A DNA stretch of 64,000 nt from Geosiphon pyriformis uo1 (lineage: Eukaryota > Fungi > Glomeromycota): NCBI GenBank assembly GCA_016748015.1, contig JAAOMT010000664.1, forward strand, positions 997,518 to 1,061,517, given 5' to 3'. Shown piece by piece: positions 1 to 64,000 of the stretch. The notes beneath the pieces were generated by a model that was not told the origin of the DNA, did not search any database, and saw nothing but the letters and a program-made list of their open reading frames with translations. The position numbers were made by a program, and so were the translations under genes. Position 1 is the stretch's first letter. Every line of letters starts with the position of its first letter.

Positions 1-1282
1 TTGCTCTTCTTATTTTTTTCAAATTTATATCTCATTTCTCATACATTTATGCATTAGAAAAAACCATTATTAAAATTAAATAAAACAATTGTTTATTTAT
101 AATAACTTTACGACTTAATTTATTAACAAAAAAATTGAACATTCTGCCTCATTTTTTAGATTAAAAATGCTTAGATTCTTAATTGACAACATTATTCCCA
201 AGTATTTATGTAATTTTTTAAATTTAACTAAAACTTAAACTAATACTTCGAATTTACTAACTAATTGAAATTACAAATGGTTTCTCAACATAGATTAATA
301 AATTATTGATTGTAAAAATTCATTTATTGTGCTTAAAATCTTTTAAGCAGCTGTGCAATTATGTATGGCTCAAATAATATTGTTTACAAAAGTTTTAACA
401 GCAAAAAATGTTAATTTATTAGCTTTTCTACCTATTTTTTCTAACTTGTCTGAAAATCTGGTGTTCGTTTTGTATTTCAAAACTTTTTATTGCACTTAAT
501 TATGCAATCGTTGAAAAAGTTTTATTTTAATGTTTAATATATTTAATAAATAATTTGATAATAACTGTTTGAAGTTATTAAATTTATTAAAAATATTACT
601 TTTTTGGTTTAATTAAAACCTTTTTTAATCAATTATCATTAAATTTTTATATTATTTTGATTTTATTTTGCTTGTTTCTAATTGAAATTTTGATAATTGT
701 ATTTATAAATTATTATTTCTTTTAAAGGTTTAAAAATTTTTGTTATGAGCTTTTTTCAATTAATAATTTATATTTAAAACAAAGTAATTTTATAAAATTA
801 ATAAAAATAGAACTATTAACATTATTTCATATAAAAACATTTGTTTCTAATTATCATTAAGATGTTTTTGGATCCACTCCATTTATGCTTGTTTGTAAAC
901 ATAGATGAGCATGTGAAATAGTACTATAAAATACCTTACTCTTTTTTGCACATATATTTTTTGAGCCAATCGCCTCGGCATGGTTTATTGTTTTAGTTTT
1001 TTAATGTATTATGTATTTTAGAAAAAAATATGTTTATTTAGACATTTAACTCTTTGGAATTATGTAAATCTTCATTTCACAGGTATGAAAAAGCTTTACT
1101 TTGGCTTTGTTTCCTAGATGCTAACATTTCACACAAGCAGTGATTCGATAAAAGATCAAAGCATCGAAAATTGAGTGATGTATATTTTATACTTTTAAAT
1201 CACGTGCAAGTTTTTTTGTAACACTTAAATGGAAAAATATTACATTTTGAAAAACTTTTAGGTATTATAAACTTACTTTTTT

Positions 1283-2791
1283 TAATAACTTGAAATATCA
1301 ACCTGAAATCTAACTCGAGTCGTAGTATCAAAAATATCAAGTTTGAATTGGGTCGACTGATACCAGCATGATTCTTTTTCGTTGCAATTATTGTAAATCA
1401 ATAAATCAGGATAAAAATATGAACTAACACTTTTACGATATACTTTTGTTTTTGACTTGTATTATGAGCCATCTTTGGGAGGTCAAGTTTTTCCCAATAC
1501 CCAAATTAAAAATAAAAGCATCAGGCGCATTAAAATATTTTTCAGAATTAGAATTAGAATAAGAATCAGAATCAAAATCAGAATATTTAAACCACAGTGT
1601 GTGGAATAATAGCCTCCCACAATTTTCCCAGATCCAACTATCTTGGCTACTATAACAGTCTTTACGTAATTGGCACGTATATTTCGAAAACTGCTTCCTG
1701 TAAAGCCATAACCACTGCCTCGATATATAGGGTTGAAGGTGTAGAGAGATTTTTAATTCGTTGTAGTCTTTTTATCGATCCATGAAGAAATGATATTGAT
1801 ATGTGGTGAGTTTATGATCTCAGATTTAGCAAAACGGGCTCGAGATGGAAGGATATGAGTTGGTGGTTGAGGTTTAGTCTTAAGATGGTATGCCCAGATT
1901 TCATTCTTGAAGTTCTTTGGTAAAACTTTTTTATATGGTATGACATGGTCAAAATAGTCATCCCCAGAGATGTCACAATATCTTATCAATGGGATGCATT
2001 TGCGAATGGTTATCTCAAGTGCAGCAAAATCTTCTGCGCTCCAACTCACTAACTTCTTTTCGACAAGTCTTGGTGTGTTTCCAATGCCCCATTTGATTAA
2101 AGATTGCCACAATTCAACTTCCTTCATCTTAAGGTTATTTATTTGAAGCAAGAACACAAGAACCGATTCCTCCAAAGAATGAAGGTCATTTGATTTAAAG
2201 ATAAAATGGGGGTTATCCTCAGCCATTCGAGAATAATGTTCCTTCAGTTTTCCAAAGGATTCATAATGAGAAACTGTTTTGATAGTTTTAACACAATTTT
2301 CTTGCAGCCATTTAGATTCCTTTTTAATAAGATGCTCTTGACAATGATTGATTAACTCGAGAAGTTCGAGCTCGTCAGCAGCTATAAGTATTTGCAAGAC
2401 ATCAACCTCCTTTTCTTTATTCAAATCAATCATTCCGGTATACATATATCTAAAAAATAGCATTAAAAATTAAGATATTTAAATTTTTTTATCTTTTTTT
2501 ATATTATATGATTATTAGGAAGAAAATAAATTAACCCCACCCGAGGATAATCTCGAATATTTTTGCTGCAATATTAGGCTTCTTAAAAATCAATATATGT
2601 TCCTTCTTTTTGGCCCATTCATTTGACAATGCTCGTCGAAAATAAGGAGAGCGAGCACGAAGAATAATAGAGTGAGCTTGAAATTTTTTAGGCTCGGCTT
2701 TCTCCCCAGCTTCAATGATCACATTATATTCATCAAAGTGTTGAAATAGCTCAGTAAGATCATGGATAAGAGTTTCGGTAAACTTGGCCAT
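1283..2791 (-). pseudogene. BTB-BACK-TLDc gene, truncated/pseudogenised in the TLDc part
   Basis: Exon 1 2791-2541 (MAKFTETLIHD...FQAHSIILRARSPYF, BTB), GT-AG intron 2540-2450, exon 2 from 2449 (YMYTG...AADELEL). A TAA stop at ~1753 replaces the Tyr of the NYKSPY motif in paralogues. TLDc motifs (IYRGS..GF, KIVGGY, APDAFIFNLG, ESCWY) continue with frameshifts to ~1283. Could still yield a BTB-BACK-only protein. Confidence 0.85.
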
Positions 2792-5243
2792 TGGGAGTTA
2801 ACAGAAAAAGTTAAAAAAACCATAAAAACTTCATTCTTTATAATATTTATATAATTTTAGAAAATTATGGGATACATTATTCCCCGAAATTAATAGCGAT
2901 TGGGTATAATTTAGATATCTGGTCTGTTTTCTTTTATACCATCATAACATTTTAACATAAAAACCCCAGGATTTTATGTTAAAGCGTAAGATATCTATCA
3001 CAGAATCATTTGCAAAACTTATTAGTTGAAATCGGGTAAAATCTTCTTCGGTTTGAGGCATCAACATTTTTGTAAAACATATCTTTCTTCGAAACAAATA
3101 AAAATTTTCCAACTATTAAATATTGTGAAATTAATAATATTGTTTAAATGATATGCACAAAATGGGATGTTTAAAATAAGATAATAGTTTTTGCATGAAA
3201 CAACAAGTTTAGTATTAAATTATTTCATAAATGTCTTAAAATTGAAATATTGTGATAGGTTAAGAATGCACAAACTTGAAGCATTAATCTATTAAAATTT
3301 TCAGGAATATTTGGCCAACTATTTTCAAAAAAAAAATTCAAAATTTGTTTTTTCTGCAAGATTAACATTTACACCATAATAATTGAATAACTTTATATGC
3401 AAAATTTTTTAATTGAAAAGTTTTATATACTAATAAGATTTTAAGTTCTTTCAAAGCAATATTAATTAAAAAAATTGAATCAAGATAGTATTTATAAAAA
3501 AGATTTAATTGTAATCGCAAAGCTACAAATCATAGTCTATAGGTTTAAGTAGCTACGGTACACAAAGAATGACCATTAAAAATTATGCATGCGAAATTTC
3601 AAAAGGGCATGATTTAATAAAACCCTTATTGTTTATATGACTTTTGTTAACCAATTGTGTTTACTTTTGACAGGCATAATCACTATTTCTTAAATATTAG
3701 TCTAACTCATAAACATTCTGTAAATCTAATAAATTTAGTTAAATACTAAAATTTAAACTTGATAATTTTTGAAATTTAATACAAAAAAGTATATTCTATT
3801 AATAGAGAAAATTATATTTTGGTATAATTATTTCTTAATAATTATAATTATTTTAATTAAAATTAATTTTTTAAATCAAAAAAAATAATAATTAACAATT
3901 TTTAAATTAATATTTCACAGATATAATTCTTTTAAAATAACATATTGAGAATATTTTTATATATTTTTGCAAATCATAATAATAACCTGTAATCTTACCA
4001 TTATTTAAATTATTACTAACATGATTTTATACAAGTAATTATTCACTCATGTTAAATAACATCATTTTTATAAAATCTATTTTAACAAATTTGAAATGTT
4101 TTTTTTGTATAATTATTAAATGGTGACAAGTATGATTCAACTACATCTTACAAAATGTGACATCAGAAATTACCTGCATTATATTTCTCAAACAACAGAA
4201 ACCTAAATAACTCAAAAATATGCCCACATTTTCTAACTTCACTATCAAAACACTGATTAATCATGTAGATAATGGTAAAATTCCTAACTAAATCTGCAAT
4301 TTTCAATTATCCTTCTTAAAAATCTCATACAAACTCCTAAATACAAAACTCCTTGCCAAATTGACATCCTGATTCTTTTGAATTGGGGTATCATATTTCT
4401 CAGTTGCCTAAAAACAAGAGTTTATAAGGCAATTTGTTTTCTTGCTTTTATCAGTAAAAATCTCTCCAAACCACCATGATTGAAGAAAACAAGTTTTTAA
4501 GACTATTGGAATTTTTTGATTCTTTTTTTTTTAAAGGAATTGTTTCTTACAAAACCTATTCCTATAACGTTAAAGTTATTGAAGTTTATTTTCAGGTTTA
4601 ATAAATACTAAATCAAAAATTCCATAATCTTCTTTGCGATTGGAGATTAGTCTTTGGAGCGTAAAAAATTATTCATTTTATAATGACACAATTTATAACT
4701 TAAAAACTTAAGTTTTAAAACAAAGTATAAAAAATATTTGAATTTTGGTGGTTACTTACTCAATCCCAAAAATCTTAAAAATCTTGTGCAATCAACTTAT
4801 TATAATAAATCAAGATTTTCTACCTAATGACTTCATGATATAACTTTTAAGAGATTAGGTATTTATAGCCTTAATAATTTAAAAACAAAAAAGAACTTGG
4901 GCAAAAAATTACTTTCAAGTGCGTTAGGATTGAATTCTTTCCAACCAATCATTTTTAGTCATGATCATTCTATTATTAAGCGAAGAATTTTGCTTGAAAT
5001 GATACAAAGATGACATCAGGTTTCTTTATCAAAGTATCATTCAACATTCATAAGGCACTCAATAAATAAAACTTTTGTACAAGATAAAAACGTGATCCCC
5101 CAATTCCATTTTGATCTACTCTAGCAAGAGAACGCAAACCTTTTATCACAAACATCTACCCATTGATTTTCTATCCTTTCTACTCGGCACCTACTACGCA
5201 AATTATTTTCTTTTAAACATTTTTGCAGGACTTTTCAAAATTC

Positions 5244-7039
5244 ATGACACAAATTCAATCAAAAGACTCGGATTTAAACTTAACAAATGACTTTTCCGTG
5301 TCTGACTCTTCTCTTAGGATCGATTCTAATATTAAAGAAAGTTCCACGGAATTAACTTTGGATCCTGCTACTCAAATACCTGATAAGGCTAGCGTTGATC
5401 TTGGTAGTCCCCAAAAATTTGAACACATCTATGAGAAAGACGAAACACCACACGAAACAATATATATGGTCACTCATCATATAGTTCACCATCGTCTAGA
5501 GATCCCAGTCATTAATCCTCCATTAACTCCTCCTCGCAAAACTTGGTGGCAAAAATTGAGAAATGGTGTTCGAAAACTAACTTCACGCCTTCTAGGTCGC
5601 ATTCACAAAGTTGAAGACTCCATTGACAATACAATTCATAAAACAACGGAAAAAGTATCACATGCAGTTCATGACGCAAAAGATGCTGTGCAGGATAAAA
5701 TTCATTCTGCAGAATATAAGATTTCCGATGCAATTCACTCAGCGACCGATAAAATACAGTCTGCGGAGCATAAGATTACAGCAAAGTATGAAACGGCAAA
5801 AGAGAATCTCGCTAATCAGAAAGAAAAAGTTAAGGATGCTTTGCGCAATGCCGAAGATTCGACAAAAGAAAAGTTATTCGAAGCGAAAGATAAAGCTGCG
5901 GAATTTGTACAAGATGTTGAAGAAAAAGCCCAAATCTTTGGACAGAAAATGAAGGAGGTGGTGACCTCACCGTTTCGTGCCGCGCGTGAAAAAGTTTTTA
6001 AAGCTGCAAAAAAACAAGTTCGGAAAACGGCCAATACTGTTGATGAGTCGATTGCAGATCAAGTCATTCCTCCGGTAGGCGCATTTGGTAATTGGTGGGC
6101 TGCTGATAAAAACCAAAATAAACATTCCAATTTTGAAGAAGTTGAATGGCGCCCAACCCGAAATGCCGTTGGCAATTTGGTTCGTGAAATTATCGGTGCC
6201 AAAGAACAAATTAGTGGTGCTATTGAAGGTTCAACGGCACCCGGAAAGTCTATGGCAACTAGCGCATTTTATTGTGCAATCTTTGTTTTATATTTCGTTC
6301 GATTGAGAGTGCGTCTTTGGAATCAGCGTAAAAGAACTTCGGTCTACGTTGGCGATGGTACTATCGAAATGTTGAAAGCCATGCAAGATAGTATTCAGAG
6401 GTCTCCCTCCACTACAACTGAAACGTCAAATCTATCCGCAGAAGATACCACAGTTAACGGTGCATCGCCACAACAACTGAGAATGAATGTCACAACCTCC
6501 AAAATTACTATGAATCAAGGTAAACGCGTGGGAATTTAAGTTTAAAAGTTCATAAATAAATTTCAAATTTTCTATCTAAAGAAAATGTGGGGGCAATTTA
6601 AATCTTGGTTGCTTTAAAAATAATTAAAAGCTTTTCCGTCCCATTAGCTTCTAATTCTCGAACCAGCATTTCTCGTTCTTTGGCAGGAACAAGTCGACAT
6701 CGTCCAGTATATCAGGCGCCTTCAGCACGTGATTACGAGAATCTGATGAAACTCGTGGAAGCGTGTACAGTATACACAATTACTGTACCAATTGGTATCC
6801 TACTTCTCTCCTTTTTGGAAATGAATGGAATTCAAAATACCTTGTTGCACGTGTTGTATATCATTCTTGGTTATGCCACATTATTGCATATCCACGGTGG
6901 ATTGTTCGGCACTTCACGGGAGTTTATACTAGGCAGAAAAGATGTGGCACAACAAATAGCATGGGCATTCTTAATTGTAGTTTGTTTATCGTGTGGGTGG
7001 ATTGCATTGAGTAGTGTTTTTGATTCTTGGAACATTTAG
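5244..7039 (+). CDS. LEA/apolipoprotein-like helical-repeat protein with C-terminal transmembrane segments
   Basis: Long ORF with first ATG at 5244; an AG at 5227-5228 may mean an upstream exon. It has K/E/D/A-rich amphipathic repeats (AVHDAKDAVQDKIHSAEYKISDAIHSATDKIQSA) and a hydrophobic stretch (AFYCAIFVLYFV). A predicted phase-1 intron 6520(GTAAAC)-6647(CATTAG) joins it in frame to the 6605-7039 ORF with ~3 TM helices. Confidence 0.75.
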
Positions 7040-7959
7040 GGAAGATGTAACGAAAGGCTATTTTTAAAAGAATGTTGGGATAACAAAATTTTTGAGATTT
7101 GAAAAGTCAGAGCGATATAATCTCTGGCCAATGATTTTTAGCGAATCTTGAGTATATTAAACCGCAATCAAAAAAAGGCGGTCATTTAATTTAAATATTG
7201 TTTTAAAGTTTGAATGGCATTGGTGGCAAATTTTTTTATTATCAATTCCAAATAATTCCTTTTACAGGTAAAGCCGAAGAGAATTCACATGATTTGCTTT
7301 AAAAAGAGGGTCACTAATTAACGTGTTAAACCACATCTTATTTGACCTAATTAGTGAATACTGAAACAAAGCTTTTTTATCAGCCTCGTTGCTTTGCTAC
7401 CAATGTGTTTAAATTTATGGGTTTCGTGTTTTTATGTACTAAAATATTATAATATAAATATTAAAAACGCTTCGATGCTGAAATCAGGAGGGCAAAATAC
7501 ATTTTCTTAGAGTACATAATTCTTAACATAGACTTGATGTTATAAATTCTGACACTAATGTGATTCTATCCTTGCTATAATCACCATTACCACCTTTATC
7601 ACCTTGGCATTTCAATATGAATTTTTTATTTATGCTAAAGGTTTTTAGTTCAAAATAGAAAAGATTTAGTTTGCATTTTTTTTAGTGAAATAATCAAGTT
7701 ACAGACTATTAAGAAGGTTAGATTAATTTTAACTTTAAATTTTGTCTTTAAAATTCAATGATACAAAGATCAAAAACTTTTTTTTCAAAAGAATAGAAAT
7801 TACTTCAAAATATTTATATATCATTAATAAAGTCTTCATCTGTTTATATAAGAAAAATTTTATATCAAATGAATTTTATACCAAATTTGAACCATGTCAA
7901 AGCTGATTATTTTATTTTATTCAAACATAAATAAGGTAAAAAATGATATTTCAATAGGT

Positions 7960-8224
7960 TCATATTAAATAAGGCTTTCTTCTCTTGAACTTCTTTGATG
8001 GTTAAATTGGTTCCATCGGTAATTATGAGAGATAAAAGTATTTTAGGAAGAAGAATTAATGTTCCATCAGAGTCTCTTATATTTAGTTTTGTCTTTTCGT
8101 TAATATTGTTAGTAGTTTTTTCTTTTAATGAATATTTCTCAGGAATGCTAATGCCTAATTCTGCTAGGACATCATATAGGATTTTTAATTCGATCGTAGC
8201 ATCTAAGGCTGCATGATCTAATCA
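7960..8224 (-). pseudogene. Degenerate putative molybdenum-cofactor carrier (MoCo_carrier, SLOG superfamily) gene fragment
   Basis: Minus-strand translation *LDHAALDATIELKILYDVLAELGISIPEKYSLKEKTTNNINEKTKLNIRDSDGTLILLP...DGTNLTIKEV then frameshift to RKPYLI. This matches the family pattern VDRAALD..A.E..IP..Y.L.E...RT..NVRDSDGTLI...GT.LT...KP.L. There is no start codon and the GGQTG motif is destroyed. Confidence 0.7.
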
Positions 8225-11200
8225 TTTAGTGGTCACAGTATGTTAAATTTTGGTTTGCAAAAGGTTGGGAATTGAAAAGATTAAAATTTTCCCAATAAAA
8301 TATTTGAGAAAAAGGGCTTATTAATAAGTTTATATTGCGATTTATACTTAGCTTGTATCACTAATCTCGACAAAGGTAATAATCGTTAGTCAAACTATAT
8401 TATAATACAAAGCTTATTAGTATAATTCCAGCCACTTTTATATTCACTTTTATCCTAAGGTATTAGTTTCTGAAGTCGGATTGCTAAATTAGTTCATATC
8501 AGGCCGGAAACACTTTAACCTTATTTACAAAATAGATCGCAAAACTTGAAACAATTTTATTTTGTATATTAAATTTCTGTGGTTTTAAAAAAATTCATTT
8601 AAAGTCTTGAAAAGCTACCAAGTAGCCTAATTTCATTCATTATTTTGGTAAATACAAACTTAAGCCAACGTTGCAGAATTATCAATTAGACATGGAATAC
8701 ATTCAATATTTGCAAAATTGTAAATCGTTATCGTATCGTATTTTCATTCTAGAACAGTGTCAAATGTGTGTTTAATCTTAAGTCAATGGTTTCAATTTTT
8801 ATTGATGTATGTTTGATAGATAAAAATTACAGAAACATTTTCAATCTGATAATTATTTCAAATAAAAAATATATAATGTCAAACCAGCTTTACTTCTAAT
8901 ACACTCTTGAAATTTTCATGACATGATTAAATTTCAGTTTACATAAATTTTTAAACAATTAATTAGTTATTAATTTTTATAAAAATATTAAAAAACACTT
9001 TAATTTTAAATTTATCTTGAGGTTAAGATTTAAAATTCAAAATTATTTGTTAAAAAATTTGGGACTATTAAAACTATTTTATAGTTCATAGTTTAGATTT
9101 TACCAATGACTTAAAAAAAAATCTTGTTAGACAGGAAAGTTTATTATAAAGTTGTTTAGATAATTAATTATATACTTGCATATAAATTATTTTCAAGTTT
9201 TTTAAAAAAGCTAAATTTCAAAGAACGTGACGAAATCGTCAATCTTTTCTGATTAAAACCTTTTCAACACTAAAAAATCAATTCTAGACTATTATAAAAC
9301 GTAAATGAAATTTGGACGCACCTCAGAATGGCTTGTCCAGCAGCTAGACGCTCAAAAACAACTATCTACAACCGATTTCATGCAGAAAATAATTGCCTTG
9401 TAGAAACATCTAGCCTTGCATTTATTTAATACACCAGTTGCTATGTGGAAATATCTAACCAAGCTCGTATTAGGTGCACTGGTTGTTGAAATTTTAAGCA
9501 CATAAAGAACCCGTATTTTGCTTATCTCGACCACCGGGGATGCTACCGATCGACGACTTTCAAATGTTGCTTTTAGGAATAGATTAGATTACTATGATAT
9601 AATTAGGGATTTAACTCGCTATTTGATCGATAAATATTCAAGATAAAAGACATGAAATTACTCTTCCTTAATCAGTCCAGATGCTTTTTATATAAGCAAC
9701 AATATAAGGATTGAATATTAATTCCCACAAGAAATTTCAGAGTAATTCTATGAGACTAATTTATCTATTCATAGTAGCCAAATATAAAAAGTTTTTAAAA
9801 AACACATTTAAATAAAACGTAAAAAAGAAGGAAGTAATATTCTTTTTTCTGTGTTTAGTTTTCCACCGAATTCTATTTCTTCCTAAATCGGTGCTTTTGT
9901 TAGGGTCAACAACTTTCAGTAATTCATTTTTCAGTTCAGAGTTAGTGATTTTATCGATATTCTAGTTTCGTAATTTATATACAATTTTTTTACTATATCA
10001 AGTTGATAATGAGAATTAAACCAAATGTGTTTTCCCTCTATAATAAGATAGGTTCAATTTTCTCCTTACTATCTATTCATTCAAAAAGCATATTCTTAAC
10101 AATTCTACTAGTAAGCCTTTCATTTCTTGAGAAAATAATCAATAATAATTTTTTTTCTTGTTGACTAATTTATTATCAGCAAAAAATCATAGATACATAA
10201 AAATAAATTCTACTCTTTAACTATATATCTCTACCATAATTAATATATGGTTCTAATGTTACAAAGTTGTTCAATTGATCAATCTTGATAATAATATATT
10301 TTGACCCCAATAAAATATTTTTTCATGTCAGAGCAAATTAGACAAACATTCATCCTTTAACCGATCAATTTTTCTCTTTGCCTTCTTCTGTTATGAAAAT
10401 TACTTTTTTACCGCCCACGGAGGAATCTCTCTAATATTTTTTAATATTGCATGTGGTTTTGCTAAGAATTTAGATATTTTTTTCAAGTACCAAATTTAAA
10501 AACTTATAACACAATTTAAAAATCCCCCAAGTTTCGAGAGCTTTCAAATATTTCAGAGATTATGACTTTGAAACTCAATTTTAATTGTTCTAAGAATATA
10601 GCAAGAAAAGTTTTCACCAAACTTAATTAAAATTGAATTGAATTGAATTAAAAATAAAAAACACAGTAAAATTGCAGTATTATTATTATTATTATTATGA
10701 GATAAAACTTATAAAATAAAAATAAATTTTATAAGTTTTAATATTGTGATAAAAAATTTTTTGGCAAGAAATTACTTTAACAAGAATATTATATCAAATA
10801 TCAATTTTATGAAAACAGTATATTTTCAATATCCAACATATAAATAAAATTTTCAATTTTTGATTGATAAAGATCTGTTTTAAGTAAAGTAAAATAATAT
10901 TTTTGAATGTTATAAATTTTTTTATTTAAATTATCTATATTAATTAAATACTGAATTTAAATTTTTTTATGTTTTTAGCTAGTTTTCTAATAAGTAACAG
11001 TGAAAATAAGGTTGAATAAATAATTTTATTTATGTCAATCATATAAAAAAAAATAAAATTAATTTTAAAATTAATTGGTTAATAATAAAAAAATAAATAA
11101 TAATAATAAAGAAAACAACAAAAAAGCTTTTAAATTTAAATTGCTTTATTGATGAAAATTTTAGATATTGTGAATTTAGTATTTTTAAAAAAAATTTTTA

Positions 11201-11979
11201 ATAAATTAAGGAGAATAAAATTTAATACATAAATTTTTTGAATGTTAATAAATTTTATAATTGATTTATATAATTATATAAAAAACCATAATAAATTGTA
11301 TAAAATGATTTTATTTAACATAAATAAATAATTATTTGTGTAAAAAGCATATAAACGAATTTTTATTAATAATTTCAAATTTTTTGCATATTAAAATAAT
11401 GGTAAGATTACAGGTTATTATTATAATTTGTAAAAATATATAAAAAATAAAAATATTTGTCAAAAATTTCATTACTTTTTTGTTATTATTAAAAGTTAAA
11501 AGGTTATTATTGTTAACCTTAAAAAGTTTGAAAGAAAATAAATTTTCAAAGTTTTTTAAATTTCGAAAGATATCAAGTTGAGTATTTAACTGAACTTATG
11601 ATATTTACAGAATGCTTATGCTTTATTCACAGATCTGTTAAAAGAAAATATAATTGGTTAAGAAAAAGTTATATAAGCTATATGGGTTTTATGATTAAAT
11701 CATATCCTTTTGAAATTTCTCATCGGGAATTTTTATTATTACTCGTTTAGGCAATAATACAATGAAACTTGTTTGGCGTATTTCTTTGTGTGTACCTACT
11801 TTACCTATTTAGTATAATTTATAACGAATCATAGTTTGATAATAAAGACATTTTTTAAAGTTAATAAATTAATTTTTTAACAGAGAAACAATATAAATAA
11901 GAACTCGGCGTTTAGGCAAATTACTTTTTTAAACGTCGAATAATAATCTATTTATATTTTATCCGTTCTTATTCATACC

Positions 11980-13397
11980 ATGGAAAACAAAGAAATTAAG
12001 AGAACAACTCGTCCAGAAACACATGATTGCAATGAGTGTGAAAAATGTCAAGACAGTATTAAAAACAATCAAAAGAATTGTGGGTAATATGTGTATGACA
12101 TGCAAGTTCATATTTTTTAAAAAACTTTATAAGAACTTTTCAAGCAGCAATAAAGAAGTTGATGAAATAATTAGGAATCCAATCTNNNNNNNNNNNNNNN
12201 NNNNNNNNNNNNNNNNNNNNNNNNNNNNNNNNNNNNNNNNNNNNNNNNNNNNNNNNNNNNNNNNNNNNNNNNNNNNNNNNNNNNNNNNNNNNNNNNNNNN
12301 NNNNNNNNNNNNNNNNNNNNNAAAGAGCTATGTTTATTAATAACAAAGGTAAATACTTAAAATATTTCTCCACAATGTATGGAATTACGCAAAACGCTAA
12401 AACACTCGAGTATGGAATTGTCATGCCCTTTGCTAAACTTGGAGATATGCGAAAATATTTATCAACAAATTTTTATTCTACGAGTTGGTATGATAAATTA
12501 TTGATCGCGGGTGCAATAGCTTCAGGACTTTTACAAATTCATTCTTCTGGTATGGTTCATCGTGACCTACACTCGGGCAACATTCTACAAATGACTACTT
12601 ATCAGGCAAACATTGGAGACCTCGGATTATGTCAACCAGTAAACCATGAAGCAACAACAACAACAAGAAAAGACATGAAAGAAAAAAAGATATATGGAGT
12701 GATTCCATACATTCCACCAGAAGTTTTAAGAGGAGAAAATTTTACAACAGCTGGTGATATTTATAGTTATGGAATGTTATTATGGGAATTAGCAACAGGA
12801 AAGCCTCCATTTCATAATTTTTCTCATGATCATATTCTTATAATGGCTATTTTAAATGGTCAAAGACCAAAGGTTACTTCCCCCTTATTCCACCTTGCAT
12901 CGCTGAAATAATTGTAAAGTGTTGGGATGCTGATCCTAAGAATCGTCCTACTGCTTAAGAAGTATGGCATAAGTTGTTGAACATGTATATGTGGGCTGTA
13001 AAAGATACAGATGAAGTTTCAATGATAGAAGAGTTTAAAACTGTAAGTCTTCAGTTTAGAGAATCAGATAAACACTTAAAAGAAATGGTAGAAAGTGATG
13101 ACTCAACGACAACAATTCAATCAACAACAACTCGCATTCATCCAGGAGCAGTTTATACAAGTCGTGTTTTAACTTTGCAAATGATTGATTTTTCTAAAGG
13201 TTAGTTTATTTAATTTAGACATAATTAGTTTATTGATTTAATTATTATACAGTATATAAAAATTTATATTAATTTATTTTACTATTCTATTTTAAAAGAA
13301 TTAGTCTATTTACCTAAAGGTAAGAAATTACATGTATTATTAATGAATTTATGCTCTTGTTTTAATACTTATTTATTTTACATTAGATGACTCTTAA
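11980..13397 (+). pseudogene. TKL-type Ser/Thr protein kinase pseudogene (spans an assembly gap)
   Basis: MENKEIKRTTRPETHDCNECEKC start, frameshift at ~12080, N-gap, then HRDLHSGN, DLG, YGVIPYIPPE, DIYSYG. A second frameshift at ~12885 and a TAA at ~12956 follow. A 21-nt mini-exon (13299-13319) and last exon (13387-13397) mirror the intact paralogue. Confidence 0.85.
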
Positions 13398-13634
13398 TAG
13401 ATGTCATCGTGATTGGACATAACTTTTTAAACTATATAATGAATTAAATTTATTAGTTCATAAGTGAAATACTTATAACTGTATCTTAAATAACCTTTTA
13501 TTATATTAAAATGAATAGGTTTATTAATTTATTAATTTATTTAATTATTAAAAAGGGTATCCACTTTCTACTTCTTTTTCCCCACTTTTTTACCTTTGAA
13601 TTGGTTTTTTTCTTTGATATTCCCTTTCCCTTGA

Positions 13635-13636
<2 letters not shown>

Positions 13637-13676
<40 letters not shown>

Positions 13677-13677
13677 G
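13637..13677. repeat. (ATT)n microsatellite
   Basis: About 13 ATT units, read directly. Confidence 0.9.
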
Positions 13678-14155
13678 ATTAAACATATTTAACTCTGAGT
13701 AATTAAAGTTGCTATAGTACACAAAGACGCCAAACAAGTTTCCCATTGTTTCATTGTATTTTTGCCTAAACGAGTAGTTAAACAACTATTTTAATAAAAG
13801 AACCCTTCCTCATTTACCATATAACATGTTAATTCAAACCTGTTTTTTCCTGTTAAACCTCAATTTAACAGTGAGTGTTCACCCATTAATTGGGAAATAA
13901 TGTCAGATGGAGTATTCTCAAAATGATACATAGTCTTAAAAGCTATCATGTACTTTTTTTTTCCCAAGAAACTTTTTAGCCAACATTTTTTTTAACGTAT
14001 TATCCACAAACCCGGGATAAAATGTCTTTTGTAAAAGTAATATTTTTTGGTAATTGCAAAATAAAGTATAGTTATGACATCATTCTATTTTGTCCAAATT
14101 ATAGGCCTTCCTAACTATCCAAATGGGAAATGAAGATAACCGATCACGATTAGAT

Positions 14156-15877
14156 TCATTTAGATTCGTCTAAATATATTATATAGCAAAATAAATAAGT
14201 GTTAAAAAATAGCATATCCATAAGTTTTATATTAAACCTTTTTTTTTAACTTCTTACCTTTAGGTAAATAGACTAATTCTTTTAAAATAGAATAGTAAAA
14301 TAAATTAATGTAAATTTTTAATATACTATATAACAATTAAATCAATGAATTAATCAACGTAAAAACTCTAATAAATTAAATAAACTAACCTTTAGTAAAA
14401 TCAATCATTTGCAAAGTTAAAACACGACTTGTATAAACTGCTCCTGGATTAATACGAGTTGTTGTTCTCGTTTTTGATTGATTTGTTGTCGTTGAGTCGT
14501 CACTTTCTGCCATTTCTTTTACGTATTTATCTGATTCTCGAAACTGAAAATCTACAGTTTTAAACTCTTCTATCTTTGAAACTTCATCTGTATCTTTTAC
14601 AACCCACTTATACATGTTCAACAACTTATTTGCAACTTCATCGGCAGTAAGCCGATTCTTAGGATCAGCATCCCAACACTTTACAATTATTTCAGCGATG
14701 CAAGGTGGAATAAGGGGGGAAGTAATCTTAGGTCTTTGACCATTTAAAATAACCATTATAAGAATATGATCATGAGAAAAATCATAAAAAGGAGGCTTTC
14801 CTGTTGCTAATTCCCATAATAACATGGAGAAACTATAAATATCACCAGCTGTTGTAAACTTTTCTCCTCTTAAAACTTCTGGCGGAATGTATGGAATCAC
14901 TCCATATATCTTTTTTTCTTTCGTGTCTTTTCTTGTTGTTGTTGTTGCTTCATGGTTTACTGGTTGACATAATTTGAGGTCGCAAATAATCACTTCCTCC
15001 TTCTCTAATTGTAGGATGTTGCCAGAGTGTAGGTCACGATGAGCCATACCAGCAAAATGAAGTTGTGAAAGTCCAGAAGCCATATCACCCGCGATCAATA
15101 ATTTATCTTCCCAACTCATGGAATGAAAATTTGTTGATAAATATTTTCGCATATCTCCAAGTTTAACAAAGGGCATGACAATTCCATACTCCAGTGTTTC
15201 AGTGTTTTGCGTAATCCCCAATATTTTAGAGATATATCCCAAAAACCCATTGTTAATAAACATAGTTCTTTGAATATTTAACTATCAACGATAATAATAT
15301 ACAGTAAATAAATAAATAAATAAATAATAAGTAAAAATAAAATAATTAAAAATGAATTTTAGATAAATAATAATAATAATAATAACAATAATATAAATAT
15401 AAATATAAATAATAATAGATTGTTTACCTCTTTAAACACTTCTTCACTGTTCGTTGACATAATTTTTATTACTACTTCTACTGTTCCTTCTCTTTTATAT
15501 TCCATTTCACCATTATGTTTTATACTTCTTACATCAATTAATCCATCAATTAGAGTTGCTTTATAAATTATACTGAACCCTCCTCTAGCAATTTCCTTGA
15601 TATTCGACAAACGCTCCCATGGAATCCATTCATAGTAAGTCAAACTACCATATCTATGATTAGTAGGTGGAATATAGATTGGATTCTTAATTATTTCATC
15701 CACTTCTTTATTGCCGCTTGAAAAGTTCTTATAAAGTTTTTCAAAAAAAATGAACCAGCATGCTCGACAAGAATTATTACTATTATTTTTATTTTTAATA
15801 CTGTATTGACACCAATAACACACATTGCAATCATGTGTTTTTGGACGAGTTGTTCTTTTAATTTTTTTGTTTTCCAT
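14156..15877 (-). CDS. TKL-type Ser/Thr protein kinase with Cys-rich N-terminus, 4 exons
   Basis: Exons 15877-15428, 15281-14390, 14278-14258 and 14169-14156, all with GT-AG introns. Motifs: IARGGFSIIYKA, VVIK, HRDLHSGN, DLK (DFG position), YGVIPYIPPE, DIYSFSMLLWE, CWDADPKNR, and the C-terminal NPGAVYTSR motif typical of Glomeromycota kinases. Confidence 0.88.
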
Positions 15878-16176
15878 GGTATGAATAAGAACGGATAAAA
15901 TGTGAATATATTATTATTCGAAGAGGGTTTTTTTGAAAATATTTATTTGATGGTACGTTTAAAAAATAATTAATTTAAACGCCGAGTTCTTATTTATATT
16001 ATTTCTCTGTGTTCACATAATTAGAAATTAATTTATTAATTTTAAAAAATGGGTCTTTACTATGATTCGCTATAAATCATTCTGAAAAAATTTAATTATT
16101 TTGTTTAACTTTTACAGATCTGTGAACAGGAGCATTTATTAAATGACCTATGACTTATATATTCTATTAATAGTCT

Positions 16177-16250
16177 AATAGGTTAATTGGTGAATAGGTT
16201 AATGAGTGAATAGGTTAATGGGTGAATAGGTTAATGGGTGAATAGGTCAA
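16177..16250. repeat. 16-bp tandem repeat (AATAGGTTAATGGGTG) x ~4.5
   Basis: Read directly. It lies in a block whose flanks recur at ~56370-56640. Confidence 0.85.
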
Positions 16251-19200
16251 CTTGATTGGTTTTAACTTCGGATTTTCTAAATCTTAAAAAGGCTTATCTT
16301 TTAAAATAAATTAACATGCGTTAATAATAGAAATTTTTATGATATAATTATTTTTAGTTTGCCTAATACTAAAACAGAAAATTTTTATCAATGGTTCCTT
16401 TTAATTATTAATTATTCGGTTGAGTTATTCCCAAGAGAAAAAATTATCTACAAGAAAATTTTTATAAACTAATTAATTAGAGAAAAGGAATAAGGGAGAT
16501 TTGAATTTCAAGTTTTGACTAGATTAAACTGCTATAATGAGTAAGTTTGTTACTAATTTACCATTCTATTATATTAAAATATTAAATTCAAATTTTATTT
16601 TCTATTAGACTCAAGTTTAATTTCTTATGTTGACTATGTATTCATAATCAAGAAATAATAAAAATTATCTTAATTTAACAATTTGTAATACTGCCATTTA
16701 TCATCTTTAGAACTTAATATTCAATAATAAAATTAATAATTTGTTGAAATTTTAAACATTATATAACCATTTGATAAATGTTTTAGTTAAAATTTCAAAT
16801 ATGTAAAAAGATATTATTTACGTTTATATTAATAATATATAGAAAAATATATTAAAAAAGACTTAAAACTTTGATTAAAAATAATAATACATTAAATATA
16901 ATTAATAAACTAATTACATATAATATTCCTAATTGTTTGTAAACTTTTTTTCAAATTTATAATTTAATACATATAAATTAAATTCATTAATTTAAATTAA
17001 TTCAAAATTTTTTATATAATTTATATTAAAATATATAAATAATCATTCAATCAATATTTTTAATTATAAATAAATATTATTATAATATTATTATTTTAAT
17101 TGATTATTTTTTTTTAATAAATAATAATAATTTGTATAAATTTTTTTCAATATTATTTTATTAAATATACCAAAAATATTCTAATTAATTTTTAATATTG
17201 AATTAACCAGATAAAAAATTAATAAAAAGTTTACAATTCCTTTGAGTATTTGGATATTTTCATACCAATAGCAAGTTTTATAAGTATAAGTATTTTTTTA
17301 TTGTTTAATGAGTGTAGCTATTTTACAAATAGAAGAATCATTAATTTTTTTATGATTATTGACTTAAAAATATTACTTTAATAATTATAACAATCTAACA
17401 AAAATTTTTATTAGAATGTAATCTAAATAATTTTTTTACAATTTTAACAAAATAATTTTTTATCAAAATTTAAAATACTTTCAATTCCTTTTAATTAAAT
17501 ATCATTATTTAAATAATAATTAATAAATACAATCAAGTTTTTTATGTTACATAAATAATAAAAAAATTAAACATCCAAGTACAAAACTTTGTTAAAATAT
17601 TTTATTAGTATTGAATAAAATTATATTACATACATTTGAAAAAAATAATAATTTATTATTATTTTCAAAATACAACAATTTATTTGCAATCATATTATGC
17701 CAAATTATTAATTAATAAGATACCTGATAAATGTGCAAGTAAGTTTATTTATTCAAGGTAAGTTTTTTAATTAAAGTATTAATATAACAACTTGTTTGTC
17801 ATAAACCGAGTTAATAATTATAGTAAAATTATAGCAGATAATTTTACTATAATTTTGAATGTAAAATTAAATCAATTAAAAACAGGAATTATGCCTTATT
17901 TTTTATTGGTCAATACTCTATTATCTGATAATGACTATAGATAAATCATCGGATTTATTAAGTCTGATGAAAAACATCTTAAAATCGATCTCATTATGCC
18001 ATATTATTTAATTAAAATTGATGATGACATAATTGACCATAAAAAATATAAAGTTGAAAATGTTATAAGTATGATAAAAACTATGCAATTGTTGGTTTAA
18101 ATACTGTGCTTACACATCTTAAACAAAAAAATTGTAATAACATTAGTAAAAAACTCTCTAATCTCAAAAGCAAATAAGTTGGAATAATTTAAATATCTTA
18201 TATAGTTTTGGCTATAATTTTCATCATACATATGTAATAACTACAACAATGATAGCAATAACGATTCTGTTAATCCCTTTTAATTGTTACACTAATCAAG
18301 TTAATTCGAAGCACAATCAAATTTGGATTAACGAGAGTGACCGGCATAATAGAGCATATGGAGCGTCGGACTAGTCAAAGGTAATCCTCCAGACTAACAG
18401 CAACTTCGAATATTCGTCCAGAGTGGAACCCGACCAAGCCAAAAACCTTACCGTTCAAGAATCAAGAATTTCTTAAGCCTTATTTTTGCTCATCACATTG
18501 AACCCAGAGCCTGCACGGGCCATGAGTTGAAAAACTTTTTTTTGATGGGGTCAAAGATTTTTTTCGCTCGGGTTGTTGCATTTTCGAGCCGTAGTGCTCC
18601 ACAATATTGGCATACGTCCAGTCATCGACGGACATTTTGTAAATCCATTGGTCTGAAAAGTAGCAAGCTTAGTCAGGATGAATGGAGTAATCTCAACAGG
18701 TATATGCGTGTGGTTTTAGGCAATGTCACATGTTCGTGAAAACTCATTAACCGTTAACACAATAAATCCAAAATTATTTATACATATATATATTACACAA
18801 AAGTTTCTAAAAAGATCATATATATGGATACAAATATTTCTTAAATTATTTCATATGGGTTGGGATTAAAAACAATTGACAATTATTTCAATTTTAAACT
18901 CAATCGATTAAATTAATCTATTTAATTTATGCAAAAAAGCTATTGAAGAAAATTTTCATCAAAAATAAATTGAATTTCTTCGAAAAGGATAAACTCTTTA
19001 ACATCTTAATAGGTTTCAGATATCGTAAAATTTCGTTTTTGAGGAAAATTCAAAACTTTATTAATGTCATCCCAATAAAATTAATGTTATCCGAAACAAT
19101 TTAGAATTTAAAAAACTCGCGTTTGAACCAAGGTTTGTCCGTGAAAATGATTATATAAATAAACACAAGCTGAATCAAAAAAGGACAGTTTAGATGTTTC

Positions 19201-19253
19201 ATTTTATACTTGGGGCAGATAATACTTGAAAATATTTGAGACTCAATGATAAA

Positions 19254-20712
19254 ATGCATTCCCAAATTAAATATTTTTCAAAATTTTTATTTGCCTTAGT
19301 GATGGCTTGCTTTTATTTTAATCAAAGTTTATACAAGATATTCTCCCGGTCGTTGCAAGATCGAGAGGTTTTCAGTAGTGGTATTTTAGAAATAAAGGAA
19401 ACTAAGGATAATTTAATAGATGCTGCAAGAAATTTTAGCGTTATAGGTAAGGGAAAATTATAGAAATTGAAACCATATTCCTAAATTAAAAGTTCAAAAA
19501 AATTAATGCTTATTTTTACAAAAAAGTGAAAAGAAATGATATTCATGGAACGCTAGCATCCCAAATCCCTGTAACTCTAAAATTAGTACAATCAGCAAAA
19601 ACACATATCCCTCAAGGGGACATAGTAAAATTTCTGAAAGAAATGGCTGAAGTCGCAAACTATCCCTACTGTTTTCCACATAAAAATGAAATTGGACAAG
19701 CTATTAAAGAGGAAAACATTATTGGTGAATTTTATCGAACCTTCTTTTATGGTTTTTCAGAGATTTTATAAAAAAAACTTGAATTTAATGATGAATTTCG
19801 AATTTAATAGCTCACATAGATCAAAAGGAATTGGATAACAGATACATCCGGATTTATTTTCGAGGAGCACATCTCACTAAGGAAGAATGGAAAAGAAGAA
19901 CCTTTCATCTTTCTAGTTTAGAATGGTATGAAGAATCTGACAAGATGGTCCTTGTGGATCATACCTGGCTTAAGCATGTTAAAAAAATGATGCCTTATAT
20001 CCTCTACAAAGTCGAAAATATTCTTGATCCAACAAATACTTTACCCTTGAAATTTTTTTTTATTGGTCATGGAATAGGGGGAGGTAAAATTTTTAATTGT
20101 ATAGTCATTTGGGTTTACAATCATGTATTAAATTCATATGTTAATTACAGAAATTTATATATTATAAAGCATATGCTACTATAGCCTCTTTGCTTTTTCG
20201 ACGTACTATTTTAACCTCACGTTCTGAAAGCTTGAATAAAATTGCTTTTGAAATCTGTCTAGTAACTTTCGGTGCCCCACGAATTGGAAATTTGGATTTT
20301 GTAAAATTCAGCAAAAGGGTGATGAGTAATCATCGCATTTACCGTGTGACTCATTCAAATGACGATATTCCTCGAGATTCAATGCCCAAGAGTAAATTAT
20401 TACATCTTGAAAAAGAGTACTGGATTTCTAAACCAAATTGTGATTGTGATTCCCAAGATATTAAAGATTATGATATCTACAGTTGTATTCAAAGAACAAG
20501 TCAAAATAAAATTGATGAGCACCCGGTAAGCACAAAAATCTGGATAGTTTTTTGAGCTCAAAAATTAATCTTATTGTTCTGGCTACAAATAATTTTTTTT
20601 TCAGGAGTGTAACCTTGGTACCATTAACAATTCAAATGAAAATATTGCTCATTTCGGGCCATATTTTGGAGTAACAATAGGTAATTGTACTGGTTTAGAG
20701 GGTGAACCTTAA
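19254..20712 (+). CDS. Class-3 lipase-like (alpha/beta hydrolase) protein, probably secreted or membrane-anchored, with the catalytic Ser replaced by Gly
   Basis: Five exons join in frame: 19254-19446, 19527-19724, 19811-20083, 20170-20525, 20605-20712. Motifs: N-terminal hydrophobic segment, ANYPYC, IYFRG, FIGHGIGGAYA, VTFGAPRIGN, RVTHSNDDIPR, HLEKEYWI, AHFGPYFG. Confidence 0.85.
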
Positions 20713-21081
20713 TCAAATATTGGCAATAGTTTTTTAAAAANNNNNNNNNNNNNNNNNNNNNNNNNNNNNNNNNNNNNNNNNNNNNNNNNNNNNNNNNNNN
20801 NNNNNNNNNNNNNNNNNNNNNNNNNNNNNNNNNNNNNNNNNNNNNNNNNNNNNNNNNNNNNNNNNNNNNNNNNNNNNNNNNNNNNNNNNNNNNNNNNNNN
20901 NNNNNNNNNNNNNNNNNNNNNNNNNNNNNNNNNNNNNNNNNNNNNNNNNNNNNNNNNNNNNNNNNNNNNNNNNNNNNNNNNNNNNNNNNNNNNNNNNNNN
21001 NNNNNNNNNNNNNNNNNNNNNNNNNNNNNNNNNNNNNNNNNNNNNNNNNNNNNNATCTTAATTTTTAATGCTAATTTTTAG

Positions 21082-22336
21082 ATATATGTATACCGGAATG
21101 ATTGATTTGAATAAAGAAAAGGGGGTGGATGTCTTGCAAATACTGATAGCTGCTGATGAGCTCGAACTTCTCGAGTTAATCAATTATTGCCAAGAGCATC
21201 TTATTGAAAAGGAATCTAAATGGCTTCAAGAAAATGCTGTTAAAACCATGCAAACAGTTTCTTATCATGAAGCTTTTGGAAAACTGAAGGAACATTATTC
21301 TCGAATGGTTGAGGATAACCCAGATTTTATCTTTAAATCAAATGACTTCCTTTCTTTGGAAGAATCGGTTCTTGTGTTCTTGCTAGAAATAGATGACCTT
21401 GATATGAAGGAAATTGAAGTGTGGAAATCTCTAATCAAATGGGGTATTGGAAACACACCAAGACTTGTCAAAAAGAAGTTAGTGAGCTGGGGTGCAGAAG
21501 ATTTTGCTGCACTTGAGAAAACCATTCACAAATGCATCCCATTGATAAGATATTGTGACATCTCTGGGGATGACTTTTTTGACCATGTTATACCATATAA
21601 AAAAGTTTTACCGAAGAGCTTAAAGAATGAAATCTGGGCATACCATCTTAAGACTATACCTCAACCACCAACGCATATTCTTCCATCCCGAGTTCGTTTC
21701 GCCGAATCTCTGATCATAAAATCACGACATGTTAATATCATCTCTTCATGGATTGACAAAGAGACTGCTACATTGAATTACAAATCTCCCTACACCTTCA
21801 ACCTTATATATCGAGGCAGTCGTGATGGCTTTACAGGAAGAAGTTTTCAAAATAGATGTGCCGATTACGTAAACACCGTTGTTGTAGCCAAGATAGCTGG
21901 ATCTGGGAAAATTGTGGGAGGCTATAATCCCACATACTGGGGAGACTTGGTTTTCCGCAATCAATATTATAATCGTTGTGGATATTATAATAGGGATGAA
22001 TATTATAATGGGGATGAATTTTATTATAATGAGGCTAAAATTCATTTTGATCGTTCTGAGGAATATTTGAGTGCGTCTGATGCTTTTATTTTTAATTTGG
22101 GTGATGGGAAAAATTCTAACCTCATAAAGGTTGCTCATAGTACAAGTGAAAATCAAATAGCGTATAATCCCAATTATGGACCATATTTTTATAGTGATTT
22201 ATTCTTTGGCAATAGTTCTAACGAGAAAGAATCATGCTGGTATAAGCCGAGCTCCTACAAACCTCAAATTTTTGATAATGAATTTAGTTTTCACCTTGAT
22301 GAGTTGGAAGTATTTCAGGTAATAAAAAATATATAA
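21082..22336 (+). CDS. BTB-BACK-TLDc protein, exon 2 (exon 1 presumably in the N-gap)
   Basis: Acceptor TTTTTAG|ATATATG, then an uninterrupted ORF with AADELEL, LIKWGI, LIYRGSRDGF, IVGGYNP, GPYF, ELEVFQV. Confidence 0.9.
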
Positions 22337-25300
22337 AACTACCATATCAATGGCTAAGCAAAACGTTGCTTTTTGTAAATGAGATTTTATTTGGTTTTTT
22401 TAATTCTTATAATAATTATGTGCCATTTCTATCTGATTTGGCCTGATTCTTTCTTATTAATATATTTTTGATAAATTTAGAAAATTATATTTAGAGTTAA
22501 TTGGGAAATCTTATCTAAAAACTTTGCTTATTCATTTCCGAACAAACCAAATTCAAATGCAATAATATTTTGTTTTTTTATTAATTTACTTTCTACTCAT
22601 TCGAGGTAAAAAAGACGAGCACTATCTCTGTATCTTTACCTCGCATCAAATGTATCTTAGAAAAACTATTTTATTGTTACTTATTATCATTTAGTTGTTT
22701 TAAATTTTTTGGCTAATTTTGTTTTAGTAAATCTAAAAATAAACCAAAAACAGTTGTTTTGAATTTTATAAATATTTTGAATATAAATTCATTTTATTTG
22801 AATTTATGAATATTTTTGTAAATAATGTTTTCTAAAAATATTTAAGTCAATTCGTAATATTTTATCTAAAAAATAATTAAAAATAATTAAAAAATACAAT
22901 TATTATATATTAATTTGTATTATAATATTTTTTAAATGCAAAATTGAATACATTTTTATAGCAAATAACACCAAAATAGATTCAAAAAAATTGACGTTAT
23001 TTTTTCTTAATATTTTTTAAAAACTTTTAAGATGGTCAATGTTTTCTTAAATTTGCAAATAAATATTATCAAAAACTTTCAAAAATAGCAAAAACTTACT
23101 AAAAACTAAATAAAATAGACCAGCAGATAAAACATTTCAAAACTTAAAAAATATTTGTTTTAGCTTCTATTTAATTATGCTAAATCCCAAATATTATGCT
23201 TTAAATGTTTTTTCTTTAACCATATACTGATTATATTTCATGGCTTTTTATTTAAACAAACTAACTTTAACAAAAATTAATGGTAAAGTTTATTCTTAAA
23301 CTCTTGATTATTATATAATATGTTTAGTGTAATATTATTATTTAATAGTGGTTAATTTAAAATAGTTGTATTTTGTTATTATAAAAATTTGAAATTCTTT
23401 ACAAATTTTAACAACTTTATTTAAACCAATTTATAGAGTTTTTATTATTATTAGGTTTTAACTTTGTGTTTACACATAAATATTGAAAGCAGGAAAAAAG
23501 TCCAATTTAAATATTAACCAAATTTTATTACAATAAACAATATTTATAAATAAATCAATTAAGATTAGTAATTTGAAACTTTAAATGTTACAAACTTGAT
23601 ATAATTTATTAACTTTTAATTATTTTGGAATTAATAAAAGTTTTTAACATGTTTAACTTAAAATATATATGCAAATAAAAATATTAAAACATTAATTTTA
23701 TAAATTATTACAATTTTTTTTGTATTAACTAATCAATAATAATTATTTTCAAGAATTTTATTATAAATTTAATTTTATATTATTTATTGTCAATCAATTT
23801 ATTATAATAATATATTTTTTAATTTGTAATAAAACTATTACTATTAATAAAATTACAGAATTAATCTTTTTTAAAGTTTGCTTTTTATTATTCAAATTAT
23901 TAAAAATCAAAATTAATTTATTTACTGCTTCTATACAAAAACTGATAATCAAACTGAAAAAAAAACAATTTTAAACAATATTTAAAATATCTAATTAGTC
24001 ATTATTAAAAAATAAACAAAATTTTCACACATGGTATAATTTTTATACAAAAATTTATATATAGTTTTATTAACTAACCACTATATTTTGTAAATTATCG
24101 CTATTATTTCTTAATTGAAAATATAATTTTTTTTAAAAAGTTTTGCCCGTGTAAATTATATAAAACAATTTTAAATAATTGTAATATATTTAATTGAAAA
24201 TTGAACATATTCAGTTCAAATAAAATAACTAATTAATTAAAATTAAGAAAATCTTTTAATTTCAAAATTGATAATTAAAAAATAACGGCTGAATGACACT
24301 GTATGAAATAATAAATAATTAAATGTGGGTTTTTCAACTCAGTATTATAATATTTAATTATTAAAAAACCTGGACTTGTTAAAGTTTTTGGCAAATTTTA
24401 AAATTTATGTATTTTATAAAGTACATATTCAAATTATTAAATTTTATTATTATTATTATTTGAAACAAAACAAAATATAAGGTAATTAAAATATTTGACT
24501 TAAAACTTATTTAAATAAGTCTTAATATGTAATAAAATAAATAATTACTTTTAAAATTGTACAAAATTAATTAATTATACGAAGACTTAAAAAAAACTAA
24601 AAAATTATTATTTTCAATACTTTTAATGATATTGTTACAAATTAGAATAATATAAAAGAAAACAACTAAAAACAATATAAATTTTAAAAATTTTAACAAA
24701 ATAGCAAATTTAAAATATATTAAAAAATAATTGTTAATTTATTTGACTCATAAATTTATTCCAAAGGTCAATTAATAAGTTATCAATTTAATTAACAATT
24801 AAATTAACAATTAAAACAACAACTTCTAAAATTTGTTATTAAAACATTTATATTCTATTAAAACCTACAAAATATTTTTTATTAAGACATTAGTAATAAT
24901 AATATTAATTTTTTAAAGTTATATTAATATATCTTTTTAAATTTTATTAATTATAACGAAGTTTCTCTATTACATAAAAAAAAAATTTATTTTTTTATTT
25001 CAAATGTCTTAAATTAAATATGATTCACGTGCTTTCTACATGTAACCAGACGTAAGCCCAGTCGAGACAAAACGATGTTAAATCTATATAAAAAAAACAG
25101 CCATTTTATGCACAATTATAATTAAACTATTATTATCATAACTAAACTGGCTAATTATATAGCAGTCTTATTTGCATCATATTTAATATTAAGAGTCTGC
25201 AGCTCTCAAAGTATCATCATTCTAGTAAACTTTTTTTTACTTACAAAAGAATCTGGGTTTTTTTCAAAAATATTATTATTACTATTTACACCATATTTTA

Positions 25301-27498
25301 TTTTAAGACTTACTATCTTTCTTGCTCAAATTATTAACAATTTTCTCCAAAAATGTCAATATTTTTCTCAATTGCAAGAATTCTATTTGCTGTTTTAATC
25401 TTTACAAAAACATAATTACCAATAAATTTTTTATCACAAAAATTAAATATAAAATCTTGTACTAGCAAAGTAAAGCACAAATATTTCAATGCTAACTACA
25501 GACTTGAACAAAAACTTTAGAAGAAGAAATAATAATATTTTGTAATTAGAAACCAAATAGTTTATACTTTAGTACTTAAATTATTGCCAATAACAAAGAG
25601 TTTCTTATTAAATATAGTTTTTTTTTAATTTACTAGTTTTATAAATAATGATATTCAAAAGCAATCTAAAAAGTAAATATAACAATTACATATTTTAGTT
25701 GTCAAAAAGAATTAAAAGATTAAAAATAAAAGAGATACAGCTATAAACTTAAGAAACCAATTTGTTAATTTCAAAGACAGTATAACCAGAAAAAAGATTA
25801 ACTAACTTGATCTTAAATATATAATAAAAAACATTAACTTTTTTTTGATTAAAAAGAAAAAAATTCTAATATTATCTTTTATTAACAAAACCTATTAGCA
25901 AATAAGAGCAGTTTTAACAGATTTAGAATTCTTGAAATACACAACAACATATTATTATTAATTAGTAAACTAAAACTTAGTACTTAAAACTTTAGAGTAA
26001 GTTAGTTATTAATTTTTTATCAAAAACTTTGGAGTTCTTGGAAAAAACAGAGAGCACATTAGGATTATTTTTGGTAGGCCTTTTGATAAAACTTTGTAAG
26101 GAAAAAAACTTTCAACCAAAGATAAAAACAGTGCTTTAAAACTAGCAAAAGACTGGTCTATTACTACTTTATTGAAGAAAAGTTATTAGGTGCTTCAGAA
26201 AATAAAAAGGTTGCAACTTTTTTACTTTTTACTCTGGATGTGGTCTAAAAATATGAGAATTTTTAATTTTATTATAACAATTTATTGTATTTTTTTTTGT
26301 GGTAATACTTTTAGCTTAATTAACGCCAATTATTATTATGAAATTTTGTTGTTTTAAGTTTTTAGTATTTTTTAAGTTTATTTATAACTTTGCTTTTTTC
26401 AGTTTTTAGTTTTATTTTTTTATTTTGATTCAATAAGTTTAAAATAAAATAAAATTAATTTGAAATTTGAAATCTCTTAAATAAAACTTAAATAATTTGA
26501 TCAACTTATTAAACTTAATTAGATAATTTTTAAACCAATTTTAGTGTCGAGTTAATGAAATTTCGAAAAATTATTGTTATAGAAATTTAGTATTGAAATT
26601 TTTTTCAAAAATGCTTTAAAATTAAAAAAATGAAACAAAAAGCAAAATAATATTAATATTTCAAATATTAATTTTGAATGGTTTAAACAAAAGATCAACT
26701 TATTTAGAGCTAATATAAATAAATTAAAATTTTAAAGAATTATTTAGTTATAAAATTTCTGCTTAATTGAGTGATCCGTTAAAATAATATATCTGTAATA
26801 CAGAATTATATCATAATTATTTAAAATTATCTAAATTGCTTCATTATAAGTTGACTTTTTGCTTTTCAATTAAGTTTTATCAAGGCTTGTTCCAATTGTG
26901 AACGTAAACTATGAATAAAGATTTTAATCACAAAAAGAAAATGGCAAGTTTAAAAACGAATAACTAATAATTTTCGCACAATCAATAAGTGCAGAATAGA
27001 TTTAGAAAAAGAACTCTTTTACTCAACAGTTGGCCATCTTTATCTCAATCCAAAAGAAAAATTTATAGCGTGGGTTGATTGTCACCTAAACAAAAATTAA
27101 AACATAGCTAGTCTTTTTTGTTTTGAGCAAAAAATGGATATTAAAAATAGGTAGCAATTTTCACAAAACAATAACCTAAAACATACTAGCTGTATTGGTA
27201 GAAAAATTTTCAGCATGCTATTTTAAAGTTATAGATTTTTGATTATATAAATATAAATTCAGTCTTGTAAGGCTTAGACCTAATTTAATTTAATTTAATT
27301 TAATTTGGCGATTCCTAAAAAAGATGGGGTGTAGGACTTGAAAGATTGCTCATTTTCTTTATAAAATTACAAAATAGTTGTACATGTGAAAATTGCATAA
27401 TTAATCTCCTTAAATCAGTGATTGATTGATTGATTTATTAATAAATCAGGGTTTTGAAAGTGGGGAATCATCGAAGTTTTTACTCCTCTATTTTCATT

Positions 27499-29039
27499 AT
27501 GTCTAAATTTACTGAAACTCTTATCCATGACTTTAGCGAGCTATTGCAAAATTCGGATGAATATAATCTGATTATTGAAGCTGGAGAAAAACCCGAGCTC
27601 AAAAAGTTTCAAGCTCACTCTATTATTCTTCGTGCTCGCTCTCCTTATTTTCGACGAGCCTTGTCAAATGACTGGGCGAAAAAGAAGGAACATATGTTGA
27701 TTTTTAAGAAACCTAACATTGCAGCAAAAATATTTGAGATTATACTCGGGTAGAGCTATTTTATTGTTTTCTATAAATAATAGAAAAAAAACTAAATATC
27801 TTAAAATTTCTTATATTACTAATTTATAGATATATGTATACTGGCGTGGTTAATTTGAATAAAGAAAAAGGGGAGGATGTCCTGCAACTACTAATAGCTG
27901 CTGATGAGCTTGAACTTCTTGAGTTAATCAATCATGGCCAAGAGCATCTCATTAAAAATGAATCTAAATGGCTGCAAGAAAATGCTGTTAAAACCATGCA
28001 AACTATTTCTCGTCATGAACCTTTTGGAAAATTAAAGGAGCATTATTCCCAAATGGTTAAAAATAACCCACAGTTTATCTTTAAATCAAATGATTTCCTT
28101 TCGTTGGAAGAATCGGTCCTTGTATCCTTGCTTCAAAGGGAAGACCTTGAAATAGAGGAAATTGAATTGTGGCAATCTTTAATCAAATGGGGCATTGGAA
28201 ACACATCAAAAATTACTGAAAAGAAGTTAATGAGCTGGGGTGCAGAAGATTTCGCTGCCCTTGAGAAAACCATTCACAAATGCATTCCATTGATAAGATA
28301 TTATGACATCTCTGGGGATGACTATTTTGACCATATCGTACCATATAAAAAAGTTTTACCGAAGAACTTAAAAAAGGAAATTTGGGCATACCATCTTAAG
28401 ACTAAACCTCAACCACCAACTCATGTCCTTCCACCTCGAGCCCGTTTTGCTGAATCTGAGATCATAAACTCACGACAAATCAATATCATTTCTTCATGGA
28501 TCGATAAAAAGACTACAAAAAACTACAAATCTCCCTACACTTTCAAACTCCTCTATCGAGGCAGTCGTGATGGCTTCACAGTAAGCAGTTTTCGAAATCT
28601 ATGTTCCAATCAGTTTAAAACCGTTGTCGTAGCCAAGATAACCGGACCCGGAAATATTGTGGGAGGCTATAATCCCACATCTTGGGGTGGCAACCAACCA
28701 AATACAATTAATTATGACTATAGTTATAATTATAATTATAATTATAATTATAATCGTGAGCAATACTTGAGCGCACCCGAAGCATTTATTTTTAATTTTT
28801 GTGATGGGAAGAACCCTACCCTCGCAAAAGTTGCTCGTAGTACAAGTGGAAATCAAATAGGGTATTGTCAGAGTTATGGACCATATTTTTATAGTGATTT
28901 ATTCTTTGGCGATAATTGCAACACACAAAAATCATGCTGGCATCAGTTAACCTATTTCCAACCTGAAATTTTTGATACCACAGGTCGAGCTGCGTTTCAG
29001 GTTGATGAATTGGAAGTATTTCAGGTTATTGAAAAGTGA
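27499..29039 (+). CDS. BTB-BACK-TLDc protein
   Basis: Exon 1 27499-27749, GT-AG intron 27750-27829, exon 2 27830-29039. All motifs are intact; there is a (TATAAT)n YN repeat in the TLDc loop. Confidence 0.92.
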
Positions 29040-30920
29040 TTTTATTATAACTTGAGCTTTTAAAAATACCATAATACTCCTTTTTACTTTAAGTAAACTT
29101 TTAACCTGATAAGCTTTCTAATAGATAATTTTTATATGGCTTTGCTTCTATTGCTTCTATTTCTTCTATTGATAACATAAAATTATATCAGCTAGCAGTT
29201 AGGGGCCTTTTTAATTTTTTAAAATAACTAGTCTTTTAAGGCTAATATTTTTGGGTTAAATTAATTCCGAACATTCAGGATTTTTGTTCTTTATGTTTTA
29301 AATAATTGTTTTAATTTTATTTTAAAATTTGAATTTTATTATTTTAGCCTATGAAAAAATATATAAGTAACCCAGGAAGTTGCTTCATGTATTTAGAATA
29401 TCTTTTTCTTAAAAAGATTTTTAAGCTACATTGAAAAAAAATAAGTAGGCTTTTTATTATTTGCAGTCTTTTATTTGTTGCAATAATATTTTAATAATAA
29501 TCTTCAAGTTTAATAAACAAAAACTTATTAAACGCATTAAAAAGCAAATAAGAGGATTGAAGAAATAATTCTAAAATCAAATAATAAGAATTGAAAATTA
29601 AGCATATAGAATATTTTTGAGAAATCTATTTCAATTTTTTTATAATATATTTTGATTTTGCAAAAAAAAAGAATATTATAATAATATAATAAAACTAAGA
29701 AATAAAAATAATTATTTATCAAATCGTTAATATTATAGCTTATTCAATTTATTGAATAATAAAGCTTCTTTTAAACAAAATAAAAATTATTATTTAAATA
29801 ATAACAAATAATATTAATAATACGATTTTAAGTATTAAGATTTTATAAATAAACATAAAAACTATTATGAATTTTAAATTTTAATAAAAGTTTTAGCTAT
29901 AAGCTATTAATTTAATTTTTTAATCGTTTTAAAAGCTGCAAATCTTTAGAATTTAAATAGTAAATTTTATAATAAAAAGCAAACGTAATTACTCATTTGA
30001 GATTTGAAAAATTTTGTTGATTATTCTTTAATGCTTAAGTAATATATATTAACCTTTTGGAGTTATTTTTTTAGTTTTCAGCGTAAGATTAATTAATTAT
30101 AAAAAAAAATTTATATTTATTAAAAATAATAAGATCATTGCAAAAAATAGTGTTCATTTAATAATAAAAATTATTTTGATTTTAAGTTTTTTAAATCAAA
30201 TTGACAGTTTTTTATAAGTTTTTATTTAAATCATAAATGTGGTTTATGCGCGATCCACGTCTAATGTATGAGAATCGCGTCATGCGCAAAATAGTCTGCG
30301 GTTAGACTACATCGTCAGCAAAGAAATTTGATTATTACAAATGTGTGTTAATTGTTGTGATTTAAATAAAATTACTTTTAAATATTAACTGTAAATTTAA
30401 ATTTATTGTCAATTTCTAAACTAATATCAAAATTAATTTGTAAAAATTTTTAAAAAAAATATTTTGTGGTATTTTAATCTTTTATTAACATTTTTTGAAA
30501 TACCTGCATATTTTAATATTTTAGAATGTATAAAAATAGATTTAGATGATACTTTAAGAATTTTTTTCATCTATATATTATTAAATTGTTACATCTTTTG
30601 GTTTTTTCTCTTTTACAAATTTATGAAAAAAATTTGATTGTTGTTACAACATTTAAAAAACGGTATCATCATTTAAATAAAATAAAATAATTTTATATTG
30701 TATTTTATGATCACAAAACCTTGAATAATTTATCACTACTTAAGCATTGAATTTAACACAAGCTTTTCATCTTAATTATTATTAATTTTCTCCTTTAAAT
30801 TCTTTATAAATCTGAAATACAACAGAGAAAATATGATATGTTTTTATGATATTTTAATTACCAACAAGCAGTTTGAACTACAATACAAAGGAAAAATTTT
30901 ATATTTATAGGCATAATAAA

Positions 30921-32372
30921 TCACTTTTTGACTCCTTTTTCAATAACCTCAAATACTTCCAATTCATCAACCTGAAACGTAACCCGACATGTTATATCGA
31001 AAATTTCAGGTTGGATGTCAGCCAACTTATGCCAGTATGACTCTTGTGTATTGCAATTATCGCCAAAGAATAAATCATTATAAAAATATGGTCCATAACT
31101 CTAACAATATGCTATTTCATTTCCACTTGTACTACGAGTAATCTTTGCGAGGGCAGGATCCTTCCCGTCACCTAAATTAAAAATAAATGCTTCTGGCGCA
31201 CTCAGATATTGCTGATTATAGCCACAGTAGATGCTACCACATGATATGGGATTATAGCATCACACAATATTTCCGGGTCCGGTTATCTTGGCTACGACAA
31301 CGGTTTTAACCTGATTGGCACATAGATTTCGAAAACTGCTTACTGTAAAGCCATCAGGACTGCCTCGATAGAGGAGTTTGAAAGTGTAGGGAGATTTGTA
31401 GTTTTTTGTAGTCTTTTTATCGATCCATGAAGAAATGATATTGATATGTCGTGAGTTTATGATCTCAGATTCAGCAAAGCGGGCTCGAGGTGGAAGGATA
31501 TGAGTTGGTTGTTGAGGTTTAGTCTTAAAATGATATGCCCAGATTTCCTTCTTTAAGTTCTTCGGTAAAACTTTTTTATATCATGTATACCGGAGTGGTT
31601 AATTTGAATAAAGAAAAGGGGGCAAATGTATTGCAAATACTTATAGCTGCTGATGAGCTCGAACTTCTTGAGTTAATCAAGCATGGTCAAGAGCATATCA
31701 TTAAAAATGAATCTAAAGGCTGCAAGAAAATGCTGTTAAAACTATGGAAACAGTTTCTTGCCATGAACCTTTTGGAAAACTAAATGGGTATTACTTCCAA
31801 ATGGTTGGCAATATTATCTTTAACTCAAATGATTTCCTTTCTTTGGAAGAATCGATCCTTGCATCCTTGCTTCAGATGGAAGACCTTGAAATTGAGGAAG
31901 TTGAAGTGTGGCAATCTTTAATAAAATGGGGTATTGGAAACACATCAAAAATAATTGAAAAGGCGTTAGTAAACTGGGATGCAGAAGATTTTGCTGCCCT
32001 TGAGAAAACCATTCAAAAATGCATCCCTTTGATTAGATATTATGTCATCTCTGGGGATGACTATTTTGACCATATCATACTATCTTAAAATTAGTCTAAT
32101 AATTTAAAATAAGGTAACCTTACCTGATAATAATCTCAAATATTTTGCTGTAATATTTGGCTTCTTAAAAACTAACATATGATCCTTTTTTTTAGCCCAG
32201 TCATTTGACAATGCTCGTTGAAAATAAGGAGAACGAGCACGAATAATAGTAGGGGAGTTTGAAACTTTTTAAGTTCGGCTTTTTCGCCAGCTTCAATAGA
32301 CAGGTTATATTCATCGGAATGTTGCAATAGCTCGCTGAAGTCATGGATAAGAGTTTCGATAAATTTAGCCAT
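30921..32372 (-). pseudogene. BTB-BACK-TLDc pseudogene broken by an internal ~500-bp inversion
   Basis: Exon 1 is on minus (32372-32123, frameshifted). The 5' half of exon 2 is on the PLUS strand (31583-32080). The 3' half with TLDc is back on minus (31580-30921) and has an in-frame TAG. Confidence 0.88.
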
Positions 32373-32544
32373 TGAGAGTTATAAAAAGATGAAGAAATTT
32401 AAAAATTCTAACTATATAAAATGTTATATGTGAGTAATAACACAAGCTTAATGATCAATTAATCAATCATCTCAGCTGCAAGACAACGGTTTTCATGAAT
32501 CTTTAGCTTCAACTTATAAATACGTGTGATCAAATTTATACTGA

Positions 32545-35500
32545 TATTCTGTAAGCAATATTAAAAGATAGAATGTTTTAAATATTTAAACTAATTTAAT
32601 TCTGATAATTGTTAATAATTGTAATTTTTCCCACCTTTTATAAGATATTAACTGTAGAATATATTTGTTCATCTTCGACATATTGACATCACCCCAGATG
32701 TATAATTGAAATGTATATCAAGAAAGAATTCAATATCAATTTTGCGTTAAGCAGCAAAAAATATCAAACAAACTTTAAGTTTCTCAAACAATTGCTAATG
32801 AAACTTTTTAAAAACAAAAAATTCACAAGATTAAGATCTTTTTTAAGGAAAAATAAAAACATCCCATTATTTTTAACAAAATACACATTGTATAAACACA
32901 ACATTTTCAGATCTAATGTTCAGATATCATTGAAAATGTTATTTTAAAAATATAATCTATGAGTATTTTTTTTTTCAACTTAAGCAAATTAATTTTACTA
33001 CTCAAATACTAACAAAAAAACAGAGCTAAAAAAACATTTATCTTACAAACATTAAAAATTTAATTTTATAACATTTGTTTAATTTAAAAATATAAATACG
33101 ATAAATAAGTGTCATCAGAGTTGTAACTAATTGTATTTATATACAAACCATCTTAAGATCAAACCTCAATCACCAACGCATCTTCTTCCACTCAGAGTTT
33201 GTTTCGCCCAATCTCAGATTATAAAATCACCACATGTCAACATTAATAAAAAGACTGCTACAACGAATTACAAATCTTCCTACATCTTAAACCTTATATA
33301 TTGAGGCAGTTATGATAGCTTTACAGGAAACAGTTTTCGGAATATATTTGTCAACTATGTAAAGACTGTTGTCGTAGCCAAGATGCCTTACAAACTCTCA
33401 TTTTAATTAGATCAAAAAGAAAAAACGAGAAGTGTGATTATAAAAACTCTATGTAAACTAGCTGATAATGTATAAAAGTCACTTGAGCCGATCTTAGTAA
33501 TCATAGACTCGGAAAAAGAATTTAGTAAACTTTCAATCAATCTTCTCACTTAAAGAGATAAATTTCTTATTCAAAGTTAAGTGCCAAATTAATTAAATAA
33601 TTGGCTTAAATCTTTCATTTAGCAATATGAATTGATTTTTCTGAGTATTAAAAATAATAAAATTTTTGCGAACAAGATTTAAAATTGAAATTAAATTAAC
33701 AATTAAAAAAATTAAGTTTAAAAGCAAGAAAATTACGGTCAGTGAAAATTTAACAATAATATAAAAAATATATTATTAAATAATTTAACAAAAAAAACAA
33801 AGTTTCAGAAATATTATAAATAATAATAATAATAGCACAAGTTTATTAAACTTTGTTTATGAAAAATATATTATGATACACAATATTTATATTGATAATT
33901 TTATAGATTGCATTATGATATATTTCTCAAGTTATAAATAAATTTTTAAAGATAGAATTGGTATTTGTCTAAAACTTTATAATTTAATTTTTAATTATTG
34001 TTAATTGTTCATTAGTTATTAATTTTTAAAAAATAAATAACGATATTTACATAAATATAAATTATGATTTGTTTTTTTTAATAATTCGTAATGAAAAAAA
34101 CAAAATTAATCATTAAAATTATTAATTTAATTATTTTAATGAGTTTTTTTATTTAAAAAAGAAAAAATTAATAATAATAGCATTTTTTGTGATTTGATAC
34201 CAAAAATATTTTTACCACTTTAACGATATTTTAGTATTTGAAAAATAAAAATAAGAATTGAATATTCTTTTAGGAGTCTTTGAAAATTATTCTCGAAACT
34301 ATTTTTAAGAGGTTTTTCTATATTCACTATATCAACAATTAAAAAATTTTCTCAAAAATCTGGCATCATTAAGACCATGTTATAGTCCATAGTCTAGATT
34401 TAACCGGGAAAGTTAATGAATATGGCTAAGTCAATAAATACGGTAGTTTGAAATACTATGAATGGATTCGAAGAGAGCATTTGTCAAATATCAATGAAAT
34501 TGCTAGAGAAGGGTTCGGTATAATTTATAAAGTAATATGTGTTGATGGATGAATTGATAAATATAAGATGTAATGCTGAAATAGAATATAAAAGAAGAAA
34601 AACTAAATTTTAAGGGAAAAAAGTGGGAAGTAGTAATAAAAATTATAAAAACGAATAGCTTAGAAGTATATAAAGAGGTAAACAAAGTATTATTATTATA
34701 TTTATATTTAATTCATATTTATCCTATCATTTATTTACTATTTATTTTTTACACTGTCAATAGTTAATAAATCCCCCTCAGGTTCAAAGTTTAGCTTCTT
34801 ATATAATATTTCTTCAATATATGGATTACGCAAAATACTGAAACACTCGAGTATTGAATTGTGATAGAGTTTGCCAAACAAACGAAAATATTTATCAAAA
34901 AATTTTATTCTACGAGTTGGTTTAATAAATTAGAAATCGTGTGGATAATAGCTTCTGGGCTTTTACAAATTCATTCTTCTTATTTCTTCATCGTGAACTA
35001 AACTCGAGCAACATCCTACAATTAAATGCTAATGGTATAAATTTTGGAGACCTTTGATTATGTCAACTAGTAAACAATGAAACAAGATCAGAAACAACAG
35101 CAACAACAGGAAAAGACGCGAAAGAAAAAAAGATATATGGAGTGATTCCATACATTCACCCAGAAGTTTTAACAGGAGAAAATTTTACAATGACTGGTAA
35201 TATTTATAGTTTTGGCATGTTATTATGGGGAATTAGCAACAGGAAAGCTTCCTTTTCATGATCGTTCTCATGACCACCTTCTTATAATGGCTATTTTAAA
35301 TGGTCACAATATTACCTCCCCACTTATTCCACTCTGTATTGCCGAAATGTTTGAGGAACTTCAAAAGGTGTATGACACGAAGCCTACAAGAGATTCTCCA
35401 ACTAGGAGGGCAAAAGGGAAACAATTTTTCGAATCAGATAAACACGCAAAAGAAATGTTGAAAAAAGACTCAACAACAAATCATTCAACAACTACAGCGA

Positions 35501-35560
35501 TTACTCAATCATCCAGGAGCAGCTTATACAAGTGGTTTTTTAAGTTTGCAAATGATTGAT
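32545..35560 (+). repeat. Segmental duplication unit, copy A (copy B at ~53235-56200)
   Basis: Near-identical non-coding sequence, TLDc fragment and kinase pseudogene in the same order and orientation. Confidence 0.9.
33145..33384 (+). pseudogene. Orphan fragment of a BTB-BACK-TLDc gene (linker plus start of TLDc)
   Basis: HLKIKPQSPTHLLP..., NYKSSYILNLIY*GSYDSFTGNSFR...KTVVVAK. Confidence 0.8.
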
Positions 35561-35740
35561 AGCTTATATATTGATTAATTATTTGATTTAATTATTACAC
35601 AGCATATTAAAAATTTAGTTTACTATTTTAAAAGAATTTGTGTTTCTCCCTAAAGGTAAGAAGTTGAAAAAAGGTTGAATATAATTTATTGTTATTCTAT
35701 TGTTTGAACACTTATTTTTTTTAGATTAAATGACTCTTAA
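34430..35740 (+). pseudogene. TKL kinase pseudogene, 5'-truncated
   Basis: KYGSLKYYEWI..LSNINEIA.EGFG, EVVIK, same intron position as the intact copy, YGVIPYIHPE. Many stops and frameshifts; the mini-exon and GACTCTTAA end are retained. Confidence 0.85.
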
Positions 35741-37150
35741 TAAATATTATAATGAGATTAAATTATTAGTTTAATAAGTGATAGACTGTATCTTAAATTA
35801 CGTTTATTATATTAAACTGAATAGTTTTATTAATTTATTTAATTCATTAAAAAGGGTATCCTCTTTCTACTTCCTTTTCCCACTCTTTCCTCTTGAATTG
35901 GTTTTTTTTTATCATATTTTCTTTCCCTTGATTAAACATGTTTAACTATGAATGATTTAAGTTGCTATAGTACACAAAGATGCCAAACAAGTTTTCCATT
36001 GTGTCATTGACTTTTTGCCTAAACGAGTAGTTTGATAACTATTATAACAAAGAATTTAACATTTTAATATATTTAATTCAAACCTGTTTTTTCTGTTAAA
36101 CCTAAATTTAATATTGAGTTTTCGCTCTTAATTGCGAAATATTAAAAGCACCTTAAATACAAATTATTATAATTTTTTAAATAAATATTCTTTTCTAATG
36201 CTAAAATTCTATGGTTTAAATTAATTGCGAATAAGAGGTTTTTTAATTTTTTTTATGTTAAACATGGTTTATATAATTATTTTACTCATTTAAATTTGAT
36301 ATTTGGATGATTCAAAATGAATATTTTTATTAGTTAAAAATATTACAAATTCTTGTTTTTATCTATATTGTAATTAATTTGGCGCTATTTTATTTGCTTT
36401 TTGCTCTATCAAAAACTTAAAATTCATACAAAAAGCAAAAGTCCTTGTACTTTGAATTTTACTAATTATATGTAGAGCAAGTTTTAAATCTAAAATTCCA
36501 AGTTTTTCCTTAACATATTAATTATGTTAAATAAAATGTATCTGCTGAAATTACCTTTTTTTATTAATTCTCAAAATTATATTTTTTTTCTTGCAATAAT
36601 TGTTTTCGAATCATTTTTAGCCCAGAGTTATTAGCTTATCTTTTTTTGATTTTTATTTAAGGCATAAATGAAACTAAACTGCTTAATTTGGCAATGTTTT
36701 CTGGAAATTTAACATAATATGAAACACCTTGATAAATTTTTTTATAGTTTATAAATGCGCAAAGCTTATTGCATATAGGATTTTCCCACTATGTTCTTTA
36801 GATTATTTGTTTATCTTCATAAATTTTTTACTTTCATTTAAATGTTAGTAAATGAGCATTCTATCTTTTCATTGTTTGAAACAATTAGTTTCTATTTTTA
36901 AACTGTGACTATTAGATTTGTAAATGTTTTAAATAGATTTAATAAAAATACATAGTTTATATTAAAATTAGTTGTGAATTTCTGAATTTCATAAGTTATG
37001 TACAATTCTGCCAATTAAGACATGAGTAAAATATATGTACTCACTTAATTGGTTATCATGTTTCTTTTGATCAAAAATGTTTTTTTTAAAAAAATCTCAA
37101 ATTTTACAAAAAATGGACAAATGTTAAAAACGCTTCTCTTTTACAATTTT
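35740..37150 (+). repeat. Kinase 3'-flank/spacer repeat, also at ~42270-43700, ~45910-47045 and partly at 13400-13890
   Basis: Shared colinear blocks such as AAAAGGGTATCC, GTACACAAAGACGCCAAACAAG, CTAATGCTAAAATTCTATGG and AAATGAGCA..CTATCTTTT. Confidence 0.85.
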
Positions 37151-39225
37151 ATGTTTACAACTAGAGTAAAAAGTCCCATTTTTGGCTTTAAGTAAAAGTA
37201 TTTTTCTACTCAAAGTTTTTTTAAAGCAACACACTAACAGTTTTAGTATAATTATTACTACTTTAAAAAGCCCTAAATTTTTCAACCACAACCAATAGTT
37301 AAATTGCTATTTTCTATTGCCAATTTTTTTTTGCTATCTAAATTGTTAGAAAAACCAAATCAGTTAAAAAGCAAATTCTTTTTAAGAACATACTAAAAAA
37401 CAGTGTTTTTTTGGTTTACTTAAGGCATTTCTTAAAAACTAAAGCTTATTTCTTCTCTGGTAAAAAATAAAACATTAACTTTTTTTAGTTTCTTTAATGT
37501 ATTACCAATTCAATAATATTTGTGCTAATTATAATACTTGATTCTGTTTTGGCTATAAAAAAAGATTTTCTTATTTTAAAAAATAATAATAATAACATAT
37601 TTGTTAAATTTGGTTTAAATTAATATTTAGATGTATTGTTTAATATAATAATTTTTGGTCAATTATTATTACTAGTTTAAAAAAACAAGTTATGTTTTAA
37701 TATATAACTTTTTTTTGATTTTATTATTACAATAACTAATTAAAATTAATAAATAAAAACTTAAGCTTATTTTTGTTGTTATTTTTAAGATTGCAAAATC
37801 TTTTGTGGTTTTCTAGTTTCTGTTTTTTTTTGTTATAGCTTTTAGTAATATTTTTTTGGATGTTTTTGCTAATTATATTAAAATACATTTGGAATTTTGG
37901 TAAAATCTTTAATATTAAATTAAAGTTTTTTAGTTTAATGCAGTTTTTGCTTGTTGGTCAATTTTGATAAAAAACAATATTAAAAAACTTTTTTTTATTA
38001 ACCAAAAAAAGATTATTTTTAAATTTAAAAAAATTCTTAATGCTGTTATTATTAAAATTAATATTTTTTTAAAAAAATTCTATTGGATAAAAAAACTTTT
38101 AGTTGTTAATACTATTATAAATATTAGAGCTTAAAGTATTTAATTACTAATTATATAACTGTTTTTTGGTGCATCCAAAATTAATTTATTAATTAATGTA
38201 TTAATTAGATGATTTAATTTAAGACTGTTGTTTTCTTAATTTTGTATAATTTTAATTTTTTTAGTATTATTAGCAATAAGATATATAAATATAAAGTTGT
38301 AAAATTTGTTTAATTCTAAATAAAAATTTGAATTTTTGGTAATTTGTGTTATTTTTTTATTTTTTTAAAGTGTATTTTTAACTTAATTACTAATTTACTC
38401 AAAATTTATAATTAATTTAAGAACAAATATAAAACTTGTATTATAAATATTTGTGGTTTTAAAGATTTTTTATCAATTATAATTAATTATGCTAAATTGT
38501 ATTAAATGTAAACTAAATAAAATAAAATAAAATTTTACAAAAAAAGCACAAAAAAATATATTAATAAATATACTTATAATAAAAAAGTATATTTAAATTA
38601 CTTTAATAAAATAAAAGTATTTAGTAGATAATTATTTATTAATATTTTAACAATATATGGTTTTAATAAAATTATCAAAGAATATTTAAAAAACAATATA
38701 TTATTAATACACCAAAATACAAAGCATTAAAAAATATATTATTCAAAAATAAAATTTTGCATTGCCAAGATTTTCAATATGAATAAACAATAAAAACAAA
38801 TTAACACGTTTAATAATTAAATAAAAATTTGATATATATAAAAAAGTTAGAATGTTTCAAAATATCTTTTTGCAAATTCAAAAAAATATTATAAAATATA
38901 GAAATTCATTGTAATAACAAATAGTCTAGTTACTTATTTGTTTTATGTGGCTTTAGGATAAATGTAACAATTTTTTAGGTAATTTGTAAAATTTTCTCCC
39001 AAGTCATTTACATTTTAAATTGGTAAAATAATTATTTAAAACATATGAACATAAATTAAGAAAAAATTCAAATGGCTTTTAATGCTACCTGATGTAATTT
39101 TCTGATATAAATACAAAGCAAAGCCATGTAAAAATTATATATTAGAAAAGCTTTTTAGGTTAAAATACTTAATTAACAATAATATAAAGTAAAAATGAGA
39201 ATTATTGTATTTCTAAAAACTCTAG

Positions 39226-40751
39226 TTATAATAAAATAACTGTTGAAATGACTTGAAATACTTCCAATTCATCAACCTGAAACATAATTCGAGTTTCGGT
39301 ATCAAAAATTTCAGGTTTGAAGTAGGTTAACTGATGCCAGCATGAGTTTTGGGTGTTACAATTATCGCCAAAGAATAAATCCATATAAAAATATGGTCCA
39401 TAACTCTGACGATATCCTATTTGATTTCCACTTGTGCTACGAGCAACCTTTGCGAGGGCAGGATTCTTCCCGTCACCTAAATTAAAAATAAATGCTTCTG
39501 GCGCATTCAAACATTGCTCAAGATGACTATGACGAAAGTGGTTGCCACCCCAAGATGTGGGATTATAGCCTCCGATAATATTTCCAATACCGGTTATCTT
39601 AGCTACGACAACGGTTTTAGACTGATTACCACATAGATTTCGAAAACTGTTTGCTGTAAAGCCATCACGACTGCCTCGATATATAAGGTTTAAGGTGTAG
39701 GGAGTTTTGTAATTCATTGTAGCAGCTTTTTTATCAATCCATGAAGAGATGATATTGACATGTCGTGATTTTAGGATTTGAGATTCGGTAAAACGAGCTC
39801 TGGGTGGAAGAGTATCAAGCGGTAGTTGAGGTATAGACATAAGATGGTATGCCCAGATTTCCTTCCTCACGCTCTTTGGTATAACCTTTTTATATGGTAT
39901 GAAATAGTTAAAATAGTCATCCCCAGAGATGTCATAATATCTGATCAACGGGATGCATTTGTGAATGGTTTTCTCAAGGGCAGCAAAATCTTCTGCATCC
40001 CAGTTTACTAACTCCTTTTCGATTATTTTTGTTGTGTTTCCAATACCCCATTTGATTAAAGATCGCCACACTTCAACTTCCTCCATTTCAAGGTCTTCCA
40101 TCTGAAGCAAGGATACAAGGACCGATTCTTCCAAAGAAAGGAAATCATTTGAGTTAAAGATAATATCTGGGTTACTGCCAACCATTTGGAAGTAATGCTC
40201 CTTTAGTTTTTCAAAAGGTTCATGGCGGAAAACTATTCCCATAGTTTTAACAGCATTTTCTTGCAGCCATTTAGATTCATTTTTAATGAGATGCTCTTGA
40301 CCATGATTGATTAACTCAAGAAGTTCGAGCTCATCAGCAGCTATAAGTATTTGTAATACATCCGTCCCCTTTTCTGTATTCAAATTAACCACTCCGGTAT
40401 ACATATATCTACAAATGGTATTATAGATTAAAGATATTTAGTTTTTATGTATATTTCTTTATATCATATAATTATTAGGAAGAAAATAAAGTAATCGAAC
40501 CTAAGAATGATTTCAAATATTTTTGCTGTAATATTAGGCTTCTTAAAAATCAACATTTGATCCTTTTTTTCAGCCCAGTCATTTGACAATGCTCGCCGAA
40601 AATAAGGACAACGAGCACGAAGAATATTAGAGTGAGCTTGAAACTTTATAAGGTCAGCTTCTTCGCCAGCTTCAATAATCAGATTATATTCATCGGAATG
40701 TTGCAATAGCTCGCTAAAGTCATGGATAAGGGTTTTGGTAAAATTTGCCAT
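39226..40751 (-). CDS. BTB-BACK-TLDc protein
   Basis: Exon 1 40751-40501, GT-AG intron 40500-40409, exon 2 40408-39226; intact. Confidence 0.92.
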
Positions 40752-41163
40752 TTGAGAGTCAATACAAGAAGGTAAAGAGACGTAGAAACTTTGATGATTT
40801 ATCTTTAACTCATCAATGCATGTGTTGTAGATATGATCTTTTCGCCAGCGGATTTATATTGATACTCTGTTAAACGTAAAGATAATTGGTTAACAAAAGT
40901 TATATAAGCAATAACAATAGGGTTTTTTTCACGTTTCATAAGAAGCCTTAAATAGTTTTATTATTACTCGTTTAGGCAACGATAATAATGGGAAACTTGT
41001 TTGGCGTCTTTCTTTGTGTACCATACTATTTAAACCGATGTACTATGATTTGTAGTAACGACATTTGCTTTAAAAAATGACTTTCTAAACGTACTATCAA
41101 ATAAAGCCACTAAAAGAAAACCTCGATTTTATCAACATTAGAATAATATTCTTCATTCACACC

Positions 41164-42269
41164 ATGAAAAACAAAGAAATTAAAAGAACTCTTCCAGAGG
41201 CTCATGATTGTAACCAGTGTGAAGTGCGTCAATGAAGCATTCAAAACAATAATCATAATGAATGTAGAGCATGCTAGTTCTTATTTCTTGAAAAACTTTA
41301 CCGCGACTTTTCAAGCGGCAATAAAGTAGTTGATGAAATAATTAAGAATCCATTATTCTTGGATTCTATGGGAGCGTTTGTCGAATATCAACGAAATTGC
41401 TTCGGTTTAATTTATAGAGCAACCCTAATTGATGGATTAATTAATCCATATAGTATAAAACATCATGATGAAATGGGATATGAAAGAAAAGAAAGTACAA
41501 AAGGGTGGGATGTAGCAATAAAAATTATGCCAACGAACAGTTCAGAAGTGTTTAAAGAGGTAAACAAAGTATTATTATTTATATTTGTATTTAATTCATA
41601 TTTATTATTTATTCATATTATCTATTTGCTTTAATTTATTATTTATTATTTATTCATAATATCTATTTGCTCAATTTATTATTTTTTACACTATGTTCAT
41701 AGTTAAATATTCAAAGAGCTATGTTTATTAATCACGGTAAGAAGTTATTTAATGTTTGTGAACATGATCCTATTTTTATAATGGCTATTTTAAATGGTCA
41801 AAGACCTAAGATTACCTCCCCACTTATTCCACTCTGTATTGCCGAAATGATTGTAAAGTGTTAGGATTTTAATCCTACTGCCAATGAAGTTTACGAGATT
41901 GTGGAGGAACTTCAAAAGGTGTGTGACACGAAGTCTACAAGAGAATCTGCAATTAGGAAGGGAAAAAGGAAACAGTTTTTCGAATTAGATAAACACATAA
42001 AAGAAATGTTGAAAAAAGACTCGACAACAAATCATTCAACAACTACAACAATAACTCGGTTAGTTTATCTAATTTAATAGTTTTTATATTTATTAATTTT
42101 TTGATTTAATCATTATGCAGTATATTAAAAGTTTACTTTAATTTACTTTACTATTTTAAAAGAATTTGTGTTTCTTCCTAAAGGTAAGAAGTTAAAAAAA
42201 GTTTGGATGTAAATTTATCGATATGTTATTTTTTAACACTTGTTTATTTTTACATTTGATGACTCTTAA
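41164..42269 (+). pseudogene. TKL kinase pseudogene with the catalytic core deleted
   Basis: MKNKEIKRTLPEAHDCNQCEVRQ* with stops, DVAIKIM, intron. After MFINHG the sequence jumps straight to IMAILNGQRPKITSPL, so the HRD-DLG-PE region is missing. Confidence 0.85.
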
Positions 42270-44298
42270 TAGATATCATTGCGATTGGATATCATAATTT
42301 TTTAAATTGTAATGCTGTATTTTAAATAACTTATTATATAAAATGGATATTTTTATTAATTTATTAAAAAGGGTATTCTTTTTCTATTTTGCATTAGTTT
42401 TTTTCTTTCATATTCCCTTTTCCTTTGAGTTTATTATTGATTAAATATGTTTAATTATGAATAATTTAAATAGCTATAGTGCACAATGACGCCAAACAAA
42501 GTTTTCCATTGTTTCATTGTCTTTTTGCATAACGAGTAGTTAGATAACAAAAGAATTCATCCTCATTTACCACGTTAATATGTTAAATTCAAACTTTTTT
42601 TTTTTTTCTGTCAAACCTAAATTTAATAGTGCATTCATCATTAATTGAGAATATTAAAATCACCTTTGATACAAAATATTAAATTTTTTAAATAAAATAA
42701 AAACATGTAATACATTTCAATTAAATATTTTGGAGTAATTTTATACTATAATAGATTTACTTTATAAAAGCTTTTTAAATTATTTAAGTTAATTATACTT
42801 CTAATGCTAAAATTATATGGCTTAAATTAATTGCGAACAAGCAGTGTTTTTATGTTAAACATTGTTTAAATAATTATTTTACTCAATTAAATTTAATATT
42901 TGGATAATTCAAAATGAATATGTTAATTAGTTTGAAATATTACAAATTCTTGTCTTTATATATATTTTTAATTAATTTGGCAGAAAGAAGGTAAATGATA
43001 AGGGTTATTTTATTGGCTTTTTGCTCTATCAAAAACTTAAAATTCCAAGTTTTTCTTTAACATATTAATTATGTTAAATAAAATGTACTTGCTAAAATTA
43101 CCTTTTTTTATTAATTTCCTAAACTTTATCTTTTTTCTTGTAATTTTTATTTTCGAATCATTTTTAGCTTGGAGTTATCAGCCTATCTTTTTTTTGGTTT
43201 CTATTTAAGGCAGAAATGAAACTAAACCTCAGATTAAAGCTTTGCCTGCTCAATTTGACCCTGTTTTTATGGAAATTTACATAATATAAAAAAGTCGTGA
43301 TAAATTTTTTTATAGTTTATTAGTGCTCTAAGCTTATTGCATAGAATTCTGTTCATGGATTTTTTACTTTCTTTAAAGGTTCCTAAATGAGCACCCTATC
43401 TTTTTATTATTTGAAACGAGTAGTTTCTATTTTAAACTTTGACTATTAGATTTGTAAATGTGTCAAAATAGATTCAATATAAATAGATAGTGTATATTAT
43501 AAAAATCTTATCAGTTTGGAAAATTATATTGTCCAATCTTTTAAAATTAGCCATGAATTTTTGATTTGCATAAGTTATCTATTCAATCCGTCCAATTAAT
43601 GTATATGTAATTGGTTATCATTTCGATCCAAAATGCATTCTTTTTCAAAAAATTTCAAATTTTACTAAAAAATGGGCAATGAAAAAAATCTTTCAATTTC
43701 AAAAAAAAAAGACAAAAAAAACTTGGCCAACAAAAATATAAATATTGTTAAAGCTTGTTGATGCTGTTTATTATTAGTTAAAATTATTTTACCAATATAT
43801 AATTTTAACAAGATTATCAAAGAGTGTTCAAAAACAATGTATTATTAAAGGCTATGTTATTCAAATTTTAAAGTTTGCAGTGCCAATATGCAATGTGCTT
43901 TGATTAAAAAAAATTAAAATAATATGCAAAAGATTTTTTAAATAATTGATCGTATAATTAGACAAATCAATTTTTTTCAATTTCAAAAGTTGGAATAAAA
44001 TCAAATATTATTGGCTTAAGAAGGTTTAAGATAAGAAATATTTAAAACATATGACTACAAATAAAGTAAAAGTACTGCGAGTTCGAAATCAATTTAACCC
44101 ACAGAATATTAAAATTAGAAGAAGAGTTATCTCAGAAAATTCCAAAAGGCTTTTAATGCTAGCTGATGTAATTTTCTGATATAAATACATATAAAAATTA
44201 TCCGTTAGAAAAGCTTATCAGATTAAAATGGTTAATTAACAAAAAGACATAGTAAAAAGGAGAATTATCGTTTTTTAAAAACTCTTATTATAATAAAA

Positions 44299-45822
44299 TC
44301 ACTTTTCAATAACCTGAAATACTTCCAATTCATCAACCTGAAACGCAGCTTGACCTGTGGTATCAAAAATTTCAGGTTGGAAATAGGTTAACTGATGCCA
44401 GCATGACTCTTGGGTGTTGCAATTATCGCCAAAGAATAAATCATTATAAAAATATGGTCCATAACTCCGAGCATATGCTATTTGATTTCCATTTGTACTA
44501 CGAGCAACCTTTGCGAGGGCAGGATTCTTCCCGTCACCTAAATTAAAAATAAATGCTTCTGGCGCACCTAAATATCTAATATTATTATAATTATAATTAT
44601 ATTCATAATGACTTGAGTATTGGTTGCCACCCCAAGATGTGGGATTATAGCCTCCAACAATAATTCCAGATCCGGTTATCTTAGCTGCGACAACGGTTTT
44701 AGACTGATTACCACATAGATTTCGAAAACTGTTTACTGTAAAGCCATCACGACTGCCTCGATATATAAGGTTTAAGGTGTAGGGAGATTTGTAATGCGTT
44801 GTAGCAATCTTTTTATCAATCCATGAAGAAATGATATTAACATGCCGTGATTTTATGATCAGAGATTGGTCAAAACGGGCTCGGGATGGAAGGATATGAG
44901 TTGGTAGTTGGGGTGTAGTCTTTAGATGGTGTGCCCAGATTTCCTTCTTGAAGTTTTTTGGTAAAACTTTTTTATATGGTATGACATGATCAAAATAGTC
45001 ATCCCCAGAGATGTCATAATATCTGATCAACGGGATGCATTTGTGAATGGTTTTCTCAAGTGCAGCAAAATCTTCTGCACTCCAGCTCACTAACTTCTTT
45101 TCAACAAGTCTTGGTGTGTTTCTAATGCCCCATTTGATTAAAGATTGCCACACTTCAATTTCCTTCATATTAAGATCATCTTTTTGAAGCAAGGAAATAA
45201 GGATCGACTCTTTCAAAGAAAGGAAATCATTTGACTTAAAGATAAAATCTGGGTTATCCTCAACCATTTGGGAATAGTGCTCCTTTAGTTTTCCAAAAGG
45301 TTCATGGCGAGAAACTATTTCCATAGTTTTAACAGCATTTTCTTGCAGCCATTTAGATTCCTTTTCAATAAGATAGTCTTGACAATGATCGATTAACTCG
45401 AGAAGTTCGAACTCATCAGCAGCTATCAGTATTTGCAAGACGGTCATCCCCTTTTTTTTATTCAAATTAACCACTCCGGTATACATATATCTAAAAATTA
45501 ATAATATAAATAGATTTAAAATATTTAGTTTTTTTTCTATTATTTCTAGAAAAATAATAAAATAGCTCTACCCGAGAATAATCTCAAATATTTTTGCTGC
45601 AATGCTAGGTTTCTTAAAAATCAACATATGTTCCTTCTTTTTCACCCAGTCATTTGACAAGGCTCGTCGAAAATAAGGAGAGCGAGCACGAAGAATAATA
45701 GAGTGAGCTTGAAACTTTTTAAGCTCGGGTTTTTCGCCAGCTTCAATAATCAGATTATATTCATCAGAGTGTTCCAATAGCTCGATAAGGTCATGTATAA
45801 GAGTTTCGGTAAATTTAGCCAT
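44299..45822 (-). CDS. BTB-BACK-TLDc protein
   Basis: Exon 1 45822-45572, intron 45571-45491, exon 2 45490-44299; intact. Confidence 0.92.
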
Positions 45823-45865
45823 TAAAAGAATAGAGAAAGGTTGAAAGGTGAAAATTTGCAACTTG

Positions 45866-45904
45866 ATCGATCGATCGATCGATCAATTTATCGATCAATT
45901 TATC
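45866..45904. repeat. (GATC)5 plus GATCAATTTATC repeat just upstream of a BTB gene
   Basis: Read directly. Related (ATTG/CAAT)n tracts lie upstream of paralogues at ~27420, ~32455 and ~49212. Confidence 0.75.
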
Positions 45905-47625
45905 TAAGTGATTGGATATCATACTTTTATTAATTCAATAACGAGATTAAATTTATTAGTTTCATAAGTGATATACGGATCTTAATAATTTTTTATTATA
46001 TTAAAATGAATAGTTCTATTAATTTATTGAAAAGGGTATCCTCTTTATACTTCCTTTTCTCCCTCTTTTCCCTTTGAATTGGTTTTATTCCCTTGCCCTT
46101 GAATTATTATTGATTAAACATATTTAACTATGAATCATTAAGTTGCTATAGTACACAAAGACGCCAAACAAGTTTTCCATTGGGTCCTTATCTTTTTGCA
46201 TAATAAAAGAATTCGCCCATTCTTAATATGTTAAATTCAAACTGTTTTTTTCTGTCAAACCTAAATTTGACAGTGAGTGTTCATCATCATTAAAATTCAT
46301 AAATAAAATAAAGATATTTGATAGCATTTCAAATTATATATTTTATACTATAATAAATTTACTTTGTAAAAGCCTTTTAAAGTTCTTTAAGATAAATATT
46401 CTTCTAATGCTAAAATTCTATGGCTTAAATTAATTGTGAACAAGCAGTATTTAAATTTTTTTATTTTAACATGGTTTAAATAATTATTTTACCCATTATA
46501 ATTTGATATTTAGATAATTCAAAATGAATATTTTAATTAGTTTAAAATATTGTAAATTCTTGTTTTTATCTATATTTTAATTAATTTGGCAGAGAGAAGG
46601 TAAACGATAAGCGCTATTTTATTTCCTTTTTGCTTTATCAAAAAACTTAAAATTCCATACAAAGGCAAAAGTATTTGTACTTTATATTTTTATTAATTAT
46701 ATGTAGAATAAAAAGTTTGGTTTCGAATCATTTTTAGCTTTGAGTTACCAGCCTATCTTTTCTTTTGGTTTTTATTTAAGGCAGAAATGAAACTAGATCT
46801 CAGAGTAAAGCTTTGCCTGCTTAATTTTGCCCGGTTTTTATGGAAATTTAACATAATATGAAAAAGCAGTGATAAATTTTTTTATAGCTTATTAATGCAT
46901 TAAGCTTATTGCATAGATTTCTGTTCATAGATTTTTTACTTTCTTTAAAGGGTTTTAAATGAGCACCCTATCTTTTTATAATTTGAAACGAATAGTTTTT
47001 ATTTTAAACTGTGACTATTAAATTTATAAATGTGTCAAATTGGATTCTATGAGTTTGTTCAAAAAAAAACAAAAAAAACTTGGCCAACAAAAACATAAAT
47101 ATTGTTAAAGCTTGTTGATGCTGTTTATTATTAGTTAAAATTATTTTAGCAATATATAATTTTTAACAAGATTATCAAAAAGTGTTCAAAAACAATGTAT
47201 TATTAAAGGCTATGTTATTCAAATTTTAAAGTTTGCAGTGCCAATATGCAATGTGCTTTGATTAAAAAATATTTAAAAAATAATAAAAGATAATTGATAG
47301 TATAATTAGGCAAATCAATTTTTTCAATATCAAAAGTTGGAATAAAATCAAATATTATTGGCTTAAGAAGGTTTAGGATAAGAAATATTTAAAACATATG
47401 ACTACAAATAAAGTAAAAATACTGCGAGTTCGAAATCAATTTAACGCACAGAATATTAAAATTAGAAGAAGAGTTATCTCAAAAAATTCCAAAAGGCTTT
47501 TTCTGATATATATACATATAAAAATTATCCGTTAGAAAAGCTTATCAGATTAAAATGGTTAATTAACAAAAAGACATAGTAAAAGGGAGAATTATCGTTT
47601 TTTAAAAACTCTTATTATAATAAAA

Positions 47626-49144
47626 TCACTTTTCAATAACCTGAAATACTTCCAATTCATCAACCTGAAACGCAGCTCGACCTGTGGTAACAAAAATTTC
47701 AGGTTGAAAATAAATTAAGTGATGCCAACATGATTTTTGGGTGTTGCAATTATCGCCAAAGAATAAATCCATATAAAAATATGGTCCATAACTCCGAGCA
47801 TATGCTATTTGATTTCTACTTGTACTATGAGCAACCTTTGCGAGGGCAGGATTCTTCCCGTCACCTAAATTAAAAAAAAATGCTTCTGGCGCACTCAAAT
47901 ATTGCTCATAATCATAATATTGACTTGAGTATTGGTTGCCACCCCAAGATGTGGGATTATAGCCTCCAACAATAATTCCAGATCCGGTTATCTTAGCTGC
48001 GACAACGGTTTTAGACTGATTACCACATAGATTTCGAAAACTGTTTGCTGTAAAGCCATCACGACTGCCTCGATATATAAGGTTTAAGGTGTAGGGAGAT
48101 TTGTAATGCGTTGTAGCAATCTTTTTATTAATCCATGAAGAAATGATATTGACATGTCGTGATTTTAGGATTTGAGATTCGGTAAAACGAGCTCTGGGTG
48201 GAAGAGTATCAAGCGGTAGTTGAGGTATAGACATAAGATGGTATGCCCAGATTTCCTTCCTCACACTCTTTGGTATAACTTTTTTATATGGTATGAAATA
48301 GTTAAAATAGTCATCCCCAGAGATGTCATAATATCTGATCAACGGGATGCATTTGTGAATGGTTTTCTCAAGTGCAGCAAAATCTTCTGCACTCCAGCTC
48401 ACTAACTTCTTTCCAACAAGTCTTGGTGTGTTTCTAATGCCCCATTTGATTAAAGATTGCCACACTTCAACTTCCTCCATTTCAAGGTCTTCCATCTGAA
48501 GCAAGGATACAAGGACCGATTCTTCCAATGAAAGGAAATCATTTGAGTTAAAGATAATATCTGGGTTACTGCCAACCATTTGGAAGTAATTCTCCTTTAG
48601 TTTTCCAAAAGGTTCATGACGAGAAACAGTTTGCATGGTTTTAACAGCATTTTCTTGCAGCCATTTAGATTCATTTTTAATGAGATGCTCTTGACCATGA
48701 TTGGTTAACTCAAGAAGTTCAAGTTCATCAGCAGCTATAAGTATTTGCAATACATTCGCCCCCTTTTCTGTATTCAAATTGACCGCTCCGGTATATATAT
48801 ACCTTAAAATTGGTATTATAAATTTAAGTGAGTTAGTTTTTTCATCTTTCTTAATATAATATAATTATTAGGAAGAAAATAAAGTAACCCTACCTGAGAA
48901 GGATTTCATAAATTTTTGCTGTAATATTAGGCTTCTTAAAAACTAACATATTATTCTTTTTTTTAGCCCAGTTATTTGACAATGCTCGTCGAAAATAAGA
49001 AGAGCGAGCACGAAGAATAGTGGAGTGAACTTGAAATTGTTGAAGCTCGGCTTTTTCCCCAGCTTCAATAATCAGATTATATTCATCCGAGTTTTGCAAT
49101 AGCTCGCTAAACTCATAGATAAGAGCTTCAGTAAGTTTAGACAT
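47626..49144 (-). CDS. BTB-BACK-TLDc protein (mosaic paralogue)
   Basis: Exon 1 49144-48894, intron 48893-48803, exon 2 48802-47626 (RYIYTGAV...); intact. The 3' flank 47070-47626 is near-identical to 43710-44299. Confidence 0.92.
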
Positions 49145-51201
49145 AGAGCGTGAATATACAAAGTTAAAAAGAATAGTAGCTAAACAAGAAAGTTATAGGT
49201 GAGTACTAATGATCAATTAATCAATCAACTTACCTGCGAGATTGCAGTTTTGATATATCTTTAGCTTCAACTTATTAACGCAAAAATTAGATATTTCTAA
49301 TTCAAAAATACATGGTATCATATGAATAATCTTAACAAAAATAATAAAGCTTGCTTTTGGGCATGTAATAAAAAAAAAGTGATATTTTATCAAAGAGCTC
49401 ATTTGCTCTAAATGGTTGTGTTTTAGAAATGAGAATTAACAAATTTGATTTTGGTAAGGCATACCAATTCAAAAAAAAATTTAAAAGTTTTGAAAAGTAA
49501 AAAAACAGACAGTTTAATATAACAAATAAACAAAACTAAATAATATTAAATAGTATATTTTAAGTTCGTATAATATAGAATATTGTATAAAATAAAAATT
49601 TACTTATTTAAACAAAATTTAAACATATATATTGTAAATTATATTAACTTAATCAAGATAATATTTTAACATATAAATTTTTATTTAAGAATTAATACAA
49701 CAAATAAGACAACCATTAATTTTTATATATATTATAAAAACTTTACACAGTTTATTGTTAGTTTTTTAAAAAAATTGCATAATAGAAATAATTTTATTAT
49801 TAAATATATCAAGTATAATAAAAAAAATATTTAGATTATATATTAGTTTTTAGCGCTAAGTTTAGAAAAGAGTTTATATTACAAAATAAATCTAAAATTT
49901 AAAAAACTTAATATTTTGTATATAAATATCAATCCAAATTTTAATATAAGTAATTATACAGCTTTGGACAACAAAATTTAAAGAAATACTATGTTGAATT
50001 GCTTAAATTTTCAAAAAATATTAAAATAATAGAAATTTATAATAATGTATTACAAGTAGTATTATCAAATATGTTTTTTTTTCTTTTCAAAACATGTACA
50101 ATGGCTGTTATAATTAATTCAAAGATTCAATTTATATCCAAGGAATATTTTGAGCTTTGTAAAAATAAAATAAAGTTTTAAAGACATTAAGTATATGTGT
50201 GTTGAAAACAGTTTTTTTAGAATAACCAGTGATTTTACTAATAATTTAGTTTGATTAATGTTTTGCCAAATAAGAGCTTGTATAAATATTAAGCATTAAA
50301 TTTATAATAATGAAAATTTACAATGTATTGTCATTTTCCGATATATATGTAATTAGTTTTTTATATCAATTTTTATTGTCAATTTGTACGAATCTAATTA
50401 AACAAATATTTATTATTACAAAATCAAATAACATTGAAATAATAATTTTAAACCTCAACAATTAGTACAAATTTTTTAAATATGTAACAGTTTAAAATTT
50501 TTCAAAATTTCTCAATTGTGATTTTTAAATATTACATTAATAAATATATTATTGTATAGACAAAAATTGTATATATTATATTTTTAAATGACTTTAATAT
50601 TTGTGTAAATCTGCCAAATGAATCAAATTTAAATTTTTTCAATATAATTGTATTCAATAGAAAAAACTCATCAATCAAATAATTCTTACGTTTTGAATTT
50701 TTAGCTAATTTTGCTTTTTTTCTCATGTTGTTATAACATAATAGATTTAAACTCTTTTATTCGCATTTTAATAATCAAAAAAATATTTGAATAAATTGGT
50801 TTTTTAATGACCTTGAAAATATTTTAAATTTTGTTACCAAAGTATAAAAATTTATTGTAGCAATCAATAAAAACTTCAAAAGCTTACTTATTTATTCATT
50901 TTGTGAAATGCATAAAGCAACTTCTTGGGTAATGTGTAGAAATTCTGCAAAGTTATCTGCGTTTTTTTTATAGGCTAAAATAATCTTTTTAAAATTGAAA
51001 AGTTAAATAGGAAACCAATTTTTTGAACCTAAAATGTTAGCATTAAAAGAATAATTATCTCAAAGAATTTAAAAAGGCTTTTAAGTGCTAGCTGTTAGTT
51101 AGAATAGATGAATACAAGTAATGCCATATAAAATTTTGTATTAGAAAAGCCTATCAGATTAGAATGTTTAGATGTAATAAAAAGGAGAAAAAATCATATT
51201 T

Positions 51202-52764
51202 TTAAGAACTCTCGTCACAAAAAATAAATTTTCCAATAACCTGAAATACTTCCAATTCATCAACCTGAAACATGGCTCGAGTCTCAGCATCGAGAATTTT
51301 CGGTTGGAAGTATTCAGAATTATACCAACATGATTTTTGTGTGTTGCAATTATTGCCAAAGAATAAATCATTATAAAAATATGGTCCATGATTCTGACCA
51401 TATGCTATATGTTTTGTACCTGTATTACGAGCAACCTTTGCAGGGGTAGAATACTTCCCGTCACCCAAATTAAAAATAAAAGCGTCTGGGGCACTCAAAT
51501 ATTGCTCATGAACATTGGAGCCGAAAGAGCTAAACCCAACATTAGGTCTTGCAGGCTGATCACCCCAGGATGTGGGATTATAGCCTCCCACAATATTTCC
51601 AAAGCCAGTTATCTTAGCTACGACAACGGTGTTAACCTGATTAGCACATAGATCTCGAAAACTTTTTACCGTAAAGCTATTAATGCTGCCTCGATAGATA
51701 AGTTTAAAGTTGTAGGGAGATTTATAATTGTTTGTAGCAGTCTTTTTTTCAATCCATGATGAAATTATATTAATATGTTGTGAATTTATGATTTGAGATT
51801 CGGTAAAACGAACTCGGGGTGGAAGAATATCAAGCGGTAGTTGACGTATAGACTTAAGATGGTGTGCCCAAATTTCCTTCCTCACGCTCTTTGGTATAAT
51901 TTTTTTATATGGGATTACATAATTAAAATAGTCGTCCCCAGAGATGTCGTAATATCTAATCAATGGAATACATTTGCGAATAGTTTTCTGAAGGGCAGCG
52001 AACTTTTCTGCATCCCAGCTCACTAACTCCTGTTCGATAAGTCTTGGTGTGTTTCCAATGCCCCATTTAATTAAAGATTGCCACACTTCAATTTCCTCCA
52101 TGTTAAGATCATCTTTTTGAAGCAAGGAAACAAGGACCGATTCTTCCAAAGAAAGGAAATCATTTGATTTAAAGATAAACTGTGGGTTATTGCCAACCAT
52201 TTGGAAGTAATGCTCCTTCAGTTTTCCAAAAGGTTCATGGCGAGATACTATTTGGATGGTTTTAACAGCACTTTCTTGCAGCCATTTAGATTCATTTGTA
52301 ATAAGATGCTCTTGAACATGATTGATTAACTCAAGAAGTTCGAGCTCATCAGCAGCTATAAGTATTTGCAATACATCCGCCCCCTTTTCTGTATTCAAAT
52401 TAACCACTCCGGTATACATATATCTACAAATGGTATTACAGATTAAAGATATTTAGTTTTTTTCATCTTTCTTTGTATCATACAATTATTAGAAGAAAGT
52501 AAAGTAACCCTACCCGAGAATGATCTCAAATATTTTTGCTGTAATATTAGGCTTCTTAAAAACTAACATATGATCCTTTTTTTTAGCCCAGTCATTTGAC
52601 AATACTCGTTGAAAATAAGGAGAACGAGCACGAAGAATATTAGAGTGAGCCTGAAACTTTTTAAGCTCGGCTTCTTCACCGGCTTCAATAATCAGATTAT
52701 ATTCATCGGAATGTTGCAATAGCTTGCTAAAGTCATGGATAAGAGATTCGGTAAGATTAGCCAT
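51202..52764 (-). CDS. BTB-BACK-TLDc protein
   Basis: Exon 1 52764-52514, intron 52513-52424, exon 2 52423-51202; intact. The RGSRDGF motif has diverged to RGSINSF. Confidence 0.92.
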
Positions 52765-52825
52765 TGAAAGTTAATATAAGCAGGTAAAGAATATAAAATA
52801 TAACACAATCAATTTATCATCTCAG

Positions 52826-53233
52826 ATCGGGTCGGAATTTGAACCCGACCTGACCCGAAAAAATGGGGGTCGGGTTATGATCCTTTAATTTCGGGTCGGG
52901 TTTGGATTTTGACCCAACCCGATTTCAACCGGAACCTAAAGAAAGAGCAAGCTTCGTAAGTATTTTTTCTTTAAAGTCAAAAAAAAAATAGAGTTATTTA
53001 ATTGAACTACGAACTTTAATAATATTAATTTTAACTTTTTTGTTCCATTTTTTTCTATATTATCTACATATATAATTTTACTAGCATCATTTTTTTCCAT
53101 TGTTGACAGATCACAACGACCCAGGTAAGATAATCATGATATAAAACCCACATCTGACCTGAGTAAGTTAATCGGGTTGCGGGTCGGCAATTTGAAAAAA
53201 TTTCCGACTCGACCCGACTTTTACGGAACACTG
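52826..53233. mobile_element. Non-autonomous hAT-like DNA transposon (MITE), left end apparently clipped
   Basis: GC-rich ends with clustered ACCCGA/TCGGGT motifs in both orientations. The right end reads CAGTGTTCCGTAAAAGTCGGGTCG on minus. The sequence is absent from the paralogous position at ~32475-32548. Confidence 0.7.
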
Positions 53234-53803
53234 TCCTGTAAGCAATATTCAAACTGCAAAAATTAGAATTTTCTCTTCTGATTTCATAGAATATTTTAAA
53301 CTAATTCAAGGCTGATAATTAATAGTTAAATTATGTTAGTTTTTCCCACCTCTTGTTAAGATATTAACTGTAGACATATTGACATCACCCCAGATGTATA
53401 ATTGAAATGTATATTAACAAATAATTAAATTTCAATTTTGTGTTTAGCAGTAGAAAATATCAAACACACTTTAAGTTTCTCAAACAATTGCTAATGAAAC
53501 TTTTTAAAAACAAAAAATTCACAAGATTAAGATCATTTTTAAGGAAAAATAAAAACATCCCATTATTTTTAACAAAATACACATTGTATAAACACAACAT
53601 TTTCAGATCTAATGTTCAGATATCATTGAAAATGTTATTTTAAAAATATAATTTATGAGTATTTGTTTTTTCAACTTAACCAAATTAATTTTACTACTCA
53701 AATATTAACAAAAAAACAGAGCTAAAAAAGCATTTATCTTACAAAAAATATAAATACGATAAATAAGTGTCATCAGAGTTGCAACTAATTGTGTTTATAT
53801 ACA

Positions 53804-54042
53804 TACCATCTTAAGATCAAACCTCAATCACCAACGCATCTTCTTCCACTCAGAGTTTGTTTCGCCCAATCTCAGATTATAAAATTATCACATGTCAACA
53901 TTAATAAAAAGACTGCTACAACGAATTACAAATCTTTCTACATCTTTAACCTTATATATTGAGGCAGTTATGATAGCTTTACAGGAAACAGTTTTCGGAA
54001 TATATTTGTCAACTATGGAAAGACTGTTGTCGTAGCCAAGAT
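53804..54042 (+). pseudogene. Orphan TLDc fragment (duplicate of 33145-33384)
   Basis: Near-identical sequence, sharing the same in-frame TGA. Confidence 0.8.
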
Positions 54043-55044
54043 GCCTTACAAACTCTCATTTTAATTAGATCAAAAAGAAAAAACGAGAAGTGTGATTATA
54101 AAAACTCTATGTAAACTAGCTGATAATGTATAAAAGTCACTTGAACCGATCTTAGTAATCATAGACTCGGAAAAAGAATTTAGTAAACTTTCAATCAATC
54201 TTCTCACTTAAAGAGATAAATTTCTTATTCAAAGTTAAGTGCCAAATTAATTAAATAATTGGCTTACATCTTTCATTAAGCAATATGAATTGATTTTTCT
54301 GAGTATTAAAAATGATAAAATTTTTGCGAACAAGATTTAAAATTGAAATTAAATTAACAATTATAAAAATTAAGTTTAAAAGCAAGAAATTACGGTCAGT
54401 GAAAATTTAACAATATAATAAAAAATATATTATTAAATAATTTAACAAAAAAAACAAAGTTTCAGAAATATTAATAATAATTATTAAAATAGCAAAAGTT
54501 TATTAAACTTTGTTTATGCAAAATATATTATGATACATAGTATTTACATTAATAATTTTTATAGATTGCATTATGATATATTTCTCAAGTTATAAATAAA
54601 TTTTTAAATTTAGAATTAGTATTTGTCTAAAACTTTATAATTTAATTTTTAATTATTGTTAATTGTTCATTAGTTATTAATTATATTTTTATATTTAAAA
54701 AATTGATAACGATATTTTTTATAAATATAATTTATGATTTGTTTTTTTAAACAATTCGTAATAAAAATATTATGAAAAAAACAAAAGTAATCATTAAATC
54801 TAACAATATAATTTTTTTAATAAGATGAGTTGTTTTATATTATTATTATTATTATTATATTTTAATATTTGAAAAATAAAATAAAAATTGAATATTCTTT
54901 TAGGAGTGTTTGAAAATTATTCTAAAAACTATTTTTAAGAGGACTTTTCTCTATTTACTATATCAACAATTAAAAAAATTTTCTTAAAAATCTGGTATTA
55001 TTGAGACCATGTTATAGTCCATAGTCTAAGTAATATGGCTAAGT

Positions 55045-56205
55045 CAATAAATACGGTAGTTTGAAATACTATGAATGGATTTCAAGAGAGCATTTGTCAA
55101 ATATCAATGAAATTTCTAGAGAAGAGTTCGGTATAATTTATAAAGTAATATGTGTTGATAGATGAATTGATAAATATAAGATGTAATGCTGAAATAGAAT
55201 ATAAAAGAAGAAAAACTAAATTTTAAGGGAAAAAGTGGGAAGTAGTAATAAAAATTATAAAAAGGAATAGCTTAGAAGTATTTAAAGAGGTAAACAAAGT
55301 ATTATATTTATATTTAATTCATATTTATCCTATCATTTATTTACTATTTATTTTTTACACTGTCAATAGTTAATATTCAAAAGACCTATTATAGTTAATA
55401 AACTTGCCTCAGATTCAATGTTTAGCTTCTTATATAATATTTCTTCAATATATGGATTACGCAAAACGCTGAAATACCAAACATACGAAAATATTTATTA
55501 ACAAATTTTCATTCTACGAGTTGGCCTAATAAATTAGGGATCGCGTGGAGAATATCTTCTGGACTTTTACAAATTCATTCTTTTGGTATTCTTCATCGTG
55601 ACCTACTCGAACAACATTCTACAATTAAGTACCAATGGTATAAAAATTGGAGACCTTGGATTATGTCAATCACTAAACAATGAAATAAGATCAACAACAA
55701 CAGGAAAAGCAAGATCAGAAAAAAAGATATATGGAGTGATTCGATACATTCCACCAGAAGTTTTAAGAGAAGAAAGTTTACAATGGCTGGTGATAATTAT
55801 AGTTATGGAATTTTTTTATGGGAATTAGCAACAGGAATGCTTCCTTTTCATTATCGTTCTCATGAATACCTTCTTATAATGGCTATTTTAAATGGTCAAA
55901 GACCTAAGATTACCTCCCCACTTATTCCACCTTCAATTGCTAAACTGATTGAAAACTGTTGAGATGCTAATCCTAAGAATCGTCCTGGTTTTTGGAAAGT
56001 TAGGGTTAAATTGGGGGAACTTAAGTGGTGGAGTTCCGAGTTTATAGAATCAGAGATATACGCAGAAGAAATGGCAGAAAGTGACGACTCAACGACATCA
56101 AATCAATCAACGACGACAATGACAACAACAATAACTCGCATTCATCCATGAGCAGTTTATACAAGTCGTGCTTTAAATTTGCAAATGATTGATTTTTCTA
56201 AAGGT
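55045..56205 (+). pseudogene. TKL kinase pseudogene, 5'-truncated
   Basis: YYEWI, EVVIK, HRDL, IGDLGLCQ, YGVIRYIPPE, RIHP*AVYTSR; multiple frameshifts and stops. Confidence 0.85.
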
Positions 56206-57619
56206 TAGTTTATTATATTTATAAGTTATAAACATTTTGATTGAATAATCTAATGTTTTAATTTTCAATTATCATTTTTTTAAAACAGAATTTATAACAG
56301 ACCTAATCACCTGATCGCGATTAGTCATTTATCTATTTTATCGTTCGTAATTAGTTTATACTTTGTATCTGTGAGCAGGAGCATTTAAATTATCAAATAA
56401 CCTATCGCTCACATGTTAAGTCTATATTCTATTAATAGGTAAATAGGTAAATAGATAAATAAGTGAAGTTGATGGCTTTTATGATTGAATAGAGAATAAC
56501 GAATAAGGGTGATTTGAATTTCAAGTTAAACTGCCATAATTAATAAGTTATTCACTAATTTATCATGCTAATATATTAAATTTAAGCTTATTTTATGTTA
56601 TAATATTGCTGCTTATCATATTTTGAACTTAATATTCAATAATGAAATTAAAATATCTAAACAAATAATTTGAATTTTACCTTAAAATTCATAAAAATAT
56701 TATATTATACATGTATTTAATTAGTTAACTAATTATAATATTTTTCCAACTTGGTAATTTAATGCACATAGATTATTCATTTAAAAAAGTTTTAATTTAA
56801 ATCATATAAATTATTTATTTTTAAAACATTAATATAAAAAATTGTTGTTATAAACAATATTAATATTTATAATAAAATTATTACAAAAAAAATATCATAA
56901 ATAAAATTACTTTATTATGCAAGTTTACAATTTTTTCAATTTGTGCAATTTAAATAAAAACAATGTTACTTATTAAAATTATTATATGTATTATTTGAAA
57001 ATTATGCTATTTATTTTTCAATATTATTTTCGCATAAATTTACACTGGGCAAACTTAAAAATTTTGTATTATTTGACTATAAATGTAATAATTAAGTGAT
57101 TTATTTTTTCAAACCTTGTAATAATAAAAACTTGGCCAAAAATCTTTACTTTTTTAAAAACTTATTAATTAAAAATTGTCACAGTCTGCAATTTTTGATT
57201 ATTTCTTTTAAAACTATTAAATTAATTATTTTAAAATAATTAATTATATTCTAAACAATTTTTTTTGGAATTATTTGATATTAAATATATTAATAGCAAC
57301 ATTTTAATTAATATTTAAGTAATCTAAAACATCTTTTAATATTTCATTGTTTTATAAAATAACCTATTTTAAATTTGATTTATATCCTTAAAATTTGATA
57401 CAAATGTTTTGAATTCAAAGAATCACCTGTTGTTTGATAAAAAATACGATCGTGTAATATTATGTTATTTTGGCTTTATTTGGTTTTTTTATTTAAAATT
57501 TTTGTTTCAATTATTAGACTGTCAACTAAGACTTTTGGCTTTTTTTATTTCATTTCTTTACCGAAATAAAAGAAAGTTGTATACTGGTATGTAAAATGGT
57601 TCTCTGATATTACTTATGC

Positions 57620-59659
57620 TAATTTATAGATTATGTTTGTGGATTTTCAATATTTTGAAGAAATATTTACTGCGCAACTCTCTACCTTAATTTTAATGCC
57701 ATGGTTTATTGAAAGCAATTTTCTTTGAGATTTAGGAATTGGTTGTAAATAAATTTGAGAAATATTGTAAACCCAATTCAGCCTATATCTCTCCTAAATT
57801 GGGGAAAAGAAAATTTATACTTATATAAATGTTATATAAATGCTTTATCTCAAAGATTTGCTTCAATCAACTCTGTTCAAACGTTCGATAATTCCACATA
57901 ATAAAAAACCTACTAAAAATTACACTTCTCACAAGTTTTCTCAATTCTAAAGAACTCTTCAAGTCTTACGACATCGTTCTCAACATTATCTACAGACTTC
58001 TTTAAATCCCCCACAGTCTTGCAAACTTCTTGCGTAGCCTCTAAAACGGCTTGCACATGTGCACAATTCTCTGAATTATGCAATGTGACAACATCGCTAA
58101 GATTATGGACCCATAAGTAGTGGTAACTTTTCAACTTTTCAATTAAGTTGATGGTAAGCTGACGTAGAGAGGTAAGACCTGTAGTCACATTACGGACTTG
58201 TTTACCAGAATGTTGTAGTTATAAACGGATCCTATTAAAATTAGGATTAAGGAAAAACTTGAAAAAGGCTTGCAATCATTCACCTACTTACAAAGTATAA
58301 AATCACTTTCTAGAATGTGGGAATCTTTAAATAGTTGTACTTCAACATTAGGGAATCTTTCGAGAGCTAGTAATCGCTTTAGGTTTATTTCAAGCATTAG
58401 CAAGATCTGAAGAGCTGTATCAATAGCAACATCAAACTCCGGAGTTGTCATCTTTGATATTTGAAGGTTTTAGAATAATAATTTCTATTTTGAACAATTT
58501 TCAAAGAAAAATGAATTATAGAAAAATCAATTGTATGGCCAATCTACTGAGTCAAATGTATGAAGAAGCAAAAGATTTTGGTCATTATATATTTACATTG
58601 AGTAACCTGTTGAGAGATCGATCAAGTTTCTGCATGAATCAAACACTCTTATGATTGAAAACTGATATATTGGGCGGCTCTCTGAAATCATACATTGTTC
58701 AGAAAATTTGTCTCATTTTCCTCTTTAAAATGATTTCAAGGAGTAAAAAAAACTTATTTTCTTAAAGAGACCATTTTTCATTAAATATCAAGATTTAGTA
58801 TTTTCTAAGGTTTTATTGAAGGAAAAGCTAAGGATGAAGTGGCTTTAAGTATATAACATTTTAAATGGCTTAAAAGTCTTGCTCAACTCTTTGATTTCTC
58901 TTAATTCTCATTCGCTATTGAATAAATCTAAAATTTTTAACCTTATACGGAATATTCTCAATTCCTCTTTTAAATTTATTTCTTTATAAATCTTTTACTG
59001 CAATCAATGAAATCCTCGGTCTAGAAAATGACACAAATTATAGAGTAAAAGGGTTATTCAAGAAAGTTTTCAGCTTGGCAAAAATAATCAAATATTTTAG
59101 TAAAACGAAAATTCAAGTAATTAAAGCTTTTTATAGATGCTATATGATCAAAGGAAATGGCATTAAATTATTTAAAAGATGAAATAGTAGTCATAGCCTA
59201 CCTAAAAACTTTGTTTAATATTATGAGTCAACCTTCGATATCCTGGGGTAAAACTTCAAAAGAGTTTTTTCAGGGTTAGCTTGGACTAACTTTTGAAGTG
59301 GAGGTGATAAGCGACGAGAAATTTCTACTCGAACACGGTATTCCTCGCCTTTAAAAAATTATAAATCAAAAAGGATAAAATATTTCTTCCAATAATTTCA
59401 TTTTTACTAGGAAATTCTTTAAGACTAAATTGATGTAGGAACTGTATCTGGCTCCGGGTTTTTTGTTTTTTTCATCTTTTATTACATGTGGCCTTTCAGA
59501 CACAACGGTTGTGCCGTCTTTGAAGACATTGATAACCTTATCAACAACATGACTTGGATATGGATCAATTTTGACTGATATTTGATCGCGAACTGCTATT
59601 AAATCGACGAGGTTCGTTTCTGGTAGTAATGGTTCGTTTGTTTCAGTGGGTGAAGCCAT
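57620..59659 (-). pseudogene. Multi-exon hypothetical gene, probably disrupted
   Basis: ATG ORF 59659-59366 and coding-like exon blocks at ~59348-59220, ~58620-58300 (frameshifted, GTAAGT donor) and ~58230-57930. No family recognised and the exon joins are unresolved. Confidence 0.4.
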
Positions 59660-60501
59660 AGTATTTAAAGTTCACGCTTCAAGTTTTCTATTTCTAAGAT
59701 CTTGTATAAGCTCTCACTTTATTATAAGGGTGTGAAGTAAATATACTAATTGCGGCCTGATTTTATAATTGTTAGCATGAATATAGTAACTCATAAATCA
59801 TCCTTTCACAGATTTTATGATTAATTTTGAAACATTTACTCTATTATATTATTTGACTCAAATTTTTCAAAGTTTGAGTGAAGAGCAATTTGTGTTGTAA
59901 TATTGATAGCAAACTTTCGTCATATTGAAACTAGTTTGAAAATTTATTCAAAATTTACAATAATAGTAGTTTTGAATAAAAAGTATTTCATGATTTCGGC
60001 GAGAAAAAATTTATTTGGCACAAATTTTAAGGAAATTCATATGAAAAGTTTTAAAATTTAAGGTTGTTTTAGATTTTTTAAATATGAATTTTAGAAATCC
60101 AATAATAAACCAATTAGGCTGTTGAATTTTAATTTTTCTGGGAAAATTTGGATTTTTTTTGCATATTTACGCTTTAATGGAATATTTCTTGCGATATAGC
60201 CTTTTACCAAAATTTAAATCTGTATTTTATAAATTTGGTCAAACACACAAATTTTGTTTAACTTTGTTCCATCATCAGAATGAAAAAGCAATTTTATATA
60301 TTAGCTAAATTCAGTTATACTGTATCAGGGTAAAAAGTTAAAATACAGTTTCAAAAGCTTAGTAATTATTGATAATATTTCTGACGTTCTCTTGATGTCT
60401 ATTGGGTTGAAAAATCAAACTTTAGCATTATGAAATAGTTAAATATCCAATATTTTAAGTCAGAAAAAGATATAGTGATCATCGGCTATAAAAAAATAGT
60501 A

Positions 60502-60620
60502 AAATTACGGCACCCTGTATTCCCGCGTGGTCCCCCACCGCAGTACTGATAAGGCCATCAGTGGCTTAACTTCGGAGATCGGACGGGTTCCGGTGCTTTT
60601 CACTGTGTATGGCCGTAATT
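60502..60620 (-). rRNA. 5S ribosomal RNA, solitary dispersed copy
   Basis: 119 nt: AATTACGGCCATAC...CCCGTCCGATCTCCGAAGTTAAGC (box A)...AGTACTGCGGTGGGGGACCACGCGGGAATAC...GCCGTAATT. The termini are complementary (helix I) and T-runs follow (Pol III terminator). Confidence 0.95.
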
Positions 60621-61899
60621 AAAATTAGCATAAATTTATTTTATTTATTCCATTAAAACTCTGCTCCTTAATAACACATCATGTTAAAATGCAAATTTCG
60701 CTTGCTTTTTGATAAAAAACGAGCATATACCACTTGTCAACTGTACTTAATATTAATTTATCTCAACTGAAACTTATAAACTAGTGACACATTACAAAAT
60801 TCTTTAAATTAATATCATGAAAATTCAAAATAAATATTTTTCTTGGTTTTTATGTAAGAAAATTTAAACAGTTTCAAAAATTAATTTTCAAAATTTCAAA
60901 TATAGTTATTATGTAAAAAAAAAGATATAACAAATAAGATGTAATATTTCAATAAAAAAGCTATATTAAGTTGATTGCCAAATCTTCAGTTATATTATTA
61001 TTTTAAAATAATGTTTGTTATTCATTATTTAATTTTATTTTGGTATGCATAGAAGAAAAGTAATAGGTTGTTCAAAAAACTAAGCACATCTTCATTTTAT
61101 AAATATAAATANNNNNNNNNNNNNNNNNNNNNNNNNNNNNNNNNNNNNNNNNNNNNNNNNNNNNNNNNNNNNNNNNNNNNNNNNNNNNNNNNNNNNNNNN
61201 NNNNNNNNNNNNNNNNNNNNNNNNNNNNNNNNNNNNNNNNNNNNNNNNNNNNNNNNNNNNNNNNNNNNNNNNNNNNNNNNNNNNNNNNNNNNNNNNNNNN
61301 NNNNNNNNNNNNNNNNNNNNNNNNNNNNNNNNNNNNNNNNNNNNNNNNNNNNNNNNNNNNNNNNNNNNNNNNNNNNNNNNNNNNNNNNNNNNNNNNNNNN
61401 NNNNNNNNNNNNNNNNNNNNNNNNNNNNNNNNNNNNNNNNNNNNNNNNNNNNNNNNNNNNNNNNNNNNNNNNNNNNNNNNNNNNNNNNNNNNNNNNNNNN
61501 NNNNNNNNNNNNNNNNNNNNNNNNNNNNNNNNNNNNNNNNNNNNNNNNNNNNNNNNNNNNNNNNNNNNNNNNNNNNNNNNNNNNNNNNNNNNNNNNNNNN
61601 NNNNNNNNNNNNNNNNNNNNNNNNNNNNNNNNNNNNNNNNNNNNNNNNNNNNNNNNNNNNNNNNNNNNNNNNNNNNNNNNNNNNNNNNNNNNNNNNNNNN
61701 NNNNNNNNNNNNNNNNNNNNNNNNNNNNNNNNNNNNNNNNNNNNNNNNNNNNNNNNNNNNNNNNNNNNNNNNNNNNNNNNNNNNNNNNNNNNNNNNNNNN
61801 NNNNNNNNNNNNNNNNNNNNNNNNNNNNNNNNNNNNNNNNNNNNNNNNNNNNNNNNNNNNNNNNNNNNNNNNNNNNNNNNNNNNNNNNNNNNNNNNNNN

Positions 61900-62288
61900 T
61901 CCACTGTTGATGAGTCATTTCTAAGCCTAATTATTTTGTTTCTTAGGTCAAAATAGCCCAAATTCAAACAGAATAGGGACAAAAGAAAAGGATCACCAAA
62001 GTTATTAAAATTTAAATACCTCGAAAATATCCCATGATTGCTTTTTTATTGTTTTCGTAAAAGAAATTACCTATAAATTAAAATGAAAGAAAATAAGTTT
62101 TAAATTAAAAAATTATTTTACGTACACGTACAAATCAAATCTTTAGCAACATATAATGTGTCCTTTTCTATAGGTCTACAATATGGAATATTGGCCACAG
62201 CAGCAAAATATCCCAAAGTTTCAACAAGAACAGGATCCGTAACGAGGAGAATTTTCGATATTTCTTCCAAATCCTTCTGATGAACGAG
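61900..62288 (-). pseudogene. Second class-3 lipase-like gene relic (5' exons; remainder presumably in the N-gap)
   Basis: Exon 62288-62132 (...LVETLGYFAAVANIPYCRP...KDLI), GT-AG intron, exon from 62070 (NFFYENNKKAIMGYFRGI*). It shares the ANxPYC and YFRG motifs and intron position with the lipase at 19254. Confidence 0.6.
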
Positions 62289-62724
62289 CTAGTAAGCTAT
62301 TTAAGGAATATTTTGTATTTTTTAGAAAGACCGGATTAAATAATTGTTTTTCTTAGGGTATAGGTTGAAATAGTATGAGATTGTTTTATGGATGAAACTT
62401 TTTGAATATTTATCCCATACAAAAACCAAGATAATTTTAATAAAAAACCTAGGTGAGAAAAATAACATTAATTAAGCAACATTTGTAAAATATTCCGCCA
62501 AGCTAATATTCTAAGGCTCTGAAAATTTCTGAATTTTCAATTTTTTAGAAGGGCCTATATTTTCACTTTGATTGCAAAATGATAGGTGAGTTAAGGTATT
62601 TGAGGATATAATTTACAAACCACCCATCCGATTTTTGATATTTAGTATACATGTAGATGTATTTGGAAAACGTTTAAATATTGATACAATTTATTTGTAT
62701 ATTTGCTATTAAATTTTGCTGGAT

Positions 62725-63860
62725 TGTAAGGTTCCATCAAGCGCCATTTTCATCTCTATTGATAACTAATTCTTTGAATATTTCCATACCAGCTACAAGT
62801 TTTAGAGGTATAAGCCTCATTTTTGATGATAACTCGGACCCAGCATAGCATCTTTCTAGCTGTTTTCATGAGATTTTTCTCGTTTTCAATCCACAATGTC
62901 CGACACCTCAAAGGAATGAATGACAAGAGCATCAAATTTCTGAGTGAAAAATGTAACAGCCTTTCTGTGTATTTCTGTCTGCAAGTGTAACATCTTCCCA
63001 CACATGCACCCAATCTCCTTTTTTAATCTTCTAGCTTTCTTATGTTTTTAAGGAAGTTATTAAATTATCTGTCTTTGAGCAAAGGTCATTCAAAAAATTG
63101 CAGAGGCGAACAATGTGACTTATTTCACAAGAGCCTATAGCTTTTGTTGGAGAATACAATGTAGATGCCAGGATCTATGGAAACTATATGAATTGAACCC
63201 ACGTGAGTTTCGCGGACCTGTCTTTGTATCTCATAGACTCAAAAAAATGCTCATGACCTGTGATCTTATGTGAATTGAGCCACTTGTAATTTTACGTTTA
63301 TCCTTAAAAATAAAGAATAAGAAATGGCATAAAATTAACATAAATAATATAAACCAATTTTTTGTAGAAAAACATTATCTTCACCTTGTTTTGTTGTGCA
63401 TATGAAAATATTTCTCGAGTGTGAAAGTAAGATATATAGAAGCAATCCCAAGTTAACTTGGCAGAATTCTAATGATGAATTGTTATGGTGTGATGGAGTG
63501 TTTTACAAGATTGAAAAAAAAGATAATGTTTTAATGCACTTTGTTGTTTTGTTGTATTACGTTTAATAACTTTCTTTTGCGCAACCAATGCTTATTAAAT
63601 CGCTTCCTCTGTAATGTTGGCAAGAGCTGAGCCTAAGCAACTTCTTAAGAGAGACGATGGCGCTGCGAAATTTTCTTTATCCAAAAGATGTTTTTGTTAC
63701 AAGTCATAAAAGCTTTAACTATCCTTTTTTTTGTGATACCATCTTATTTCATAATGTGCCATTTTTGTGCTATTCCATTATAGTATTAAAGGCAAATTTT
63801 TTTAAGCCATCTATTACTTCAATAGCCGCTTTTGAGAATGGTTGGAATACATCTTAACTT
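62725..63860 (-). mobile_element. Decayed Fanzor2 / TnpB-family RNA-guided nuclease gene
   Basis: Ordered motifs on minus: KMYSNHSQKRLLK**M..KFAFNT (OrfB N-terminal helix, ~63855-63780); IVSIDPGI (RuvC-I, ~63187-63164); EIHRKAVTFFTQKFDALVIHSFEVSDIV (RuvC-II region); KTARKMLCW; NEAYTSKTCSWYG (Zn finger, ~62821-62783); INRDENGA (RuvC-III, ~62763-62740); LDGTL. Many stops, frameshifts and deletions. Confidence 0.85.
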
Positions 63861-64000
63861 ATAATAAATAATTGATAGCTAATTATTATGCAAAAATAAC
63901 ATAGTCCTTTTTGCATTAAACGATATCTCGTCCAAGCCTTTCAATTGAAATATTATGATGGTTTAAAAAACTATAAACTTGAAGCCTCAGTTAGATAGCT

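Follow-up and report, generated by a model that had tools for sequence, protein, structure and literature searches.

A tandem BTB-BACK-TLDc gene array in Geosiphon pyriformis with a TLDc hairpin loop of variable length and a candidate role in ligand binding

The window analysed, a 64-kb stretch of the Geosiphon pyriformis genome, contains eight BTB-BACK-TLDc paralogues (genes G9A89_017554-017567), whose frameworks share 69-82% identity between copies. Of the eight, five are intact and two are pseudogenes; the remaining one has lost its 5′ exon from view in an assembly gap. The initial annotation had described eight paralogues with a similar framework and differing loops, and all of them were located, within one base, by ORF analysis, tblastn and three-frame translation. 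Copy C (G9A89_017559; 100% identity to protein P0001, 486 aa) spans 27499..29039 on the plus strand, with exon 1 at ~27499-27750 and exon 2 at ~27831-29039. Its loop of 25 residues (P0001 371-395) lies at 28689..28763 (+), followed at 28860..28886 (+) by a second variable loop, L2 (P0001 ~428-436, before GPYFY), a homologue of the second loop found under selection in the main family. The other intact copies are all on the minus strand: copy D (G9A89_017563, 39226..40751; loop 39514-39546, 11 residues); copy E (G9A89_017565, 44299..45822; loop 44575-44628, containing (TATAAT)3 at 44584-44601), with an 81-nt GT..AG intron at 45491-45571; copy F (G9A89_017566, 47626..49144; loop 47902-47940, 13 residues); and copy G (G9A89_017567, 51202..52764; loop 51502-51561, 20 residues). 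Copy B is represented by exon 2, which encodes the end of the BTB domain, then BACK and TLDc, in an open frame at 21068..22336 (+), with a loop of 40 residues at 21944..22063 (+); an assembly gap at 20741..21054, close upstream of the ORF at 21068, conceals its exon 1 and intron, and paralogue L009 has ~806 nt between the aligned flanks corresponding to this gap. A second assembly gap, 12186-12321, falls inside an unrelated kinase gene; the loops are untouched by either gap.

Copy A (1297..2791, minus strand; exon 1 2791-2537, exon 2 2448-1297), annotated as the truncated G9A89_017554 and recognized as a pseudogene by tblastn and three-frame translation (P0013), carries an in-frame stop downstream of the BACK-TLDc linker, and frameshifts flank its loop (1538..1590, minus strand) on both sides. 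The second pseudogene is scrambled (30936..32372, minus strand; exon 1 32372-32122, TLDc part 31580-30936; tblastn and three-frame translation): the stretch in the middle, aa 86-254, lies in reverse orientation at 31583-32079 on the plus strand, and the copy contains three stops, with the loop at 31210-31236. Two pseudogenes among eight copies would be expected if the array were mostly decaying or selfishly amplified DNA that spread with repeats, with few functional genes in it and the variable loop an early sign of decay. A TLDc fragment is indeed carried in a dispersed repeat, ~94-97% identical between two places, and about half of the TLDc sites of the array clade fall in the omega = 1 class. 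However, six reading frames, 383-422 codons long, have stayed open in spite of a background of 8.6% stops per codon in intergenic DNA, and the omega of the framework is 0.3-0.6. Moreover, copy E is transcribed and spliced. Decay of the array is accordingly held to be very improbable.

The three-domain identity given to these proteins at the outset was borne out by both Pfam and fold matches. TLDc, BACK and BTB were detected in the array proteins, the TLDc domain (PF07534) scoring 39-49 bits in the six intact proteins, with a Pfam curated cut-off of 24.5; BACK was also above the Pfam cut-off, while exon 2 gives a partial BTB match, this domain being split by the intron. In profile searches, A3 matched NCOA7, Skywalker, mEAK-7 and OXR2 at E values of 6e-5 to 1e-3. 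The AlphaFold2 models are confident outside the loop (pLDDT 89.8 and 89.7, the latter for the TLDc domain model). Through its BTB-BACK half, the full-length model resembles the KBTBD2-Cul3, KLHL11-Cul3, KLHL3, SPOP(-Cul3) and A55 structures, and the best 16 PDB matches of the TLDc domain model are all TLDc structures, with a target TM-score that reaches 0.76 for chains consisting of the TLDc domain alone and falls for multi-domain ones such as mEAK-7 and Rtc5p.

The BTB-BACK half is a constant scaffold of the Cullin-3-docking type, and presumably docks Cullin-3 in these proteins. The proposal that these proteins are Cullin-3 adaptors holds as far as BTB is followed by BACK and the fold matches include Cul3 complexes; as regards the phi-x-E docking motif, it does not, since P0001 has W59-A60-K61 where KBTBD2 has L-S-E. 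Of 83 relatives from Glomeromycota, 64 have Trp at the phi position; at the Glu position, 28 have Glu, 24 Lys and 14 Arg. The array clade has retained the hydrophobic residue and replaced the conserved Glu with Lys. In KLHL3, the E85A substitution abolishes Cul3 binding (PMC3616122).

The segment that varies, L1, is a beta-hairpin loop in the TLDc domain and follows GGYNPxxW directly. Among 11 aligned close paralogues the loop is the sole strongly gapped region, with seven different lengths of 15-47 residues, anchors included, as had been claimed of a loop differing in length from copy to copy. The closest pair shows 85-100% identity in framework DNA (60-nt windows, mostly ≥93%) and 50-59% in loop DNA. 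The loops were also considered as introns, which was ruled out by the absence of GT..AG ends and by the small size of several loops, just 33-39 nt. Tandem repeats with three different units, which the initial annotation does not mention, are present inside four of the eight loops, the other four being devoid of them: copy A has a period-6 repeat (1542-1584, 7.2 copies; Ser/Asp repeats in the shifted frame), copy B a period-18 repeat (21963-22028, 3.7 copies), copy C a period-6 repeat of the (TATAAT)n type (28709-28754, 7.7 copies; TRF) and copy E the (TATAAT)3 mentioned above. Mutation alone can therefore generate the length variation. The 182 tandem-repeat rows in the window indicate that slippage is common in the Geosiphon genome.

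These repeats could be explained by a permissive low-complexity insert in a surface hairpin tolerant of insertions: in a genome of 26% G+C, replication slippage would seed short in-frame repeats in the loop and extend them, and selection would purge only stops, frameshifts and sticky hydrophobic versions, so that the lengthened loops would do nothing specific and their diversity would be a mutational by-product. Several observations are in line with this explanation. In the loop columns that can be aligned within the array, pS (0.54) is as saturated as pN (0.50); disorder is predicted for the lengthened loops, with an AlphaFold2 pLDDT below 55 in copy C; the short loop is stable, being 87% conserved between L010 and L012; and Diversispora and Rhizophagus acquired Tyr/Asn-rich expansions independently at this site, as would be anticipated if the loop is permissive and the genome AT-rich. 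Asn-/Tyr-rich low-complexity inserts occur in protein surface loops of other organisms with AT-rich genomes, such as Plasmodium and Dictyostelium; like the Geosiphon loops, they are disordered and consist of AT-rich codon repeats that grow by slippage in the loops of conserved domains. Unlike them, the Geosiphon insert occupies a site which, in relatives, is under positive selection and contacts the ligand, and its composition excludes Lys and Ile, residues that neutral AT-rich sequence would favour. Indeed, the composition of the loops is far from neutral: Ile, Leu, Phe, Val and Met make up 13% of their residues versus 43% expected (p 5e-21), and no stops are found. Furthermore, a linker of 25 residues in the same proteins, with an omega of ~1, holds its length in 10 of the 11 close paralogues, and (TATAAT)3 has no other occurrence in the 64 kb, so that it is not a common background microsatellite. 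We consider a permissive insert of this kind rather unlikely.

The wider family provides the context in which L1 can be evaluated. The Geosiphon genome contains at least 104 family matches, in agreement with the expansion that had been assumed, and this number, together with the two pseudogenes among the eight array copies, indicates a lineage-specific tandem expansion with copy gain and loss. The close clade of the array is confined to Geosiphon, its nearest outside relative being 43-45% identical. About 40 of the 61 Geosiphon paralogues sampled genome-wide have a fixed 10-residue hairpin at L1, and an expanded L1 was found, among these 61, only in the clade of the array.

Site models (M2a versus M1a), whose tests can be inflated by recombination, gave for the TLDc domain of 22 fixed-loop paralogues of the main family an LRT of 107.9 (p 4e-24), with 3% of sites at an omega of 6.2; in an 81-codon local window analysed on its own tree the LRT was still 42.7. 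Three of the six selected TLDc sites are inside the hairpin (hypergeometric p 0.0023). As the LRT for the BTB-BACK region of the same 22 genes was 0.0, positive selection in the main family is confined to the putative target-binding domain. Diversifying selection in the wider family is thus aimed chiefly at the homologous fixed hairpin, which, like the mapping of this hairpin to a known ligand-contact site (see below), argues against the permissive insert. In the array clade, the TLDc partition before the loop gave a marginal LRT of 8.2 (p 0.016), the one after the loop showed no significant positive selection in site models (LRT 2.7), a result in line with the permissive insert, and BTB-BACK gave 4.6. 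The best-supported sites of this clade are P0001 residue 314 (posterior 0.99) and the loop-adjacent residue 368 (0.82); residues 430-431, in L2, have posteriors of 0.75-0.79 in a partition whose own test is not significant. Since the array loops are not alignable, selection on the lengthened loops is not demonstrable, and the signal of the main family concerns the fixed hairpin; positive selection thus stands for the homologous hairpin of the main family, while the evidence beside the loop in the array itself is weak.

The position of the selected residues can be compared with mEAK-7, a TLDc protein that binds the V-ATPase and whose match to the family is weak with profile A5 (E 0.15-0.25) and stronger with A3 (3e-4) and by fold (1e-5). 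In the alignment, the mEAK-7 hairpin is also 10 residues long, its contacts with V-ATPase subunit A, Pro316 and Gln317, fall at the hairpin tip (loop positions 4 and 5), and a further contact, Thr354, aligns inside L2. Since the selected residues are at the tip and in L2, and mEAK-7, in its solved complex with the V-ATPase, contacts its partner through the same loops, L1 is most likely part of a ligand-contact surface, where the L1 of each paralogue would help to set its binding. The description of L1 as a variable binding loop is therefore a reasonable reading, since the homologous hairpin is selected in the main family and maps to the contact site of a solved TLDc complex.

All the TLDc complexes solved to date are with the V-ATPase (PMC9263379; PMC13570293). 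It could thus be that the TLDc domain of Geosiphon still binds the V-ATPase, as all characterised TLDc proteins do, and that loop variation alters affinity or blocks binding, with no new targets; the family would then tune or ubiquitinate the proton pump in each compartment, for example at the membrane around the cyanobacterial symbiont. The alignment of L1 and L2 with the residues of mEAK-7 contacting subunit A is in favour of such adaptors. However, with one conserved partner, more than 100 paralogues would not be expected to show strong diversifying selection on their contact loops, and the known docking mode would probably be lost with insertions of up to ~36 residues at the contacting tip; this explanation is regarded as quite improbable. 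The V-ATPase-binding TLDc proteins (mEAK-7, NCOA7, OXR1/Oxr1p, TBC1D24/Skywalker and Rtc5p) share fold and Pfam family with the Geosiphon proteins, and the two loops by which mEAK-7 contacts subunit A correspond to the variable loops of the latter. Yet they are single- or few-copy and conserved, none having a BTB domain, whereas in Geosiphon more than 100 copies appear to have diversifying contact loops.

The best explanation, which we hold with modest confidence, is an array in which a ligand-contacting L1, lengthened by slippage, is mounted on a scaffold of the Cullin-3 type. In the tandem array copies are gained, lost and recombined; in-frame slippage of short repeats would have lengthened the hairpin to 14-46 residues (from Trp to the xAFIF anchor), and selection would keep the longer loops open, hydrophilic and Tyr/Asn-rich. 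As L1 of the main family sits where related proteins grip their partner, it probably determines what each copy binds; for the array proteins, ligand binding by L1 and any role of the lengthened loops are extrapolated from this homology. Diversity would arise in the germ line, not somatically, through duplication, slippage, point changes and exchange of TLDc cassettes between copies. Indeed, AU tests rejected shared trees over three partitions (p ~0.03 down to 1e-73), indicating that the genes are mosaic.

A strictly CDR-like receptor, diversified somatically or by mutagenesis, was also considered and rejected. DNA contigs of the source sample showed neither insertions nor deletions in the loops of copy E and copy F, and in Rhizophagus irregularis isolates orthologous long loops are identical except for one 3-residue in-frame indel; thus nothing resembling rapid or somatic diversification was seen. 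With antibody CDRs the loops have in common a variable length and a richness in Tyr, Ser, Gly, Asn and Asp on a constant beta framework, but the fold is unrelated, and the Geosiphon loops are germ-line encoded, one per gene, without somatic or targeted diversification. The loop anchor also gave a chance sequence match to the CDR1 region of a lambda light chain, which is not significant (E 0.48). In a bolder reading, which we deem unlikely, Glomeromycota would have turned the V-ATPase-gripping TLDc surface into a germ-line variable recognition site; fused to a Cullin-3 docking module and present in more than a hundred copies, this site would amount to an innate, immune-like repertoire by which foreign proteins, as they change, are marked for degradation, the array hairpin being a CDR-like long Tyr-rich loop of free length. 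Its targets may include proteins of cyanobacterial or bacterial endosymbionts, viruses, and effectors attacking the proton pump; the label "immune-like" is speculation.

Nematode and plant MATH-BTB and F-box proteins, substrate adaptors of Cul3 and SCF ligases, reportedly evolve adaptively. They resemble the Geosiphon family in lineage-specific tandem expansion, in the fusion of a Cullin-docking module to a variable target-binding domain, in positive selection restricted to the binding domain and in a copy turnover that leaves pseudogenes. They differ in that the variable domain of Geosiphon is TLDc, not MATH or FTH, its variation is centred on one hairpin whose length is changed by repeat slippage, and the array clade has another residue in place of the Glu in the Cul3 motif. 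In grasses, the MATH-BTB family is expanded (PMC4091423).

Arbuscular mycorrhizal fungi and their relatives have hundreds of BTB genes; their expansion in Glomeromycota has been described and its function called unknown (PMC9453076; bioRxiv 10.1101/2021.03.30.436303), and our literature search found no published TLDc-BTB link for these fungi. The present finding supplies a testable idea with the variable residues named, namely that the TLDc end of many such proteins may be a variable target-binding module; it offers loops for swapping in binding assays and a reason to ask about the role of the family in endosymbiont control. If true, this would be the first instance of a TLDc domain serving diversified recognition instead of conserved V-ATPase regulation. 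Bombyx Bmmp and Drosophila CG7102 are developmental BTB-BACK-TLDc genes that affect wing size; unlike the Geosiphon genes they are single-copy, with loop variation or expansion not reported, while sharing with them the same three-domain architecture and a similar length (481 aa) (bioRxiv 10.1101/2021.07.26.453796).

The Geosiphon pyriformis genome (128 Mb, about 26% G+C) carries in this window eight BTB-BACK-TLDc copies, located by tblastn with the annotated 486-residue protein G9A89_017559 as query; this protein, hereafter P0001, is the product of copy C and is 100% identical to the ORF at 27834-29036, the surrounding genes being G9A89_017553 to 017569. Copy C (27499-29039, forward strand) and, on the reverse strand, copies D (39226-40751), E (44299-45822), F (47626-49144) and G (51202-52764) are complete in two exons. 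In copy B (21068-22336, forward) exon 2 is open and exon 1 lies within a gap at 20741-21054; L009, its closest paralogue, carries about 806 nt between the same alignable flanks, indicating that the gap is longer than written. Copy A (1297-2791, reverse) has an in-frame stop and a frameshift on either side of the loop. The eighth copy, a pseudogene at 30936-32372, has three stops; its middle third (aa 86-254) is reversed with respect to exon 1 and the TLDc part, the result of a local inversion within the gene. A second gap, at 12186-12321 inside an unrelated kinase gene, probably hides more than its 136 written letters; the loops are free of both gaps.

The six open frames share 69-73% framework identity with copy B and differ in the segment from GGYNPxxW to YLSAP, which is 11 to 40 residues long. 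Close paralogues from other parts of the genome were added to give an alignment of 11 sequences, each at least 64% identical to copy C; strong gapping is confined to the loop, which takes 7 lengths when measured with its anchors. Thus, the initial annotation, which had described a shared framework with a loop differing between copies, is borne out on this point. The variation is real and not a general trait of unconstrained segments, since the BACK-TLDc linker (P0001 residues 275-297, window ~28401-28469), which has an omega of about 1.1-1.35 and changes by point substitution, keeps a length of 25 residues in 10 of the 11 sequences.

As to how the loops arose, an unspliced in-frame intron was ruled out, as the loops have no GT..AG ends and can be as short as 33 nt. 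Nor are the loops of the closest paralogues related by a compensated frameshift, since reading them in the other frames yields stops or Ile-rich strings and their DNA is barely alignable. Tandem Repeats Finder detected repeats within four of the eight loops, built on three different units: period 6 at 1542-1584 and 28709-28754, period 18 at 21963-22028, and (TATAAT)3 at 44584-44601. The last is not a common background microsatellite, (TATAAT)n of at least three copies being found in two loops only within the 64 kb. Sister paralogues agree over the first three to six residues of the loop and diverge in its middle and end; the loops therefore evolve by descent, through slippage, indels and point changes, rather than being replaced outright. 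Between L007 and L009, the closest pair, framework DNA is 85-100% identical in 60-nt windows (mostly at least 93%), the 5′ flank 96.5% and the 3′ flank 70-90%, while loop DNA reaches 50-59%, with many gaps.

Selection filters the loops, if only to keep them soluble and their frame open. Compared with the open AT-rich DNA of the window, Ile, Leu, Phe, Val and Met jointly account for 13% of loop cores against an expected 43% (p 5e-21), Lys is fourfold depleted, and Tyr, Gln, Glu, Gly and Asp exceed expectation two- to fourfold; stops amount to 8.6% per codon in intergenic DNA and are absent from the loops.

In the wider family, about 40 of the 61 Geosiphon paralogues have at this site a fixed 10-residue hairpin of pattern HSRxxYLxGK, and the lengthened form is confined to the window clade (the array and its close paralogues) and its nearest kin. 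In other Glomeromycota the loop is as a rule short, 6-8 residues by the count applied to these species, and independent expansions occur, some of them, in Diversispora and Rhizophagus irregularis, Tyr/Asn-rich. One 26-residue version is kept across species of Rhizophagus and Glomus (P0027, P0030, P0034, P0038, P0055 and P0064), indicating that a long loop at the same site can be retained by selection. The long loops of R. irregularis differ between isolates by no more than one 3-residue indel, and are therefore not hypermutable.

Because the fixed-length hairpin can be aligned free of gaps, codon site models were applied to 22 fixed-loop paralogues. For the 180-codon TLDc region the LRT was 107.9 (p 4e-24), with an omega of 6.2 at 3% of sites; six sites had a posterior above 0.8, and three of them are hairpin positions 3, 5 and 6, a placement (three of six sites within 10 of 180 codons) with a chance probability of 0.0023. 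An 81-codon window around the hairpin, analyzed on its own tree, gave an LRT of 42.7 and two further selected sites in the second variable loop, L2, just before GPxFG. For BTB-BACK in these 22 genes the LRT was 0.0, a control which shows that recombining paralogues do not generally produce a signal like that of TLDc as an artefact. Over the whole hairpin, dN/dS in this main family is 0.66, because four of the ten positions are conserved.

Pfam detected TLDc and BACK above threshold; of BTB only the C-terminal half was matched, as an intron splits the domain. The full-length AlphaFold2 model (pLDDT 89.8) is confident except at residues 371-394, which correspond to the loop. Its BTB-BACK half resembles KBTBD2, KLHL11, KLHL3, SPOP and A55, all Cul3 adaptors, and the best 16 PDB matches of a TLDc-only model (pLDDT 89.7) are exclusively TLDc domains. 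The BTB-BACK-TLDc architecture is already known from insects, in Bmmp and CG7102 (bioRxiv 10.1101/2021.07.26.453796). Matching the TLDc part to PDB sequences required profiles, single sequences being insufficient: of two single-sequence searches, one gave nothing beyond a chance hit on an antibody light chain (E 0.48), and the other had no hits. When a family profile is aligned to mEAK-7, conserved anchors flank a hairpin likewise of 10 residues; the match to mEAK-7 has an E of 3e-4 with profile A3 and of about 1e-5 by fold. In the mEAK-7/V-ATPase complex, Pro316, Gln317 and Thr354 contact subunit A at its residues 553-559 (PMC9263379). Pro316 and Gln317 align with positions 4 and 5 of the hairpin and Thr354 falls in L2; thus, the two selected Geosiphon loops correspond to two neighbouring loops that touch the ligand in a solved TLDc complex.

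On the adaptor side, the L-S-E of the KBTBD2 phi-x-E motif is aligned to W-A-K of P0001. Of 83 relatives, 64 have Trp at the hydrophobic position; at the last position 28 have Glu, 24 Lys and 14 Arg. In KLHL3, Cul3 binding is abolished by E85A (PMC3616122). Docking of the window clade to Cul3 is plausible from the modelled fold, with one defining residue missing.

Within the window clade, pairwise Nei-Gojobori windows and our own M1a/M2a code, which sums over ancestral states, were used. Pairwise omega is 0.3-0.6 in all framework regions, no window is clearly above 1, and in the alignable loop columns pN (0.50) and pS (0.54) are both saturated. For 11 paralogues, the TLDc part before the loop gave an LRT of 8.2 (p 0.016), the top sites being P0001 residues 314 and 368, the latter adjoining the loop; the part after the loop (LRT 2.7) and BTB-BACK (LRT 4.6) were non-significant. 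L2 sites 430-431 of P0001 had the next-highest posteriors. Positive selection within this clade is thus weakly indicated.

The copies have swapped scaffolds and TLDc cassettes, so gene conversion may account for some of the framework similarity. Between paralogues L003 and L010, synonymous divergence rises from 0.10 in BTB-BACK to 1.3 in the C-terminal TLDc part, and in AU tests the trees of BTB-BACK and of the TLDc parts before and after the loop mutually reject one another (p from about 0.03 down to 1e-73).

Taken over the array and paralogues sampled from across the genome, these tests support the initial proposal that a putative ubiquitin-ligase adaptor bears a variable binding loop, on the strength of homology and of the selection seen in the wider family. 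In the array itself, slippage mutation explains how the lengthened loops vary; a function for them is something that we infer, and an immune-like system directed at foreign proteins is a speculative hypothesis.

Three sequencing runs, X1-X3, were compared with 44000-49999 in the form of contigs. Run X2 is restricted to exonic parts of copies E and F, and one of its joints skips 45491-45571, with GT..AG ends on the minus strand, which is the exact intron of copy E; this copy is therefore transcribed and spliced, on the evidence of a single contig, one side of which is 22 letters long. Although listed as 'DNA?', X2 behaves like RNA in its exon-only coverage and GT..AG joint. Across the three runs a spliced joint was found for copy E only; the X2 contigs over copy F are mismatched and may come from paralogues. 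The X1 DNA contigs have no indels at the two loops that they cover, those of copies E and F.

Genes for tyrosine-kinase-like protein kinases, another family expanded in these fungi, are interspersed with the array at 12023-12911 (+), 14385-15877 (-) and 35212-35559 (+), and a class 3 lipase gene in two adjoining frames (19831-20555, +) lies just 5′ of the gap and copy B. A dispersed repeat of at least 800 nt is present at 32936-33700 and 53560-54360 (+), with about 94-97% mutual identity; both copies hold a dead BTB-BACK-TLDc fragment, comprising the linker and the first part of TLDc with a stop, which suggests that the fragment was captured by a mobile element.
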